A DNA stretch of 63,460 nt, the filler included. It is 4 parts of 4 records of this genome, joined end to end, with 100 filler letters (N's around TTAATTAATTAA, not from the genome) between each part and the next. Parts side by side here need not be neighbours in the genome. Positions count along the whole stretch, not along the records: positions 22,741 to 48,621 come from SRR31156797_23114; 3 more parts are not named here. One strand, given 5' to 3'. Positions 1-63,460 of this stretch are shown here, one piece after another (the first letter of the stretch is position 1; each line of letters opens with the position of its first letter). The notes under the pieces are model-generated. The model made no database searches, was not told where the DNA came from, and was given only the letters and a program-made list of their open reading frames with translations. Made by a program: the position numbers and the translations under genes.

Positions 1-558
1 GTTTTCCGCCATGGCGATATACATGGCCCAGATAACAGAAGCAGGAGGGTTGATGGTCATGGAAGTGGTGATTTTTTCGATGGGCAACCCCGCAAAAAGA
101 TCTTCCATATCCTTCAGAGTGTCGATGGCCACACCGCACTTGCCACATTCACCCCTGGCTTTGGGAGAGTCGCTGTCGTAGCCCATGAGAGTTGGCATGT
201 CAAAGGCCGTTGAAAGACCGGTCTGCCCTTCCCGGACCAGAAGATGAAACCGTCGGTTCGTATCTTCAGGGGCACCCAGACCTGCAAACATCCGCATGGT
301 CCAGAGACGACCGCGATACATGGAGGGCTGAACTCCCCTTGTGAATGGATAGTCTCCGGGAAAACCGATGTCGGTAGAAAAATCCTGCTCCCTTAGGTCC
401 GCATGCGTATAAATATCTTTAATTTCTTTGTCTGAAATCGTGGAAAACCGCTTCAACCGTTCGGGACTTTTAGAAAAAATCTTGCTGAGTTTTTTCTTCC
501 ATACCGTGTGTTTTTCATTGATGTCCTGGAAAATTTTAGGATTAAAGGTCAAAGCCAT
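1..558 (-). CDS. B12-dependent acyl-CoA mutase large (substrate-binding) subunit, isobutyryl-CoA-mutase-like; 3' end outside window
   Basis: Not in the ORF track. Manual translation from ATG 558 (GGAG RBS) gives MALTFNPK...GFPGDYPFTRGVQPSMYRGRLWTMRMFAG...GQTGLSTAFDMPTLMGYDSD...TSMTIN, which are the hallmark MCM/ICM motifs. The frame is open to position 1. Confidence 0.93.
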   Translation of the reverse strand, partial: MALTFNPKIFQDINEKHTVWKKKLSKIFSKSPERLKRFSTISDKEIKDIYTHADLREQDFSTDIGFPGDYPFTRGVQPSMYRGRLWTMRMFAGLGAPEDTNRRFHLLVREGQTGLSTAFDMPTLMGYDSDSPKARGECGKCGVAIDTLKDMEDLFAGLPIEKITTSMTINPPASVIWAMYIAMAEN

Positions 559-577
559 GTCAATCTCCTTTATACGC

Positions 578-1723
578 TCAACCTTTGATAAGGTTTCTTG
601 CCACCACCAAACGCATGATTTCGTTGGTTCCCTCATAGATCTGGCATATCTTGGCATCGCGCATGTGACGCTCCATGGGATACTCTTTGCTGTACCCGTA
701 ACCTCCCAGAACCTGCACCCCTTCAACAGCCGCCCGCATGGCCACGTCGGATGAGTACATCTTGGCCATGGCAGCCTCTTTTTCATAAGGCTTTTTATAG
801 TCCTCCAACCAAGCTGCTCGAAGGGTCAACAATTCAGCGGCGTCAAGTTCTGTTGCCATATCGGCCAGTTTCCACTGGATGGCTTGAAAGGATGAAATGG
901 GTTTACCGAACTGCTCACGGGTCTTCGCGTAAGCAACAGCGTCTTCCAGAACCGATCGGCCGATCCCGATGGCTTGGGACGCGATCCCGATTCGGCCTCC
1001 GTCCAAGGTGGTCAGCATTTGCTTGAAACCCTCCCCCTCTTTTCCAAGGAGGGCATCCGCCGGCAATCTTGCGTTTTCGAAAACCAGTTCCGCTGTCCCC
1101 GATGCCTGGATGCCCATTTTCTCTTCCACCCGCCCCACTTTGAAACCGGGAGTGTTTTCCAGATCCACTACAAAGGAACTGATGCCCTTGTGCCCTCTCT
1201 CTTTGTCAGTTACGGCAGCAATCACCGCATATCTGGCGACATTGCCGTTTGTGATGAACTTCTTCTCACCGTTGATGATCCATTCATCTCCATCTTTAAC
1301 GACAGTGGTCCGCATGCCCGCCGGATCGGAACCGGCGCTGGCCTCCGTTAATCCGTAACACCCCAGATATTCTCCGGAAGCGCAGGGCTCAAGATATTTC
1401 TTCTTCTGTTCCTCTGTTCCATAGGCATACACCGGAAAACAGTAGAGGGAATTGTTGACGCTCATGATCACTCCGGTGGAGGCGCATCCCCTAGACACCT
1501 CAATGAGGGCTAGCACGTAACTCACATAACCCATACCACCACCGCCATACTCCTCCGGTACGGCAATACCCAGCATCTTGAGTTCCCCCAGTTGATTCAC
1601 TATGTTGGTGGGATGGGCGTGGGTCTGGTCCAGTTCAGCCGCTTTCGGCCGTATCTCCGCTTCCGCAAAGCGGGCCGCCATTTCTCTCACCATCTGCTGT
1701 TCTTCGGTTAACGCAAAATCCAT
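578..1723 (-). CDS. acyl-CoA dehydrogenase (short/branched-chain-like)
   Basis: Motifs LTEASAGSD, GEKKFITNG, REQFGKPI, GGYGYSKEYPMERHMRDAKICQIYEGTNEI. Start moved to ATG 1723 (GGAGG upstream). Confidence 0.95.
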   Translation of the reverse strand: MDFALTEEQQMVREMAARFAEAEIRPKAAELDQTHAHPTNIVNQLGELKMLGIAVPEEYGGGGMGYVSYVLALIEVSRGCASTGVIMSVNNSLYCFPVYAYGTEEQKKKYLEPCASGEYLGCYGLTEASAGSDPAGMRTTVVKDGDEWIINGEKKFITNGNVARYAVIAAVTDKERGHKGISSFVVDLENTPGFKVGRVEEKMGIQASGTAELVFENARLPADALLGKEGEGFKQMLTTLDGGRIGIASQAIGIGRSVLEDAVAYAKTREQFGKPISSFQAIQWKLADMATELDAAELLTLRAAWLEDYKKPYEKEAAMAKMYSSDVAMRAAVEGVQVLGGYGYSKEYPMERHMRDAKICQIYEGTNEIMRLVVARNLIKG

Positions 1724-2023
1724 ATCTATGTGAGACCTCCTCAAAACTCAGGTTCTCGTTTCTCAAGGAACGCCGATATCTCTTTCCGAACCTCAAGGAT
1801 CAACAACCACGGCGTTAAATCATCAGTGCCGTTCATTAATACATCCGGATTCATGGCATTGATCGCCTTCTGCCGTCAGTGAGACAAAAAGATATTTGGA
1901 GGCCTGAAGGCATGGCTTGGAAATCGTTTGGAATGGGAAGAAGCCTGACCAAAAATTACCGGTTTATTCTCAATTCTTAAGCCCGGACCTCATCTTTTGT
2001 CTTCGACTTCTTGGGGCTTTCGC

Positions 2024-2422
2024 TCATTTTCCCGGCAATCCAAGACGTTCTGCAAACTCTCCAAAACCGACTTCAAGGAGCTTTTCAGGGGCCGTCAGAG
2101 AAATGAAAACGATATTCCTGTCCGCCAGCAAATCCTGCACTTTGTTAGCGAAATCTTCAAGATTCTCAGCATTTGCCAAAATCTCGAGAGAATCAGCGAA
2201 AAAAAACAGCCTCATGGGAGGAACCTCATCGGCTTTTCCTTCAGAGATCTCCCATCCGGCATCTGTTTTAACTGTATTTACAGCATAGATGTTTTCATAG
2301 TATTGTTCTAACAAAACACCGGTATGGAGATCCTGAGTGGCCTCCATACCAAGTAGCGTATTCCACACACGATCTATCACTTCCTTTAATTCACTGTTAT
2401 CAGTGACTTCAAAACCATCCAT
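2024..2422 (-). CDS. hypothetical acidic protein (~132 aa)
   Basis: Co-oriented ORF with AAAGGAG RBS before ATG 2422. No recognised family. Confidence 0.7.
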   Translation of the reverse strand: MDGFEVTDNSELKEVIDRVWNTLLGMEATQDLHTGVLLEQYYENIYAVNTVKTDAGWEISEGKADEVPPMRLFFFADSLEILANAENLEDFANKVQDLLADRNIVFISLTAPEKLLEVGFGEFAERLGLPGK

Positions 2423-2499
2423 TTTCAAACTCCTTTCTTTTTGGGTGTTCCATGGATCTTCACGACACCGGATCAGTTGGATTCAAAATCATAAGATCT

Positions 2500-3744
2500 T
2501 TATGATGAAAAATAGGTCCTGATGATGTTGTGAGCCCCGATCAGGCTTAAGACATCACTGGTTCCGTCTTCAATTAAGGACGCCCTTGAATCTCTGTAGA
2601 TTTTTTCTATGGGATACTCTCTACTCAAGCCGTACCCGCCATAAATCTGTAAAGCTTCGTCCGCATTCTTGTACGCCGCCTGGGTACAATAAACCTTCGC
2701 GGATACAGCGTATTCTATAGGCATGGGCATAGCTGTGAAAACATATTCAACGGCCGCTCGTGAGAAAGTTCTGGCAGTCTCCACTCTCACAAACATGTCA
2801 AAAAGTTTCTTTTGAATAAGTTGGTGTTGGCACAGCGGTTTGCCTCCTTGGATTCTTTCCTTTGCATATTCAAGTGCCAATTCAAAAGCCGCTCTGGCCA
2901 CTCCGGTGAACACCGAGGCCATGCCGGAATTGGCCACGCTGAGTACCTGCTGCACCCAGAATTCGTAACGTTCCGGTCCCACGAGCATGTATTCATCAGG
3001 AATTTCAACATCATCAAAGAAAAGCTCCCCCTGGGGCAGATCGATCTGACCTAACTTCTCGAGGATGGGTCCCTTGGACACTCCAGGCAAATCGAGAGGA
3101 ACAACTGCAATACCGCCCCCTTTCATGCCTTTTGATGGGTCAATCCCAAGAAAAAGCAGCGTATGGGTTGCAGTCGGCCCATTGGAAACCCATGCTGATT
3201 TCTGACCGGAGAGTATCCATTTGTTTCCATCTTTGCGCGCCTTAACATTGTGCTTTATTTTCGGATCCCTGAATGAAGGCAATCCGGCCACCAGAGAATC
3301 CGAACCGTGATTCGGGTCCGTCATCCCCCAGCAACCGACTATTTTCCCTTCAATATCTTCAACGTAAGGCTTCACCAGCTCTTCAATCAACCGTTTATTC
3401 TTGGGGGCAATGCGCAAACACCATGCCGCCGGATAGACGTCCACATCTTGAGCGAGAGCCAAACCTGCCGAACCCCACCCCATCTCTTCCCACACAATAT
3501 GGTGCTCTAACGGCCCCATTCCCAAACCGCCGAATTTCTCGGGAATGAAACTGGCGTGAAGGTCTATCTCTCTGAACTGTTTCTTGCACTCCCACCAAAG
3601 AGAATCCTTCTTGACAATGTCATGGGGGTTCATTTTGTCCAGCTTCTCACCTGCTGGCCGAAACACTTCTTTTGCAAATTTGTGAACACTGTTTTTTAAT
3701 GCCTCTTGTCGCTCCGTAAGCCTTAAATTCAGTTCCGTATACAT
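2500..3744 (-). CDS. acyl-CoA dehydrogenase family protein
   Basis: Motifs MTDPNHGSD, GQKSAWVSNG, RIQGGKPL, GGYGLSREYPIEKIYRD...IEDG. Start at ATG 3744 after AGGAGG. Confidence 0.93.
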   Translation of the reverse strand: MYTELNLRLTERQEALKNSVHKFAKEVFRPAGEKLDKMNPHDIVKKDSLWWECKKQFREIDLHASFIPEKFGGLGMGPLEHHIVWEEMGWGSAGLALAQDVDVYPAAWCLRIAPKNKRLIEELVKPYVEDIEGKIVGCWGMTDPNHGSDSLVAGLPSFRDPKIKHNVKARKDGNKWILSGQKSAWVSNGPTATHTLLFLGIDPSKGMKGGGIAVVPLDLPGVSKGPILEKLGQIDLPQGELFFDDVEIPDEYMLVGPERYEFWVQQVLSVANSGMASVFTGVARAAFELALEYAKERIQGGKPLCQHQLIQKKLFDMFVRVETARTFSRAAVEYVFTAMPMPIEYAVSAKVYCTQAAYKNADEALQIYGGYGLSREYPIEKIYRDSRASLIEDGTSDVLSLIGAHNIIRTYFSS

Positions 3745-3815
3745 AAGATCCCTCCTTTTAAACCCGCATAAAATATTGTTCGTGGTCCTTACAGATTGTT
3801 GGGGTGACCATTCAT

Positions 3816-5858
3816 TCAATCCGTGATAGATGCACTGATGATCTGGGCCACATCCAGAACCCTGATTTTGTCTTCCAGGCCTTTCTCCCTGATTTCATCG
3901 TCCAGCATTATCCTGCAATAGGGGCACACCGTCGCCAGCGTTTCAGCAGAGGTTGTCAAGAGTTGATCACAACGGATGGCGCTGATACGTTTGCCCGTTC
4001 TTTCCTCCATCCACATTCGCCCCCCGCCGGCACCACAGCAAAAACTCCTGTTCCTGTTTCTTTCGGCTTCAACGAGCGCAACCCCCCTTACAGACCGTGC
4101 AACCTGCCTCGGCGCATCGTACAGATCATTGTAACGCCCCAGGTAGCAGGAGTCGTGATAAACAACCGGCCCATTTCCATCGAACCCACGGTCAAACTTC
4201 AGGATATTTTCACGGATCGACTGCTCTATAATTTCCGTATGGTGAAACACTTTGTAATGGCCACCAAACTGTGGGTATTCATTCTTGATGGTATTGTAGC
4301 AATGGGGGCAGGCGGTGATGATCTTTTTCACGCCCAACTCATTCCAGTATGCCACATTGGTTTCCATCATCCTCTGGGCCAGGAATTCATTGCCAAGGCG
4401 GCGCGCCGTTTCACCACAGCATTTTTCTTCATTACCAAGACAGACAAATTTTATACCCGCCTTTTTCAACAAACGGACCAGGGCCAGGGACGTTTTTTTG
4501 CTCCTGTCATCGAATGAGCCGGCGCACCCCACATAGAATAGATATTCATAATTGCTTTCCTCATGGGGAATTTTCACGTCCAGCCTGTCGAACCAGTCTG
4601 CACGGCTGTTTGATGCCAAGCTCCAGGGATTGGACAGGTTTTCCATTCCCTTGTAGACCGAAGTCAACTCCTTCGGAAACCGGCTTTCTTCTTGAACCAG
4701 GTACCGGCGCATATCCACCACATGGTCTGCATGCTCAATCAATAAAGGGCAGATCTCCATACAATTGCCGCATGTTGTACAGGACCAGAGGACTTCATCC
4801 TCTATCACTTGGCCTGTCAGCATGGCGCCTTCCCAGAAATCGAGGGTTTCCCGAGCCTTGTCAGGCTTATGCTGAATCCGCTGCAGCCCCGCCCGCCACA
4901 TGAGAGGCGTCTTCGTTTTCAGATGGTCCCTGGAGTCCATGACAAGACGCTTGGGCGAAAGCGGTTTGCTGGAGATATGTGCAGGACAGTTGTCCTGGCA
5001 GCGGCCGCATTCGGTACAATTGTACATGTCGAGTGCACGCTTCCAAGATAACTCTTCAAGTCTGCCGACCCCCAGAATGAGTTTTTCCCTTTCAAAGTCC
5101 TGCTTTGCCAGGACCCCCTTTTTACTGAGTTTCCCTGCGAAAACTCCGGGGAATGAGGTAATTACGTGAAAATGCTTTCCATAGGGCAAATAGTTTAGGA
5201 AGATCAAAATCATTACCACATGCCCCCACAAACTGATCCCCTGTAGGGTAGAAGTGGATTTGGCGTCGATGGTAAATCCAAAACCCGTAAGGATACGCTG
5301 CCCGATGAGCCCCATAAAGCCACCCACTTTTTCAGGGCTTTCAGGATTGAGGATCAACAGAGTGCCGCTGTAAACAATTTCCAGCAACATCATGACAAGG
5401 ATCCACACTAAAATCAGATTCGCCTCCCAGGATAGGGTCATGCGTTCGGGTTTAACAAATACTCTTCGGCCGAGGGCCGTCAAAACACCGACAATAACCG
5501 CGAGAACAAAGAGATCTTTGAGTGGTGTAAAAATCAAACCGAGAAACGGATCATGATGGAACCCGGGCAGAGTCCAACCTTCAACAAAGCCACGACCTAC
5601 AAGCTGGATTGTGTTGATGCTTAAAACGATGAAACCCCAGAAGATCAGAATATGAGCGAGACCATGAGGAAGTTCATATCGTTTGAAAAGCCTTGTTTGG
5701 CCCAACGCGAATTTGAGCATCCGGGCCAAGCGCACACCGGGTTGATCCCATCGAACATCGTGCTGCATGGAAAAAAACGGCAGAACGCGACGAAACATGG
5801 ACAAGGCAAAACAGAACAATGCAACAAAAAGCAAGACACCCATCGCTAGAGGATTCAT
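3816..5858 (-). CDS. membrane FeS/CCG oxidoreductase (FadF/DUF224 type; likely ETF:(methyl)menaquinone oxidoreductase)
   Basis: N-terminal multi-TM domain with His residues, 2x[4Fe-4S] motifs (CTECGRCQDNCP, CTTCGNCMEICP) and two CCG domains. Directly downstream of etfBA. Confidence 0.88.
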   Translation of the reverse strand: MNPLAMGVLLFVALFCFALSMFRRVLPFFSMQHDVRWDQPGVRLARMLKFALGQTRLFKRYELPHGLAHILIFWGFIVLSINTIQLVGRGFVEGWTLPGFHHDPFLGLIFTPLKDLFVLAVIVGVLTALGRRVFVKPERMTLSWEANLILVWILVMMLLEIVYSGTLLILNPESPEKVGGFMGLIGQRILTGFGFTIDAKSTSTLQGISLWGHVVMILIFLNYLPYGKHFHVITSFPGVFAGKLSKKGVLAKQDFEREKLILGVGRLEELSWKRALDMYNCTECGRCQDNCPAHISSKPLSPKRLVMDSRDHLKTKTPLMWRAGLQRIQHKPDKARETLDFWEGAMLTGQVIEDEVLWSCTTCGNCMEICPLLIEHADHVVDMRRYLVQEESRFPKELTSVYKGMENLSNPWSLASNSRADWFDRLDVKIPHEESNYEYLFYVGCAGSFDDRSKKTSLALVRLLKKAGIKFVCLGNEEKCCGETARRLGNEFLAQRMMETNVAYWNELGVKKIITACPHCYNTIKNEYPQFGGHYKVFHHTEIIEQSIRENILKFDRGFDGNGPVVYHDSCYLGRYNDLYDAPRQVARSVRGVALVEAERNRNRSFCCGAGGGRMWMEERTGKRISAIRCDQLLTTSAETLATVCPYCRIMLDDEIREKGLEDKIRVLDVAQIISASITD

Positions 5859-5924
5859 CTTCCATCCCTCTTCCTAAAGATTCCAAAACCCCAAAATATC
5901 TTTTTCTCCTTCAAGCTCTTGAAA

Positions 5925-6884
5925 TCAGGCGAATTCCTTTTTTAATTTCTCGGTCAATTCAGGGACCGCCTTGAACAAATCCTCTACCAGACAAAAGTCT
6001 GCTGTGGTGTGTATGGGCGCTTCTTCATCTTTGTTGATGGCAACGATGATTTTGCTGTTTTTCATACCAGCCATATGTTGTATCGATCCGGACAGACCTA
6101 CGGCAACATAGAGTTCAGGCGCCACTTTCTTGCCTGTTTGCCCTACCTGGAGGTCGTTTGAAACCCACCCGGAATCAACCGCAGCCCGGGTGGCGCCCAC
6201 CGCACCGTCAAACAGATCCGCAAGTTCTTCCAAAATCTTGAAATTTTCCGCGCCTGCCATTCCACGCCCTCCAGAGATAACAACTCGGGCTTCGGTGGGA
6301 TCCGGACGTTCACTCTGGGTCTCCTGCATTTCTACGAACCGCGTCTTGCCATCCCCCAACGAAATGTCCAAGGCCTCTATGGGCGTTTCCCGTCCCACAG
6401 ACTCGGCCGGGGCAAAATGGGTTCCTTGAACAGTCACAACCTTAATTTCCGTTGTTATCTCCACGTTGGCAATTGCGCTTCCGGCCCACATTTCCCGTGT
6501 AAAATCCCGCCCATCAAAGGACAGAACACCCGTGGCCATGCCTGCCTCCAGTTTGGCGGCAACCCGCGGCATGAGGTCTCTTCCTGTGGTACCGGAACTC
6601 ATGCCAACGATCTTGGCATCGCAGAATCTTGCGGCATCAGCCACGGCATGTCCCCATGTTTCCGCGGTGTAATTTTCCAGCTGGGGATCATCGGCAGTAA
6701 ATATCTTGGAAGCACCGTAATCCTTTAGGGTCTCCGCGATGCCATCCACATGGCTTCCCACAACGAGCAGATACAACTCACCGCCCAGTTTCCCGGCAGC
6801 TTCCCTGCCAAAGGTTAGGGCGTTGAGCGTAGCCCGTTTCAACTCTCCCTTCCAATGCTCTGCAACCATTAAAATACCCGGCAT
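5925..6884 (-). CDS. etfA: electron transfer flavoprotein alpha subunit
   Basis: Motifs SGGRG, GATRAAVDSG, QVGQTGKKVAPELYVAVGLSGSIQHMAGM, AINKD. Confidence 0.97.
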   Translation of the reverse strand: MPGILMVAEHWKGELKRATLNALTFGREAAGKLGGELYLLVVGSHVDGIAETLKDYGASKIFTADDPQLENYTAETWGHAVADAARFCDAKIVGMSSGTTGRDLMPRVAAKLEAGMATGVLSFDGRDFTREMWAGSAIANVEITTEIKVVTVQGTHFAPAESVGRETPIEALDISLGDGKTRFVEMQETQSERPDPTEARVVISGGRGMAGAENFKILEELADLFDGAVGATRAAVDSGWVSNDLQVGQTGKKVAPELYVAVGLSGSIQHMAGMKNSKIIVAINKDEEAPIHTTADFCLVEDLFKAVPELTEKLKKEFA

Positions 6885-6950
6885 ATTTGATTCTCCTTAA
6901 GACACGGTCATTTTGCGCATCACTTTTAAAAGCGCGGCGCCGATAATTGT

Positions 6951-7697
6951 CTATAAGATCTTTGCTTCCTCTTTTAATCCTTTGACCAGCCCATCCACAT
7001 CCGGAACCACATGTCCCCCTTGACGCTGCGGGGGTGCAGTAAATCCTTTGATGAGCACTTTGGGCGAAACGTCTACACCCAGTTCGGCCAGTGGCATGAT
7101 TTTGACCTCTTTTCGGTCCGCCTTTAGCACGTCGGATACTTTGGGATAGCGGGGTTCATTCAGGCGAAGATCCGTACTAATAATTCCTGGCAGATCAATC
7201 TCCACCACTTCAATGCCTCCATCCACTTCCCGATGCACTGTTGCAGTGCTGCCATTCAATTCAACTTTTGAAGCAAAACATGCCTGGCCCCAGCCCATAT
7301 GCTCGGCCAGCATTTGAGCCACCTGGTTGTCATCCATGTCAACAGCCTGTTTCCCCAGCAACACCAGATCCGGCTGTTCCTGTTCGATAATTTTGGCAAG
7401 AATCAGAGCAATGGCATTGGAATCAAGTTGATCTTCGGTTTTCACCAGAATGCCCCGATCCGCACCCATGGCAAGCCCCGCTCTGATTTCGGTGATTGAA
7501 GCGTCATTACCTATACTGACAACGAACACTTCTCCTCCTCTGTCTTTTTTGATGCGCAATGCTTCTTCGATCGCGATTTCATCAAAAGGATTGATCTTAA
7601 AGTTCATGCTGGATAGCTCAATGCCCGACCCATCCGGCTTAAGTACAATTTTCATGTCAGGGTCTGTGACGCGTTTGGCCGTTACTAAGATCTTCAC
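6951..7697 (-). CDS. etfB: electron transfer flavoprotein beta subunit
   Basis: Motifs INPFDEIAIEEA, LAMGAD, GKQAVD, REVDGG, DLRLNEPRY. Confidence 0.97.
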   Translation of the reverse strand: MKILVTAKRVTDPDMKIVLKPDGSGIELSSMNFKINPFDEIAIEEALRIKKDRGGEVFVVSIGNDASITEIRAGLAMGADRGILVKTEDQLDSNAIALILAKIIEQEQPDLVLLGKQAVDMDDNQVAQMLAEHMGWGQACFASKVELNGSTATVHREVDGGIEVVEIDLPGIISTDLRLNEPRYPKVSDVLKADRKEVKIMPLAELGVDVSPKVLIKGFTAPPQRQGGHVVPDVDGLVKGLKEEAKIL

Positions 7698-7775
7698 ACA
7701 GCACCTCCCGATATCTCTGAAATGACCATCTTTCTTTACCCATGTCTCGCGGCAGGAACAGCTATTTGCTTTTTT

Positions 7776-9353
7776 CTACCGCACCCGTCTTGCCTCGTTT
7801 TTCCAGTATCGCGCTCTGAGTTCCCGTTTGAGAATTTTTCCATAGGGACTCTTGGGCAACTCATCGACAAAATCGACGGACTTTGGTCGCTTGTACCCAG
7901 CCATTTTACCCCTGCAAAATTCAAGGATCTCTTCTTCACTTGCCTGCTGATCCTTTTTCAGTACAGTGACAGCCTTGCCCGCCTCTCCCCATTTCTGATC
8001 CGGCACCCCTATCACGGAGACCTCGCTGACAAAGGGATGTTCAAGAATTATCTCTTCGATCTCCCTGGGATATACATTTGACCCGCCACTGATATACATA
8101 TCTTTGGTCCGGTCCATGACAAAAAGGTAGCCCTGTTCATCAAGGTAACCCACATCTCCTGTGTGAAGCCAACCACCTTTGAGGGTTTTCGCGGTTTCCT
8201 CAGGCCTCTCCCAATATCCCTGCATCACCGTTTCGCCCCGAATACAGATTTCTCCGGATTGGCCTACAGGGACCCTGTTTTCACTTTCATCCAGAATCGT
8301 TATTTCGATTCCCGTCCTCGGGCACCCTGCCGATCCCAGTCTTTTGATCTCATCATCTGTTCCCGAATAGACATGTTCTTCACGCGGGAGAAAAGTACCC
8401 GTCATGGGAGATTCACCTTGGCCGAAAATCTGAACGAAAATCTGGCCGCATTTCTTGAGTGTAAATTTGAGGTCTTCCACATACATGGCGGACCCGCCAT
8501 AGGCAATGTATTGCAAAGAACTGATATCGTATGCGTCGATATCAGGGGACTCAACGAACATCTTGATCATGGTTGGCACCATGAACATGTTGGTCACCTT
8601 CCACTTTTCGACGGTCTCGGCCACATGCTTTGGATCAAAACTCAAGGAATCGAAGATGACATTGGTGGCTCCTTTTGCAGCGATGGGAAGGGCGTGAAAA
8701 CCGGCGCCATGTGACAAAGCGCCTACATGTAGAGCAACGTCTTTGGCCGTTGTTGGAACCAGGTCCGCCAGATACATCAGGATTACCGCCATAAGATTCC
8801 CATGTGAAAGCATGGCGCCTTTGGGTCTTCCGGTGGTCCCTGAGGTATAGAACAGCCACGCCAGATCGTCTTTTTCCACATCAACGGTCTGGTCGTCGGT
8901 GGTCCGGTACTTCTCAATCAACGCCTCATAATCATGATCGCCTGGAGCCGGGTTTTTGAGGCAAATGAAATGCTTCACACCCGGGACTTGATCACGGATG
9001 GTTTTCACCATGTCTTTCATGTTTTCCGCAAATACAAAAGCAGCACATCGGGGGTCATTCAAGTGATAGACAACCTCTCCGGCAAAAAAACGGAAATTCA
9101 ACGGAACGATGACGGCCCCGATCTTGAAACAGGCGAACATGACCTCAATATACTCCGGGCAATTCCCGGACAGTATTCCGACCCGATCACCCTTTTGGAC
9201 TCCAAGGGCTTTTAAGGCACTGGCGAAGGAATCGGTGCGCACATTCGCTTCATTGTAGTTAACGGTTCTATTACCTTGAACAAGAGCAAGCTGATCCGGG
9301 TAATGCTTTGCCGACTGTCTAAGGAGAGAACCTATATTTATCCTCTTGGGCAT
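7776..9353 (-). CDS. AMP-forming acyl/aryl-CoA ligase
   Basis: Motifs YTSGTTGRPKG, FGQGE, GWLHTGD, DRTKDMYISGG, PKSPYGKILK. Start at ATG 9353 after GGAGG. Confidence 0.93.
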   Translation of the reverse strand: MPKRINIGSLLRQSAKHYPDQLALVQGNRTVNYNEANVRTDSFASALKALGVQKGDRVGILSGNCPEYIEVMFACFKIGAVIVPLNFRFFAGEVVYHLNDPRCAAFVFAENMKDMVKTIRDQVPGVKHFICLKNPAPGDHDYEALIEKYRTTDDQTVDVEKDDLAWLFYTSGTTGRPKGAMLSHGNLMAVILMYLADLVPTTAKDVALHVGALSHGAGFHALPIAAKGATNVIFDSLSFDPKHVAETVEKWKVTNMFMVPTMIKMFVESPDIDAYDISSLQYIAYGGSAMYVEDLKFTLKKCGQIFVQIFGQGESPMTGTFLPREEHVYSGTDDEIKRLGSAGCPRTGIEITILDESENRVPVGQSGEICIRGETVMQGYWERPEETAKTLKGGWLHTGDVGYLDEQGYLFVMDRTKDMYISGGSNVYPREIEEIILEHPFVSEVSVIGVPDQKWGEAGKAVTVLKKDQQASEEEILEFCRGKMAGYKRPKSVDFVDELPKSPYGKILKRELRARYWKNEARRVR

Positions 9354-9578
9354 GCCCAAAACCTCCATGAATATTTCCCAAACGAAAGGGCAAGAATCTC
9401 TCTACTCCAAAGATTTTTCATTCCTTTCAGGTATTCTTAAAATGTGTCACAAAAATCCAAGTGTTCCGTATATCCGGCATCCCAAGCCCAAATGGAGAGA
9501 CAGGCGGCGCTTTGCTCAAAGGAGCTTTCCAAATGCTTCCAACTGACCTGAGATACGATAGTGTCCGGATTTGGAACA

Positions 9579-9612
9579 AAGGCTAAAAGAGATATGGATC
9601 CCTTTTAGCCTT
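9579..9612 (-). terminator. hairpin / probable intrinsic terminator after the 457-aa gene
   Basis: 11-bp inverted repeat AAGGCTAAAAG...CTTTTAGCCTT, 12 nt after the stop codon, with a short T-rich tail on the minus strand. Confidence 0.6.
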
Positions 9613-9624
9613 ACTGATTGAATC

Positions 9625-10998
9625 TTATTCGGAGTGATATTCTTTCAAGTGATTCCGAACCTGAGGTGTTGTGACTCCCGGGACATAGTATTTATCGTAA
9701 AAATCACAATCCACATGATGCGCAATCAATTGCATCTGTCCCCCGATGGGTCCGAAATGAACCGGGGCGCGACCGTAATTGTCATAGTAGTATTTAATCG
9801 TCGCCCCGACGGCTTCGATTACCCAGTCCGGGTATTTGCTGGTTGGATTCTCTTTAAAGATCTCGACTGTATCAGCCTTATACGGACCTTTGTTCTTCAA
9901 AATCCAGTTATTCTTCTCATCGTAGCAACCACCACCAGACCATTTTTCATCGACGATGGCACGGCGGGATGATTCCATTGGATCTTCGATCCAGGGCCTG
10001 AAAAATCCTTCGATGACACCCGGAAATCCCAGAACCCGGGTCGACGCGTGGCCCATATCGTCGCCCTCTATGACATCACACTTGAAGCCAAGGCCTTTCG
10101 CATAGTCCGGAAAAGCGCCCAGGAACAGCGGTTGAGACCAGGCTCCAAACATGGAGTTTCCAAGACCAATGGAGGCGCAGGTACTCCGCATGTTCATACA
10201 TGCCATTCCGGTGCTCACCGGCATCAACTCTTTGATGACTTCCTCGAATTGCCATATGGTAAAGGGAATCTCCAGCATCCCTGGTTTCACCCATTCTTCA
10301 GTGTTGCAGGGTTGCTTGGTCTTATCATCAATGATATACCACCCGGCGTTGAGAAAGGCAGTTGCCATGAAGTTGATGTATTCCCTTGAATTGTCACAGA
10401 AAGGCCAGAATATGACCTGCCCGGGCTGCCCCCAGTTCCATTGCATCCATTGCCCCATCAGTTTTCCGGGAACCCCCCAGTCGATGTCGAGATCCTCACG
10501 GTCCATCAACTTGACTTTTCCATCATTGTACCATTCCCAAATCTTCTTGTAGTCACCATCTCCTTCGATCTCGACGGGTTTCTCTCTGGCCATGGGCTGG
10601 TTCATGTACCAAACGGCGTCATCGTCAATAAAAACCAACTGCATCCACTTCAGGTCATTGCAGGGTCTGGGCGTTGTAAAGCCCTGGTAGTTCAACATCG
10701 TCGGACCACCTTGCGCATTGTCGATGTCGCCCATTGCGTACCCGGTGGGTCCCAAGGCAGCCCAGCAAAGCAGCGCCTTTTCCCAATCGGCAACCGGAAC
10801 TGGATCTTTGGAGCCTTTCCATGGGACGAAACCCTCAGGAGAGCTACGTTTTACTTTTCTGGCAGGAGTCACATCTTCTTGCCCCGAGGTGGTATAATTG
10901 CCCATACCGATTCGATGGGATCTGCCCCTACAGAGGGTGTCAAAATAGGTTCCGCCCGTTTCCCAAGCCTTTTTTATCATTTCGATCTTTTTTGACAT
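9625..10998 (-). CDS. uncharacterised 457-aa protein, probable extended nitroreductase-superfamily (FMN) fold
   Basis: Strong AAGGAGGAG RBS. RGRSHR resembles the RRSxR FMN-binding motif and GMACMNMRSTCASIGLG resembles the G..QN..LxA..LGLG motif of nitroreductases. The C-terminal HHVDCDFYDKYY segment is shared with the 22310-22639 paralog. Confidence 0.65.
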   Translation of the reverse strand: MSKKIEMIKKAWETGGTYFDTLCRGRSHRIGMGNYTTSGQEDVTPARKVKRSSPEGFVPWKGSKDPVPVADWEKALLCWAALGPTGYAMGDIDNAQGGPTMLNYQGFTTPRPCNDLKWMQLVFIDDDAVWYMNQPMAREKPVEIEGDGDYKKIWEWYNDGKVKLMDREDLDIDWGVPGKLMGQWMQWNWGQPGQVIFWPFCDNSREYINFMATAFLNAGWYIIDDKTKQPCNTEEWVKPGMLEIPFTIWQFEEVIKELMPVSTGMACMNMRSTCASIGLGNSMFGAWSQPLFLGAFPDYAKGLGFKCDVIEGDDMGHASTRVLGFPGVIEGFFRPWIEDPMESSRRAIVDEKWSGGGCYDEKNNWILKNKGPYKADTVEIFKENPTSKYPDWVIEAVGATIKYYYDNYGRAPVHFGPIGGQMQLIAHHVDCDFYDKYYVPGVTTPQVRNHLKEYHSE

Positions 10999-11156
10999 GC
11001 TGGCACTCCTCCTTCATTTAGAATAAACTGATGATGTTTTCTTAACCCAAAAACTGTATCAACCGTCGGTTTTTCACTCTCACCTCCCTTCACGCAGCCC
11101 TGTTTAACACCCCCTTCACCCAAAGCGTCTTTCACCCCATGAATGTGTCCTTTCGT

Positions 11157-12650
11157 TTAAGAAGACGCTACTGCCACAAGATCGTCCTCTTCACGAGCAG
11201 CTTGTATGTGGACGAAACAACCGGGATCAGAGCCCAAGTAATTGCCGGTATAGGCGTATGCCCTCGCGCGACATCCACCGCATTGTGATCCATATTGACA
11301 CTCACCGCATGCGCCGTCGTGCTGTCCTCTGTCACGAATCTGCTTAAGAATCGGGCTGTTTTCCCACACATCGGTCATTTTCTTTTCCCTGATGTTGCCC
11401 AAAGGAACGGGTAAAAAAGTACAAGGCTTCATATTCCCTTGAGGGTCCATTCCCAGGTAATAGGAGCCGGCCATGCATCCGCCGGACAGTTTCAACAAGC
11501 TCTGACAACCGTGCCCTATGGTTGGATCATAGTAATGTGTGGGCAAAACTTCCCCGGAGCCTTCAGTTAAGCTTGGGAGCATTGCTGCCTGTGGTGCAAA
11601 TGATGTGAAACCCATATGGCGGGTATGCTTGGATTTTCGAAGAAGCCGGTAGTGCAGCCATTCTTTCTGGCCAGCGTTCAGATCCAAGTTGAAATCTCCC
11701 CTGCCCGTGGGGACAAAGTTATAGACGATCATCCAATCCGCCCCTAAACGGTCTCCCAAGTCCATTATTTTGGGAATTTCCAGATAGGTTTCCTGCGTTG
11801 CAGTGGCTGATATGATAACCTCCAGCCCTTCATCAAGGCTGTTGCGGATTCCCTGAACAGCTTTGTCAAACAGGCCGGGCGAATTACGGAAGGCGTCATG
11901 GACACTGGCATTGGCGGCATCCAAACTGATGTGTAGGAGACAGACACCTGAATCTTTTATCTCCTTCACCTTCTCTTTTGTAAGAAGTGAACCGTTGGTA
12001 GCCAGATAGCATGTAATTCCCCGGCTTCCGGCGTAAGCGGCGATTTCAAGGAAATCCTCCCTGATCAGACTCTCCCCTCCCGTAAACGCAATCGCCGATA
12101 CGCCAGCATTTGCAAACTGATCGATAGCCGCCTTCGCTTCTCCTGTTGTCAGTTCCTGACCGCCGGCCCTCTTGCATTTCAAAGAATCCGTATAGCAGTG
12201 CTTGCAAGATCCCAGATTGCACTCTGAGGTGAATTCCCACACCACCAGGATGGGTGCTCCCAAAATGAACGGTCTTCGAATGCCGAAATTGGACATCCCA
12301 CGCATGGAATTGATCAAAATCCGCTTTTGATATGGATCGGGCTCGCCTCCGAAGCCCTTTTCCATTGATTCGGCAATATTCCCTTTGAGGGTGTTGCACG
12401 CATCACAGGTATCCGTCCGATTCCCCAAATAGGCATTTATGGCAGCGTCGATACGCTTCTCGCCACATTGAATGCAATGTTCTTTGTTGTCCAAACTGAT
12501 CCGAGTAAGGCTTTTCAGACCGGTGAATGACGGAATGGTCCCCAAGGCCCGGTTAACCGGATCAACTTTTCTTCTTTTTTCGACAGCAAGTTTTCCCATA
12601 CATTTACCCCCAAACCTTAACGTCTTTTTACAATGAATTTCAGGCGCCAT
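11157..12650 (-). CDS. radical SAM/SPASM domain protein with N-terminal Cys-pair extension
   Basis: VVWEFTSECNLGSCKHCY (CX4CX2C), FTGGE, ATNG, ISLD, and SPASM CMAG...PC...CGECQYGSQCGGCRARAY...DPGC. Alternative start at ATG 12599. Confidence 0.92.
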   Translation of the reverse strand: MAPEIHCKKTLRFGGKCMGKLAVEKRRKVDPVNRALGTIPSFTGLKSLTRISLDNKEHCIQCGEKRIDAAINAYLGNRTDTCDACNTLKGNIAESMEKGFGGEPDPYQKRILINSMRGMSNFGIRRPFILGAPILVVWEFTSECNLGSCKHCYTDSLKCKRAGGQELTTGEAKAAIDQFANAGVSAIAFTGGESLIREDFLEIAAYAGSRGITCYLATNGSLLTKEKVKEIKDSGVCLLHISLDAANASVHDAFRNSPGLFDKAVQGIRNSLDEGLEVIISATATQETYLEIPKIMDLGDRLGADWMIVYNFVPTGRGDFNLDLNAGQKEWLHYRLLRKSKHTRHMGFTSFAPQAAMLPSLTEGSGEVLPTHYYDPTIGHGCQSLLKLSGGCMAGSYYLGMDPQGNMKPCTFLPVPLGNIREKKMTDVWENSPILKQIRDRGQHDGACGECQYGSQCGGCRARAYAYTGNYLGSDPGCFVHIQAAREEDDLVAVASS

Positions 12651-12694
12651 GCGCCTCGGGTTGATTTAGAAAGATAGAATCGAGCCTATTTTAC

Positions 12695-13036
12695 TTAACT
12701 TAATTCAAACCAGTTTGCTCCCTTGTCCCGCTTCACAAATGATACCTTGTGGCCTATCTCAACCCTTTTTTCTTTTTCATTTGTAAAACGTGCCGGAACC
12801 ACCAAACCCTCATCCAGCATCACCTCGCCAAACGCATAGGGTGCCTGGTCCGCGAATTCTTCAAAGGGCATACGAATCATGGTAAAGGAATAAACCTTCC
12901 CCCCTGTCCACGCGTTCACCTCAGCAAAACCGGTGTTGCCACAGGCAGGGCAAAAATATCTGGGGGGAACATATTGCTTCTCGCAACCCTTGCATTGAAG
13001 CAGGGTCAGTTTTGCATCAGAATCTCTCTGGCTCAT
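12695..13036 (-). CDS. DUF35 Zn-ribbon/OB-fold thiolase partner protein
   Basis: Motifs CKGC...PPRYFCPACG, GKVYSFT, APY. Immediately downstream of the thiolase. Confidence 0.92.
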   Translation of the reverse strand: MSQRDSDAKLTLLQCKGCEKQYVPPRYFCPACGNTGFAEVNAWTGGKVYSFTMIRMPFEEFADQAPYAFGEVMLDEGLVVPARFTNEKEKRVEIGHKVSFVKRDKGANWFELS

Positions 13037-13042
13037 TTTCAA

Positions 13043-14218
13043 TCATCCCCTTTTGAAGATATGAACAGTACAAACCGCACCGGTTCCACCCGCATTGTGC
13101 GTCAGACCGATTTCCGCGTCTTTCACCTGGTTTTCATGTTCGCCTCTCAGTTGCTTCACAATCTCGTAGGCCTGGCCGCAACCGGTTGCGCCCACCGGGT
13201 GTCCTTTTGAAATGAGACCTCCACTGGGATTGATGGGAATCTTGCCGTCCACTTGGGTTAGTCCATCCTCCACGGCGGGCCCACCTTTACCCTTTTCAAA
13301 GAACCCCAGATCCTCACTGTCAATGATCTCGGCGATGGTAAAGCAGTCGTGCAGTTCCACCACATCGATATCACTGGGCTTAAGTCCGGCCATCCCAAAG
13401 GACTCCCTTGCCGCAACAGCGGTTGCAGGCAAACCCGTAATCGTCCCTTTGTCATTGATGGTCTCGTGGGTGGTACGAAAGCCTCTTCCGATACCGGAAC
13501 CGATAATATTGACGGGCTTTTTGGTATACTCCTTTGCGCGATCCGAGCTACAGAGAACCAGAGCGGCCCCACCGTCGGACATGGGACAGCAATCATAAAG
13601 CTTCAAGGGGTCTGATACCAATCTGGATTCCAGCACATCCTCCAGCGTTATTTGGTGCCTGAACCGCGCTCTTGGGTTTAAGACGCTGTTATTGTGGTTC
13701 TTTACGGAAACCATGCCCAATTGCTCAATGGTGGTTCCGTACTCATACATGTGTCGATTGGCTACCAGGGCAAAGAAACCAGGATAGGTATAGCCGGAAT
13801 GGATTTCAGAAACAGGATCCATGGCCGCAGCAAGGGCCCGGGTGGCGATAGGTGTCGATACGGAGGTCATCTTCTCGACACCGCCCACCAGCACCATGTC
13901 ATGTACTCCGGATGCAATGAGCTGATAGCCCAGCCTTAGACCGATGGAAGAAGAACAGCAGGCGCCTTCCACCTTGACGGCACCGATGTTTTCATTGAGC
14001 CCCAGGCTGTAAGCAAGCATGGGTGCCAGGGTCTCCTGTCCAACGAGCATTCCTGCAACGTAGTTCCCAAGAAACAGCGCTTCAATGTCCTTTCTCTCAA
14101 TCCCGGCATCGCGAATAGCCGCATCCAATGCTCGTACGCCTATCTCTTCAATGGTCATCTCCTCCCCTAAAACCCCGAATTTAGTGGAACCGATGCCAAT
14201 GACCGAAACATCTCTCAT
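13043..14218 (-). CDS. thiolase (SCP2/archaeal/BbsB-like type)
   Basis: Motifs EGACCSS, KNH, DCCPMSDG, ELHDCF, NPSGGLISKGHPVGATG, THNAGG. Confidence 0.94.
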   Translation of the reverse strand: MRDVSVIGIGSTKFGVLGEEMTIEEIGVRALDAAIRDAGIERKDIEALFLGNYVAGMLVGQETLAPMLAYSLGLNENIGAVKVEGACCSSSIGLRLGYQLIASGVHDMVLVGGVEKMTSVSTPIATRALAAAMDPVSEIHSGYTYPGFFALVANRHMYEYGTTIEQLGMVSVKNHNNSVLNPRARFRHQITLEDVLESRLVSDPLKLYDCCPMSDGGAALVLCSSDRAKEYTKKPVNIIGSGIGRGFRTTHETINDKGTITGLPATAVAARESFGMAGLKPSDIDVVELHDCFTIAEIIDSEDLGFFEKGKGGPAVEDGLTQVDGKIPINPSGGLISKGHPVGATGCGQAYEIVKQLRGEHENQVKDAEIGLTHNAGGTGAVCTVHIFKRG

Positions 14219-14364
14219 TATTGATACCCTCCAGTTTTGATCCTATCGCACCAGATCTTCTTGTGCCATGTGCCCTCATACAGACAAGGACAACCGCTTC
14301 TACCGTAGAGATAATCCGAAGCGACATTCTCCAATTGCCATTGATATTTTGACCACCTATTCAT
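14218..14364 (-). CDS. unannotated 48-aa Trp/Tyr/Cys-rich ORF
   Basis: Manual translation: MNRWSKYQWQLENVASDYLYGRSGCPCLYEGTWHKKIWCDRIKTGGYQ*. It starts 3 nt after the ferredoxin stop and its TAA overlaps the thiolase ATG (TAATG). Confidence 0.35.
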   Translation of the reverse strand: MNRWSKYQWQLENVASDYLYGRSGCPCLYEGTWHKKIWCDRIKTGGYQ

Positions 14365-14367
14365 TCC

Positions 14368-14550
14368 TCACTCGTCAACGGAAATGGCTTCATTGGGACA
14401 TGCAACTTCACAAAGCTTGCAGCACATACACAAATCAACACCATTTGGCATCGCCTTTTCATCTTCAACCAGCAGAACATCCATTGGACATTCTTCAACA
14501 CAAGTTCCGCATCCTTCACATAGTTCAGTATTAACTTGGATATCAGGCAT
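14368..14550 (-). CDS. 2[4Fe-4S] ferredoxin
   Basis: CEGCGTCVEECP and CMCCKLCEVACP in a 60-aa acidic protein with a GAGG RBS. Confidence 0.95.
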   Translation of the reverse strand: MPDIQVNTELCEGCGTCVEECPMDVLLVEDEKAMPNGVDLCMCCKLCEVACPNEAISVDE

Positions 14551-14617
14551 TCTTAATTCCTCAGTGCAATGTCAGTTTGAATCACCGGATGAAAAACACC
14601 CGGTGACTCTCATTCGT

Positions 14618-16663
14618 CTAGATCTGGCGCGCCGCGTAGTTGGCCGTATGGATGGCCTTTTCTATCTTCTCCGGACCCGCGCAATCCCCGATTTCGTGAA
14701 ACTCAACCCCTTTTCCCACCAACTGCTCATAGAGATCCCTATTTGAAGATCTGCCGGCCGCCACAATCACGGTGTCAACGGATACAGCGTCTTCATTCCC
14801 TTCGCCATCCACATATGTCAGGGTACCATTCGTTATCTCTTTTACTTTGACCTGGGCAAGAACCCTTACTCCCGCCTCTGCCATGAACTCGTTTAAGACA
14901 ATAAAACGGAGGATGTGGGAGTAAGGTGGCCAACCGATTGTCATGGGATCCCCTTCCTCCAGCAAAGTCACTTCCTTTACTTTTTCAGGATCCACAATCT
15001 CAAGTCCGCGTTCCTCCGGAGCCTTGTAATATTTCTTATAGCCCGCCTCCGGCATCTTCTTGCCCAGTCTGGCCAGCGTAACCGCTGCCTCCGCGCCGTA
15101 CGCGCCGCCAAGAACAGCTACCCGTTTCCCAACGGTTTCGTCCCCGGCCAAGAAGGCATCAAGGGAAATAACATTCGAGCCATTGATACCCGGGATGTCC
15201 GGAATGATCTGCTTGGATCCTGTGGCGAGAACAACCGCATCAGGATTCTTTTCCCTGATTAGATCTTCCGTAACGTCAGTGTTGAGTTTGACCTGGATAT
15301 CCATCTCCGCCATTCTCTTGGATAACCACCTGGAGATATTGAGGAGTTCCCGGGTATAGAGTCTGGGATAGTTGGAGGCGAGGTGCAGGTAACCGCCAAG
15401 CTTGTCGGCTTTTTCATATAAGGAAACCTTGTGGCCCCTCAGGGTCGCCACCCTGGCAAATTCCATTCCGGCAGGTCCTCCGCCCACGACCAGAATGTTT
15501 TTTGCCTTTCTTGCGACCGGCATTCTTCCTTCTTCCCACGTATTGTCCCGGTCGTATTCAAAATTAACGGCGCACCGGCTGGGCCTGTTTGCAAAATCGT
15601 CTTCGAGGCAGGTATTACATGCAATGCACTGACGGATGTCGTCGTACCGCCCCTCAAGGGTCTTTTTTGCGAAATCAGCGTCGGCCACAGAGCCGCGGCC
15701 AATGCCCACGATATCGAAGTTGTCTTCTTCAATCATTTTAACGGCCAAGCGGCCGTCGTTGATGCGCCCCAAACCTGCTACCGGAACTTCGACCACATTC
15801 TTTATCGCCTCTGCCATATAGGTCCACACGCCTCTCGGCTCATACATCTCCGGGATAACAGTCGTGAAATGCTCAAAAACCCCGCAGGTTACGTCAAACA
15901 TGTCACATCCCGCATCTTCCATGGCGGGGGCGATGAATTTACAGAAATCGTCAATGTTATAGCCGCCTTCCATGTACTCGTCGCCTGCCACCCGACAACA
16001 TATGGGGAAATCCCCAACCGCTTCCCTCATCTTGATCAACAACTGGCGGATAAACTCCACTCTTCGATCCCAGTCTCCACCCCATTTGTCATCCCGGTGG
16101 TTCGTATAGGGTGACATGAACTGCTGGGGCAGAAAGCCGTGTGAACAGTGGATCAGGACCGCTTCAAACCCTGCATTCTGAGCTCTCACGGCTGCTTTGG
16201 CATAATCATCGATGATGCCCCAGATCTCTTCTTCCGTAAGAGCTCTGGGGGGAATATTGGGAGGAAAGGGCATGGGTGGCGAGGTATCCGAAGGGGCCAG
16301 CGCCTCCTGTTTAACGTGTTTGGGCAATAGCAACGGATTGCACTCCCTGCCGGCGTGATGCAGCTGGATCATGGCTTTGGCACCACCTGCATGGATCGCT
16401 TCAACCAGTTCATAAAGTGCGACGCCCTGGTTATCATCGAATATGCCAACCGTCCGAGGAAAGAGTTTCGTGGTCTCGCTAATGACCGCGGCCTCCACGC
16501 AGTACAAGCCCCATCCCCCTTTGGCCCGTCTGTAAGTGGCATCGATCAAGGGCTTGCCGGGAAGGCAATCTTCTCCAACAATGTTTGCTATCATCGGGGG
16601 AGCATAGAGCCTGTTTTTTACCTCCAAATTCCGGATCTTGATTGGGTCGGATATCTTCGCCAT
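14618..16663 (-). CDS. Old Yellow Enzyme family FMN/[4Fe-4S]/FAD oxidoreductase (FadH/BaiCD/Ncr-like architecture)
   Basis: TIM-barrel motifs QLHHAGR, HCSHGFL and NHRDDKWGG; FeS motif CIACNTC...CAVN; FAD motif VVGGGPAGMEFA; C-terminal IGDC. Confidence 0.93.
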   Translation of the reverse strand: MAKISDPIKIRNLEVKNRLYAPPMIANIVGEDCLPGKPLIDATYRRAKGGWGLYCVEAAVISETTKLFPRTVGIFDDNQGVALYELVEAIHAGGAKAMIQLHHAGRECNPLLLPKHVKQEALAPSDTSPPMPFPPNIPPRALTEEEIWGIIDDYAKAAVRAQNAGFEAVLIHCSHGFLPQQFMSPYTNHRDDKWGGDWDRRVEFIRQLLIKMREAVGDFPICCRVAGDEYMEGGYNIDDFCKFIAPAMEDAGCDMFDVTCGVFEHFTTVIPEMYEPRGVWTYMAEAIKNVVEVPVAGLGRINDGRLAVKMIEEDNFDIVGIGRGSVADADFAKKTLEGRYDDIRQCIACNTCLEDDFANRPSRCAVNFEYDRDNTWEEGRMPVARKAKNILVVGGGPAGMEFARVATLRGHKVSLYEKADKLGGYLHLASNYPRLYTRELLNISRWLSKRMAEMDIQVKLNTDVTEDLIREKNPDAVVLATGSKQIIPDIPGINGSNVISLDAFLAGDETVGKRVAVLGGAYGAEAAVTLARLGKKMPEAGYKKYYKAPEERGLEIVDPEKVKEVTLLEEGDPMTIGWPPYSHILRFIVLNEFMAEAGVRVLAQVKVKEITNGTLTYVDGEGNEDAVSVDTVIVAAGRSSNRDLYEQLVGKGVEFHEIGDCAGPEKIEKAIHTANYAARQI

Positions 16664-16940
16664 AATTATTCTCCTTGAAATGTGAGTGCTATTTCAAAAT
16701 CACTGAGCATCCATATAAAACCCATGCAGTTTTTTCGTTTACACCTCCTTCCTCTGGCATCACCTGACTTGGCTGCATGCGGCGCTTTGGCCATATATGT
16801 TGATGAATATGCATAGAAACACTGGGAAACAGGTTGCAATGTTCTCTCTGTTCTCTGAAAAATCGATGGCTTATGAATCATTAGAACTCAGAAACCCAGA
16901 AACTGAGATTTAACCAAAACGTCCAAACGCGCAGATACAT

Positions 16941-16956
16941 AGCAAAGTGTGTGCCA
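16941..16956 (-). promoter_or_regulatory. sigma-54 (-24/-12) promoter for the catabolic operon
   Basis: Minus strand reads TGGCAC-ACACT-TTGCT, an exact consensus match, ~280 nt upstream of the OYE start. Confidence 0.85.
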
Positions 16957-17755
16957 TGAGATTTTAAGAAGGATTTGAGAGACGCTTTCTGCTCGGCAAA
17001 AGCCCTGTAGCAGAAGGGATAGGAAGAAGTGCGCCTTTTTTCAATCAATCAAGAAAATATAAGAAAGAGGGAATCACCCAAGGGATTCCTTTCATTTCCA
17101 GTTTCTTTGCTTGGAACAGGCTTTTGAAATACCAAAGGAATTCCGGGTCGGAATATCTGCTATGTAATAGATATAACATATAAAAAGCCTTATCAAATTG
17201 ACTCGAACACACTCCTAGGATCTTGAAGATCCGATCGCCGTTGGCAGCCCTATTCTCAAAAAAACGATCATTATTGGTGATGCTCCGTATCTTAATGGAC
17301 GATAGGCGGGCGCCGCCTTTCATGACTCCAAAGTTAGGAAATAATTGACGACATAAACATATAAATGAATTAAAACAACAAGATATGGTAAATCCCGTGA
17401 ATCTTATTGGACGATCTAGACAAAATTCAGACAATGAACCCCGGGCCTGTGGTGAGAGTTGTTCAGCATTGGTTGCATTTTTGCGATAATTTTCGCGAAA
17501 TTGGAACAATGATCTCCTTTTTGCCAAGAGTTTTTGCGCAGTTTTTCTTTTGGTGTGCACCTCCCCAAAAGGGAAATGGCCAGCAGCGGAAAATGTTCGG
17601 ACAAGCAACCGGTGTGGGTGCCATTCTCTTCCCAAAGTAGGATTCTCAAAAGATGTTGGCCGAAAAGGCTGCCAAGCAGGGAAAGCAAGTCTCCACTAAA
17701 GAACGAGAACTTCCCCATATCGACACTCAATGCAATATCTAATATTGGTTGCGCT

Positions 17756-17771
17756 TGGCACATATCTTGAA
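17756..17771 (+). promoter_or_regulatory. probable sigma-54 promoter for the cobA-like/cbbQ/cbbO unit
   Basis: TGGCAC-ATATC-TTGAA, with one mismatch in the -12 element, ~200 nt upstream of the first gene. Confidence 0.6.
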
Positions 17772-17976
17772 TAATTTGTCGCCTGTTAGATTTGTCCTTG
17801 ACGATCTGTCTGCATGCCCTTCAGTTTTCGTAGCCATAATCGTCTGTCGTCATTAAAGCGATGGCATACATCCAGATTTCGTTGTCTGGCCTTTTCAGGA
17901 TCGCTGAAGAGCCGGATTCGGTGCCAACTCCATAGGCAGGCTCTCGTTCGGACCCTCAAAAATCCAGCGTCCAGCC

Positions 17977-18351
17977 ATGAACAACATCATGAAAATAAAC
18001 GAAAACATATCAAACAATCAGGAAACAGGGCTCGTACAGATCTATACAAACCCAATGGGAAGAATAAATTTCGCGCCTTATGGTCTGGCCTTTCGTGCTT
18101 CGGGTTATGGGCTTCGGTCTTTGATTACCCGTTTTGTGCATCACGAATTGAAGGCCGGGGAAACGGTTGCTTTGAAGCTTCTTGCGTCCGAACTCACAAT
18201 TGATGCCTCAGCAATCGATGCAAATTCCTCGAATTGGGTTTTTGCTGAATCCGCAGTTAAAAAGGCGTTTCAGAATGCTGTGCAGACAGCTTCTTCGGGT
18301 GAATACGATTTGGTGATTTTGGATGGTGTTCTTGAATTGGTTTCAAACTGA
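17977..18351 (+). pseudogene. degenerate/truncated cob(I)alamin adenosyltransferase (CobA/BtuR)-like fragment
   Basis: GLVQIYT...GLAFRASGYG and YDLVILD match CobA/BtuR, but the P-loop (GxGKGKTT) is replaced by NPMGRINF and the protein stops shortly after YDLVILD. Confidence 0.6.
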
Positions 18352-18400
18352 CTCATTTATAATGCCCTATCAAAAAATACAAAGGAGGACGTCCATCAAA

Positions 18401-19303
18401 ATGAACCTGCAGAGCCATGAAAACAAAGGTCTGGGTATCGATTACAAGGCCGCGGTAGTTAAAAGGGAACCTTACTACCTGCCGGTTAAAGACGAGATCG
18501 AATTGTTCCAAGCTGCGGCAAACTCAAGAATTCCCGTATTGCTGAAAGGTCCTACAGGATGCGGGAAAACAAGGTTCGTGGAATACATGGCCCATTCCCT
18601 TTTAAGGTCTTCGTCTGAAAAGGAAGACAAAAGGGCCGGTTCTATTGAAAATGGAGACAGCAGTGTAAGACGCCCGCTTATAACCGTTGCCTGCCATGAA
18701 GATATGACGGCTACGGACTTGGTCGGACGCTATCTGTTAAAAGACGAACAAACCGTTTGGATTGATGGGCCCCTGACATTTGCCGTTAAAGCGGGGGGCA
18801 TATGCTATCTTGACGAGATTGTTGAGGCAAGGAAGGATACCACGGTCTTGATTCATCCGCTGACAGACTACAGAAGGATTCTGCCCATTGAAAAAAAAGG
18901 GGAACTCATTGAAGCCCACGATGATTTCCTACTTGTCATTTCCTACAATCCAGGGTACCAGAGTGTCTTAAAAGACTTGAAGCACAGCACCCGCCAGCGA
19001 TTTCTTTCCATCGAATTCAATTATCCAGACCGTGACATCGAGTCAAATATCATTGCCCACGAAAGCGGCGCGGGCGAAGATGTGGCTGACGATCTAGCGA
19101 AAATCGGCCAGAAGGTCAGAAACTTGAAGGAACACGGGATACACGAAGGTGTCAGCACCCGCTTGCTTATTTATGCAGGGCAACTCATTAAAGCCGGTAT
19201 AGAAATGAAAAGGGCCTGTCAGGTAGCGATCACTTCGTCCGTAACAGACGACGAGATATATCATAGGGCCATCGAAGAGGTCATCTCAACGATCATCAAA
19301 TAG
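18401..19303 (+). CDS. CbbQ/NirQ/NorQ-family (MoxR) AAA+ ATPase
   Basis: Motifs [68 protein letters not shown]. Start at ATG 18401 after AGGAGG. Confidence 0.95.
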
Positions 19304-19469
19304 CTTCCTGAACCGGTTGCATGATGAGCAAATCAGGATTCATGGGTCCCATATCTTATATTGAATTATGATTCCCTGGCCAATGGAAATCATAGGATTT
19401 TGGAATCGGGATGGAAAATGGCCTAAACGTCAATACAAGAAAAAACACCATAGTGGAGAAAGAGATTTC

Positions 19470-21770
19470 ATGCACCAAGCCTCAATATTCTTGTCCAAAA
19501 TCCGACACGAATTTCGGTCCAAGGCAGAAGAAATCGGATCAAAGATAGCGGCAGTCTCCAAAGAAGACGCCCTGGACTGCTTGTCAATTCTCCCGGGTTT
19601 AATCGCTCAGATCAGACCGGACCATCAGCAATTGTTTGTTGACGGTGCACTTGATATTGCGAGAGTAAATGGAAATTGCAGCCATGTCTTTATCCGCAAT
19701 TTGCCCGAACTGTTCGAAAGAATGTCTGTTTTCGAACTGGGGAACTGGGTCGAACAAGGCATCAAAATCGCAGAAGAGAACATCGATAAAGGGATCGCTT
19801 TCTTCGGGTTGAAGTCAGCAACGAGTAATCGCATGCTGAACACGCTCTCCCGCGTTGTTCGTTTTGCACAAGTGGCACCGATTCTTAAGGTTTATGCACG
19901 GGCTCTCTCGGGAGAAGAACTCCATCTGACGTCTTTGTCCGAAAAAGATTTTCGCGCCATAAGACCGGGCGTCTTCTCTTATACGGACGGGAAAAATTTA
20001 TTCTTACCGCACCGTATTTTCAGCGTGGATAATTCCCTACACAATTTTAGGAGCTACAGGGCTTATGTGGCACATCTTTGCGGGTATTTCGAATTTGGCA
20101 CCCGGGACTTTTCCGTTCAGAAAATTTTCAAGGAATTGTGTCTTATAGAGGCTCCCAAAGTCACCGAATGTGAATTAAAAGCGAACCAGAGTTGCATTAA
20201 ATTTCAGTTCTGGACAACAAATGTCCTAACCGGAGACAACCCCTGTGACGGATGCGCGGTAACCCAGCAAAAAACGGCAGAAACCCTTGTAAATAGCGGC
20301 TTCTCAGGATTTCGGCTCATTAGGGGGTTTATTGATCTTTTTTCAGACCGGTATCTGTCACGCACGTTGTTCTTTGTTCTCGAAGGCGGAAGAATAGCCA
20401 GGAGATTACGGTCGGAATATAAAGGAATTAGGGCGGATCTTGACCGCTTGATTGACATAAATCTGTCTGAAAGGCCGCAGTTGTCCAATCTGCCCCTGAG
20501 ACAGGCGGCCATTGAAGCCCTGGTTCACCTCTGTTCCCGGGGTTATGTTTTGGAGAATATGACGCGCCATTATTCACAGCTGATTCAGGAAATTCTTCCC
20601 ATTGTCGAGCCGATCCTTGGCCCCAATTCGACGGTCATTGACACGGCAAAAGCCACAATCAAATTCTATAATCTGATCGAGCAAATCCCCAATTTTTTGC
20701 CGCCTGCCGTCGTTCTTGTTCCTCTACCCGAAGATGAGCAGCAGAAGATACAGGACTCGACTTTTTTCAAGGATCGGGAAATTCTAAAACAGCTTCAAGA
20801 GCTCGATCAAGCTGATGAGACAACAGAAGAACAGGATGTCTTCTATTACGATGAATGGGATTACAAGATTCAGGACTATTTGACGAGATGGTGCCGAATA
20901 AAGGAAAAAAAGGTCGAAGGAAAGAGCGTACGATTTGTCCAGGACATCATTAAGAATCATCCTAGGCATCTTTATCTCATCAGGAAGCAATTCGAGCGTA
21001 TCAAGCCAGAATTACTAGAAAAAACAAATGGCCTTGAGGACGGAGAAGAAATCCTGTTGGATCAGGCCATAGAATGGATTCTTGACAGAAGAGCAGGTAG
21101 GTCTCCCAATGAGGGAATCTACATGTCCAAAAATAGTAAGAATCGGGATGTCGCCGCACTGTTTCTCCTGGACATGAGCTTGTCAACAGGAAGGCAGTCT
21201 GACCAGAGCAGGAAAACAATCATCGATATCGAAAAAGAGTCCCTGGTGTTCATGGCAGAAGCACTTGAGAAGCTCAAAGATGCTTATGCAATCTTCGGAT
21301 TTTCTGGCTTTGGGAGGAAAAACGTTGATTTTTTCGTTGTTAAGGAGTTTTTGGAGAAGTACTCCATCGCAGTCAAAAGAAGAATCGGCGCTATCGAACC
21401 CCAGTATAACACTCGGACGGGAGCCGCAATCAGGCATTCGATTGAAAAGCTGAAAAAAGTGGAGGCACAGACCAAAATACTCATTTTGCTTAGCGATGGG
21501 CGGCCCTATGATGTCGATTACAGCTCGGATTGCCTGGAACGTTCTGTCCCCATAAACGTGATCGAACAATCCTACTATGTCAATGATACCATGATGGCTC
21601 TTAAAGAAGCGCGGAATTGGGGTATAAAGTCTCTTTGCATTACCGTTGACCCCTTGGGAGACGAGTATTTCAAGAAGATATGCAACTATTCTAATTATAT
21701 CGTTATTAAGCAAGCCACCTCGCTTCCCACAGAACTACCAAAGATATATCAGAACTTCACGATGGTTTAG
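19470..21770 (+). CDS. CbbO/NorD-family VWA-domain protein
   Basis: Motifs YTDG, EGGR, YYDEWDY, MIDAS DMSLST, TRTGAAIRH, LSDGRP. Follows the CbbQ-like gene. Start uncertain (19368 or 19470). Confidence 0.9.
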   Translation: MHQASIFLSKIRHEFRSKAEEIGSKIAAVSKEDALDCLSILPGLIAQIRPDHQQLFVDGALDIARVNGNCSHVFIRNLPELFERMSVFELGNWVEQGIKIAEENIDKGIAFFGLKSATSNRMLNTLSRVVRFAQVAPILKVYARALSGEELHLTSLSEKDFRAIRPGVFSYTDGKNLFLPHRIFSVDNSLHNFRSYRAYVAHLCGYFEFGTRDFSVQKIFKELCLIEAPKVTECELKANQSCIKFQFWTTNVLTGDNPCDGCAVTQQKTAETLVNSGFSGFRLIRGFIDLFSDRYLSRTLFFVLEGGRIARRLRSEYKGIRADLDRLIDINLSERPQLSNLPLRQAAIEALVHLCSRGYVLENMTRHYSQLIQEILPIVEPILGPNSTVIDTAKATIKFYNLIEQIPNFLPPAVVLVPLPEDEQQKIQDSTFFKDREILKQLQELDQADETTEEQDVFYYDEWDYKIQDYLTRWCRIKEKKVEGKSVRFVQDIIKNHPRHLYLIRKQFERIKPELLEKTNGLEDGEEILLDQAIEWILDRRAGRSPNEGIYMSKNSKNRDVAALFLLDMSLSTGRQSDQSRKTIIDIEKESLVFMAEALEKLKDAYAIFGFSGFGRKNVDFFVVKEFLEKYSIAVKRRIGAIEPQYNTRTGAAIRHSIEKLKKVEAQTKILILLSDGRPYDVDYSSDCLERSVPINVIEQSYYVNDTMMALKEARNWGIKSLCITVDPLGDEYFKKICNYSNYIVIKQATSLPTELPKIYQNFTMV

Positions 21771-21872
21771 CAAATCCCGAGGGCTGAACGGTTGCCCGAT
21801 GTCAGCATATGGATGTTTGCTTTTGGCAAGCACTATCTATTTGAAAGCTGACGCATCCCAGGAATTGAGAGC

Positions 21873-22271
21873 TTAAATCTTTCCAATGACGATATCGGAC
21901 TTTTGAACGAGCTCTAAAATACTCACCATGGGCAGCACCTCAAATTGAAGCGGCACCTTTTCCTCTGCGATCCCAAGCAATTGCAGCCAGAGCTCAGAAA
22001 CGTAAAGGCATACTCCCACATCTTTTGCGCTCTCATACATGGGTTTTGAAGCGCTCGTAATCATCCTGAGTTTCTTTCTGATGATTCCGGCATACTGTTC
22101 CAGCGGAGGTGCCAAGGTTAACTTACCCTCAATAAGAATGGGAATCGCCGCCTCTGTCAAAATGACGGAAGCTTCACACCCCAACTCCCTCGATTTTTTG
22201 GCAACCATTATGCTCGTCAGGATATTATTGATGTTTCCATCGGATACGAAAAAAAGGAGTTTTCGAGCCAT
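21873..22271 (-). CDS. DsrE/DsrF-like protein
   Basis: 132 aa with a DsrE-type pattern (G-x-EASVILT..A, AKDVGV.LY, SDIVIG). The Cys usually found after the LY strand appears as Ser (LYVSELW). Confidence 0.55.
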   Translation of the reverse strand: MARKLLFFVSDGNINNILTSIMVAKKSRELGCEASVILTEAAIPILIEGKLTLAPPLEQYAGIIRKKLRMITSASKPMYESAKDVGVCLYVSELWLQLLGIAEEKVPLQFEVLPMVSILELVQKSDIVIGKI

Positions 22272-22309
22272 AGAGGTTTTTTTCTCCGGCAGGCGATGGC
22301 GGTTGATTC

Positions 22310-22639
22310 TTAGTCTTTTTCACCGTGCCATACATCCATGTGATTTCGATGGTGTGGGGTCACATAACCTTGTTTCAAATAATCTTCATAAAAATCGATG
22401 TCCAAATGGTGCAACTGCGCATGCAGATTTGAATGAAAGGCGGAGTAATAAACGGGGAATCTTCCATATTTATCAAAAAGATAGTGCAATACGGACTTGA
22501 CAGCACTCAAACACCAGTCCGAAGGAGGTTTTTGCAGGAGCTCATTTACCGCTGGCGCAATCTTATCCAAATAAGGCGAATTGACAATTGCCTGTTTTTT
22601 CAATTCCAGAACACGATCAACCAGATCGTCGATCGATTT
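22310..22639 (-). CDS. C-terminal part of a paralog of the 457-aa nitroreductase-like protein (5' end lost at contig edge)
   Basis: Frame is open to the contig end. DWCLSAVKSVLHYLFDKYGRFPVYY...HHLDIDFYEDY...VTPHHRNHMDVWH aligns by eye with DWVIEAVGATIKYYYDNYGRAPVHF...HHVDCDFYDKY...TTPQVRNHLKEYH. Confidence 0.85.
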   Translation of the reverse strand, partial: KSIDDLVDRVLELKKQAIVNSPYLDKIAPAVNELLQKPPSDWCLSAVKSVLHYLFDKYGRFPVYYSAFHSNLHAQLHHLDIDFYEDYLKQGYVTPHHRNHMDVWHGEKD

Positions 22640-22640
22640 A

Positions 22641-22740
22641 NNNNNNNNNNNNNNNNNNNNNNNNNNNNNNNNNNNNNNNNNNNNTTAATTAATTAANNNN
22701 NNNNNNNNNNNNNNNNNNNNNNNNNNNNNNNNNNNNNNNN
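22641..22740. other. artificial contig linker
   Basis: 44 N + TTAATTAATTAA (stops in all six frames) + 44 N. Confidence 0.99.
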
Positions 22741-22791
22741 AGTCTCCACAGGAGACCTGGTGATTTTCTCAAGAGCAGGCCCGAGGGCCTT

Positions 22792-24045
22792 TCAACTGCC
22801 GAATTTCGCGGCTTCATCAAACATGGCCAGTACATTCTCAGGCGGCGCGTCAGGCATGATGTTATGAATATTATTAAAGACATATCCGCCGCCGGATGCA
22901 AACAGCTCCAAACGCCGTCTGACATCTGCCCTCACCTCGGCTTCCGTTCCCCGGGGGAGGATGCTGCGGGGATCCATTCCCCCTCCCCAGAAGACGATGT
23001 CCCGGCCGAACTCAGCCTTCACCTTTTCGGGTTCCATATCCAGACAATTGGTCTGAACGGGATTGATGATATCGATTCCCTCTTCGATCAGACTGGGAAT
23101 ATACTGATAGATTGAGCCGCAGGAGTGGAGAAAGGTCTTCATGGAGCTGTTTTTATGCACGTGATCGCAGAGGGTCTTCCTGTGTTCATGAAAGAGAGTC
23201 CGGTAAACGTCCAGGCCCATAAAAGGTCCCGAATCCATGCCCAGGTCATCTCCGAAGCGCAGGATGTCCACCTGGTCTCCGACGGCTTTGCACGTAGCTT
23301 CCAATCCCTTCATATGGCGCTCCATCAGAAGTTCCATAAGGAGGGCCACATTGTCCTGATCCGTATAGAGATCCATAAGGAAGTTGTCCATGCGGCGGAG
23401 GAAGGTCCCCCACTCAAAGAGATTGCAGCCGTTGACGATCATAAGGGCCTTGTCGCTGTTATCTCTCAGCCGGATCGCGTTCTCCCTCAGCTCTTCATAA
23501 AAACCGGGACGGCCCGCATTGTCCCAGGGGCTGTGCACCAGCTTGGCCCAGAGAACATGATCCATGGCCTCGTCCAGGGCCTCCTCCATGGCGCTCCTGC
23601 TGTCGGGATAACCGTCCTTCCAGGGGAAATAGCTCTGATCGAAAAACGTCGCCCCTTCGGGCATCTCGGCGATAAGCCTTCCGCTCTTGTCATGATAGGC
23701 TTCCCAGCAGCCCCTCCCATTCTGTACGGGTTTGAACCACGCGGGGTAAAAAGCCTTGTCCCCATTGGCCATGATCGTTTCCGCCCAGTCTTCCTCGCGG
23801 ACATTGAAACTGCGCCCCACATCCAGAACGTCGATTCCCAGCAGCTCAATAAGCCTGTCACCGGGCTGGGCCAGCTGCTGGACCACATCGTAGATCTTCG
23901 TGGGCTCCTCCCATCCCAGATGTCTCATCAGACGGCTATGCGCGATCGCCGAGATTCCGGAGCTGGGGGTGGCCCCCAGATCGATGGGAACCCTGTCGGG
24001 CGTTTTATGCTCAAGGGTCGCCAGAACCCGTTCTCTTGAATTCAT
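22792..24045 (-). CDS. UROD/MtaA-CmuA (URO-D-like) family protein 1
   Basis: Motifs MNSRERV...PDRVPIDLG, FGDDLG, FLHSCGS, INPVQ, FWGGG, GGYVFNNIHNI...PPENV. Confidence 0.88.
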   Translation of the reverse strand: MNSRERVLATLEHKTPDRVPIDLGATPSSGISAIAHSRLMRHLGWEEPTKIYDVVQQLAQPGDRLIELLGIDVLDVGRSFNVREEDWAETIMANGDKAFYPAWFKPVQNGRGCWEAYHDKSGRLIAEMPEGATFFDQSYFPWKDGYPDSRSAMEEALDEAMDHVLWAKLVHSPWDNAGRPGFYEELRENAIRLRDNSDKALMIVNGCNLFEWGTFLRRMDNFLMDLYTDQDNVALLMELLMERHMKGLEATCKAVGDQVDILRFGDDLGMDSGPFMGLDVYRTLFHEHRKTLCDHVHKNSSMKTFLHSCGSIYQYIPSLIEEGIDIINPVQTNCLDMEPEKVKAEFGRDIVFWGGGMDPRSILPRGTEAEVRADVRRRLELFASGGGYVFNNIHNIMPDAPPENVLAMFDEAAKFGS

Positions 24046-24049
24046 TCCC

Positions 24050-24373
24050 CTACTCCTGATGAAACACTTCCGTCATTTCGGCCCACCATTCGCCCTCTTT
24101 CCTCTCGGGCAGAGGCTGCTGCATGGGTCCCATGATCGCCCACCATTCCTGAGTCTTCTTATGCTCAGCCATTTTCTCCATATCCGCTTCGAAATCACTG
24201 CCTGTGTATTCAAAGTAAGCGAACAGTCTGTCGCCCATCTGGAAGATTGAATAATTCCGGATATTGCACTTGCTGATCATATCAGCCACTTCCGGCCAGA
24301 TATCGCTGTGATACCGTTTGTACTCCTCCAGCTTTTCCGGCTTGATACCTATTATCTGCCCATGCCTTTTCAC
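24050..24373 (-). CDS. L-rhamnose mutarotase family protein 1
   Basis: Motifs EEYKRYH..IWPEV, IRNYSIF, LFAYFEY, QEWW, EVFH. Confidence 0.92.
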   Translation of the reverse strand: MKRHGQIIGIKPEKLEEYKRYHSDIWPEVADMISKCNIRNYSIFQMGDRLFAYFEYTGSDFEADMEKMAEHKKTQEWWAIMGPMQQPLPERKEGEWWAEMTEVFHQE

Positions 24374-24383
24374 AGCATCCTCC

Positions 24384-24602
24384 GATAAACTTTTACTATT
24401 TGATTTACCTTGATATTATCATCGATTTACCACATGTCAAGAAACAATTGCATTAATTTGCTTTATTTAGCGTTTTATAGCTATTTACTCCGGTCAAATT
24501 ATAAATTTCGCGATAAAACGTGGTAAATTATCAAGGTCTAGTTTACCAAAGTGGTAAAATTTTATCAGATCTTATTGACATTTCATTGAATGAATCTACA
24601 AT
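24384..24602. promoter_or_regulatory. divergent sigma-70 promoters with repeated GGTAAA/TTTACC operator half-sites
   Basis: Plus strand TTGACA(24575)-N16-TACAAT; minus strand TTGACA(24440)-N16-TAATAT. Quasi-palindromes GATAAACTTTTACT (24384) and GGTAAAATTTTATC (24553), plus further TTTACC/GGTAAA copies. Confidence 0.55.
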
Positions 24603-24624
24603 AGAAACAGTAAAAGAGGAGCAT

Positions 24625-25632
24625 ATGGCAAAATTAAGTGATGTAGCAGAAAAGGCCGGTGTATCGATAACGACAGCCTCTATGGCTTTATCGGGAAAGG
24701 GAAGAATCTCTATGGAGGTTCGTTCCAGAGTGAATGAAGCCGCCGAATCGATCGGTTATAAGAAGAAAAGCAAAAGCGAGGGTTCCCTCTGGCTTCTTCT
24801 CATCACCATGCATGAGTATGACTACCTCTCCTATTTCTTCAACTCCATCATCAGAGAACTCCAGTCGGCGGCTCTATCACACGGCTACACCCTGACCATC
24901 CTTCCCGTCTGGGAGAACATTGACGAGGATGAGCTCTTCCAAGAGATAAAGAACACCCGCGCCGGTTCTGTATTCACGATCCACTTCGCCAGCAAGAACC
25001 TGCTGACACGATTGGAAGGCATCGGAATCCCCTGCATCGTCATCAACAATTCCACCTACATGGACAGGTTCTTCACCGTATGCGTCGATGATTTCCATGG
25101 CGCCTATGAAGGCACTCTCCAACTGATCAAGGCCGGTCACAGATCCATTGCCTTTATGGATTACCCCAGAGCGACTCTCCCCGGAATCGCAACGGACCGC
25201 TTTTTCGGTTTTCGCAAGGCCATAGAAGAGAAGGGTCTGAGCTTTCCTGATGACTGGCGAAAAACAATTGACTTCAACGATTACGGTCAGATAGAAAAGG
25301 CCCTGGCAGAACTGCTGGAAGGACCGACTGCGAAACCTACGGCCCTCTTCGTACATGATGATATGCTGGCGGCAAAGGTAGTATACGTTCTCAACACTAT
25401 GCGGATGTCGGTTCCCGAGCAGCTTTCTCTGATCGCGCCGGGAGATACCCTCAACTACAAGATCCCCGAGACGGCACAGATTTCCACCATGCGGATCGAT
25501 ACGGGACTGATGGGTCAGTATGCGGTGAACATGCTCCTTGAACGGCTTCAGAAGGGCGAACAGGCGGCTCATGTCCTTAAGATCAAGCAGAGCTATCAGG
25601 ACCGGGGGACCATAATGCGAGGAGAGTCATAG
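24625..25632 (+). CDS. LacI-family transcriptional regulator
   Basis: N-terminal HTH (LSDVAEKAGVSITTASMALS) plus sugar-binding domain. ATG 24625 after GAGGAG. Confidence 0.95.
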   Translation: MAKLSDVAEKAGVSITTASMALSGKGRISMEVRSRVNEAAESIGYKKKSKSEGSLWLLLITMHEYDYLSYFFNSIIRELQSAALSHGYTLTILPVWENIDEDELFQEIKNTRAGSVFTIHFASKNLLTRLEGIGIPCIVINNSTYMDRFFTVCVDDFHGAYEGTLQLIKAGHRSIAFMDYPRATLPGIATDRFFGFRKAIEEKGLSFPDDWRKTIDFNDYGQIEKALAELLEGPTAKPTALFVHDDMLAAKVVYVLNTMRMSVPEQLSLIAPGDTLNYKIPETAQISTMRIDTGLMGQYAVNMLLERLQKGEQAAHVLKIKQSYQDRGTIMRGES

Positions 25633-25684
25633 CCGCATCATCCTGTTAAAATGAATAGGAAGCGATTATGATTAAAACGACATC

Positions 25685-27424
25685 ATGACGGACAAACAGA
25701 AAAATCCCCGTATACAGTCGGTCAGCCTGAAGCGAAGCAGCACAGGGCGCTATCTCGTCCTCTGGGGAGCCACCGCCAAAGAGATTCCCTTTCCCCCCGA
25801 TCCGAATCTAAGTTTGACAGAGGATGACATAGCTTACTGGTACGACCGGGAGTATTCCGGCTGGAATGTGGAAAAGGTCAATATCCCTAAATCCCCCCGA
25901 ACCGGAGCCTCCGGTAAGAGTGTGATCTATCTTCAGCCCGGCGCGGATCATCCCTATATGGAAAGCTATACTCAGACTGTTAAGGACAAATGCGCTCAGG
26001 CAAGTATTGATCTGACCGTCCTCAATGCACAGTGGTGTGATAAATGTTTCGAAGAGAATGTGAACCAGGCCATAGGCCTGCAGCCTGATCTGATCCTTCT
26101 CAATCCTGAAGACCAGGAGAGGAGTGATCACTGGTACCGCCGGATTAACGAAGCCGGAATTCCCGTTGTCGGTGGCAATTTTCTAGCTGACAATGAGGGA
26201 CACCGTTATCTTCTGGCCTGGACGGGCCCCGACGACTGGGGGCAGAGCCGCATGCTGGCCCGCCGACTCGCCGACTGTCTCGGGCATAAGGGAGGCTATG
26301 CGATACTCCAGCACAAGAAGGGCAATTCCAGCTATTACGCCCGAACCTGGGGAGTCATCAGTGAACTGAAAGAATACGCTCCCGGAATGCATCATCTCGC
26401 GTCGGCTCCGGGAATGAACCCAGATGACGCGGTAAAGTCGGTAGAGGAATGGCTGACACGCTTTGGGGATAGACTCAGAGGGATTTTCTGTGCCGATGAC
26501 GGCGAAGTGATGAAAGCCGTAAGCGCCTTTCTGAGTCACAGAAGCCGGGAGGATATCAAATGCGTTGCCGCCGGAAGCAGCCGAACGGGGCTGGAACTGA
26601 TCCTGGCAGGAAAGCTGGAGGCCACCTCCTATCAGTCCCCCGTCATTGACGCGGAGACGGCGGTGCAGAGCATCGTCGACTGGTTCGACGGTCTCCCGGT
26701 AGAACCTATTCGCTATCTCCCCAAACATATCGTCACCAGGAAAGACGCCGCCGATTTTCTCGATGACCGGATTCAGATAAGCAGCCTGAATCTGGACCGT
26801 CTCTACACCCACATCAGGGAGTATAACTGGAAAGGAAGCTATAATTTCTTCGGAGACCTTTACGACAGATTTCTGACAGCTCATGTGATCCCCTCGGAGA
26901 TGTTCCAGGGGATTTGCCTGGAAATACTGACGGGCATCATCATTATCCTGTCTGAAGACGGACTGTCCGTGGAAGATACGATCGGAAGCTACGACAGTCT
27001 GGCGAAGCATATATTCAATACGGGAGACATCCCCTCGGTTCTGGAATGGATGAATGATATGTGCCAGAGGGCCATAGCGGCAAAGGCGGCCAAACTGAAC
27101 CGGAAGACAGCCGTGCAAGAGATCATCGAGTTCATCGAATCCCATTATAGAGAGCCCCTTTCCCTGAAGTCCCTCGCCCATCAATTCTCCATATCCCAGG
27201 CCTATCTGGGACAGATGTTCAGGAAGGAGAAGGGAGAGAAATTCAACGATTACCTCAACAGGAAAAGGATAGAGAATGCGAAGATCATGCTGCTGGGAGA
27301 GAACGTGACCATTAACAGGATAGCCAGGGAACTGGGCTACTCGGATCCTGCCTACTTCTACAAGGTATTCAAAAAAATCGCCGGCCTTTCGGCCAGCGAT
27401 TATATCAAGCAGAATTCTCTGTAA
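25685..27424 (+). CDS. hybrid regulator: sugar-binding-protein-like sensor fused to C-terminal AraC HTH (1)
   Basis: RbsB-like domain (WTGPDDWG, ATSYQS) and AraC tail (LSLKSLA...YLGQMFRKE...GYSDPAYFYKVFKK). No signal peptide or TM segment. Confidence 0.88.
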   Translation: MTDKQKNPRIQSVSLKRSSTGRYLVLWGATAKEIPFPPDPNLSLTEDDIAYWYDREYSGWNVEKVNIPKSPRTGASGKSVIYLQPGADHPYMESYTQTVKDKCAQASIDLTVLNAQWCDKCFEENVNQAIGLQPDLILLNPEDQERSDHWYRRINEAGIPVVGGNFLADNEGHRYLLAWTGPDDWGQSRMLARRLADCLGHKGGYAILQHKKGNSSYYARTWGVISELKEYAPGMHHLASAPGMNPDDAVKSVEEWLTRFGDRLRGIFCADDGEVMKAVSAFLSHRSREDIKCVAAGSSRTGLELILAGKLEATSYQSPVIDAETAVQSIVDWFDGLPVEPIRYLPKHIVTRKDAADFLDDRIQISSLNLDRLYTHIREYNWKGSYNFFGDLYDRFLTAHVIPSEMFQGICLEILTGIIIILSEDGLSVEDTIGSYDSLAKHIFNTGDIPSVLEWMNDMCQRAIAAKAAKLNRKTAVQEIIEFIESHYREPLSLKSLAHQFSISQAYLGQMFRKEKGEKFNDYLNRKRIENAKIMLLGENVTINRIARELGYSDPAYFYKVFKKIAGLSASDYIKQNSL

Positions 27425-27456
27425 CGGACTGAAGAGAAACAATGCCTGCGAGCGGC

Positions 27457-28665
27457 CTATCCTTTCCTCGAAACAGGGGCTCTGTCTAATTCGGGGATAT
27501 CCCATCTTCCCAGATCAAGAGGATAAACGCCGTTCTTCTTCACCAGATTGTAGACGAACTCGTAACGCTCCGCACTGACATTGCTTGGAACCGAATGATC
27601 CGACTGAACGATGAATCCCCCCCCCTTGGCGGCGTTCAGCTTTCTCATAACCTCGTCTTCCAGCTCCTCCGTAGACGCATCGGCCCATTTCATCACATTG
27701 ATATTTCCGCAGAAGGCCATATCGTGACCGAAGGTTTGGCGTTTTTCCACCACATCCATACCCGATTTAGCTTCCAGGGGGTTGTAGCAGTCAAGTCCGA
27801 TTTCGATCAGATCGGGCCAGATATCCGTAGAGTTACCGCATCCGTGGTAGATAACCGGCAATCCTTTGGAATGGCTGAAATCGATCATGGCTTTCAGCCC
27901 CGGCTTGAAGAAGCGTCTCCATGTGTCGGGAGAGAAGAGCATGCCGTTCACATAGGCCACATCCCCCCAAATCACAAATCCATCCAACATACCGCCGGCG
28001 TTCTCATACTGTGCCTTCATCACTTCAAGATTAAAGTTTGCCACCCTGTCCAGAAAGATCTGAAGCTCATCAGGGTAGAGGGCGGACCAGAGAAGAACGT
28101 TCTCACTGCCGATAATACGCCAGCCCTGCTCCATGCCTTCGCAGACCGATCCGTACACCGGAAAGTCTGCGTACAGGGATTTTATACGGTCGATCCAGGG
28201 AGGAGTATTCCGTACGATCACCTCGGAAACACCGTTGAGCTGATCATCTCCTTCCTTGAAGAAACGCCGGTCGTCCCAGGGATCGTCAAACTCGAAAGCC
28301 AGCATTTTCTCTACCGTATCGGTTTCAAACTTCTCAAAATAGGGCATCTGGGCACCCTTCTTATGGCGGACCACCGCTTCGAAGCCGGTCCGGACGATAT
28401 CCTCGTCCTCAGAGGATTTGATTATGTCAAAGGCTTTGATATGAGGGTCTAGATTGGGTGTCGCGCAGATCCAGTCAAGATCGTAGTATCTGTAAGGATC
28501 CGCGTCTTTCGCCAGTCCCAGTTCCTCTCTCCAGCGGTCGATAAAGGTGAGCCAGAAAAAGTCGCTGATCGGTACCCTATCCGCCTCTTCATGACGAAGA
28601 GTTTTATTCATTCTATCAAGCTTTCTCAAGCAATTTTCCGTTCTTTCCACAGCATCTCCTTTCAC
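27457..28665 (-). CDS. UROD/MtaA-CmuA family protein 2
   Basis: Motifs EADRVPI, IWGDVAY, IYHGCGN, NPLEAK, FCGNI, GGFIVQSDHSVP. Confidence 0.88.
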   Translation of the reverse strand: MKGDAVERTENCLRKLDRMNKTLRHEEADRVPISDFFWLTFIDRWREELGLAKDADPYRYYDLDWICATPNLDPHIKAFDIIKSSEDEDIVRTGFEAVVRHKKGAQMPYFEKFETDTVEKMLAFEFDDPWDDRRFFKEGDDQLNGVSEVIVRNTPPWIDRIKSLYADFPVYGSVCEGMEQGWRIIGSENVLLWSALYPDELQIFLDRVANFNLEVMKAQYENAGGMLDGFVIWGDVAYVNGMLFSPDTWRRFFKPGLKAMIDFSHSKGLPVIYHGCGNSTDIWPDLIEIGLDCYNPLEAKSGMDVVEKRQTFGHDMAFCGNINVMKWADASTEELEDEVMRKLNAAKGGGFIVQSDHSVPSNVSAERYEFVYNLVKKNGVYPLDLGRWDIPELDRAPVSRKG

Positions 28666-28823
28666 ATTATATCCTTACACATAAATCATTTACATAAAAA
28701 AAGAGTAACCCAATAGCAGGAGATCGACAACAGGAAAAAAAAGCGATTTGCATGTAAAAAATCAGACTGATTCGGAACGCTCTCTTTTAAAGAAAAACGT
28801 CCCGAAACCTGTACAGAGGAGCC

Positions 28824-30131
28824 CTATCTGGAGGGACTTTTTTCCACTTCTTCCATAGCGATTTTCTCCCACTCCCACAAGCGCTGGGGCTTGTAGTTGA
28901 CGGTAGAGATATCCTTCATGATCAACTCGATATGGCAGCTCCCATTGGCCTCGTCCAGAAACTCCCTGATCTGGCGCCGAGCCTCGTCGGGATCCCAGAC
29001 AGTAGTGGCGAAAACGGCAGGATTCGGTTTCCGGCTGATCACGTACTCATCCCTTATCTCAGCGATGGCTTTTTGCGTATCGTTCCAGGGACTGCAGGAG
29101 ATCTTTCGCAGATTGGGAATACGTCGCAGCTGCTCCATCTTGCCGGCCAAAGGCTCGCAGCAGCCGTAGTAGGTCAGCCCCCAGCGGGAGAGCCACTTCA
29201 TATCATGTTCAATGGCAAAATCCCAGTGCATTTCCGGAGACACATCGCTGAATATCTGAGCGTTTGAGCACCCCCACATATTGTGAGGCCTTATATGATC
29301 GGGATCCAGATCTATACCGGGCAGCGCACTGCAGTAGCCGTATCCGCCCGAGCCGATTCTCGTATTGTTACAGTCCAACTCCAGAAGGTTCATCTCATCA
29401 AACTGATCCAGCTCGGTCATCCAGGCCTGAACCATCCGCTCCACCGCATCGTGAACCATTTCCGGCCGCAGAACCAGATCCATCATGGCTTCTGAAACAC
29501 CCCACCAACGGATCAGATAGTCCCATGGGGTAAACCAGATATGGCTCTGTCCCACAAGGCGCACGGGAAGTATATCGCCCAAAAGCCCCTGCATGGTTTC
29601 ATAGCTGATCCGGGTGGCTTCCTCATTATGACTGATCACAGGCATCCTGATCTTTTGAATATCTTCGGGTTCGGCGATCTGGATCTTGAAATGACGGGAA
29701 ACGATGTCGTTATCCTCATCGGTTTTGGCTATATCCGTATCTTCCAGGATGCCGAAATCGGTGCTGTGAATCACTTTCTCACATTCGAACCAGGGATTGA
29801 CGATCATATCGCCGGGCAGATGCCGCCACTGGTAGATGATCTTACGCAGCTTATCTTCCAGAGCCCTGGCCCACTTCCCCTGACAACCCAGAGTCAGCTC
29901 TTCATCCACATTCATCTCATGCCAGGGAATCTCGTTGATCCATACCATGGGACGCTGGGACTTCAGATCGTTGAGATCGGTCCACAGGGCCGCCTTTTTC
30001 GTGTGAATCGGCTCCATGGCAATGGCGGCGTACTCCTCTCCAAGCGCTCTTAAAATATCTCTTTCATCAGGACGCAACTCTATCGCTTCAGCGACGGGAA
30101 CCGCTGATACATGACTGGGATCGTGTAACAT
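28824..30131 (-). CDS. divergent UROD-like TIM-barrel protein 3
   Basis: Motifs VSPEMHWDF, YYGCCEP, IPNLRKISCSPW, KPNP, IMKDIST. UROD-like pattern without the HxC motif. Confidence 0.65.
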   Translation of the reverse strand: MLHDPSHVSAVPVAEAIELRPDERDILRALGEEYAAIAMEPIHTKKAALWTDLNDLKSQRPMVWINEIPWHEMNVDEELTLGCQGKWARALEDKLRKIIYQWRHLPGDMIVNPWFECEKVIHSTDFGILEDTDIAKTDEDNDIVSRHFKIQIAEPEDIQKIRMPVISHNEEATRISYETMQGLLGDILPVRLVGQSHIWFTPWDYLIRWWGVSEAMMDLVLRPEMVHDAVERMVQAWMTELDQFDEMNLLELDCNNTRIGSGGYGYCSALPGIDLDPDHIRPHNMWGCSNAQIFSDVSPEMHWDFAIEHDMKWLSRWGLTYYGCCEPLAGKMEQLRRIPNLRKISCSPWNDTQKAIAEIRDEYVISRKPNPAVFATTVWDPDEARRQIREFLDEANGSCHIELIMKDISTVNYKPQRLWEWEKIAMEEVEKSPSR

Positions 30132-30178
30132 TATTCTTCTCCGTTTGCTCAACCGGCTGGCGCCGGTCTCAGATAATT

Positions 30179-30502
30179 TCAGTCGAGATGGTAAACCTCA
30201 TCCATATCGGCCCACCATTCGCCTTCGGCTCGGGTTTCAAGGGGCTGCTGCATGGGCTTCATCAAAGCCCACCACTCCTGTGTCATTGGATCGGCTGCCA
30301 TCTTGGCCATATCAGCTTCAAAGTCATTGCCCGAATACTCCATATAGGCGAAGAGAAAGCCGTCTTTATGATAGATGCTGTAGTTGGAGATATTGCACTC
30401 CCTGATCATCGCGTTTATCTCGGGCCAGGGATTGGCATGATGATACTTATACTTCTCCAGCTCTTCTTCTTTAACTCTGATAACCTGTCCGAACCGTTTC
30501 AT
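30179..30502 (-). CDS. L-rhamnose mutarotase family protein 2
   Basis: Motifs EKYKYHH..PWPEI, ISNYSIY, LFAYMEY, QEWW, EVYH. Clear paralog of 24050-24373. ATG 30502 after AAGGAGG. Confidence 0.92.
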   Translation of the reverse strand: MKRFGQVIRVKEEELEKYKYHHANPWPEINAMIRECNISNYSIYHKDGFLFAYMEYSGNDFEADMAKMAADPMTQEWWALMKPMQQPLETRAEGEWWADMDEVYHLD

Positions 30503-31613
30503 GGCCGCCCTCCTTATCATGTTTATGCTTCATTCTCAATTCGTCCGCCTCAGCCAGAAGGGCAGGACGCTCTCCTTTGCGCAGGCTCTGTCTGTACAGA
30601 ACATAAGCCTCGTAAAGGACCACGGCTCCCAGAAGAACTCCGGCCGCCAGAACCTGGGCGTCAAACCCCATTCCCATACCGATGAGTCCGTTGAAAATGG
30701 CCTGAATGGTGATGACGGCGAAGGCGGTTTTTACGACAGAGCCGCTTCCTCCTGTCATAACCGTCCCGCCGATAATAGTGGAAGCCAGAACCATCATCAG
30801 TGGACTGATGCCCCGCTCTCCGTAATTGGGTACGGCCGCATTCATGGAGCTGGCGAATAGGATCCCTCCCAGAGCGGCTGTGAATCCGGAGATTACGAAG
30901 GTCCAGATCAGTTTCCGCTCCATATCGATACCCGCCTGCCAGGCCGCCTCCCTGTTGCTTCCCACCATAAAGAGTCCCCGTCCCCAGGAAGTCTTGACAA
31001 GAAGCAGCTCAAAAAAGACCAGTACCAGAATGGTAATAACAGATCGGAAAGTAAAAAACTCCAGATATGGGAGCTTCAGAAATGGTTTCTCGATGACGTC
31101 CACCAGAAGATAACTGTTAGCGGAAATAGTATTGCCCTTGCAGTAGGTGTATACGAAACCACCCAGAGTGGTGAGCATGCCGATGGTTACGATAAAGGAG
31201 TGTACCTTCGCCTTGGCAACCAGGAGGCCGTTGATCAGTCCGAACAGGGAACCCGCCGCCAGTGCTATGGCAAAGGCTGCGATCCAGGCCCCGACGACGG
31301 CAGCCGTTCCTGCAGGCTCGCCGCCAAACAGGGCGTAAAAGCGGTTGAACTCCCCCATCACAACGACGGCACCCACATTGATAATGGCTCCGACAGACAG
31401 ATCGAAATTTCCACCGATCATGACATAGGTGAATCCAATGCCTACCATCATAAACAGCAGAGCCGTTTTCAATAAAGGAGTCACATTGGAAGAGCGGAGG
31501 AATCCCGGCGCTCCGATGGACATGATAATGACCACGATAAACAGGAATACGTATATTCTGTTATGATTCAAAGCCGCCAATAGCGAATGATTGTCTTTCT
31601 TCAGTTTAAACAT
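30471..31613 (-). CDS. sugar ABC transporter permease (RbsC type)
   Basis: Multi-TM protein with GNFDLSVG, SFIVTIG, GSNREAAWQAGI, IIGGT..GGSG. Confidence 0.93.
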   Translation of the reverse strand: MFKLKKDNHSLLAALNHNRIYVFLFIVVIIMSIGAPGFLRSSNVTPLLKTALLFMMVGIGFTYVMIGGNFDLSVGAIINVGAVVVMGEFNRFYALFGGEPAGTAAVVGAWIAAFAIALAAGSLFGLINGLLVAKAKVHSFIVTIGMLTTLGGFVYTYCKGNTISANSYLLVDVIEKPFLKLPYLEFFTFRSVITILVLVFFELLLVKTSWGRGLFMVGSNREAAWQAGIDMERKLIWTFVISGFTAALGGILFASSMNAAVPNYGERGISPLMMVLASTIIGGTVMTGGSGSVVKTAFAVITIQAIFNGLIGMGMGFDAQVLAAGVLLGAVVLYEAYVLYRQSLRKGERPALLAEADELRMKHKHDKEGGHETVRTGYQS

Positions 31614-32679
31614 AGTCCCGTCCCAGTTTCTTCAGTGATCTCGCATTGACTGCCACCACGGTAATGAAGATGGCGCCTGTAATCATTTTCTGCGTAAAGG
31701 TTCCGACTCCCATAAGGGTCAGGATATTGCTGATCAGTCCCAGAGTGAATACTCCGCCAAAGACGCCGATCATGCTTCCCCGTCCTCCGGCCAGGCTCAT
31801 TCCGCCCAGAATAATGGCCGTTACCGCCTGGAAGTCATAACCCTGTCCGATGTAAAAGGCGCCGACCTGGTTCAGGGAGGTCATAAAGATTCCTGCGATG
31901 GATGCGAAGACGGACGACATCATGAAAGCGAACATGGCGGTTCTTGTCGCGTTGATTCCCGACATCTTTCCAACCTCGAAACTGGAACCCACTACCTTGA
32001 GCTGGTTACCGAAAGTCGTCTTGCTCATAATGATGTAACCGATGATCATAACGGCAAACATTACGTAAAGGACCAGGGGAATCCCCAGAGGATATGTCGT
32101 GGCCAGTGCGTTAAAAACCTGAGCCCGGCTCACCAGATCGATATCCATGATGTGGGGATCCAGCTTGTACATCAGAGGCAGGAAGAATCCTGTGGCATAG
32201 GTCTTTTCAGTAGCCATGTCCGGATAGATCTGGGTCCCCTTATAGGACCACCTGACCAGCCCCTCCAGGATGAAGTTCATGGCCAGGGTCCAGATAATGG
32301 CGTTCACCCGCAGCTTTCCGATTACGAATCCGTTCATAAGGCCGATGATCATACCGGTGATCACCGCCGCAATGATTCCGTACCAGAGTCCGTAGCGCAT
32401 AAACTCGACGCAGATGACACCGGTGGTCGCCATGGCCATGGGGGCGGACAGGTCTCCGAACTGACCGCAGTAGATGACAAACGAGATACCTGCCGCTACG
32501 ATACCCAGATAGGAAACGGCGTTGAGTATGTTCAGTATGTTTGTGGGGCTGAGGAAGTGGGGAGATACGATCATCCCTATCAACGCCAGCACCAGAATCA
32601 TGAAAAACACTCCGAAGCGGTTTGCAATCAGAGAGAGCTGATCGTGCCCTCTTTTACTGATATTCTTAATATTCGACAC
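31606..32679 (-). CDS. sugar ABC transporter permease (RbsC type)
   Basis: Multi-TM protein with DLSA, AVTAIILGGMSLAGGRG. Probable GTG start at 32679. Confidence 0.93.
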   Translation of the reverse strand: MSNIKNISKRGHDQLSLIANRFGVFFMILVLALIGMIVSPHFLSPTNILNILNAVSYLGIVAAGISFVIYCGQFGDLSAPMAMATTGVICVEFMRYGLWYGIIAAVITGMIIGLMNGFVIGKLRVNAIIWTLAMNFILEGLVRWSYKGTQIYPDMATEKTYATGFFLPLMYKLDPHIMDIDLVSRAQVFNALATTYPLGIPLVLYVMFAVMIIGYIIMSKTTFGNQLKVVGSSFEVGKMSGINATRTAMFAFMMSSVFASIAGIFMTSLNQVGAFYIGQGYDFQAVTAIILGGMSLAGGRGSMIGVFGGVFTLGLISNILTLMGVGTFTQKMITGAIFITVVAVNARSLKKLGRDYV

Positions 32680-34192
32680 TGAAGACTCCTCTCTCTCCGT
32701 TTGCAGCCAAAAGGACTTTATTCTCATCGAAGCCGTCTTCCTTCCTCAGTTCCCCGATCAGATGTCCCTGACGCATAACAGCGACTCTGTCGGACAGGGC
32801 TACCAGTTCGGGCAGATCGGAAGACAGTACGATCACCGACATTCCCTCTGCCGCCAGTTTTACGATGGTTTCATGGATCAGCTTCTTGGCGCCCACATCC
32901 ACCCCCCGAGTGGGTTCATCAAGAATAAGCACCTTGGGCTTGGTACTCAGCCACTTGGCCAGCAGAACCTTCTGTTGGTTTCCTCCCGAAAGATTGGAAG
33001 TATTGATGGCGGGATCAACGGGGACGATGGTCAGTTTTTCATAGAGATCCTCAAGAACGGGATCACCCTTCTTGGGCTGGAAGAAGAATAATTTCGAAAG
33101 CCTGGGAATGATGGAGGACAAAATATTGTCTCTGTTGGTAAGTCTGAGGGCGAGGCCTTCCGTTTTTCTGTTTTCAGACAGATAGGCAATTCCCTTATTC
33201 AGCATCTGGGCCATGTCTTTTACAACGACCTCTTCTCCATCCAGAATGAGTTTGCCGTGGTCCACCTTGTCAGCTCCGCAGAGACAGCGGCCCAGTTCGG
33301 TGCGGCCGGATCCAGCCAGACCGACGACTCCCAGAATCTCCCCCTGGTAGAGCTCGAAGTTAATGTCATGTACGAAACCGTAGTGGGTTAAATCTTCAGT
33401 TTTAAGTACGACATCGTTACAGTCGCTCCCGAGGCAGTCCCGGGCAAAGTCATCGATCTTCTCGCCGATCATCATCTCGACCAGAGATTCCTTGTTTACA
33501 TCTTGAATATCACAGGTATCGATCTTTTTACCGTCCCGCATGACCGTAACCCGGTCGGCCACTTCGAAAATTTCGGGAAGATGGTGTGAGATATAAACAA
33601 TGGCCACGCCCTCTTTCTTGATCTCCCTGATAATATGAAAAAGCATATCGACTTCTTTGCTGGAGAGGGCGGAGCTAGGCTCATCCATGACCAGAATCCT
33701 GGGATTGCTATTCAGAACCTTGGCCATCTCTATCAGCTGAGACTCATGCTGCGAAATCTCTCTCATCATCATTCCGGGATCAATGACCTTATCCAGTTTT
33801 ACCTTTGCCAGAGATTCGACAGTCTGCTTCCTGAGGGCTTCCTGATCGACAAACAGGCCCTTCACGGGAATGTTGCCGGCAAACATATTCTCTTCCACAC
33901 TTCGGTTATAGGCGATACTCAGCTCCTGATACACCATTCCCACACCCTCTTCCTTCGCCTGGAGAGGGGAACTGAGATGAACCTTCTTACCGCCGATCTG
34001 GATTTCTCCCGTATAGTCGGGATAGGAGCCGGCCAGAATCTTCATCAACGTCGATTTCCCCGCACCGTTCTCACCCATCAGAGCATGAACCTCTCCTTCC
34101 CGGACTTCAAGGCTGACCTTGTCTACAGCCAGGGTACCGGGGAATCTCTTACTGACCTGGCTCATCCGTAATGCTATGGCCGCTTCACCCAC
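32666..34192 (-). CDS. sugar ABC transporter ATP-binding protein (RbsA type, two NBDs)
   Basis: Motifs GENGAGKST, VMDEP, LSGGNQQK, LILDEPTRGVDVGAK. Probable GTG start at 34192. Confidence 0.96.
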   Translation of the reverse strand: MGEAAIALRMSQVSKRFPGTLAVDKVSLEVREGEVHALMGENGAGKSTLMKILAGSYPDYTGEIQIGGKKVHLSSPLQAKEEGVGMVYQELSIAYNRSVEENMFAGNIPVKGLFVDQEALRKQTVESLAKVKLDKVIDPGMMMREISQHESQLIEMAKVLNSNPRILVMDEPSSALSSKEVDMLFHIIREIKKEGVAIVYISHHLPEIFEVADRVTVMRDGKKIDTCDIQDVNKESLVEMMIGEKIDDFARDCLGSDCNDVVLKTEDLTHYGFVHDINFELYQGEILGVVGLAGSGRTELGRCLCGADKVDHGKLILDGEEVVVKDMAQMLNKGIAYLSENRKTEGLALRLTNRDNILSSIIPRLSKLFFFQPKKGDPVLEDLYEKLTIVPVDPAINTSNLSGGNQQKVLLAKWLSTKPKVLILDEPTRGVDVGAKKLIHETIVKLAAEGMSVIVLSSDLPELVALSDRVAVMRQGHLIGELRKEDGFDENKVLLAANGERGVFSVEY

Positions 34193-34291
34193 TGTATTTC
34201 TCCTGTTTTCAAAACCTCCCCGAGGGGAGGCATATTTCATGCTTTCTTACATAGGAGGCGCTCATTCAGAAAGGAGCGCTCCCAAAGGCTT

Positions 34292-35470
34292 TTACCACTG
34301 GGCGGGCATAAAATCGTCTACATTGCCGGGAGTGATAACGGCCTGGGGCAGGTAGTAAGCCGCATTGGGTCCCAGGTCAACACCGTTGAAGTAGTCGGCG
34401 GCGACCTTTACGGGAACGGCTCCGTCAGCCTCAGCGGACTGGAAAGTTATCGCATCGATCTTACCGGCCTTGACCAGGTCCATTCCGACCTTGGAGTTTC
34501 CGGCTGCGATAACGTAAACATCATCTCTTCCGGCTTCTTCGAGAGCCTGGGTGACACCGAGCCCCTGTGCGGAGTCATCCGATACAACGATACAGGTCAG
34601 ATCATCACCGAACCGGGTCAGCCAATCGGCTACGACCTGCTTGGTCTTGGGAGCGTCAAACCCGGGAGACTGGATGTCCAGGGTCTTCATATCGGGATAG
34701 TGCTCTTCATAGTATTTCACAACGTTGGTGGTTCTGGCGAAGTAGGGCGAGCCTCCGGGGATATGAGTGATATATCCGACGCCGGCTTTACCGCCCACAT
34801 CCTGAGCCATATGCTCGGCAAGCATCTTGAACTGACCGAAGTCGTCGGGTGCGGTGATGGCCAGAACATATCTCATGGCGTCATCGTTAGGGATCATATT
34901 GTAAGCGATGGCGGGGATTCCGGCATCATAGAGCTTCTTGAACTGCTGAACTCCGGCCTTGGCATCCAGGGTTGCCAAAAGTACCATATCGGCCTTTTCG
35001 GCAATGGCTCTGTCTACATACTGGTTCTGCTGGTTTAGGTCTCCATTGGGATTCCACATCTCGAATTCGGCCTGATAGGCTTCACAGGCTATCCGGGAGC
35101 CGTTGGCAACGGCTGTCCAGTAAGGATGCTCGGACTGCATGATCATGATGATTTTCTTACCGATAACACCATCTCCGGGCGAGGGGATCATATCGACCTT
35201 CCTGGTCTGACGTCCGGCATATTCAAGCTTCCACATATCCAGTTCCTCGGCATCCGCAGGCTTGGCGGGAACGGGTCTGGTTTCACCGTAGATAAGAAGC
35301 AACTGACCGTCGCTTCCTCGAACATTGGAGATATCGATAGCCCTGGAGGCCTGCAGATTCGCCTTGGAGGCAGCGGCATCTTCGGGAGATGCGGTTTCCT
35401 GTTGTCCGGCAGCGAATGCCGTTCCCAGTACCAGAACGGACATCAGTAAGATGGTGGCTAATTTCTTCAT
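34292..35470 (-). CDS. sugar ABC transporter substrate-binding protein
   Basis: Signal peptide ending in the spirochaete-style ...AFAAGQQE, followed by an RbsB-like domain. Confidence 0.93.
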   Translation of the reverse strand: MKKLATILLMSVLVLGTAFAAGQQETASPEDAAASKANLQASRAIDISNVRGSDGQLLLIYGETRPVPAKPADAEELDMWKLEYAGRQTRKVDMIPSPGDGVIGKKIIMIMQSEHPYWTAVANGSRIACEAYQAEFEMWNPNGDLNQQNQYVDRAIAEKADMVLLATLDAKAGVQQFKKLYDAGIPAIAYNMIPNDDAMRYVLAITAPDDFGQFKMLAEHMAQDVGGKAGVGYITHIPGGSPYFARTTNVVKYYEEHYPDMKTLDIQSPGFDAPKTKQVVADWLTRFGDDLTCIVVSDDSAQGLGVTQALEEAGRDDVYVIAAGNSKVGMDLVKAGKIDAITFQSAEADGAVPVKVAADYFNGVDLGPNAAYYLPQAVITPGNVDDFMPAQW

Positions 35471-35636
35471 AGTTCAGACTCCTTTTTGTATCCTTTCAAG
35501 GCCTTACGCCTCGAATTGAAATTGTAAAAAAGAACGAAAAATTGTTATTTTCCGCCCCTCGACGTAATCAGATTAAATCTGTATTAGAACACCTGCAACA
35601 GGACAAATTACGCATAGAACTGGAATAATTTCGAAA

Positions 35637-36698
35637 TTATTTGATCCGTTCATAATCTCCCCACTCATCCACAGCGGCAAACATGGCCAGTACATTCTCC
35701 ACGGGGGTCTCCTCCAAAATGGTATCATGACTGGCTCCGGCAATATAGGATCCTCCCTGAGCCATGATATTCAGAAGCCCCGAAGTACGGGCTTTCACCT
35801 CTTTTGGTGTGGTTCCGCGGATTAATATATGGTGGGAATCTATGGCTCCGTTCAGCACGATATAATCACCGAAATCACGGGCAATGGAGGCCGGTTCCAT
35901 ACCATGACAGTCCGGTTGTAAGGCATGCAGACCGTCCAGCCCTATCTCAATCAGAACGGGAATCAATGGTCTATAGCCACCGCAGCAGTGAAGCATGACC
36001 TTGAGACCGTAACGCTGTCCCAGGTCCGTCAGACGCCTGAAAGAGGGAAGAAGAAACTCCCGGAACTGCTCCACTCCCAGAAGAGGACCGGACTGGCTCC
36101 CCAGATCGTTCCCGATAAAGAAGATATCCATAAGGTCCCCTGCCTCTTCAAAAGCTCTTCTGCTGGCCTCAATATAGAAATCAGTAATCCTTTCAAACAG
36201 TGCGGAAGCCACATCGGGAAAATCATACATCAGATAATAAAGCTCCTCGTGTCCGATAAGATCGATCGCATCGTGCCAGAAGGGAGACCATTCACCTCCC
36301 ATAATGGCAAACTCTCCTCCGTAGACAGAAATACGACGGCGCAGATCAGAAATATCTGCGTATTCCGGATCCGGCCAGGGGTAGGCATCAAGTTCATCCA
36401 GCGAACTGATTCCCTGAAGGGGGTGCTGCAGAGGCATCCCAAATCCTATGCCCGAACGCTCCACACCGAAAGGACTACGCCAGCTTACCCCTTTGCCCAA
36501 AGGCTTCTCCATGTTCTTGTATGTAGCGCGAACCACCCTGAAATCATCTTTTACATAACGCCTGACCCCTTCCTCATCCAGACCGAGATAGCTCTGCATC
36601 TTAGCACTGAAGCCATCAGACATCCCCAGCCATCGGGGCATTCTGTCAGGTTTCATCTGTTTATCGAAAACGGCTGCTACACGCTCTTTTGAAGTCAT
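35637..36698 (-). CDS. UROD/MtaA-CmuA family protein 4
   Basis: Motifs MTSKERV...PDRMP, YPWPDP, IGNDLGSQ, MLHCCGG, NGAID, GASHD...TPVENV. ATG 36698 after AGGAGG. Confidence 0.88.
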   Translation of the reverse strand: MTSKERVAAVFDKQMKPDRMPRWLGMSDGFSAKMQSYLGLDEEGVRRYVKDDFRVVRATYKNMEKPLGKGVSWRSPFGVERSGIGFGMPLQHPLQGISSLDELDAYPWPDPEYADISDLRRRISVYGGEFAIMGGEWSPFWHDAIDLIGHEELYYLMYDFPDVASALFERITDFYIEASRRAFEEAGDLMDIFFIGNDLGSQSGPLLGVEQFREFLLPSFRRLTDLGQRYGLKVMLHCCGGYRPLIPVLIEIGLDGLHALQPDCHGMEPASIARDFGDYIVLNGAIDSHHILIRGTTPKEVKARTSGLLNIMAQGGSYIAGASHDTILEETPVENVLAMFAAVDEWGDYERIK

Positions 36699-36927
36699 AT
36701 TCGGCCTCCTGTCTGTTAGAGAACTGCTCACTCATGGACAGGATAGCACTGCTTCAGAAGGATATAAATTGTAAGAATTATTGATTTATGTGAAATAAAT
36801 ATGGAAAAACAGAATCATTCGCCAGAGTGTCCTCCGGCTCTGAGCTGCTGAAAGACACAGTCCGAGGCTGATCGCAACCTCCACTCAGCTGCGCAGACGG
36901 ACAGTCACGGCCCTCATTAATCATGAG

Positions 36928-38820
36928 TCAAACGCCGCAACCTGGACAGTATCCATTTCTGTAATCAGAAGGATTCATACCAGTCTGCCGTTTGAATATT
37001 CTGAAAAAATAACTGGAATCCGAATACCCCACCTCACGGGCGATCTCATACTCCTTCAGATTGGGATCCGCCAGAAGAACCTTGGCCTTCTCCACCCTGA
37101 TCTCATTGAGATGGCTGGAAAAGTTGCTGCCCGTCTCCTTCTTGTAGAGCTGCCCCAAGTAAGCGGCAGTCAGGTTAAACTGATAGGATAGGGTCTTAAG
37201 AGAGAGTGGCTTCTCAGAGTTCATTCTGACATAGTCGACTATTCTATCGATGGGCACCTTGGCCGACTGCGCGTTCTTGACCACGGCACAGTATTTTATA
37301 GAGATCTCTTCCAGCCACTGAATGGTCCGGTCGAAACTCTTCTGATGAAGGATGCGCTTTGCAAGCATGGCAGGATTATGACAGCCGGTCAGTGAACGGT
37401 TGTTGAAACCCGTTTCCGCGGTAATATGGATAAAATGGGAAAGAATCTCTATGGCTACACCGCTGCAGAACTCGGCTGACACAAGACTGCATGCCCCCAT
37501 CCTTGCAGTCAGGTCTTCAAAATAACAGCTAACGCCCGCAGCATCACCCAGCTTAAGGGCCTCGGTGTAGGGCATATAGTCGATGACAGGCAGTTCATTT
37601 TTCTTAATAAGAAAGATATCCACATCTTCGGCAGTGATGACATGGACAGGCATGAAAGAGACGGGGGGAATTTCAAATCCATTAAACCAGTCTATGGCGG
37701 TCTGCATGGCGAGGGCTCCGTCGATGATGCCAGACTGGTAGGTAGTCGCTTTGAGTTTTCCCTGTTTGATATCCCGAAGAGCGTCCTCCGGACTCCAGTG
37801 GGCCACGCAGATAACATCATTCCTCTTCGCCCGGTCCAGGGCCCTGAAGATTCCCTTCTGAACGATGAGGCTATCCGCCGAAACGATTCCCTTCAGCCTG
37901 TTTCCGTACTGGCTGACCCATTTATCTACGGCCCTCTCGGAGAGGGTGAGATTCATCTCGGTGGAACAGAAATCAAGACACTCCATAGTAGGAGCGATTT
38001 CGTTGAGTTCAGAAATGACCCCCCAGGTCCTGGCCAGATTACAGGAAGTCCCTTCCAGATGTTGAATCAGGGTATAGCCCCCCTTATAGTCCATATATTC
38101 GGCAAAGCGTCTTGCCAGCTCTCTGGACATCTCCCAGTCGTTGGGGCCTGTCCAGGAAAGAAGATAAGGCAGGTCCTCCTGCGCCGGCATCAGATTGCAT
38201 CCGATGATAGGAATCCCCGCTTCGTAGATCTTCTTGTATAAGCCCTTTATATGAGCGAACTCCGGCATCACATGGATCACAAGATCCGGTTTTTTTTTGA
38301 TTACCTGTTCAGCAAAATCATACTGAGCCTGATAACTCATATCCGTATCGATCAGTTCCAGCTCGACCTGATGGATATCCGCCAGCTGCCGCATTCCACT
38401 GCCGAGATTATCCATATAGGGATGATTCATGGGATTATTGTACACCACATGCTTCCCTTCCGGACCATCCATACTGCTTTCGGGCATAGGCTTCTTCTCA
38501 ACCTGCCAGTGCATATGCTCCAGGTCATACCAATGCCTGGCATCATCCATCGGATAGGAGGACTGCTTTTCAGGTCTGAGAGATCTTGTTGATTCCCTGT
38601 TTTCTCCGATTAGAATTAACGGACTTTTGTGTTTCAGACGGCTGTGCTCCTTTGACTCCCAGTATACCACAGACCTCCTCTGTTTCACATAAAGTCCCGG
38701 ATGACATCTGATACGGCCAGTTGATTCACGGGAAGAATACCATGCGAAGTATTGTGTATCTTTTAAGGCGTATCCCCCGCCGGGAATCAGTATCTCCCGC
38801 CTCCCGAAAACCTCAGCCAT
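36928..38820 (-). CDS. hybrid regulator: sugar-binding-protein-like sensor fused to AraC HTH (2)
   Basis: Paralog of 25685-27424 (WTGPNDW, ATTYQS, LSLKTLS...GYSDSSYFFRIFKR). The true start is probably downstream of 38820. Confidence 0.88.
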   Translation of the reverse strand: MAEVFGRREILIPGGGYALKDTQYFAWYSSRESTGRIRCHPGLYVKQRRSVVYWESKEHSRLKHKSPLILIGENRESTRSLRPEKQSSYPMDDARHWYDLEHMHWQVEKKPMPESSMDGPEGKHVVYNNPMNHPYMDNLGSGMRQLADIHQVELELIDTDMSYQAQYDFAEQVIKKKPDLVIHVMPEFAHIKGLYKKIYEAGIPIIGCNLMPAQEDLPYLLSWTGPNDWEMSRELARRFAEYMDYKGGYTLIQHLEGTSCNLARTWGVISELNEIAPTMECLDFCSTEMNLTLSERAVDKWVSQYGNRLKGIVSADSLIVQKGIFRALDRAKRNDVICVAHWSPEDALRDIKQGKLKATTYQSGIIDGALAMQTAIDWFNGFEIPPVSFMPVHVITAEDVDIFLIKKNELPVIDYMPYTEALKLGDAAGVSCYFEDLTARMGACSLVSAEFCSGVAIEILSHFIHITAETGFNNRSLTGCHNPAMLAKRILHQKSFDRTIQWLEEISIKYCAVVKNAQSAKVPIDRIVDYVRMNSEKPLSLKTLSYQFNLTAAYLGQLYKKETGSNFSSHLNEIRVEKAKVLLADPNLKEYEIAREVGYSDSSYFFRIFKRQTGMNPSDYRNGYCPGCGV

Positions 38821-39039
38821 GGCCTTTCGGAACGAGGTGTCTTTCCAAGGTCAATGGAGACGCAGTCCGGCTCTCTATGATTCTTTACTGCCAGAGCTCT
38901 TTCTCTGGAAGTCATTGTTGAATGCTCTAGACATAAATACGGATCACACCCGCCGAAGAGGGGCAGCCATTATAAATAGCAAGGATTCAAAGGGATTGAT
39001 TCCCAGCGCAGGGAGGTTTACCCGCCCGCTCTGTACGAA

Positions 39040-39792
39040 TCAGGGAGATTCAGTCTTCTGTGGATAATCATCAGAAATCTTCCTGGCCTTCTGCTGCATG
39101 GTCAGCTCCTGAATGACCTCCTCCATAAAGATAAAGAAGATGGTCCTGGATTTCTCGTAAGGCAGCAGATCGCCGGACTGAGGTTCCTTCGCAAGCATAA
39201 AGATCTTGTCGCACTGACTGAAAAGAGCCGAATTATACTCCTCCACAATGATAGCGACTTCGCACCCTTTCTCCTTCGTGTCGCGATATATCCCTTCGAA
39301 GGACTGAAATGAGCCGGTTACCGTAAAGATCAGCAGCAGAGAGTTTTCATCCGTCATGGAAGCGACGGACAAACCGTCGGGTACGGCCAGGATGACCTTG
39401 TTCGTACAGGTTCTGAGACGATACTCGAAGTACTGGGCGCACAGGAGAGACGGACCGTATCCGAACAGAACGATCTTGTCATGACCGGAAATCAGATCGA
39501 TCATTTCATCAACCTTCTGTCTGTCAAAATCATCTACGAAATTTCTGATCCGGACGAGTTCGGAAGAACGGCCATTCCCTTTTAATTCCTTACCATACAG
39601 GAAATCAATATACTGTTTATAGTTACTGAAACCGAGTTTCTTTGAAAACTTTGATATCTTGGAAACAGAACAGCCGCAGAGTTCGGCGGCCCTGGTAATC
39701 CGAATGGTTTCGACGGTTTTGCTATGGGCGCTGAGAATTTTATGTATCTCCAGTTCCAGAGGATTCAGAGCGTTGAAGTTGATGTTGATCAT
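39040..39792 (-). CDS. RpiR/MurR-family regulator (HTH + SIS)
   Basis: AELCGCSVSKISKFSKKLGFSNY HTH; SIS domain with LFGYGPS. Confidence 0.88.
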   Translation of the reverse strand: MININFNALNPLELEIHKILSAHSKTVETIRITRAAELCGCSVSKISKFSKKLGFSNYKQYIDFLYGKELKGNGRSSELVRIRNFVDDFDRQKVDEMIDLISGHDKIVLFGYGPSLLCAQYFEYRLRTCTNKVILAVPDGLSVASMTDENSLLLIFTVTGSFQSFEGIYRDTKEKGCEVAIIVEEYNSALFSQCDKIFMLAKEPQSGDLLPYEKSRTIFFIFMEEVIQELTMQQKARKISDDYPQKTESP

Positions 39793-39857
39793 AGTGCTAC
39801 GGTCCTGCTTTTGTTCCTTGGTAAAAGTCTAGCACGGTTCATACGCACTGTATAGGC

Positions 39858-39879
39858 TCAATGGAAAATTTTCCATTGA
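39858..39879. promoter_or_regulatory. perfect 22-bp palindrome, probable RpiR operator
   Basis: TCAATGGAAAATTTTCCATTGA. A second GAAAATTTTC core lies at 39904-39913, next to TTGACG-N18-TACAAT (39925-39954). Confidence 0.7.
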
Positions 39880-40014
39880 AAACATTCTAAATACATCTTT
39901 ATAGAAAATTTTCCTCTTTTTTCCTTGACGATTCTTAAAAACTGCCTTTACAATTCCAACATCAAAGATGAGAAATACCCAAAACCGGATTTTTTACATA
40001 ATCAGGAGGACAAG

Positions 40015-41493
40015 TTGTTGGATTCAAAAACAATACTGAATCAGCTGGAAAAAATCGTGGCATCCGATCAGATCAATACGGACAAAGATGATCTGTACGA
40101 TGCCGCCGCAGACAGGTATAAAAAATACGCCAAAGCGAGAAAGGTACTGGACGCCCCCCCTCCCATCGCCATCGTATACCCGAAAGACAAGGATGAGGTA
40201 AGCTCGCTCCTAAAGTACTGCAGCGGGAACGGGATCAACGTCATCCCCAGGGGAGGAAAAACGGCTACCGAGGGCGGACTCGAAAACTGGAAGGAGGCCA
40301 CCATCGTCATCGATGCCCTCCATTTGGACAAGATCATCAAGATCGATACCTACAACTCCCAGGCCACGGTTCAGGCCGGCGTCGCCCTGCAGGACCTGGA
40401 AGACGAGTTGAGAAAGGTCGGGTTTACGGCAGGCCACTCTCCCCAGTCCAAGCCCGTGGCCAAGTACGGCGGCCTCGTCGCCACGAGAAGCATCGGACAG
40501 TTTTCCACTCTCTACGGCGGAATCGAGGATATGGTAGTTGGCCTGGAATGCGTATTCCCCGACGGCCATATCGCCAGAATCAAGAACGTGTCAAGGCGCT
40601 CCGGTGGTCCCGATATACGTCACATCGCCATCGGCAACGAGGGGACCCTCTGCTATATCACTGAAGTCACCATAAAAATCTTCAGACACTATCCCGAAAA
40701 CAATAAATTCTACGGCTACCTGGTCAAGGATGTGGAAACCGGAATCAGCGTGCTTCGGGAGGTGATGGTCAACGGATTCAGACCCTCCGTCGCAAGGACC
40801 TATTCCGAAGAAGATGCGGCTCAGCACTTCTATCACTTCTATGAGAACAAATGCGTCCTGCTCTTTATGGCGGAAGGCCCCAGAGGGATCGTCGAAGCCA
40901 CCGGTCAGGCCATTGAGGCGGCCGTTGAAAAACACAGGGACGGTCTTGTGAAACAGGTGGACAGCCAGCTGATCGAGGATTGGTTCAATCACCTGAACTG
41001 GTCCCAGAAGGACATTGACGACGAGTTTGAGGGGATGGTGGAAAGCGACGCCCATGCAGGGTTCACCACAGAGATCTCCGCCGACTGGGAGACCATACCC
41101 AGGATCTACAACAGCGTTATCGAAAGGGTAAGAAGCGAATTCGAACGCTCCGAAGACCTGACCATGCTGGGCGGCCACTCATCACACAGCTATATCAACG
41201 GCACCAACATGTATTTCGTCTACAACTACAAGATCCACTGCGAACCGGAAGATGAAATGCTTATCTACCATCATCCCATCCAGAAGATCATCGTCGAGGA
41301 GACCCTGAAGCAGGGCGGCTCCATGTGCCACCATCACGGCATTGGCAAATACAGAAGCGAATGGTCTCAGGACGAGCACGGAACGGCATTCTACATGCTT
41401 GAGAAGCTAAAAAAGGCCTTCGATCCCAAGGGCGTAATGAACTACGGAACGATCTTCCCCGAGTACGAGGCCATCAAAAAATACATCTGGTAA
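40015..41493 (+). CDS. FAD-binding oxidoreductase, YgcU/alkyl-DHAP-synthase-like (VAO/PCMH family)
   Basis: Motifs GHSPQS, GGLVATRSIGQFSTLYGGIED, GNEGTL, GHSSHSY, SMCHHHGIGK, DPKGVMN. TTG start after AGGAGG. Confidence 0.88.
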   Translation: MLDSKTILNQLEKIVASDQINTDKDDLYDAAADRYKKYAKARKVLDAPPPIAIVYPKDKDEVSSLLKYCSGNGINVIPRGGKTATEGGLENWKEATIVIDALHLDKIIKIDTYNSQATVQAGVALQDLEDELRKVGFTAGHSPQSKPVAKYGGLVATRSIGQFSTLYGGIEDMVVGLECVFPDGHIARIKNVSRRSGGPDIRHIAIGNEGTLCYITEVTIKIFRHYPENNKFYGYLVKDVETGISVLREVMVNGFRPSVARTYSEEDAAQHFYHFYENKCVLLFMAEGPRGIVEATGQAIEAAVEKHRDGLVKQVDSQLIEDWFNHLNWSQKDIDDEFEGMVESDAHAGFTTEISADWETIPRIYNSVIERVRSEFERSEDLTMLGGHSSHSYINGTNMYFVYNYKIHCEPEDEMLIYHHPIQKIIVEETLKQGGSMCHHHGIGKYRSEWSQDEHGTAFYMLEKLKKAFDPKGVMNYGTIFPEYEAIKKYIW

Positions 41494-41611
41494 TCATTGG
41501 AGCGTTTTTAAAAGGAGAACGATTCAATCAAGGATTTTATCAGCGGAAGCGGCCACCAGTCTCTCCGCTTCCTGCTGATGAATATAAGAAATCAATTTTA
41601 TGGGAGTCATT

Positions 41612-42913
41612 ATGAAAAAGGAGAATCTAAGACGTTATTTCCAGTTTTTTCTGATCGTGTTGGCGGCAGGAGCCATCTACCCCGTCATCTATCTGAAAAC
41701 CAACTATCAGGAAACGATCCTCGAGGTATTCAATATCACCCTGCCTCAGCTGAACAACTTCTACTCGGTTCTGGGAATGGCCTATATCATCGGCTACATC
41801 CCCAGCGGTCTGCTCAGCGATAGATTTTCAGCGAAGTGGCTGATCGCCATATCTCTGATAGGGACAGGCCTCAGCGGCCTCTGGTTCGCTCAGGTTCCTT
41901 CTGAAGGCTCGGTCAGCGCCATCTTCTTCCTCTGGGGCTTCTTCTCGGTTTTTACATTCTGGAGCTCCCATATGAAGATTGTAAAAATGCTTGCCCAATC
42001 TCATGAGGAAGGCCGGTTCTTCGGAATCCTGGACGGCGGACGCGGTGTCGTGGAAGCCCTTATGGGCACCGTAGGACTGGCGGTATTCGCCGCCATCCTC
42101 GGAAGCAGCACGGCCATAGGCGATAAAACATCAGCCCTGACGACGGTGATCTACCTCTACTCCGTCATCGTACTGGCAGCCGCCGTTCTTATCATGATCT
42201 TCGTAGAAAGAGATGAGAAGCTGAAATCCTATACCGCGAGGAGCGGCGAGCGTTCTGAGTCGGAAAAATTCCACCTCAAGGACGTGGGCAAGCTTCTGAA
42301 GAACAAATACGTCTACCTTATGGCCGGAGTCATCTTCATGGGATACGCCGTATTCTGGACGGTCTATTATCTGGGCGGATTCCTGCAGAGCAATGTCGGC
42401 ATCGATGCCGTGACGGTCGGAACCATCATGGTCGTCGTCCTCTGGATGCGCCCCGTGGGCGGCTTCATCGGCGGCTTTATGGCAGACCGTTTCGGCAGAG
42501 CCCGGACCATCAGCGGAGCCCTGATCGGCGCCGCCGTCCTCCTGGCCCTCGTATCTGTCATTCCCGCGACCTCGTCTCCGGCGATGTTTACCGTACTGAT
42601 CGTCGTGCTGGGAGCCTTCCTTTACGCCATACGCGGTACCTACTGGTCTCTCCTGGGGCAGTCCAGGATAGAGGCGGCCATGATGGGAACGGCCATCGGT
42701 GTGATCTCCTTCATAGGATACCTGCCTGACATCATCCTGCCCCAGATGAACTCATTCCTGTGGAACACATTCGGTCCCAACGGCGGCTACAATGCCTACT
42801 TCATCGTCAGCGGCATCCTCGGCCTGATCGGCGTCGCCATCGCATTTGTATACAACAGACTGAATAAACCCGCCCAGGCCGGGATTATAATGGAAGCCCC
42901 TCAGGAAGCCTGA
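41612..42913 (+). CDS. MFS transporter (YqcE/YihN-like)
   Basis: 12-TM profile with GLLSDRFS, GRFFGILDGGRG, GFMADRFG, IGYLPD. Confidence 0.9.
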   Translation: MKKENLRRYFQFFLIVLAAGAIYPVIYLKTNYQETILEVFNITLPQLNNFYSVLGMAYIIGYIPSGLLSDRFSAKWLIAISLIGTGLSGLWFAQVPSEGSVSAIFFLWGFFSVFTFWSSHMKIVKMLAQSHEEGRFFGILDGGRGVVEALMGTVGLAVFAAILGSSTAIGDKTSALTTVIYLYSVIVLAAAVLIMIFVERDEKLKSYTARSGERSESEKFHLKDVGKLLKNKYVYLMAGVIFMGYAVFWTVYYLGGFLQSNVGIDAVTVGTIMVVVLWMRPVGGFIGGFMADRFGRARTISGALIGAAVLLALVSVIPATSSPAMFTVLIVVLGAFLYAIRGTYWSLLGQSRIEAAMMGTAIGVISFIGYLPDIILPQMNSFLWNTFGPNGGYNAYFIVSGILGLIGVAIAFVYNRLNKPAQAGIIMEAPQEA

Positions 42914-43704
42914 TGAAGATTATCTGTGTTGTGAAGTTCGTGCCCGATGTGGACAACTTCAGTTACGACCATGAAAACCATGTGCTGATTCGGGAGAACA
43001 GCAGGATGCTGATCAATCCCGACGATGCCTGCGCCATAGGGTTCGCACTGAAAATGAAGAAGCAGAATCCTGATGTTCTCATCGAGGTGCTGACCATGGG
43101 GCCGAAATCGGTCGTAGCTCTGGTGGAGGACATTCTGAGAGTCGGCGCGGACCTGGGAACGGTGATCTCCGACAGGCTCTACGCCGGCAGCGACAGCTAT
43201 GTAACCAGCAGGATTCTGGGAAGATACCTTTCATCGGCGGAGTATGATTTCATTCTGACCGGAAGCCATGCCGTCGACGGCGATACATCCCATGTGCCGT
43301 CCCAGATAGCGGAGCTTCTGGATCTGAACCACCTGTCCGGGATTTCCAGGATAGACGCAAGCCTTGACGGCTCCATGGCCGTCGTCGATGTGGAGGATGA
43401 GAGATCCTTATGTACCTACGAGATGGATCTTCCCGCCGTATTGAGCCTCAGCAGAGAGAGCGCCTACAGGCTTCCCTATGTGAGGTATAAGAACCTGAAC
43501 AGGGACGTCACACACAGATTGAACAAACTGAGCAACAGGGATCTGGGATTCAGAGAGGATGAGGTCGGCCTCAAAGGCTCCCTCACAAGCGTGGCCCGGA
43601 CTTATACGAAACAGTACGAAGTAAGGAAAAGGCTGGTCGTCGGTACGGATGATAACGGGATCGACGCGGTCTTTGATTTCCTGAAAGAGAAAAGATTCAT
43701 CTGA
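42913..43704 (+). CDS. ETF beta/FixA-like subunit (YgcR-like)
   Basis: Motifs KFVPD, INPDD, TMGP, AGSDSYVT, DGDTSHVP. Confidence 0.9.
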   Translation: MKIICVVKFVPDVDNFSYDHENHVLIRENSRMLINPDDACAIGFALKMKKQNPDVLIEVLTMGPKSVVALVEDILRVGADLGTVISDRLYAGSDSYVTSRILGRYLSSAEYDFILTGSHAVDGDTSHVPSQIAELLDLNHLSGISRIDASLDGSMAVVDVEDERSLCTYEMDLPAVLSLSRESAYRLPYVRYKNLNRDVTHRLNKLSNRDLGFREDEVGLKGSLTSVARTYTKQYEVRKRLVVGTDDNGIDAVFDFLKEKRFI

Positions 43705-43705
43705 T

Positions 43706-44662
43706 ATGAAACGAATATTGATCTACGCGGAACATGATTATCAGAGCGACGCCGTCGACCTGCTGGAGACAGCCGGCCGGATCTACGGAGAGGAATCATT
43801 TGAAAGCTGCGCCCTCATTGTCAATGCAGAGGGAAGCGGTCTGTCGGGACACTTTGATGTCCTGTACAGAGTCAGCGATGATAGAATCAGACTATACGAC
43901 CAGAAAAGCATGGCCGATCTTGTGGCCGGACTGCACAGGGAATACGGTTTCGACAGCATCCTGATACCGGCCACTCCGCAGGGAAGGATGCTGGCCCCCC
44001 GTATAGCCATGAAGCTGAAGACAGGACTGGTTGCAGATATAACGGAGATAGGGGGCTCAAAGGAAGCGCTGGAGCTTGTCAGGCCCGCCTACAGCGGCAG
44101 GATAATGGCAGGGATCCATATCAAGGGAGAAGGACCGGCAATGATGACCGTACGTCCCGGCATATTCTCATATCCCCGAAACCGGTCTGTAAATACCCGG
44201 GTAATCGAGCCGGAAGGGCTCCCGGCCCCATCAAGGGGGATCAGGCGTATTCAGAGAAAGGAAAAGCCCCTTGAGTACGATATCAGGGAAAGCGATGTCC
44301 TCATATCAGGAGGCGGTGGCGTCTCAAAGGATTTTGCCACCCTCAAACCCCTTGCCGAAGCCCTGAAGGGACAGATCTCGGCAAGCAGGGCTGTTGTGGA
44401 CAAGGGGATTGTCGCCCGAACCGTTCAGGTGGGGCAGTCGGGCAAAACCGTCAGCCCCTCCCTGTACATCGCCCTGGGCATCAACGGGGCCATACAGCAT
44501 GTGGAAGGACTGAAAAATGTGGACAACATCATCTCAGTCAATATCAACAGGAATGCACCCATCTGCAGCCTGTCGGATATCGTTGTGGAGGGAGATGCCG
44601 TCACATTTATAAATAATTTATTAGAGAGAATCAACAAGGAGAAAAAGGATGGAACTGACTGA
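43706..44662 (+). CDS. ETF alpha/FixB-like subunit (YgcQ-like)
   Basis: Motifs GLVAD, RPAYSG, ASRAVVD, QVGQSGKTVSP, GINGAIQH. Confidence 0.92.
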   Translation: MKRILIYAEHDYQSDAVDLLETAGRIYGEESFESCALIVNAEGSGLSGHFDVLYRVSDDRIRLYDQKSMADLVAGLHREYGFDSILIPATPQGRMLAPRIAMKLKTGLVADITEIGGSKEALELVRPAYSGRIMAGIHIKGEGPAMMTVRPGIFSYPRNRSVNTRVIEPEGLPAPSRGIRRIQRKEKPLEYDIRESDVLISGGGGVSKDFATLKPLAEALKGQISASRAVVDKGIVARTVQVGQSGKTVSPSLYIALGINGAIQHVEGLKNVDNIISVNINRNAPICSLSDIVVEGDAVTFINNLLERINKEKKDGTD

Positions 44663-45428
44663 TTTCAACATGGATTTCTTTTCACTAAAAGGGAAAAACG
44701 CCATTGTCACGGGAGGAAACGGCGGACTGGGACAGGCCTTCAGCACCGCTCTGGCAAAGGCCGGAGCCAACGTGCTGGTTCCCAGCCTGGCGGATGACGA
44801 CGGGAGCACCAGGACTCTGGTGGAAGGCTGCGGAGTCGAGTACAAGTTTCTGGAAGCCGACATCACCAAAGACGGGGAGTGCAAGAGAATCGTCGATGAG
44901 TGTGTGAGCACATGGGGGAGCATCGATATCCTCGTCAACTGCGCCGGCATCAGCATCAATGTCAGAGATGTGACCCAGTACACACGGAAAGAGTGGGACA
45001 AGATGGTATCCATCAACCTGACGGCTGCCTTTGAGATGATTCATGAATCCTGCAAATACATGATCAAACAGGAAAGCGGCAAGATCATAAATATAGGCTC
45101 CCTTTTCTCCTTCCTGGGAGGTCAGTGGTCTCCCGCCTACGCATCAACCAAACACGGTATCGTCGGACTGACCAAGGCCATGTGCGACGAGCTGGGACAG
45201 TGGAATATCCAGGTCAACGCCATCGCTCCCGGTTACTACGCCACCCCTCTGACCGAGATGACGCGAAAGGATGAGAAGCGCAATGCCGAGATCCTCGCCC
45301 ACATCCCCGCCAACAGATGGGGATATACGGCGGATCTGATGGGAGCGACCATCTTTCTCTCCAGTGCGGCATCCGATTATGTGAATGGCACGGTGCTCAC
45401 CGTAGACGGCGGATACATGATGCGTTGA
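44649..45428 (+). CDS. SDR oxidoreductase (YgcW/KduD-like)
   Basis: Motifs TGGNGGLG, VNCAG, YASTK, NAIAPGY, VDGG. Confidence 0.93.
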   Translation: MELTDFNMDFFSLKGKNAIVTGGNGGLGQAFSTALAKAGANVLVPSLADDDGSTRTLVEGCGVEYKFLEADITKDGECKRIVDECVSTWGSIDILVNCAGISINVRDVTQYTRKEWDKMVSINLTAAFEMIHESCKYMIKQESGKIINIGSLFSFLGGQWSPAYASTKHGIVGLTKAMCDELGQWNIQVNAIAPGYYATPLTEMTRKDEKRNAEILAHIPANRWGYTADLMGATIFLSSAASDYVNGTVLTVDGGYMMR

Positions 45429-45457
45429 TTTAAATTTCAGATGAAGAGAAGTATGCT

Positions 45458-46894
45458 ATGGAAAAGAAATACATTATCGCTATCGACGGTGGTACGCAGA
45501 GCACCAAGGTAGCTGTTTTTGACACCGAAGGGACCGAGATCTGCACCCATACGGTTAAACTGCGCCCCATGGACCTGTACGGAGACAGCAGGGCGGAGCA
45601 CCCTGATGACGACCTGTGGGAAAGCCTGAAAGAGGCCTGCAGGGGAGTATTCGAAAAGTTCATCGGAGACAGGAAGGATATCATCGGCGTAGGCCTCGGT
45701 TCCATTCGATGCTGCCGGGCCCTGATCAGAGAGGACGGAGACCTTGCCTCCCCCATTCAAAGCTGGATGGACCTGAGGCTTTCAAGACCCTATGAGCATG
45801 AGGACGACAGCGTCCGATACGTCACGACCACAACAGGTTACCTGACCCACAGGATGACCGGGGAGACGAAGGATACGAGATCGAACTACGTCGGCCCCTG
45901 GCCCATCGACTCGGACACCCTGGACTGGCATGAAGATAAGGAGCTCTTCGACACCTTCACTACCCCCAGAGAGATGCTTTTCGATCTGGTGGATCCCTCA
46001 ACGGTACTGGGAAGGGTCAACGGATTCGCCGCCGGAGCGACGGGGATCCCCGAAGGAACCCCTGTGGTTTCCACATCCAACGACAAGGCGGTCGAGGGAC
46101 TGGGAGCCGGAATCGTCAACGACGGAACCGTACTGGTATCCCTGGGAACGTACATCACATCCATGATGGTGGGAGATGAAAAGCGAAGCGATACCGTAAA
46201 CTACTGGAGCAATCCGGGAGCGACCCCCGGAGAGTACCTCTACGAGAGCAGCGGAATCCGCAGGGGCATGTCCACGGTTACCTGGATCAAGGATCTGCTG
46301 GGCAGCGATATCGTACGGGAAGCCGAGAAAAAAGGCCTCAGCCCCGAGGGATATCTCAACGAGCTGGGACAGGAGGTCCCCGTTGGATGCGACGGACTCT
46401 ATACGATCCTTCACTGGCTAGCCCGTCCCGACCAGCTCCATGAACGGGGAATGATGATCGGGTTTAACGGCAACCACAAAGGCCCCCATATGTACCGGTC
46501 GGTCCTTGAGGGAATAGCTCTGACCATGAAAAACCATGCCCAGGCCATGTGCGAAGAACGGGGTATCGAGCTGTCTAATATAGTGGTCAGCGGCGGAGGT
46601 TCAAACAGCGATCTTTTTATGCAGATCTTTGCCGACGTGTTCGGCGTTCCAGCTCACAGGAATGTGGTCAACGGCTCTGCCAGCATGGGGGCGGCCATCT
46701 GTACGGCCCTGGCTCTGGGAATCTACAAAGACAGGCAGGATGCCATCGACCATATGGTTAAGAGAAGAGACTCCTTCCATCCCGTTGTTGAGAACGTAAC
46801 GCTCTACAATGAGATGAATGAGAAGGTCTACAAGCATCTGCCGACGCATACGGATGAGCTTTTGAGAAGATCTCACAGCATCTTCAACAAATAA
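45458..46894 (+). CDS. FGGY-family carbohydrate kinase (YgcE-like)
   Basis: Motifs AIDGGTQSTK, SLGTY, YRSVLEGIA, SGGGSNS..MQIFADV. Confidence 0.92.
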   Translation: MEKKYIIAIDGGTQSTKVAVFDTEGTEICTHTVKLRPMDLYGDSRAEHPDDDLWESLKEACRGVFEKFIGDRKDIIGVGLGSIRCCRALIREDGDLASPIQSWMDLRLSRPYEHEDDSVRYVTTTTGYLTHRMTGETKDTRSNYVGPWPIDSDTLDWHEDKELFDTFTTPREMLFDLVDPSTVLGRVNGFAAGATGIPEGTPVVSTSNDKAVEGLGAGIVNDGTVLVSLGTYITSMMVGDEKRSDTVNYWSNPGATPGEYLYESSGIRRGMSTVTWIKDLLGSDIVREAEKKGLSPEGYLNELGQEVPVGCDGLYTILHWLARPDQLHERGMMIGFNGNHKGPHMYRSVLEGIALTMKNHAQAMCEERGIELSNIVVSGGGSNSDLFMQIFADVFGVPAHRNVVNGSASMGAAICTALALGIYKDRQDAIDHMVKRRDSFHPVVENVTLYNEMNEKVYKHLPTHTDELLRRSHSIFNK

Positions 46895-46914
46895 CGGAAC
46901 AGAACCTGCAGATT

Positions 46915-46962
46915 ACGGCAGAAGGAGAGGATGCCCCGGCATCGTTCCTTCCTGCCGTTTTT
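46915..46962 (+). terminator. intrinsic terminator of the ygc-like operon
   Basis: ACGGCAGAAGGA..GATGCC-CC-GGCATC..TCCTTCCTGCCGT followed by TTTT. Confidence 0.75.
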
Positions 46963-47000
46963 CGCGTATGAGAGATGATATTAATAAAGAGGGGGAAGAC

Positions 47001-48621
47001 GTGAAGATACAGAATAAAAGCAATTCGACGAAATTAAGGCCTTGGGTATTCTACCCCTCGTTTATTCTGCTTGTACTGACGGTGGTTCTCAACTTCAGCA
47101 GCTATAACAGCTTTATCCGTATCACTACGGCAGCCAAAGACTTTATGGTGGGTGACGCGGGCTGGCTTTTCAGCATTGCCGGTGTCCTATGCGTTATAAC
47201 GATTATCTTTGCGTATTTCTCTCCCCTGGGGGCAGTTAAACTGGGAGGTCCGGACGCCGTGCCCCTTCTCAGAAAACCGACCTGGTTCGCCGTAACCCTC
47301 TGCACCACTATCGCGGCGGGGATCCTCTTCTGGGGTACGGCCGAACCCATGTGGCACCTCGCGTATCCCCCTGAATCACTGGGGATTGAGCCACTGTCTG
47401 CTGATGCGGCCAAGTTTGCCATGGAGACGATGTACCTTCACTGGACCTTCATCCCCTATGCCATCTATGCCGTTCCCGTTATCGTATTCGCCTTCGCCTA
47501 TTATAATATGCGGCGCAGCTTCAGCGTCGGCTCGCAGATTTCCCCCCCTCATTAGCGAAGGGCGGCAGAAAAGAATTGACGGCATCATCGACGCCATCGT
47601 TCTTTTTACCGTCGCCGCGGGGATCTCCTCTTCCTTCGGTACGGCCGTAATGAATATGGGTGGAGGCCTGAACGCTCTGTTCGGCCTTGATAACAGCAAG
47701 GGCTTATGGATTGTCATCACATTGATCGGGACGGCGGCCTTTATCATCTCTTCAGGCACGGGCTTGATGAAGGGCATCCGTATCCTTTCTGATATCAATG
47801 TCTACCTCTACTACATCATAATCGCAATGCTTCTCATACTGGGACCTGCAGCCTATTTTTTCAGCTTTGGAACCGAAGCGTTCGGCGGCTTCATAGACAA
47901 CTTCTTCAGCAAGGCCCTGTTCACGGGAGCCGCATCCGGTGACGGCTGGGCGTCCGGATGGACCATGTTCTACTGGTCCAACTGGATGGCCTGGGCACCT
48001 GTTTCAGCAGTATTCCTGGCAAGGATTGCCTACGGATATACCGTCAGAGAGGTGGTGACCATGAATTTCATCGTACCCAGCCTCTTCAGCACTGTCTGGA
48101 TGACCATACTCTCTGGCACCACACTGAATTTTCAGATGACCGGCAGGGTGGATATACTCTCCATTATGAACGAACAGGGTTCGGGAGCAGCCGCGTATGC
48201 CGTTCTGGGAGAGTTTCCTCTTGCCGGCTTGCTCATAGCCATCTACCTGATCGCCGTCATGATCTCATTCATCACGGCAACAGACTCAACCACCAATGCC
48301 ATGGCCAGCATCTGCACCTCCGGAATAAAAGAGGGAGGTCAGGAAGCGCCGCTCATGATCAAGATCATATGGGGCATCATCATCGGTTCGGTATCCCTGG
48401 TATTTATAACGACACTCGGCCTTGACGGCATAAAAATGATGTCCTATCTGGGTGGTTTCCCCGCTCTCTTTTTGGGCCTGCTCAGCATTGTCTCTCTTAT
48501 GGTGATCATGAGAAAGCCATGGAAGTATGACAGATACATGCAGAACAAAGAGGACAGGGCTGACAGTAAAAGCACGGAAAAGGCGAAACCGGAGACCTAT
48601 TCCATTCAAACCGAGAATTCC
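47001..48621 (+). pseudogene. BCCT-family (betaine/carnitine/choline) transporter, frameshifted at a C7 run; 3' end runs into contig edge
   Basis: First frame has ILFWGTAEP and HWTF. Second frame has WTMFYWSNWMAWAP..FLARIAYG and FITATDS. Deleting one C at 47542-47548 joins the frames (SQISPLISEG). Confidence 0.85.
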
Positions 48622-48721
48622 NNNNNNNNNNNNNNNNNNNNNNNNNNNNNNNNNNNNNNNNNNNNTTAATTAATTAANNNNNNNNNNNNNNNNNNNNNNN
48701 NNNNNNNNNNNNNNNNNNNNN
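48622..48721. other. artificial contig linker
   Basis: 44 N + TTAATTAATTAA + 44 N. Confidence 0.99.
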
Positions 48722-49099
48722 TGCATAACGAACCATTCGTTATCAGAGGCTGTGTGAGTGTGTATCTCTTCATGAGACATGTAAGTTTGATACATCAGAT
48801 ATCTCTTTTCTGTCAAGAAAAATCGACACTCTAAACGGCACATTTTTGACAACCAATTATCATTTAACTTCAAAAGGTTATATTTGTAAGTCAAAATCAG
48901 CTTTTTACGGCGCCTGCGTGAAGACAGGATGATAAATAATTAATATTTAACTCTTGAATAGTAAAATCTCTAAAATACAAAAGCAGAAACCATTTTCTGA
49001 AATATCAACTATTCAATTACGCATAAAACAAACACCTATTCTTATGCGTTGTTTTTCCAATACCAACATCAAAGATCCGAACCATCATCCCGCTCTATT

Positions 49100-49148
49100 A
49101 ACCGCGGCCCGTCCGGTTGTGTTTCAGTAAAAACCCGGGGCCGCGGTT
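49100..49148 (-). terminator. GC-rich hairpin downstream of the USP gene
   Basis: AACCGCGGCCC...GGGCCGCGGTT inverted repeat, 6 nt past the stop codon. No strong U-tract. Confidence 0.5.
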
Positions 49149-49154
49149 TAGCGG

Positions 49155-49625
49155 CTAATATACAAAAAAGACCGAGCACTCGGCTTCGTGCAACACATGA
49201 TTGCTTACGCTGCCGACCAGAATGTCCCTCAAGGCGCTGCGCCTTGTTCTCCCGACAACGATCAGGTCCGCGCCCCAGGCATTGGCGTGTTCCACCATCT
49301 GCCGGCCGGCATTTCCGACTTCAACCACGGATTTGAAAGAAACGCCCCGTTCCTCAGCGGTTTTTCCAAGACCGTCCAGCCAGGCCCGGACATGCTCAAG
49401 ATCTTGTTTTCTCAGTGAATCCCTTTTCTCGAAACCAATGGATTGATTGAGTTCCGTCGCCGCTCCGACACGATCCTCCAGTTCAGCCACGGTGTCCTGA
49501 GGAAGGCAGTGAAAAAGCCTTATCCGGGCCCCCTCCTTTTCAGCCAACCTGATCGCCCTCTCAAATACGGGGGAATCGCTCTTTGTATCCCTGTCTATTC
49601 CCACCAGGATTTTCTTTATTTCCAT
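49155..49625 (-). CDS. universal stress protein
   Basis: Motifs KKILVGID, ADLIVVG, LVGSVSNHVLHEAECSV. Confidence 0.93.
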   Translation of the reverse strand: MEIKKILVGIDRDTKSDSPVFERAIRLAEKEGARIRLFHCLPQDTVAELEDRVGAATELNQSIGFEKRDSLRKQDLEHVRAWLDGLGKTAEERGVSFKSVVEVGNAGRQMVEHANAWGADLIVVGRTRRSALRDILVGSVSNHVLHEAECSVFFVY

Positions 49626-49676
49626 AAGTTTAACCTCTTTTAAACCAAGTCGCCGCTCTTAAAATAATACGGGCTT

Positions 49677-50711
49677 TTATTCCTCTATGGCCCTGATCAA
49701 AAAAGTAGCATTAACTGCTTTCATGAACGCCTCTCTGGGAGGCAGGTCCTTGACCACGCCCTGGTCGGCCAGAAAATCCGCGGTCTCTTTCAAGACAGTG
49801 TACAACCCGAAATTCCAATGTGCTCCGCCGAAATACTTGCCCTCATTCTGTTCCATGGCCGTAAGAGGAATAAGACCCTTCATCTGATTTTCCGCATCTT
49901 CCAGGGGCATGCCCAATTCCTGGGCTATGGCCTTGGCTGCTGCGTCCGGCTTGGCCTTAATATATTTAACGGCGCGATCCAGCATTTTCAAATACAGCAC
50001 CACTGCCCGGGGATATTTTTCCCCGAATTCCGTCCTGACCACGCCGAGGTCTCCGGTAGGGAAACCCTTTTCAGCCAGGCTTCTGCTGGTCAGAATAACC
50101 TTACCCCCGTCTTCAATCATGCTCGCCAAAGTCGGCATCCAAATGAAGCCGGCGTCTATCTCGCCTTTCTTCCAGGCGGCCAGCATATCCCTGGGTTCCA
50201 AGTGAATCATAGTCACTTTTCTGCTGTCGACCCTATTTAGCATGAGCGCGACCATAAGATGATAATCGGTCGTTGATCCAAAAGGAGCGGCCACGGTCTT
50301 GCCGACCAAATCCTTGACAATGTTTATCCCGCTGTCCTTTTTCACCACAAGGGCTTCATTGTCTCCGATAATGTCGTGAATCCAAATGACTTGCAGAGGT
50401 ATTCCATTGGCAATGCCCGCAGCGGTCGGGCTCGTGCCCAACAGAGCCATGTCCAAGGCGCCGGCGGTAAGGGCCTGGTGAGCCTGCATGCCCGATGAAA
50501 CCGGAACCCACTTGACCGGGCGGCCCAGGGCCTGTTCATACCAGCCAAGGTTTTTCATGACTATTTCCGCGGTTGGAAACGCCTGGTACCCGATAACAAC
50601 CTGATCAGGCAGATCATCTTCCCCGGCAACCGCAGGTGTTGAAAACCCGCAGAGGAATAAAGCCGTCGACGCCAGGAAAACCAACACAAGACGTGATACA
50701 AAGGAGCCCAT
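49677..50711 (-). CDS. tauA: taurine ABC transporter substrate-binding protein
   Basis: Signal peptide, IGYQ, IGDNEALVV, APFGSTTDYH, AAWKKGEIDAGFIW. Taurine gene context. ATG 50711 after GGAGG. Confidence 0.8.
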   Translation of the reverse strand: MGSFVSRLVLVFLASTALFLCGFSTPAVAGEDDLPDQVVIGYQAFPTAEIVMKNLGWYEQALGRPVKWVPVSSGMQAHQALTAGALDMALLGTSPTAAGIANGIPLQVIWIHDIIGDNEALVVKKDSGINIVKDLVGKTVAAPFGSTTDYHLMVALMLNRVDSRKVTMIHLEPRDMLAAWKKGEIDAGFIWMPTLASMIEDGGKVILTSRSLAEKGFPTGDLGVVRTEFGEKYPRAVVLYLKMLDRAVKYIKAKPDAAAKAIAQELGMPLEDAENQMKGLIPLTAMEQNEGKYFGGAHWNFGLYTVLKETADFLADQGVVKDLPPREAFMKAVNATFLIRAIEE

Positions 50712-50868
50712 GGAATCCTCCTTTCCCAATTCCCATTTCCCGCTTTTACCAAGCGGGCGGTTAGGGCCGCGGGCCTTTTGCCGATTCAATAGTGAACCCA
50801 TGGCCCGCCGCCTTTTATTCAGGCGGGTTTGAGCATTCGAAACTCAATGCCCTCCTTTGCTACGGCTG

Positions 50869-52416
50869 TTAACCGGCCACGCAACTCCTGACGGACTGCG
50901 CCTCGGGTTTTTTAACTTCCGCGCCTTCACCATCCTGATAAATTCCCGTGGGCGGTGCGGTGCGTATGGTAGCTATCTTGTTTTGAGTGAAAAAGTCTAT
51001 TCCATCCTTGCCCTGCACTTTGTCCGTGCCCAAATGCGAGTCTTTTATGCCTCCAAAGGGAAGGTACGGATGCGGAGCGCAAATGCCGACATTTACCCCG
51101 ACCATGCCAACGTTGGCTTCCGCGATGAACTTTTCGGTGTAGTGGAGGTTCTGTGTGAATATGCAGGCGCCATTTCCGAATTCCTGCTGCCGTATGAGTT
51201 GCAGGGCGTCGTCAATGTCTGCGATCTTTACAACCGAGACAACCGGTCCAAAGATCTCTTCCTGGTAGATTGTCCTGCAGGGTGTTACGTCCGTAAAAAT
51301 GGTCGGACCGACGTAATAGCCGTCCTTGTCCTTTACGTCCGGGTTCCTTCCGTCCAGAACCAGGTTGGAACCGCCTTCGATCCCTATTTCAATATATCTC
51401 TCAATTTTGCTTTTTGCATCCGCCGAAATGACCGGTCCCATATAAACATCCGGATCCATTGCGTTTCCGACTTTAACTTCTTTTGAAGCTTCGACCATTT
51501 TTTCGATTACTTCGTCATATACTTCCGGGACAACCGCCACAATCGATCCGGCGAGACACCTTTGTCCGGCGGAACCGTAACAGGAATTAAGGAAGTTTTC
51601 GATAAAGACGTCCATCTGAAGATCTTCCATGGCGACCAGTAAATTCTTGGCCCCGCCCAACAGCATGGTTCTCTTGCCGCCTCTGCCGCAGCCTTCGGCT
51701 ATCTTTTTAGCGGTAGGAGTCGATCCGACCAGGCAGACGCCGGTCATTTTAGGATGTTCGTACCAGCTCTCCGGGACCTTACGATTGCCGTGGATGATAT
51801 TGACCACGCCTTTTGGCAGCCCGATATCGGTGAAGATTTCGCCCATTTTCTGCATGAACAAAGGCGACTGGGTGGAGGGCTTGAAAATGAAGGTGTTGCC
51901 CGTTCCAATGGCATAAGGCACAAACCAGCCGTATACAAGAGCAGGGAAGTTAAACGGGGCAACCCCGCCGAAAACGCCCAGGGGCTGCTTGATTACTCTG
52001 CCGGATATGTTTGATGCAATACCTTCCAGGGTTTCTCCCTGAATAAGAGTCGGAATGCTGCAGGCGGCCTCAAGAATCTGAACGACCCTCATGACCTCGC
52101 CCCTGGCCTCGCTTATATGCTTGGCCTGATCCACGGCAATTGAAAAAGCCAGTTCTTCCATATTTTCAAGCATTGCCTGGCGCATATCGAATATATAGCC
52201 TATCCTTTTGCCGATAGGCAGCTTCCTCCAGGCGTCATATGCCGCGTATGAAGATTCCACAGCCGCCATCGATGTATCATTTGATGACAGCGGAACCTCG
52301 CCGATCTGCTCGCCTGTTGAAGGATTATATAGAGGAACGTAGTCTACTCCGGTCTCCTCGACCCACTCTCCGTCTATATAGTTTTTAATCCTTGTAAACT
52401 CGATAGAATTGCTCAT
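50869..52416 (-). CDS. CoA-acylating (methyl)malonate-semialdehyde dehydrogenase family protein
   Basis: Motifs APFNFP, FKPS, VGSTP, GGAKN, GSAGQRCLA, EEIFGPV, GMVGVNV, FGGIKDS. Confidence 0.88.
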   Translation of the reverse strand: MSNSIEFTRIKNYIDGEWVEETGVDYVPLYNPSTGEQIGEVPLSSNDTSMAAVESSYAAYDAWRKLPIGKRIGYIFDMRQAMLENMEELAFSIAVDQAKHISEARGEVMRVVQILEAACSIPTLIQGETLEGIASNISGRVIKQPLGVFGGVAPFNFPALVYGWFVPYAIGTGNTFIFKPSTQSPLFMQKMGEIFTDIGLPKGVVNIIHGNRKVPESWYEHPKMTGVCLVGSTPTAKKIAEGCGRGGKRTMLLGGAKNLLVAMEDLQMDVFIENFLNSCYGSAGQRCLAGSIVAVVPEVYDEVIEKMVEASKEVKVGNAMDPDVYMGPVISADAKSKIERYIEIGIEGGSNLVLDGRNPDVKDKDGYYVGPTIFTDVTPCRTIYQEEIFGPVVSVVKIADIDDALQLIRQQEFGNGACIFTQNLHYTEKFIAEANVGMVGVNVGICAPHPYLPFGGIKDSHLGTDKVQGKDGIDFFTQNKIATIRTAPPTGIYQDGEGAEVKKPEAQSVRSCVAG

Positions 52417-52584
52417 TTAACCTCTCCCCGCCGGTTATTTTTCGCTTTGGGCCTTTTAAGGCCTTTTTTTAATTCTTTTTTTGGATATCGGTTCTCGGGC
52501 CCGGGCAATCGGCCGCCCGGGTCCGTTTTTCATCGCCAATGCCGGAAATCATCCTGGTTCCGGGCAAAGACGAGTTGTTGACTA

Positions 52585-53955
52585 TTATGCTTCGACGAAC
52601 TTGTCGCCTTCTTCAAGGGCCTTGTCCATAATGGCAATGCCTTCGTCAATTTCATCCTTGGTGATGATCAACGCAGGCGCCATGGCGATTACGTTGCCCG
52701 GGTTGGCGGCCATGGCCATCATCCCCAGTTCGCCCAGTTTCTTCGCCACTTCGAGCTTGGGATTCATGCCCGGCTGAACCTTGGCGGCCAGGGGCATAAT
52801 CGGCTCCCTGGTCTTCTTGTTTTTGACCAGCTCAAGACCGACAAACAGGCCGAGCCCGCGCACGTCGCCGACGCAGGGGTGTTTATCCTTGAGTTCCATG
52901 GCTTTTTCCAGCAGGTACTGCCCCATCTTCTCGGAGTTTTCGATAAGATTGTCTTCCTGGTAAATCTGGATAACCCTGATAGCCGCGGCGCAGCAAAGCG
53001 CGTGTCCGGCGTAGGTGGCGCCATGGCTGAAAAACTGATCCTTGAACTTGTCGCCGATTTCCTTCTTGGTGACGGCCGCGCCCAATGGAAGGTATCCGGC
53101 CGTGGATCCCTTGGCCAAGGTCATGATATCCGGGACGACATTCCAGTGATCCATGGCGAACCACTTGCCGGTGCGGCCGAAACCTGTCATGACTTCATCT
53201 GCGATCATCAGGATGCCGTGCTTGTCGCAGACTTCCCTCAAACGCGGGAAGTATTCGGGCGGCGGCACGATAATGCCGTTGGCGCCGGTTACTGGTTCGG
53301 CGATTATCGCGGCGACCAGGTCTCCGCTGCCTTCCATTTCCACGACTTCATCAATGTACTTGACGCACTGAAGGTCGCAATCGGGGTATTTCTGCCCAAA
53401 CATGCAGCGGTAACAATAAGGCTGCGGAACGCGGATCATTTCCGTTCCGCCGAGAACCTGGGCCCAGTTGCGGGCGTCGCCGATGGACAGGCTCATGGAA
53501 GTCGCGGTGGCTCCGTGATAAGTCCTGAACCTGGTCACGATCTTGCGGCGGCCGGTGTACTGATGGGCCATTTTGATCGCGGCTTCATTGGCTTCGGTTC
53601 CGCCCAGGTGGATGAACGATCTGGACAGGTCGCCGGGAGTCACTTCGGCCAGCATTTTACCCAAAAGGGCGCGCGGCTTGGTCGAATTGCTGGGGGCGAA
53701 GGAACACAGTTCCTGGGCCTGTGCGCAGATTGCGTCTACTACGCGCTGGTCCTGATGGCCTATATTATGGCTGACGAAACATGAGCTGAAATCGAGGCGC
53801 TCTCTTCCGTCTTCAGTTTTGAACCTGGTTCCCTTGGCCCAGGTCACCCGAGGAGGCGACACCTTGGGCAGGTATGTCCACGATTGAAATATATTTTCGG
53901 TTTCATAGCGGTCGAGATCTTCTTTTTCCGCCGGAATGTTTTTTAGGTCTATCAT
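52585..53955 (-). CDS. class III PLP aminotransferase, probable taurine (or beta-alanine):pyruvate aminotransferase
   Basis: Motifs GTEANE, YHG, AEPVTG, ADEVMTGFGRTG, PDIMTLAKG, HGATYAGH. Downstream of xsc. Confidence 0.85.
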   Translation of the reverse strand: MIDLKNIPAEKEDLDRYETENIFQSWTYLPKVSPPRVTWAKGTRFKTEDGRERLDFSSCFVSHNIGHQDQRVVDAICAQAQELCSFAPSNSTKPRALLGKMLAEVTPGDLSRSFIHLGGTEANEAAIKMAHQYTGRRKIVTRFRTYHGATATSMSLSIGDARNWAQVLGGTEMIRVPQPYCYRCMFGQKYPDCDLQCVKYIDEVVEMEGSGDLVAAIIAEPVTGANGIIVPPPEYFPRLREVCDKHGILMIADEVMTGFGRTGKWFAMDHWNVVPDIMTLAKGSTAGYLPLGAAVTKKEIGDKFKDQFFSHGATYAGHALCCAAAIRVIQIYQEDNLIENSEKMGQYLLEKAMELKDKHPCVGDVRGLGLFVGLELVKNKKTREPIMPLAAKVQPGMNPKLEVAKKLGELGMMAMAANPGNVIAMAPALIITKDEIDEGIAIMDKALEEGDKFVEA

Positions 53956-54063
53956 CTTAAAATACTCCTGGTTTTGGAGAACAACACCCTGTCTTTTCAG
54001 GGCCTGTGTTCGCTAACGGAGCGAAAGGCCATTCGGCCTCCGCCCCGCATTGTTAACCTGGTA

Positions 54064-54894
54064 TTAGAGGTTAAGGTGTTTGTATTTGGGCAGCAAGTTG
54101 AAAGCAGGATTAAGAGCATCCCTGCGGAAAGGCTCTGCCAAAACGTTTTCGCCGCCTTCGATCATGGCATTGATGACGCAGGGTTTGCCGGAGGCAATAG
54201 CGTCTTTTACCACGTCCTGAACGTCGTTGTAATCGTCGACCAGGTAGCCCTTGGCGCCCATGACTTCGGCCAGTTTGGCGTAGTCCGGGTTTTCCCTCAG
54301 GTTGCTGCCCACGAAGCGGTTGTTGTAGTAGTCGATCTGGTTCTTTTTCTCAGCGCCCCATTCCAGGTTGTTGGCCACAACGGCTATAACCGGAATGTTT
54401 TCGCGGACCGCGGTCATTACTTCGGCAATGCCGCTGATGCCGTAAGCGCCGTCGCCCTGGAAGGCGAAGACCGGAGCTTCGGGTTTGACCAGCTTGGCTC
54501 CCAGGGCCGCGCCGTATGCGAAGCCGCAGTTGCCCCAGCTCAGAGCGGAGATATGCTGGCGCACGCCGCCGAACTTGAAGTAGGAGTTGCACATGGAAGA
54601 GTTGTTGCCGATGTCGGTGGCCACAATGCTGTTATCGGGCATGGCCAGGGACAGTTCGCGCAGGAAGCGGCGGGGATGCATCAGCTTGTTGGTTGATGTT
54701 GACCATTCTTCCAGCTCGTCGCCCCAGATTTTCTTTTCCTTTTCAATGTCTTCCAAGCGGGCGGAGTCGGGGGTCAGGCCGGGTTTCATTTCCTTAATGG
54801 TTTTGAACAGTTCGGCGCTGTATTCCTTGACGTCGGCGCAGGAAGCAACGTCCACCTTCATGCTGAGTCCCAGCACGCTGGTGTCCACGTCGAC
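54064..54894 (-). CDS. xsc: sulfoacetaldehyde acetyltransferase, C-terminal part (5' end lost at contig edge)
   Basis: Motifs TDIGN, GNCGFAY, the ThDP motif GDGAYG...NN, and the Xsc-typical WGAEKKNQIDYYNNRFVG and EPFRRDAL. Confidence 0.9.
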   Translation of the reverse strand, partial: VDVDTSVLGLSMKVDVASCADVKEYSAELFKTIKEMKPGLTPDSARLEDIEKEKKIWGDELEEWSTSTNKLMHPRRFLRELSLAMPDNSIVATDIGNNSSMCNSYFKFGGVRQHISALSWGNCGFAYGAALGAKLVKPEAPVFAFQGDGAYGISGIAEVMTAVRENIPVIAVVANNLEWGAEKKNQIDYYNNRFVGSNLRENPDYAKLAEVMGAKGYLVDDYNDVQDVVKDAIASGKPCVINAMIEGGENVLAEPFRRDALNPAFNLLPKYKHLNL

Positions 54895-54994
54895 NNNNNN
54901 NNNNNNNNNNNNNNNNNNNNNNNNNNNNNNNNNNNNNNTTAATTAATTAANNNNNNNNNNNNNNNNNNNNNNNNNNNNNNNNNNNNNNNNNNNN
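54895..54994. other. artificial contig linker
   Basis: 44 N + TTAATTAATTAA + 44 N. Confidence 0.99.
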
Positions 54995-54996
54995 CA

Positions 54997-56778
54997 GGCG
55001 CCGTCATGGGGGCTAAAAATCTGAAAGCCGTCGTCGCCCGGGGAAAGTCGGTCAGGTATGAACCTGTAGATCCTGATTTTTTTGCCCGGACAAACCGGAA
55101 AGCAAAGAAATACATCCTGCGCAATGGTATGACGAAATCCTACCGGGCCTATGGAACGAACTCCAGCGTCCGCTTCGGAATAAAGAGCGGTTTTTCCCCG
55201 GTCCGAAACTTCCGGGACCGTTACAGTACTGAAACAGAAAAGACCTCCGGCGAGACTATGGAGGTGAGGTATCAAACAAGGCACTCAGCCTGCCGCCACT
55301 GTTCGGTCCTCTGCGGTCACAAGGGCCGCTACCCCGACGGGAAGATCCGGCAGATTCCGGAATACGAAACCATAGGGATGTTCGGATCCAATATTGAAAA
55401 CTACGATCCTGATATCATCGGCCAATGGAATGAGCTGATGAACGATCTGGGACTGGATACCATCTCCACCGGCGGCACCATCGCCTGGGCCATGGAGGCT
55501 GCGGAGAAAGGACTGCGCCCCTCGGAACTGACCTTCGGCCGAACCGACAATATTGCCGGTATCCTGGAAGACATTGCCATGCGCCGGGGAGAGGGGGATG
55601 AGCTGGCCGAAGGGAGCCGGGATTTAAGCCGGAAGTACGGGGGAGAGGAGTTCGCCATCCAAGTGAAGGGCCTTGAGTGCGCCGCCTACGATCCCCGGGC
55701 GAGCTGGGGCCACGGCCTGGGCTACGCGGTCTACAACAAGGGGGGCTGTCATCTGGGCTCCTACCTGGTCTCCCTGGAGGTCCTTAAAGGGTATATGCCC
55801 GCCCTCACCACCCTCGGGAAGGCCGACTGGGTTATCTTTATGGAGGATCTCTTCACAGGGGTCAACTCCCTGCAGGTCTGCCTTTTTTCGGTCTTCGGCA
55901 TCCTCACCGAACCGCCCATCCCGAAATACCTGCCGACCTTTGTTTTGAAGGCGGCCACAATCACCCTGCCGAAGGTCGCCCAGGCCCTGATGGACTGGTC
56001 CATCCTGAGCGGGTACTTCTGGTCGGTTACGGGGATCAGAATGAACAAGTGGGATTTCCTGAAAGCCGGCCGGCGGATCAATAAACTGGAGAGGTGGATG
56101 AACGTCCAGATGGGACTGACTCCGGATACCGACACCCTGCCGGCCCGTTTTACAGAAGAGAAGGAGACCAAATACCCGGGTAAGAATACGGTTGTCCCCC
56201 TGGAGAAGATGGTCCGGCAGTACTACCGGAAAAGGGGCTACGGCGCCAACGGAGGCCCCCCCGCGGCCGCAGCGGGAGTTCTGTTCGGAGGCCGGGAAGA
56301 AAAATCAAGCCAAGCCGAGATCATTATCCCCTACCGCCGCACCGGAAAACCGGTGAAGCAACTCTACTGTTCGGTGATCATGGCCGTCCTGGGCTGGTTT
56401 ATCCCGGTTATCGCCTGCCGGAAGGAGGGAGTCAGGGAGGAGATCCGGGCCTTTCCCGAAGAGTTCACTCTGCGGCTGGGCGTCCGACCCGCCGGTCCGT
56501 CTGTCGCCTTCCGGAGGGTCGGCGACAGGTTTGTTCGGTTAAGAAGCCGCACAGCTCCGGTCGATCTGGAAGTGGCCCTGAAGAGCATCGACGCCGCCTG
56601 GCTGATGTTCACATTTCAGGAGTCCACCTGTTCGGCCGAAGCCAATGACAGGCTTATAGCCCTCGGCGAACTGCCACACACCTGCACCTTTATCAGGCTT
56701 ATGGATAAGGTCGAAACTCTGCTGCTGCCGAAATTCATCGCGAAGCGGGCGGTTAAAAAATGGGAGAAGGTCAAATGA
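54997..56778 (+). CDS. tungsten aldehyde:ferredoxin oxidoreductase family protein (5' truncated) with extra C-terminal domain
   Basis: Motifs GAVMGAKNLKA, CRHCSVLC, PEYET, GLDTISTG, VKGLE.AAYDPR, GGCH, DTLPARF, YYRKRG, followed by ~170 further residues. Confidence 0.9.
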   Translation, partial: GAVMGAKNLKAVVARGKSVRYEPVDPDFFARTNRKAKKYILRNGMTKSYRAYGTNSSVRFGIKSGFSPVRNFRDRYSTETEKTSGETMEVRYQTRHSACRHCSVLCGHKGRYPDGKIRQIPEYETIGMFGSNIENYDPDIIGQWNELMNDLGLDTISTGGTIAWAMEAAEKGLRPSELTFGRTDNIAGILEDIAMRRGEGDELAEGSRDLSRKYGGEEFAIQVKGLECAAYDPRASWGHGLGYAVYNKGGCHLGSYLVSLEVLKGYMPALTTLGKADWVIFMEDLFTGVNSLQVCLFSVFGILTEPPIPKYLPTFVLKAATITLPKVAQALMDWSILSGYFWSVTGIRMNKWDFLKAGRRINKLERWMNVQMGLTPDTDTLPARFTEEKETKYPGKNTVVPLEKMVRQYYRKRGYGANGGPPAAAAGVLFGGREEKSSQAEIIIPYRRTGKPVKQLYCSVIMAVLGWFIPVIACRKEGVREEIRAFPEEFTLRLGVRPAGPSVAFRRVGDRFVRLRSRTAPVDLEVALKSIDAAWLMFTFQESTCSAEANDRLIALGELPHTCTFIRLMDKVETLLLPKFIAKRAVKKWEKVK

Positions 56779-58520
56779 TAACGAAAACAATACCCGCCGG
56801 AACCCTTCTGTACGGCCGGGCCATGCTCAATCAGCTGCCTCGTGAGATTGAACTTATGAATGCCAAAAATCCCGTCCTGATAACAACAGGAGAACATCTG
56901 AAGAAAGCCAGACGGGCGGCGAAAGAAATTGCTTCCGGAATCACCTGCGGGGCCGACCCCCACGGAGCCCCGGCCCTCCCCCTCCTGCAGGAAGAGGCAC
57001 CACCGCCCCCCTGCGACTTTCTGGTACTCGCCGGCGGGCGGGAACTGGTGGAGGGGTTTCTCGATGATCCCCGGCCGAAGGCCTGGGTCCTGCTTTCTGA
57101 AAAGGACCTGGATGATTTTACGGCACCTCAAACCGCCATAACCGTGGTTGACAGCCGGTTCATCCGGTCCGAGGAGGCTGTGAAATCTTTCATGCGCAAG
57201 TTTGCCGCCTCCACCACTGCCGGTGCGGCCTTCCACCCCGGGGAACTTTCTCTGCCGAAGGCCTTTACCTACTCCTGCCGGACCTCTGTCCACTCAGGGG
57301 CAGGGGCGCTGGAGGAACTCCCCGGACTCCTTGATTCACTGAAGACTTTCCACCCCCTCATACTCACGGACTCAGGAATTCGGGCCGTTGGACTGTACGA
57401 TAGGCTCACCGCCGTTCTGGGAGATTATGGGTTTAAAACTTTTGATGAGATTCCACCCGACTCCTCCAGCCGGGTGGTCAATGAGATCAGCGCCTTCTAC
57501 AGGGAAGAAGGGTGTGACGGCCTGATCGCCCTGGGAGGCGGTTCAGTCCTGGACACGGGAAAAGGAGTCTATTTAAACGTCTCCCTGGGAGTAGAGGATC
57601 TCACAAGCCTGGCCGGTTCCAACCGCATCCCGAAGCTGACGGTCCCCTTTATCGCCGTTCCCACCACCTCGGGAACCGGTTCGGAGGTCACCAAGGTGGC
57701 CGTCATCAGCGATGCGGAACGGGAACGCAAGCTCCTCTATGTTTCCACAAATCTGATGCCCGACGACGGTATCCTCGATCCGCAGATGACAGCCTCTCTC
57801 CCCCCGGGACTGACTTCGATTACCGGGATGGACGCTCTCTCCCATGCCGTCGAAGCCTACACCTGCCTGGGAAAAAACCCGATCAGCGACGCCATGGCCT
57901 GGAAGGCAATAGAACTGATACGGGACAGCCTCATCCCCCTGATGACCGATCCGCAGAACCCGGAGCTCCGGGGAAATCTGGCCCTGGCCTCCAATCTGGC
58001 GGGTCAGGCCTTCTCCAACTCCATGGTCGGCATGGTCCACACTATAGGACATTCGGTAGGTGCCGTCTGTCACGCGCCCCACGGCGGCTGCATGGCGGTC
58101 CTCCTCCCGGCCTCCCTTGAGTCCAACCTGCCGGAAATCGAAGAAAATCTCGCCCGCCTGCTCGATGCCCTGGTTCCTGCGGAGGAGAGGGTGAAGGCCG
58201 AGGGGTTTTCACAACAGAAGCGAGCCCTGCGTTTTATAGAGATCATAAAAGAGATGAACAGGAATCTGAGAGAACTCACCGGCGGACGACACCCTGAGGG
58301 CTTATGCCAGATCATGGACAGGGAGGGAAGCCCCCTGATCAGCCGGGAAGATTTCCGGAAAATAGCTGAGACATCCCTGGGGGATGCCTCGATCGTCTAC
58401 AATCCTGTGGAGCTGAGAATAGATGATATCCTCAAGGTACTGGAAACAGCTTACCCGGCCTATGCCTCAACGGCGGCGGCTCCGGAACTCCTCCTGGGTG
58501 CGATGGAAACAAATCGGTAA
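56775..58520 (+). CDS. iron-containing alcohol dehydrogenase with N-terminal extension
   Basis: Motifs GGGSVLDTGK, PTTSGTGSE, GMDALSHAVE, VHTIGH...HAPHG. ATGA overlap with the AOR gene. Confidence 0.92.
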   Translation: MITKTIPAGTLLYGRAMLNQLPREIELMNAKNPVLITTGEHLKKARRAAKEIASGITCGADPHGAPALPLLQEEAPPPPCDFLVLAGGRELVEGFLDDPRPKAWVLLSEKDLDDFTAPQTAITVVDSRFIRSEEAVKSFMRKFAASTTAGAAFHPGELSLPKAFTYSCRTSVHSGAGALEELPGLLDSLKTFHPLILTDSGIRAVGLYDRLTAVLGDYGFKTFDEIPPDSSSRVVNEISAFYREEGCDGLIALGGGSVLDTGKGVYLNVSLGVEDLTSLAGSNRIPKLTVPFIAVPTTSGTGSEVTKVAVISDAERERKLLYVSTNLMPDDGILDPQMTASLPPGLTSITGMDALSHAVEAYTCLGKNPISDAMAWKAIELIRDSLIPLMTDPQNPELRGNLALASNLAGQAFSNSMVGMVHTIGHSVGAVCHAPHGGCMAVLLPASLESNLPEIEENLARLLDALVPAEERVKAEGFSQQKRALRFIEIIKEMNRNLRELTGGRHPEGLCQIMDREGSPLISREDFRKIAETSLGDASIVYNPVELRIDDILKVLETAYPAYASTAAAPELLLGAMETNR

Positions 58521-58552
58521 ACCGCCTGGGCGGCCATGATAAAGCCGCGGGA

Positions 58553-59206
58553 TTAGAGAAGTCCCCGGATCATCTCCAGGTCCTCTTTCATCCCCTGGGC
58601 CCGGTCCCTGTCCAGCACCCCGGGCTGGGTGAGAACAATATACTTTCCCGCCAGAAAGAGGGCGCCTCCGGGAACCATCCTTCTTTCAAGAACCGAAGGA
58701 ACCGGATCCGCCCAGCCTGCCGCCTCAAAGGCCTCGGGAGAGGAGGTCAGCATCCAGGACCACTGTGAACCGGCAACCGGATGGAGCTGGACAGAGACCA
58801 GGGCTTCCGCAAGCTTGCCCAGCGGCCCCTCCTGCCGACGGATGATCCAGAAATCTGGTCCGGAGTCCTGCCGTTCCCCCACGGCCAGGACAGAGTAGGA
58901 GGAACGCCGTTTGCCCGTTGTTCCGGGGCTTATATGCTGATTGTCGCAAATCCAGAATCCCGGCCCGGCCTCAATGATATTGGAAAGGGTATCTTTCCCC
59001 GTGCGGTAGGAAAAAACTCCGGAAGCCAGAATCCCGTAAAGCGGATGTGCCGGATCCGATTTGATCAGTCGCCACCCCCGGGATTGAGAAAGCTCCTCCA
59101 ATCCGCCTGCCGCCGCCCGGCGCCGCTTGATCATTACGATGATTAAAACCACCATGGCGATCGGCACCCCCAGGAAAAAGATAAAAAACAGTATTGAAAA
59201 AACCAT
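58553..59206 (-). CDS. hypothetical membrane-anchored protein
   Basis: AGGAGG RBS and a single N-terminal TM helix followed by KRRR. Confidence 0.7.
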   Translation of the reverse strand: MVFSILFFIFFLGVPIAMVVLIIVMIKRRRAAAGGLEELSQSRGWRLIKSDPAHPLYGILASGVFSYRTGKDTLSNIIEAGPGFWICDNQHISPGTTGKRRSSYSVLAVGERQDSGPDFWIIRRQEGPLGKLAEALVSVQLHPVAGSQWSWMLTSSPEAFEAAGWADPVPSVLERRMVPGGALFLAGKYIVLTQPGVLDRDRAQGMKEDLEMIRGLL

Positions 59207-59423
59207 TGACTCCTCCTTTTGCGGTTAAGTAGAGTTGACCATAGTAGAATTATAACAGATTAGAACAGTTACAGGCTGGAAAAAACCGGCCCAGCGCGGT
59301 TCACACTTTATTCATACTTTTTCTATACCCCATTTACATCAAACTTCTCCGGCCGGGCTATATTTGTGTGTAAAATCTTTACCCCGGATTTGGATCCATT
59401 CAAAACAAAGTCAGGAGTTATTT

Positions 59424-60827
59424 ATGAAAAAAAGCCGGTTCCCCTTATTTCTTCTTGCCCTTTCAGCCGCGGCCCTCTCCGCTCTCGCTTCCTGCGATAC
59501 ATCAACAGGCTTGTATTCCTCGGCCTCGGAGGATGATATTTCCTTCAGTGCGTTGACTGACACCTCCGACTGGTCCGAAGCGACCCATGAAAAACTGGAT
59601 ACCGAAGATATCGTGACAAATCTCGACAAGATATTCGATACCTCCAGCGTACAGGAAATCCGGATCGTCATTGAACCGGACAACTGGGAGTTGATGAATG
59701 CCAATCTGGAGGATTTATCCGATGAACTGGGCAATTCCACAGATTTCAATACGGTAGACAATCCCTTCTTTGTCCCCTGTGAGTTTTTTTACGAGGACAC
59801 GGAGTGGTATAAGGTTGGAATCCGGTTCAAAGGAAACTCAAGCCTCTACAACGCCAACTGCAGCAAGCTTCCCTTCAAACTGGATTTCGATGAATTCGAA
59901 GATGAATACCCCGAAATAGACAATCAGCGCTTCTACGGCTTCAAACAGTTGAATCTGAAAAGCAACTATCTGGACGAATCGGAAATGCATGAAGTCGTGG
60001 CAGGGGATCTCTTCCTCGATTTCGGCCTTGTCGGAGCCCACTCCTCCTTCTACGCCCTCTACCTCAATGTGGACGGAAGCGATGATGGTGATATCTACTA
60101 TGGCCTCTACACTCTTGTAGAAGAAGTTGACGATACGGTGATAAAAACCCAGTACGATGATGACAGCGGAAACCTCTACAAACCGGAGGATGACGCGGCG
60201 ACCTTCGCGGCGGGGACCTACAATGAAGATGAATACGATTTGAAAACAGATGATGATGACTCTTACAATGATATTGAAAACTTCTATATCATTCTCAACG
60301 ATTCGACCCGCACCTCCGATCCCGATAGCTGGCAGGCCAATCTTGAGTCGGTATTTGATGTGGATATCTTTCTCAAATGGCTGGCGGCCAACTCGGTTAT
60401 GCAGAATTGGGATACCTATGGTGTGATGGATCACAATTTCTTTCTCTACAATAATCCGGCGACCGATAAATTCGAATGGATCCCCTGGGATAACAACGAA
60501 GCCCTGGAGGATAACAACAGGTGTTTGTCCCTGACCATGTCCTCGGTAGACGATGACTGGCCGTTGATCTCCTACATCCTCGATGTGGATTCCTATAAAT
60601 CCATCTACAAGACCTATGTCGATGATTTTGCCGACGAGCTTTTCAATGAGACCTATATGGATCCCATTTATACCGGTTACGAAGTTCTGATCGAAACCTA
60701 CGTTGAAGATGAGGGAAACGACTATACCTTCACCTCATCCTGGGAATTTTCAAATGCCGTCGATGATCTGATGGATCATACGGAAGATCGGAACAGCGCG
60801 GCCAACACCTATGCGGGTATAGACTGA
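59424..60827 (+). CDS. CotH kinase family lipoprotein
   Basis: Lipobox LSALASC. Motifs VGIRFKGNSS, PFKLDF, YGLYTLVE, GNLYK, NWDTY...HNFFLY, WIPWD.N. Very acidic. Confidence 0.88.
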   Translation: MKKSRFPLFLLALSAAALSALASCDTSTGLYSSASEDDISFSALTDTSDWSEATHEKLDTEDIVTNLDKIFDTSSVQEIRIVIEPDNWELMNANLEDLSDELGNSTDFNTVDNPFFVPCEFFYEDTEWYKVGIRFKGNSSLYNANCSKLPFKLDFDEFEDEYPEIDNQRFYGFKQLNLKSNYLDESEMHEVVAGDLFLDFGLVGAHSSFYALYLNVDGSDDGDIYYGLYTLVEEVDDTVIKTQYDDDSGNLYKPEDDAATFAAGTYNEDEYDLKTDDDDSYNDIENFYIILNDSTRTSDPDSWQANLESVFDVDIFLKWLAANSVMQNWDTYGVMDHNFFLYNNPATDKFEWIPWDNNEALEDNNRCLSLTMSSVDDDWPLISYILDVDSYKSIYKTYVDDFADELFNETYMDPIYTGYEVLIETYVEDEGNDYTFTSSWEFSNAVDDLMDHTEDRNSAANTYAGID

Positions 60828-60926
60828 TTCCTGCATTCCGGCTCCCATCGGAATCGACTCAATAGCGATGCCGACGGAGATAAAAAACTTGATACTCCAG
60901 GCCGTTCGTCCTATTATTATAGAGGA

Positions 60927-62030
60927 ATGAACAGCGAACTGGATAATTTCTTATACTACCTGGCTTTCTCGACCTTCGTCATGTTCTTCTTTTTCGGTTT
61001 TCTACAGCTTAACCACCGGCGTAAACACAAGGTCAACTTCTATCTTTCCGGCCTCTTCTTTTCCGGCGGATACCAGTTCTTCTATTATTGGGCCTATGGT
61101 ACAGGGCTTTTAGGTCATCTCCCCTTTCTCTTGAACACCGAAATCGCTGTCTGTTTTCTGATCGGTCCCTTTCTCTACTCCTACTTTCGGATCATAACGG
61201 GATCCAGGGATAAAAAGATCAGCCTGACGGCCATACATTTCCTCCCCTTCGGTCTCTCTCTTCTCCTTATAACGGGATTGACGCTCTTTCAACCGATCCT
61301 TATTAAGCAGTATGTGGCAGAGGGAGCCCTGTTCCCCGACTACGCGGACAATCCCTGGATCAGAGGCATCAATATCTGTTGTGATCTCTCCATGGCCGCC
61401 TACTTCATCCTGGCCCTGATCAAATCCCGGATCTTCCTGAAGGCAGGAAAACTGACGACAGAGATGCGTATCGTCCTGATATTCCTAATGCTCATCACAA
61501 TCAATGTCCTCCTCCTGGTTTTTGCCAACCTGATCGCCCATCAGAGCCTGATGATTTCGGCCACCCTGGGCTACGCCCTCCTGCCCATGTATTACGTCTT
61601 CTTCTCCTACCGCCACCCGGAGTTCTGCCTGAAGGTGATCAAGGAGACGAAAACCATCCGTTATGAACAGGCAATCATTAAAAAACTGGATTTGGCGGAG
61701 GTGGAGGCCAGACTGAAGGAAATTATGGAAGAAGATAAATTCTTTGTGAACAGTGATCTGAGTCTGAACTCTTTAAGCGAGAACTTGAAAATCAAGCCCT
61801 ATCAGCTCTCCCGGATTCTCAACGACAGGATGGGTGTTAATTTCAACACCTACGTCAACGCCTTTCGGATCGAAGAGGCCAAACGTCTGCTGATCGAATG
61901 GCCGGAGAAATCGGTCCTGGAGATAGCCTTCTCCGTCGGATTCAATTCCAAATCCTCATTCAACACCTTCTTCCAGAAGGAGGCCGGGGTATCGCCCACG
62001 GCCTTTCGAAAGACCTCCCCGGCCGTCTAA
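60927..62030 (+). CDS. membrane-bound AraC-family regulator
   Basis: About 7 N-terminal TM helices plus C-terminal LSLNSLS...FNTYVNAFRIEEAK...GFNSKSSFNTFF. Promoter-like TTGATA-N17-TATTAT at 60889-60917. Confidence 0.9.
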   Translation: MNSELDNFLYYLAFSTFVMFFFFGFLQLNHRRKHKVNFYLSGLFFSGGYQFFYYWAYGTGLLGHLPFLLNTEIAVCFLIGPFLYSYFRIITGSRDKKISLTAIHFLPFGLSLLLITGLTLFQPILIKQYVAEGALFPDYADNPWIRGINICCDLSMAAYFILALIKSRIFLKAGKLTTEMRIVLIFLMLITINVLLLVFANLIAHQSLMISATLGYALLPMYYVFFSYRHPEFCLKVIKETKTIRYEQAIIKKLDLAEVEARLKEIMEEDKFFVNSDLSLNSLSENLKIKPYQLSRILNDRMGVNFNTYVNAFRIEEAKRLLIEWPEKSVLEIAFSVGFNSKSSFNTFFQKEAGVSPTAFRKTSPAV

Positions 62031-62037
62031 ACTCAGG

Positions 62038-63459
62038 TCAATCCAGCTCCTCCCACCAGAAGGACATTTTCAGCTTGCATTCGGCATCGTTACTCTCATT
62101 GAAGGTAAAAGTATGATATCTGATATCATTTTCCCCCGGAGCAATACTTTCAAAGCCGGGAATACCCTCGGCGCTCCACTGGTTACTATCAAAATCATAG
62201 ACAAAATCGTAGGTGCTCAGTGTTAAAGGTTCATCATCCCCGGTTCCCCAGTCCCAATTATAATCTTTATAGTCGATGATACTGACATCCAGAGTAACCC
62301 GGCTCCCATAGGACCTGTAGACAAACAAATCAGTCTCCTTGTATTCACTCTCATAGGGAGCTCCGGCATCTGTTGTACCGTCGTGAAAATGGTAATATTC
62401 CAGGTAGGGGATGTTTTTGTAGGTATACTCCCAATTATCGTAAACCACAATTTGATAATACTCATCCAGAATGATTTGATAGTCCCGTATAAATATTTTC
62501 CAGTAAAGATCCGGCGTTGGTCTTAGTCCACTCTCTTTTTTGGTTACCTGGAGCCAGTGGAGCCGGAAATAGAACCTGGCGTTAGTTCTGCTGACGGTGC
62601 GGGAATCCGCCGCCGCAGGAGGACTCCAGGTGTAGGAAGAACCATCCTGATGATAGGTATATATCTCATAGTAATAGTGGGTGTAGTTCAGGCAATCATC
62701 ATCTCTTTCTTCAAAATCATCCGCCGGCAGCATAAATATAACATCTCCGTTGCCCAGAGGATCTGTTACTGAATAGCCGGCACTTGCCGGGATGACCTCA
62801 TCCAGAGGGGTTTCTCCTTCACGCTTTCTGACGAGAATCCCATCAACCCTGGAATCATCTGGTAGATCCCAGCCCAGATTCATAGAGGTCTCGCTTAAGG
62901 GAGTCAACTGAAAATCAGTTACCGGTGACAGGTCAGACCAGACATTGAGGGTATAAACCTCCTCGGTCACATCATCCAGGGCGGTGACTGTTATTTCAAG
63001 GGTATTGTCCCCGACCAGGAGTAGAAACTCATCGGAGATCACATCGGAATCGATCAGAACAGGGTCGGCACCATTCAGGCTGACCTCTATAGGGCAGGCG
63101 TTCTTTTCAGCAAAGGGTGTCAACCGTATAGCATCGGCAACGACTCCGGTCACCGTATACTCCCGAACCGCGTTCTCATCGGTGTCTTTCACAAAATCAA
63201 GATCCCCGACCGAGACCTCGAGGTCGATCAGTCTTGCATCGGTACTGATTATAGGGCTCAAAGGGTCATCGTCTTCATCATCATCCAGTCCGTCGCCGTC
63301 GGTGTCCCGGTTGGCCGGATTGGTCTTGGGATTCGTACCCGGGTCCGGATGGAGTTCCTCCCAGTCGGAGAGGCTGTCGCCGTCCGAATAGGCCGTTTCA
63401 TCTGAGGTTCCCAGCATGGTCTCGACCCGCAGGGGAATCCCGTCATTATCGCTGTCCAC
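62038..63459 (-). CDS. large surface/secreted protein, C-terminal part (Asp-rich Ca-binding repeats, cadherin-like and Fn3-like beta-sandwiches)
   Basis: DxDxDG repeats (DSDNDG, DGDSLSDWEE, DTDGDGLDD), a cadherin-like segment (GDNTLEITVTALD...YTLNV) and an Fn3-like segment (LGWDLP...YYYEIY). 5' end outside window. Confidence 0.65.
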   Translation of the reverse strand: MDSDNDGIPLRVETMLGTSDETAYSDGDSLSDWEELHPDPGTNPKTNPANRDTDGDGLDDDEDDDPLSPIISTDARLIDLEVSVGDLDFVKDTDENAVREYTVTGVVADAIRLTPFAEKNACPIEVSLNGADPVLIDSDVISDEFLLLVGDNTLEITVTALDDVTEEVYTLNVWSDLSPVTDFQLTPLSETSMNLGWDLPDDSRVDGILVRKREGETPLDEVIPASAGYSVTDPLGNGDVIFMLPADDFEERDDDCLNYTHYYYEIYTYHQDGSSYTWSPPAAADSRTVSRTNARFYFRLHWLQVTKKESGLRPTPDLYWKIFIRDYQIILDEYYQIVVYDNWEYTYKNIPYLEYYHFHDGTTDAGAPYESEYKETDLFVYRSYGSRVTLDVSIIDYKDYNWDWGTGDDEPLTLSTYDFVYDFDSNQWSAEGIPGFESIAPGENDIRYHTFTFNESNDAECKLKMSFWWEELD

Positions 63460-63460
63460 A

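Follow-up and report, generated by a model that had tools for sequence, protein, structure and literature searches.

A spirochaete sugar-uptake locus with four URO-D-fold proteins beside two fucose mutarotases, a candidate for demethylation of O-methylated fucose-type sugars

Within the window, that is, the whole 63,460-nucleotide stretch of DNA analysed (filler included), positions 22792-38820 hold a spirochaete sugar-uptake locus in which four URO-D-fold proteins lie beside two fucose mutarotases. The inventory drawn up in the first-pass annotation, comprising a CUT2 monosaccharide ABC importer, two RhaM-family mutarotases, three regulators and the four URO-D-fold proteins, stands, with each gene at the coordinates given then:

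22792..24045, minus strand: P1, URO-D-fold protein, 417 aa, HSC ... NIHN (PF01208, E 8.2e-19)
24050..24373, minus strand: RhaM-family mutarotase 1, L-fucose-mutarotase type (PF05336, E 2.4e-35)
24520..25632, plus strand: LacI-family regulator (LacI HTH and Peripla_BP_3)
25685..27424, plus strand: hybrid regulator, 579 aa (Peripla_BP_4, a sugar-binding-protein-like domain, E 9.3e-31, and AraC HTH_18, E 3.5e-18)
27457..28665, minus strand: P2, URO-D-fold protein, 402 aa, HGC ... SDHS (PF01208, E 1.7e-21)
28824..30152, minus strand: X442, URO-D-fold protein, 442-aa ORF, from a family without a Pfam model (fold matched by model)
30179..30520, minus strand: RhaM-family mutarotase 2, L-fucose-mutarotase type (PF05336, E 4.8e-33)
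30471..31613, minus strand: CUT2 ABC permease (BPD_transp_2, E 2.1e-29)
31606..32727, minus strand: CUT2 ABC permease (BPD_transp_2, E 8.9e-31)
32666..34240, minus strand: CUT2 ABC ATPase with two ATP-binding domains (ABC_tran in two stretches, E 3.7e-52)
34292..35470, minus strand: sugar-binding protein of the importer (Peripla_BP_4, E 2.4e-35)
35637..36731, minus strand: P4, URO-D-fold protein, 364-aa ORF, HCC ... ASHD (PF01208, E 7.6e-23)
36928..38820, minus strand: second hybrid regulator, 630 aa (binding-protein-like Peripla_BP_4, E 6e-20, and AraC HTH_18, E 1.1e-18)

The permease at 30471..31613 has AraH and MglC as its top NCBIfam matches, under their cut-offs, and the ATPase resembles AraG, XylG and RbsA. 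Because the best solved relatives of the binding protein are CUT2 sugar-binding proteins at E 2.7e-18 or weaker, its specificity is not readable from them. The first hybrid regulator keeps the same position in four related loci (L001-L004). As the first-pass annotation had said, positions 22792-38820 contain no kinase, isomerase, aldolase or tetrapyrrole gene; no corrinoid protein or corrinoid activator was found there either. The 49 window ORFs scanned include no tetrapyrrole gene, corrinoid protein or activator, and the 63-kb window is without a corrinoid protein, the activator RACo or a pterin methyltransferase. The earlier remark that no corrinoid protein or activator is visible thus holds for the window, but not its suggestion that a contig cut on the left had removed them: 22 kb separate the locus from the window's left end, and a contig cut is therefore no explanation. 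We put the absence of the corrinoid parts from the locus down to genes at other sites in the genome; since the window's own genome is not in the analysed set, this is read for the host from a congener.

The mutarotases had been called rhamnose-mutarotase paralogs, a label that does not fit: the nearest solved relative of both is the L-fucose mutarotase 7byu (E 2.8e-33 for the first, whose matches to rhamnose mutarotases are E 1.4e-7 or weaker, and E 6.9e-29 for the second). Neighbourhoods of X442 in other genomes contain GH29/GH95 fucosidases, sulfatases, fucose/rhamnose transporters, mutarotases and the same three URO-D subfamilies. Across 75 loci, the genes within five of X442 encode URO-D proteins (28), RhaM (21), CUT2 ATPases (20), GH29 fucosidases (20), SSF symporters (18), sulfatases (8), FucP-like MFS transporters (5), RhaT (4) and GH95 (3), which makes GH29 the commonest hydrolase beside X442. 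Among Spirochaetota, fucose isomerase (FucI) occurs in 12/15 X442-positive genomes versus 19/136 others (p 2e-7). The sugar context points to L-fucose, not rhamnose.

P1, P2 and P4 all match PF01208 above the gathering score, and the motifs first read in their translations (HSC/NIHN, HGC/SDHS, HCC/ASHD) are borne out by subfamily alignments. Invariant residues are H307, C309 and H394 across seven P1 orthologues; H274, G275, C276, S355, D356, H357 and S358 across 15 P2 sequences; and H248, C250, S334, H335 and D336 across 30 P4 sequences. P1 orthologues adjoin X442 in six other loci, and P2 orthologues (at least 46% identity) in 14. Homologue lengths of 347-353 aa suggest that the true start of P4 is the Met at residue 12, at about 36698. 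The P4 family profile has MtaA (4ay7) as its sole PDB match (E 6.5e-9, His-x-Cys aligned), and its model (pLDDT 91.9) superposes on UroD at Z 27.2 and on MtaA at Z 26.6. All four locus proteins score well under the cut-offs of the MtaA/CmuA models, as does P1 with the NCBIfam HemE and MtaA models.

X442 has no sequence match in Pfam, NCBIfam or PDB, and BLASTP finds nothing in common with the first URO-D protein. Neither sequence nor profile comparison relates it significantly to the other three (4.2% probability for the third family, profile against profile). That it is URO-D-like, as claimed at first, comes from its AF2 model (pLDDT 81.2): Foldseek places UroD on top (E 6e-8), with weak matches to rhamnose isomerase and tagatose epimerase barrels (E 3.7e-3), and in VIA-align the model scores Z 19.4 with UroD (297-300 residues, rmsd 3.9-4.2) and 15.6-15.8 with MtaA, with MetE no higher than 12.8 and unrelated barrels no higher than 10.9. 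The predicted fold is that of URO-D despite the absent sequence match; PF01208 matches weakly in 8 of 38 family representatives, and no other family matched. The true start is suggested by homologue lengths (431-435 aa) to be the Met at residue 8, at about 30131. The family is large, highly conserved and found in many phyla, including Bacteroidota, Planctomycetota, Verrucomicrobiota, Acidobacteriota and Spirochaetota, with at least 4675 clusters at 90% identity and 2699 at 50%. Its YYGCCE motif and E409 are almost invariant over the wider family, the His of His-x-Cys being replaced.

Corrinoid O-demethylase and methyltransferase systems of anaerobes have three or four components: MT1, a corrinoid protein, MT2 (methyl-corrinoid:tetrahydrofolate) and RACo. 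RACo (PF14574) is encoded in 75/80 X442-bearing genomes versus 1/14 control genomes, so that X442 family members almost never occur without it in the same genome, but a corrinoid protein, RACo or pterin methyltransferase lies within 10 kb in only 2/75 X442 loci. In matched samples RACo accompanies X442 in 15/15 positive versus 27/136 negative Spirochaetota (p 5e-10) and in 3/3 versus 8/148 Bacteroidales (p 3e-4), counts that take no account of common descent or of an anaerobic way of life based on glycan breakdown. RACo is enriched with FucI alone, too (21/31); within FucI-positive spirochaetes, RACo is found in 12/12 genomes with X442 and 9/19 without (p 0.002). The Planctomycetota loci examined have RACo without an adjoining corrinoid protein.

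Physical linkage is seen in several genomes. One locus (L045) runs MtaB, CobW, corrinoid protein, RACo, DUF1638, AraC, X442 and SSF, followed by two URO-D genes, a sulfatase and GH29; another (L036) runs GH29, X442 and FucP, then a corrinoid protein and a pterin-binding methyltransferase. A Bacteroidales genome (G021) has a co-directional string of formate channel, FTHFS, MeTr, MTHFR, GHL6, URO-D, RhaT, GH95, GH29, Amidohydro_2 and sulfatase, adjoining AraC, a corrinoid protein and RACo, with further URO-D paralogues beside GH106 rhamnosidase, RhaA, GH38, GH2 and GH43. Bacteroidales modules contain a pterin-binding MT2 and no other MT1. An aldose 1-epimerase is the neighbour of the corrinoid protein and RACo in Oceanispirochaeta. 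The Blautia locus (L118) is ordered URO-D, RhaM, GDSL, URO-D, AraC, MtaA-type URO-D, PocR/AraC, corrinoid protein, RACo; the URO-D protein adjoining the corrinoid protein has an MtaA-type C-terminal Cys (HNC ... GCD), and both beside RhaM have HSC, one also a C-terminal His (SHE), a pattern consistent with a split between MT2 and a putative sugar-specific MT1. The closest genome (G001), whose X442 is 89-90% identical, has four corrinoid-protein-sized B12-binding ORFs and two RACo genes far from the locus, FucI about 25 kb away, its own RhaA, and 19 URO-D paralogues; of ten paralogue regions inspected beyond the locus (L093-L102), seven adjoin AraC regulators and/or CUT2 sugar transporters.

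Considering these associations, we lean towards the view, at somewhat better than even confidence, that the locus serves uptake and demethylation of O-methylated fucose-type (6-deoxyhexose) sugars by substrate-specific methyl-sugar:corrinoid methyltransferases. The first-pass idea of corrinoid-dependent demethylation of O-methylated deoxysugars thereby gains partial support, from RACo co-occurrence and from linkage to corrinoid protein, RACo, MeTr and C1-folate enzymes, with L-fucose in place of rhamnose as the sugar that the context favours. The CUT2 system would bring in the free methylated monosaccharide, and X442, P1, P2 and P4 would act as substrate- or position-specific MT1 enzymes. A metal on the conserved His-x-Cys plus His/Asp (Cys-Cys plus Glu in X442) may polarise the ether oxygen, the methyl group then being taken by a small corrinoid protein in the Co(I) form. 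Corrinoid protein, RACo and methyl-corrinoid:tetrahydrofolate methyltransferase would be common parts encoded elsewhere in the genome, delivering the methyl group to folate C1 metabolism. The freed L-fucose would be equilibrated by the two mutarotases for fucose isomerase and the ordinary pathway, and the sugar would turn on the locus through the LacI and two hybrid regulators. What the analysis establishes is the gene content, the folds, the conserved residues and the cross-genome links to fucose genes and to RACo and corrinoid modules. That the substrate is methylated we infer from context alone, and we likewise infer which way the methyl group moves, what the metal does and why there are four paralogues.

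Several features of the proposal recall the known anaerobe systems. The MT1 candidates are members of the UroD superfamily, described as including corrinoid O-, S- and halogen-demethylases (PMC10418091); genomes hold many MT1 paralogues and one or few corrinoid/activator modules, and the linked modules hold a pterin-binding MT2 and folate C1 enzymes. Unlike those systems, the proposed substrate is an aliphatic sugar methyl ether instead of an aryl methyl ether, methanol, methylamine or methyl halide; the MT1 genes lie in sugar-uptake/glycan loci far from the corrinoid protein; one candidate, X442, comes from outside Pfam; and hosts in the five phyla named above extend the range beyond acetogens and methanogens. 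MtaA, the methylcobalamin:coenzyme M methyltransferase, shares the barrel of P4 at 20% identity, whereas the column of its C-terminal Cys, which we take to be its third Zn ligand, holds Asp with an adjacent His in the P4 family; the locus proteins reach only 29-65 bits with TIGR01463 (cut-off 235), lack an adjoining corrinoid protein and would work in the MT1, not the MT2, direction. Cytochrome P450 sugar demethylases of aerobic marine bacteria address the same biological problem, removing methyl ethers (from 6-O-methyl-D-galactose) that obstruct sugar breakdown (PMC6292453). They are oxygen-dependent, unrelated proteins, and no P450 is present here. We found no description in the literature of such a sugar-demethylating corrinoid system.

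Cleavage of an aliphatic sugar methyl ether by Co(I) is chemically harder than that of the aryl methyl ethers of known O-demethylases. This chemistry counts against demethylation, as do the four conserved paralogues that it leaves unaccounted for, the dissimilarity of X442 with its replaced His, the scores under the MtaA/CmuA cut-offs and a third Zn ligand unlike that of MtaA. One alternative is that the four barrels are corrinoid-independent, metal-dependent enzymes (isomerase, epimerase, hydratase, ether or ester hydrolase) acting on L-fucose or a relative, replacing or preceding the classical isomerase step, with the RACo link a by-product of lifestyle. Mutarotases usually supply an enzyme acting at C1, and the locus has two of them and no kinase, isomerase or aldolase; the window and 73/75 X442 loci are without a corrinoid gene, the metal ligands differ from those of MtaA, and the Foldseek matches to sugar isomerase and epimerase barrels, weak as they are, point the same way. 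We nevertheless consider this unlikely: RACo accompanies nearly all carriers, the link persists within FucI-positive genomes, in L045, L036, L118 and G021 the parts sit directly alongside genes for corrinoid protein, RACo, MeTr and MTHFR, and G001 retains FucI and RhaA of its own. The superfamily members listed in a passage of PMC10418091 are a decarboxylase or alkyl transferases, with no sugar isomerase or hydrolase among them.

Methyl transfer might instead run the other way (MT2-like), with methyl-corrinoid as the donor and a thiol, folate or even a sugar hydroxyl as the acceptor. Members that activate thiols typically have metal sites of the His-x-Cys kind, the nearest solved relative, MtaA, is an MT2, and a methanol-type MT1 (MtaB) adjoins X442 in L045. 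Yet the Bacteroidales modules already have a pterin-binding MT2 and no other MT1, Blautia has its separate MtaA-type protein beside the corrinoid protein, the scores fall well under the MtaA/MtbA cut-offs, and the setting of importer, fucosidases and sulfatases is catabolic, so that such a role appears distinctly improbable. The substrate could also be a different modified sugar (O-methyl-galactose, O-methyl-rhamnose, O-methyl-xylose, or a methylthio or sulfated deoxysugar), fucose genes being neighbours only because such sugars occur in the same polymers. The uninformative binding protein, the aldose 1-epimerase of Oceanispirochaeta and the rhamnosidase and other non-fucose surroundings of URO-D paralogues in G021 would suit this option, which we judge very unlikely given two fucose-type mutarotases, the prevalence of GH29 next to X442 and the co-occurrence of X442 with FucI. 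Finally, the name of the Pfam family and the structural match with UroD (HemE; Z 19.4 for X442, 27.2 for P4) might suggest uroporphyrinogen decarboxylases or other tetrapyrrole enzymes. This is barely credible: one protein reaches 23.8 bits with the HemE equivalog model, whose cut-off is 303, and the others go unmatched, the His-x-Cys is conserved unlike in HemE, tetrapyrrole genes are absent nearby, G001 has 19 paralogues, and the neighbours are sugar and fucosidase genes.

The spirochaete sugar-uptake locus at window 22792-38820 holds thirteen genes, among them all those that the first-pass annotation had listed, with a minus-strand run from 38820 down to 27457, two plus-strand regulators, and then a mutarotase and P1, again on the minus strand. 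P1, P2 and P4 denote its three URO-D subfamily proteins and X442 a fourth protein that carries no family match.

Genes of the locus, in order from window position 38820 downward
Hybrid regulator, sugar-binding-protein-like domain plus AraC helix-turn-helix, 630 aa; starts the run at 38820; minus
P4, URO-D, 364-aa ORF; second in the run; minus
CUT2-type sugar-binding protein; 34292-35470, after P4; minus
ABC ATPase with two ATP-binding domains; after the binding protein; minus
Two ABC permeases (BPD_transp_2); after the ATPase; minus
RhaM-family mutarotase; between the permeases and X442; minus
X442, 442 aa; 28824-30152, between the mutarotase and P2; minus
P2, URO-D, 402 aa; last gene of the run, ending at 27457; minus
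Second hybrid regulator, 579 aa; after P2; plus
LacI regulator; after the second hybrid regulator; plus
Second RhaM-family mutarotase; beyond the regulator pair; minus
P1, URO-D, 417 aa; beyond the second mutarotase; minus

The CUT2 monosaccharide importer is complete, comprising a Peripla_BP_4 binding protein, the double-ATP-domain ATPase and the BPD_transp_2 permeases. Every score against the named equivalogs AraFGH, RbsABC, XylFGH and MglABC falls below its cut-off, so that none of these specificities is assigned to the importer, and solved relatives do not reveal that of the binding protein. The two mutarotases, previously labelled rhamnose-mutarotase paralogues, are members of the Pfam rhaM family and score 56.5 and 45.1 bits against the RhaM/YiiL model TIGR02625 (cut-off 99.6 bits). 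Among solved structures the "L-fucose mutarotase" 7byu is by far the nearer relative (E 2.8e-33 and 6.9e-29), rhamnose mutarotases matching at best with E 1.4e-7 and 1.1e-7. Fucose isomerase (FucI), in turn, is found in 12 of 15 X442-positive genomes of a 151-genome Spirochaetota sample, vs 19 of the 136 others. In the closest genome, an Oceanispirochaeta MAG (G001) whose X442 is 89-90% identical to that of the window, FucI lies about 25 kb from the locus, RhaA is encoded elsewhere and GH29 was not found, a combination that fits a scavenger of free monosaccharides taken up by the ABC importer.

P1, P2 and P4 clear the PF01208 gathering cut-off of 23.9 bits (68.2, 77.1 and 81.5 bits, respectively), with matches that span just the C-terminal 55-60% of the profile. 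A role as uroporphyrinogen decarboxylase (HemE) was rejected, as the best score against TIGR01464 is the 23.8 bits of P1 for a cut-off of 302.95, while P2, X442 and P4 are unmatched. Nor do the three reach the MtaA/CmuA model TIGR01463 (P1 29.4, P2 49.4 and P4 64.7 bits; cut-off 235.4), to which X442 has no match. In MtaA/CmuA methyltransferases the zinc site is formed by a His-x-Cys motif and a C-terminal Cys. P4 shares the aligned His-x-Cys with MtaA, but in place of MtaA's C-terminal Cys the same column holds Asp336, with His335 adjacent; the counterparts are SDHS in P2 and NIHN in P1. The pairs HSC/NIHN, HGC/SDHS and HCC/ASHD noted at first pass are all found in the translations, and the His-x-Cys and C-terminal His/Asp are invariant within each of the three subfamily alignments. 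The P4 model (pLDDT 91.9) superimposes on UroD with Z 27.2 and on MtaA with Z 26.6, and its 2647 relatives are called "uroporphyrinogen decarboxylase family protein" wherever the source named them.

X442 is harder to place by sequence: Pfam gives no match at E 0.01 or better, NCBIfam and PDB sequence searches are likewise negative, BLASTP shows no similarity to P1, and profile-profile comparison with the P4 family (hhalign) reaches only a 4.2% probability, in an alignment that is collinear and sets YYGCCE over MLHCCG. Its AlphaFold model, built on 32 homologues (pLDDT 81.2, pTM 0.84), matches uroporphyrinogen decarboxylases in Foldseek at E 6e-8, and VIA-align ranks UroD (Z 19.4, rmsd 3.9-4.2 over 297-300 residues) ahead of MtaA (Z 15.6-15.8), MetE (Z at most 12.8) and unrelated GH5 barrels (Z at most 10.9). 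The nearest clusters in a protein atlas are labelled "putative URO-D domain", and among 38 representatives of the wider X442 family eight match PF01208 weakly and no other family, one of them exceeding the gathering cut-off. With sequence routes having failed, it is the structure and these weak matches in intermediate sequences that place X442, by its model, within the URO-D fold and outside the Pfam family PF01208. The earlier count of four URO-D-fold proteins therefore holds as a statement about fold. The family is large: of 8000 candidates scored, no fewer than 4675 clusters at the 90% identity level match X442; a profile search of 1.84 billion representatives returned 2699 clusters at E of 1e-3 or below and 681 at 1e-30 or below. 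All 120 relatives listed, at 64-90% identity, bear the source name "hypothetical protein". Y329 does not vary across these more distant members, and G330, C331, C332, E409, K375 and R349 hardly do.

A scan of one genome per species yielded 346 stretches encoding X442 relatives. The 80 best loci were retained; their hosts include Spirochaetota, Bacteroidota, Planctomycetota, Verrucomicrobiota/Kiritimatiellia, Hydrogenedentota, Acidobacteriota and Bacillota, with Oceanispirochaeta, Vallitalea maricola and Victivallis as the taxa of L001, L008 and L011. Gene calling was crude: the longest ORFs without overlap were taken, down to 90 aa, and some of these are antisense. Their products were clustered by BLASTP, and families were named by Pfam from one representative per cluster. 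Six loci in which the X442 ORF was uncalled (L034, L050, L053, L054, L062 and L076) were dropped, and the remaining 74 plus the window make the 75 loci tabulated below.

Families within five genes of X442 (number of 75 loci)
URO-D; 28
RhaM; 21
CUT2 ATPase; 20
GH29 alpha-L-fucosidase; 20
SSF symporter; 18
Sulfatase; 8
GFO/Idh/MocA oxidoreductase; 6
FucP-like MFS; 5
RhaT; 4
LacI; 4
SASA esterase; 3
GH95; 3
FucI; 2

The URO-D neighbours sort into the same three subfamilies as those of the window: besides the window itself, 14 X442 loci have a P2-like protein (identity 46% or more), 11 a P4-like protein (50% or more) and six a P1-like protein. Since the subfamilies recur beside X442 with their invariant residues, the four barrels constitute a recurring set and not a chance assembly.

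The first-pass annotation had proposed anaerobic processing of O-methylated deoxysugars, in a fold that includes corrinoid-dependent O-demethylases, or else another undescribed metal-dependent sugar reaction. A Pfam scan of 49 window ORFs detected neither a corrinoid protein nor an activator, and no gene for a pterin methyltransferase or for tetrapyrrole synthesis; methylmalonyl-CoA mutase, cut at 1-786, is the sole B12-related item, and 22 kb separate the locus from the window's left end. RACo (PF14574), the reductive activator of corrinoid protein, is present in nearly all X442-bearing genomes sampled. Corrinoid parts lie within 10 kb of X442 in just 2 of 75 loci (L045 and L036).

Genomes with RACo
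X442-bearing genomes; 47/50, then 28/30, together 75/80
Well-known control genomes; 1/14
Spirochaetota, whole sample; 42/151
Spirochaetota, X442-positive; 15/15
Spirochaetota, X442-negative; 27/136
Bacteroidales, whole sample; 11/151
Bacteroidales, X442-positive; 3/3
Bacteroidales, X442-negative; 8/148
FucI-positive spirochaetes with X442; 12/12
FucI-positive spirochaetes without X442; 9/19

One-sided Fisher tests, which ignore shared ancestry and draw on many incomplete MAGs, give p 5e-10 for Spirochaetota (2e-9 with the seed genome removed), 3e-4 for Bacteroidales (0.004 with the seed removed) and 0.002 within FucI-positive spirochaetes.

Of the two linked loci, L045 reads AraC, MtaB (E 1e-163), CobW, corrinoid protein, RACo, DUF1638, AraC, X442 and SSF, followed by a P1-type URO-D, a P4-type URO-D, a sulfatase and GH29; its stretch at 3449-8971 thus sets a bacterial MtaB (methanol:corrinoid methyltransferase) with CobW, corrinoid protein, RACo and DUF1638 directly upstream of the X442/fucosidase genes. 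L036 reads GH29, X442, FucP, transporter, PfkB, a split corrinoid protein and a pterin-binding methyltransferase at the contig end. A corrinoid protein adjoins RACo in nine of 18 carriers whose RACo sites were inspected, and none is nearby at four Planctomycetota RACo sites. The pterin-binding methyl-corrinoid:tetrahydrofolate methyltransferase (MeTr, or MT2) is Pfam-confirmed in L036, L105 and L106; in G001 (L104) it carries a BLAST label only, at 35% identity. Three Bacteroidales share MTHFR, pterin-binding MeTr, FTHFS, a formate channel, AraC, corrinoid protein and RACo, seemingly a route by which non-acetogens oxidise methyl groups to formate, and the shared core lacks a substrate:corrinoid methyltransferase (MT1). 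In the Bacteroidales MAG loci L105, L106 and L115 the module's MTHFR carries DUF5981. In the Bacteroidales genome G021 the minus-strand string goes on with GHL6, a 341-aa URO-D (HSC ... SPSHE), RhaT, GH95, GH29, Amidohydro_2 and a sulfatase.

G001 has 12 B12-binding matches, four of them ORFs of 223-247 aa, together with two RACo and 19 URO-D matches. One of its corrinoid proteins (210 aa, with DLHDIG) is preceded by an AraC-type regulator ORF, for which the orthologues in L112 and L113 have both a PocR and an AraC domain, and followed by a 399-aa ORF that corresponds to an aldose 1-epimerase in L112. The group of RACo, PocR/AraC regulator, corrinoid protein and aldose 1-epimerase is conserved in the Oceanispirochaeta loci L082 (G001), L112 and L121, and thus places a sugar mutarotase and a corrinoid protein in one apparent operon. 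In the spirochaete loci L113 (11618-12964) and L122, a 448-aa full-length URO-D (E 1.6e-59) without His-x-Cys sits between a corrinoid protein and CobW and may act as MT1 or MT2. A Blautia MAG (L118) has the order URO-D, RhaM, GDSL, URO-D, AraC, URO-D, PocR/AraC, corrinoid protein, RACo; the URO-D nearest the corrinoid protein has the MtaA-type C-terminal Cys (HNC ... GCD), and the pair flanking RhaM both have HSC, one also SHE.

An argument by elimination for X442 as the sole MT1 in Bacteroidales failed, as the five Bacteroidales X442 carriers searched have 11-25 URO-D matches each and often MttB too; MtaB was not found in the five searched. In G021 the paralogues adjoin GH29, GH43, GH2, GH38, GH57, GH106, RhaA together with the kinase and aldolase of its pathway, RhaT, SSF, RhaM and sulfatases. 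In G001, an AraC regulator, a CUT2 transporter or both adjoin seven of the ten paralogue regions examined outside the locus (L093-L102). Most simply, these findings would be explained by a distributed corrinoid methyltransferase system, in which many URO-D-fold MT1 candidates in sugar loci are combined with few shared modules. The sugar-locus proteins would be substrate-specific MT1 enzymes that draw on one or a few common corrinoid/RACo/MT2 modules, a layout shared with the known O-demethylases, whose many MT1 enzymes likewise share few such modules. PMC10418091 includes O-, S- and halogen-demethylases in the UroD superfamily, and other corrinoid systems are described in PMC9324843 and PMC10418091. 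In this window the substrate may be O-methylated fucose-type sugars, the demethylated product being taken by the mutarotases and FucI; in Bacteroidales, the shared module would continue through MTHFR and FTHFS to exported formate.

The earlier observation is confirmed, and the proposal built on it is sharpened and in part supported, by the co-occurrence with RACo, the linked modules and the fucose context, against which stands the absence of corrinoid genes from the window. In its broader form, it would hold that the removal of sugar methyl ethers is widespread among anaerobes and that X442 and the three URO-D subfamilies are methyl-fucose (methyl-deoxyhexose):corrinoid methyltransferases feeding a shared corrinoid protein/RACo/MeTr module, a reading that we hold tentatively, at somewhat short of even chances. 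Cleavage of an aliphatic methyl ether by Co(I) would be chemically new for the enzyme class; to our knowledge, Co(I) methyl cleavage has so far been described for methanol and aryl ethers, and the nearest analogy is the zinc-assisted activation of methanol by MtaB. Plant, algal and microbial polysaccharides contain fucose, rhamnose, galactose and xylose in O-methylated form, and these methyl ethers block ordinary sugar catabolism. In the openly accessible full-text literature, we found no oxygen-free sugar demethylase and no such URO-D system; the only sugar demethylase found there is an oxygen-dependent cytochrome P450 that oxidises the carbohydrate, in an account that calls methyl-group removal critical for further processing (PMC6292453). 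The proposed URO-D/corrinoid route would be the oxygen-free counterpart of such P450 enzymes. If it is correct, it would explain the large URO-D paralogue expansions (11-25 per genome) of glycan-degrading anaerobes, assign a function to thousands of "hypothetical" X442-family proteins and to the numerous glycan-locus paralogues annotated as "uroporphyrinogen decarboxylase family", name genes for an anaerobic sugar-demethylation step in sediments, guts and peat, and tie glycan breakdown to B12 demand and C1/formate flux.

Several features of the window lie outside the locus. Adjoining it at 39040-46894 are an RpiR regulator, a GlcD-like FAD oxidase, an MFS transporter, EtfB/EtfA, a KduD-like SDR (325.9 bits, cut-off 369) and an FGGY kinase; this cluster was dropped as a part of the locus, as X442 lacks such neighbours elsewhere. 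Two overlapping plus-strand ORFs, at 46968-47555 and 47386-48669, each encode a portion of one BCCT betaine/carnitine/choline transporter (profile positions 1-165 and 163-484), the result of a frameshift, a pseudogene or a sequencing error. To the left of the locus, 18323-21770 (plus) encodes a CbbQ/NorQ-type AAA ATPase and then an 800-aa protein with a weak VWA domain, and at 9625-12650 (minus) a 497-aa radical SAM/SPASM protein adjoins a 457-aa protein without a Pfam or NCBIfam match. The minus strand of 1-16663 carries acyl-CoA genes, namely the cut methylmalonyl-CoA mutase, two acyl-CoA dehydrogenases, a CCG/4Fe-4S protein, EtfAB, an AMP-binding ligase, a thiolase and an OYE-type flavin reductase. 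At 55006-58520 (plus), an aldehyde:ferredoxin oxidoreductase ORF, matched in its C-terminal domains alone, overlaps an iron alcohol dehydrogenase of 586 aa that has a long N-terminal extension, and 59364-60827 (plus) encodes a CotH kinase-family protein (E 1.4e-58) in what is apparently a spirochaete genome.
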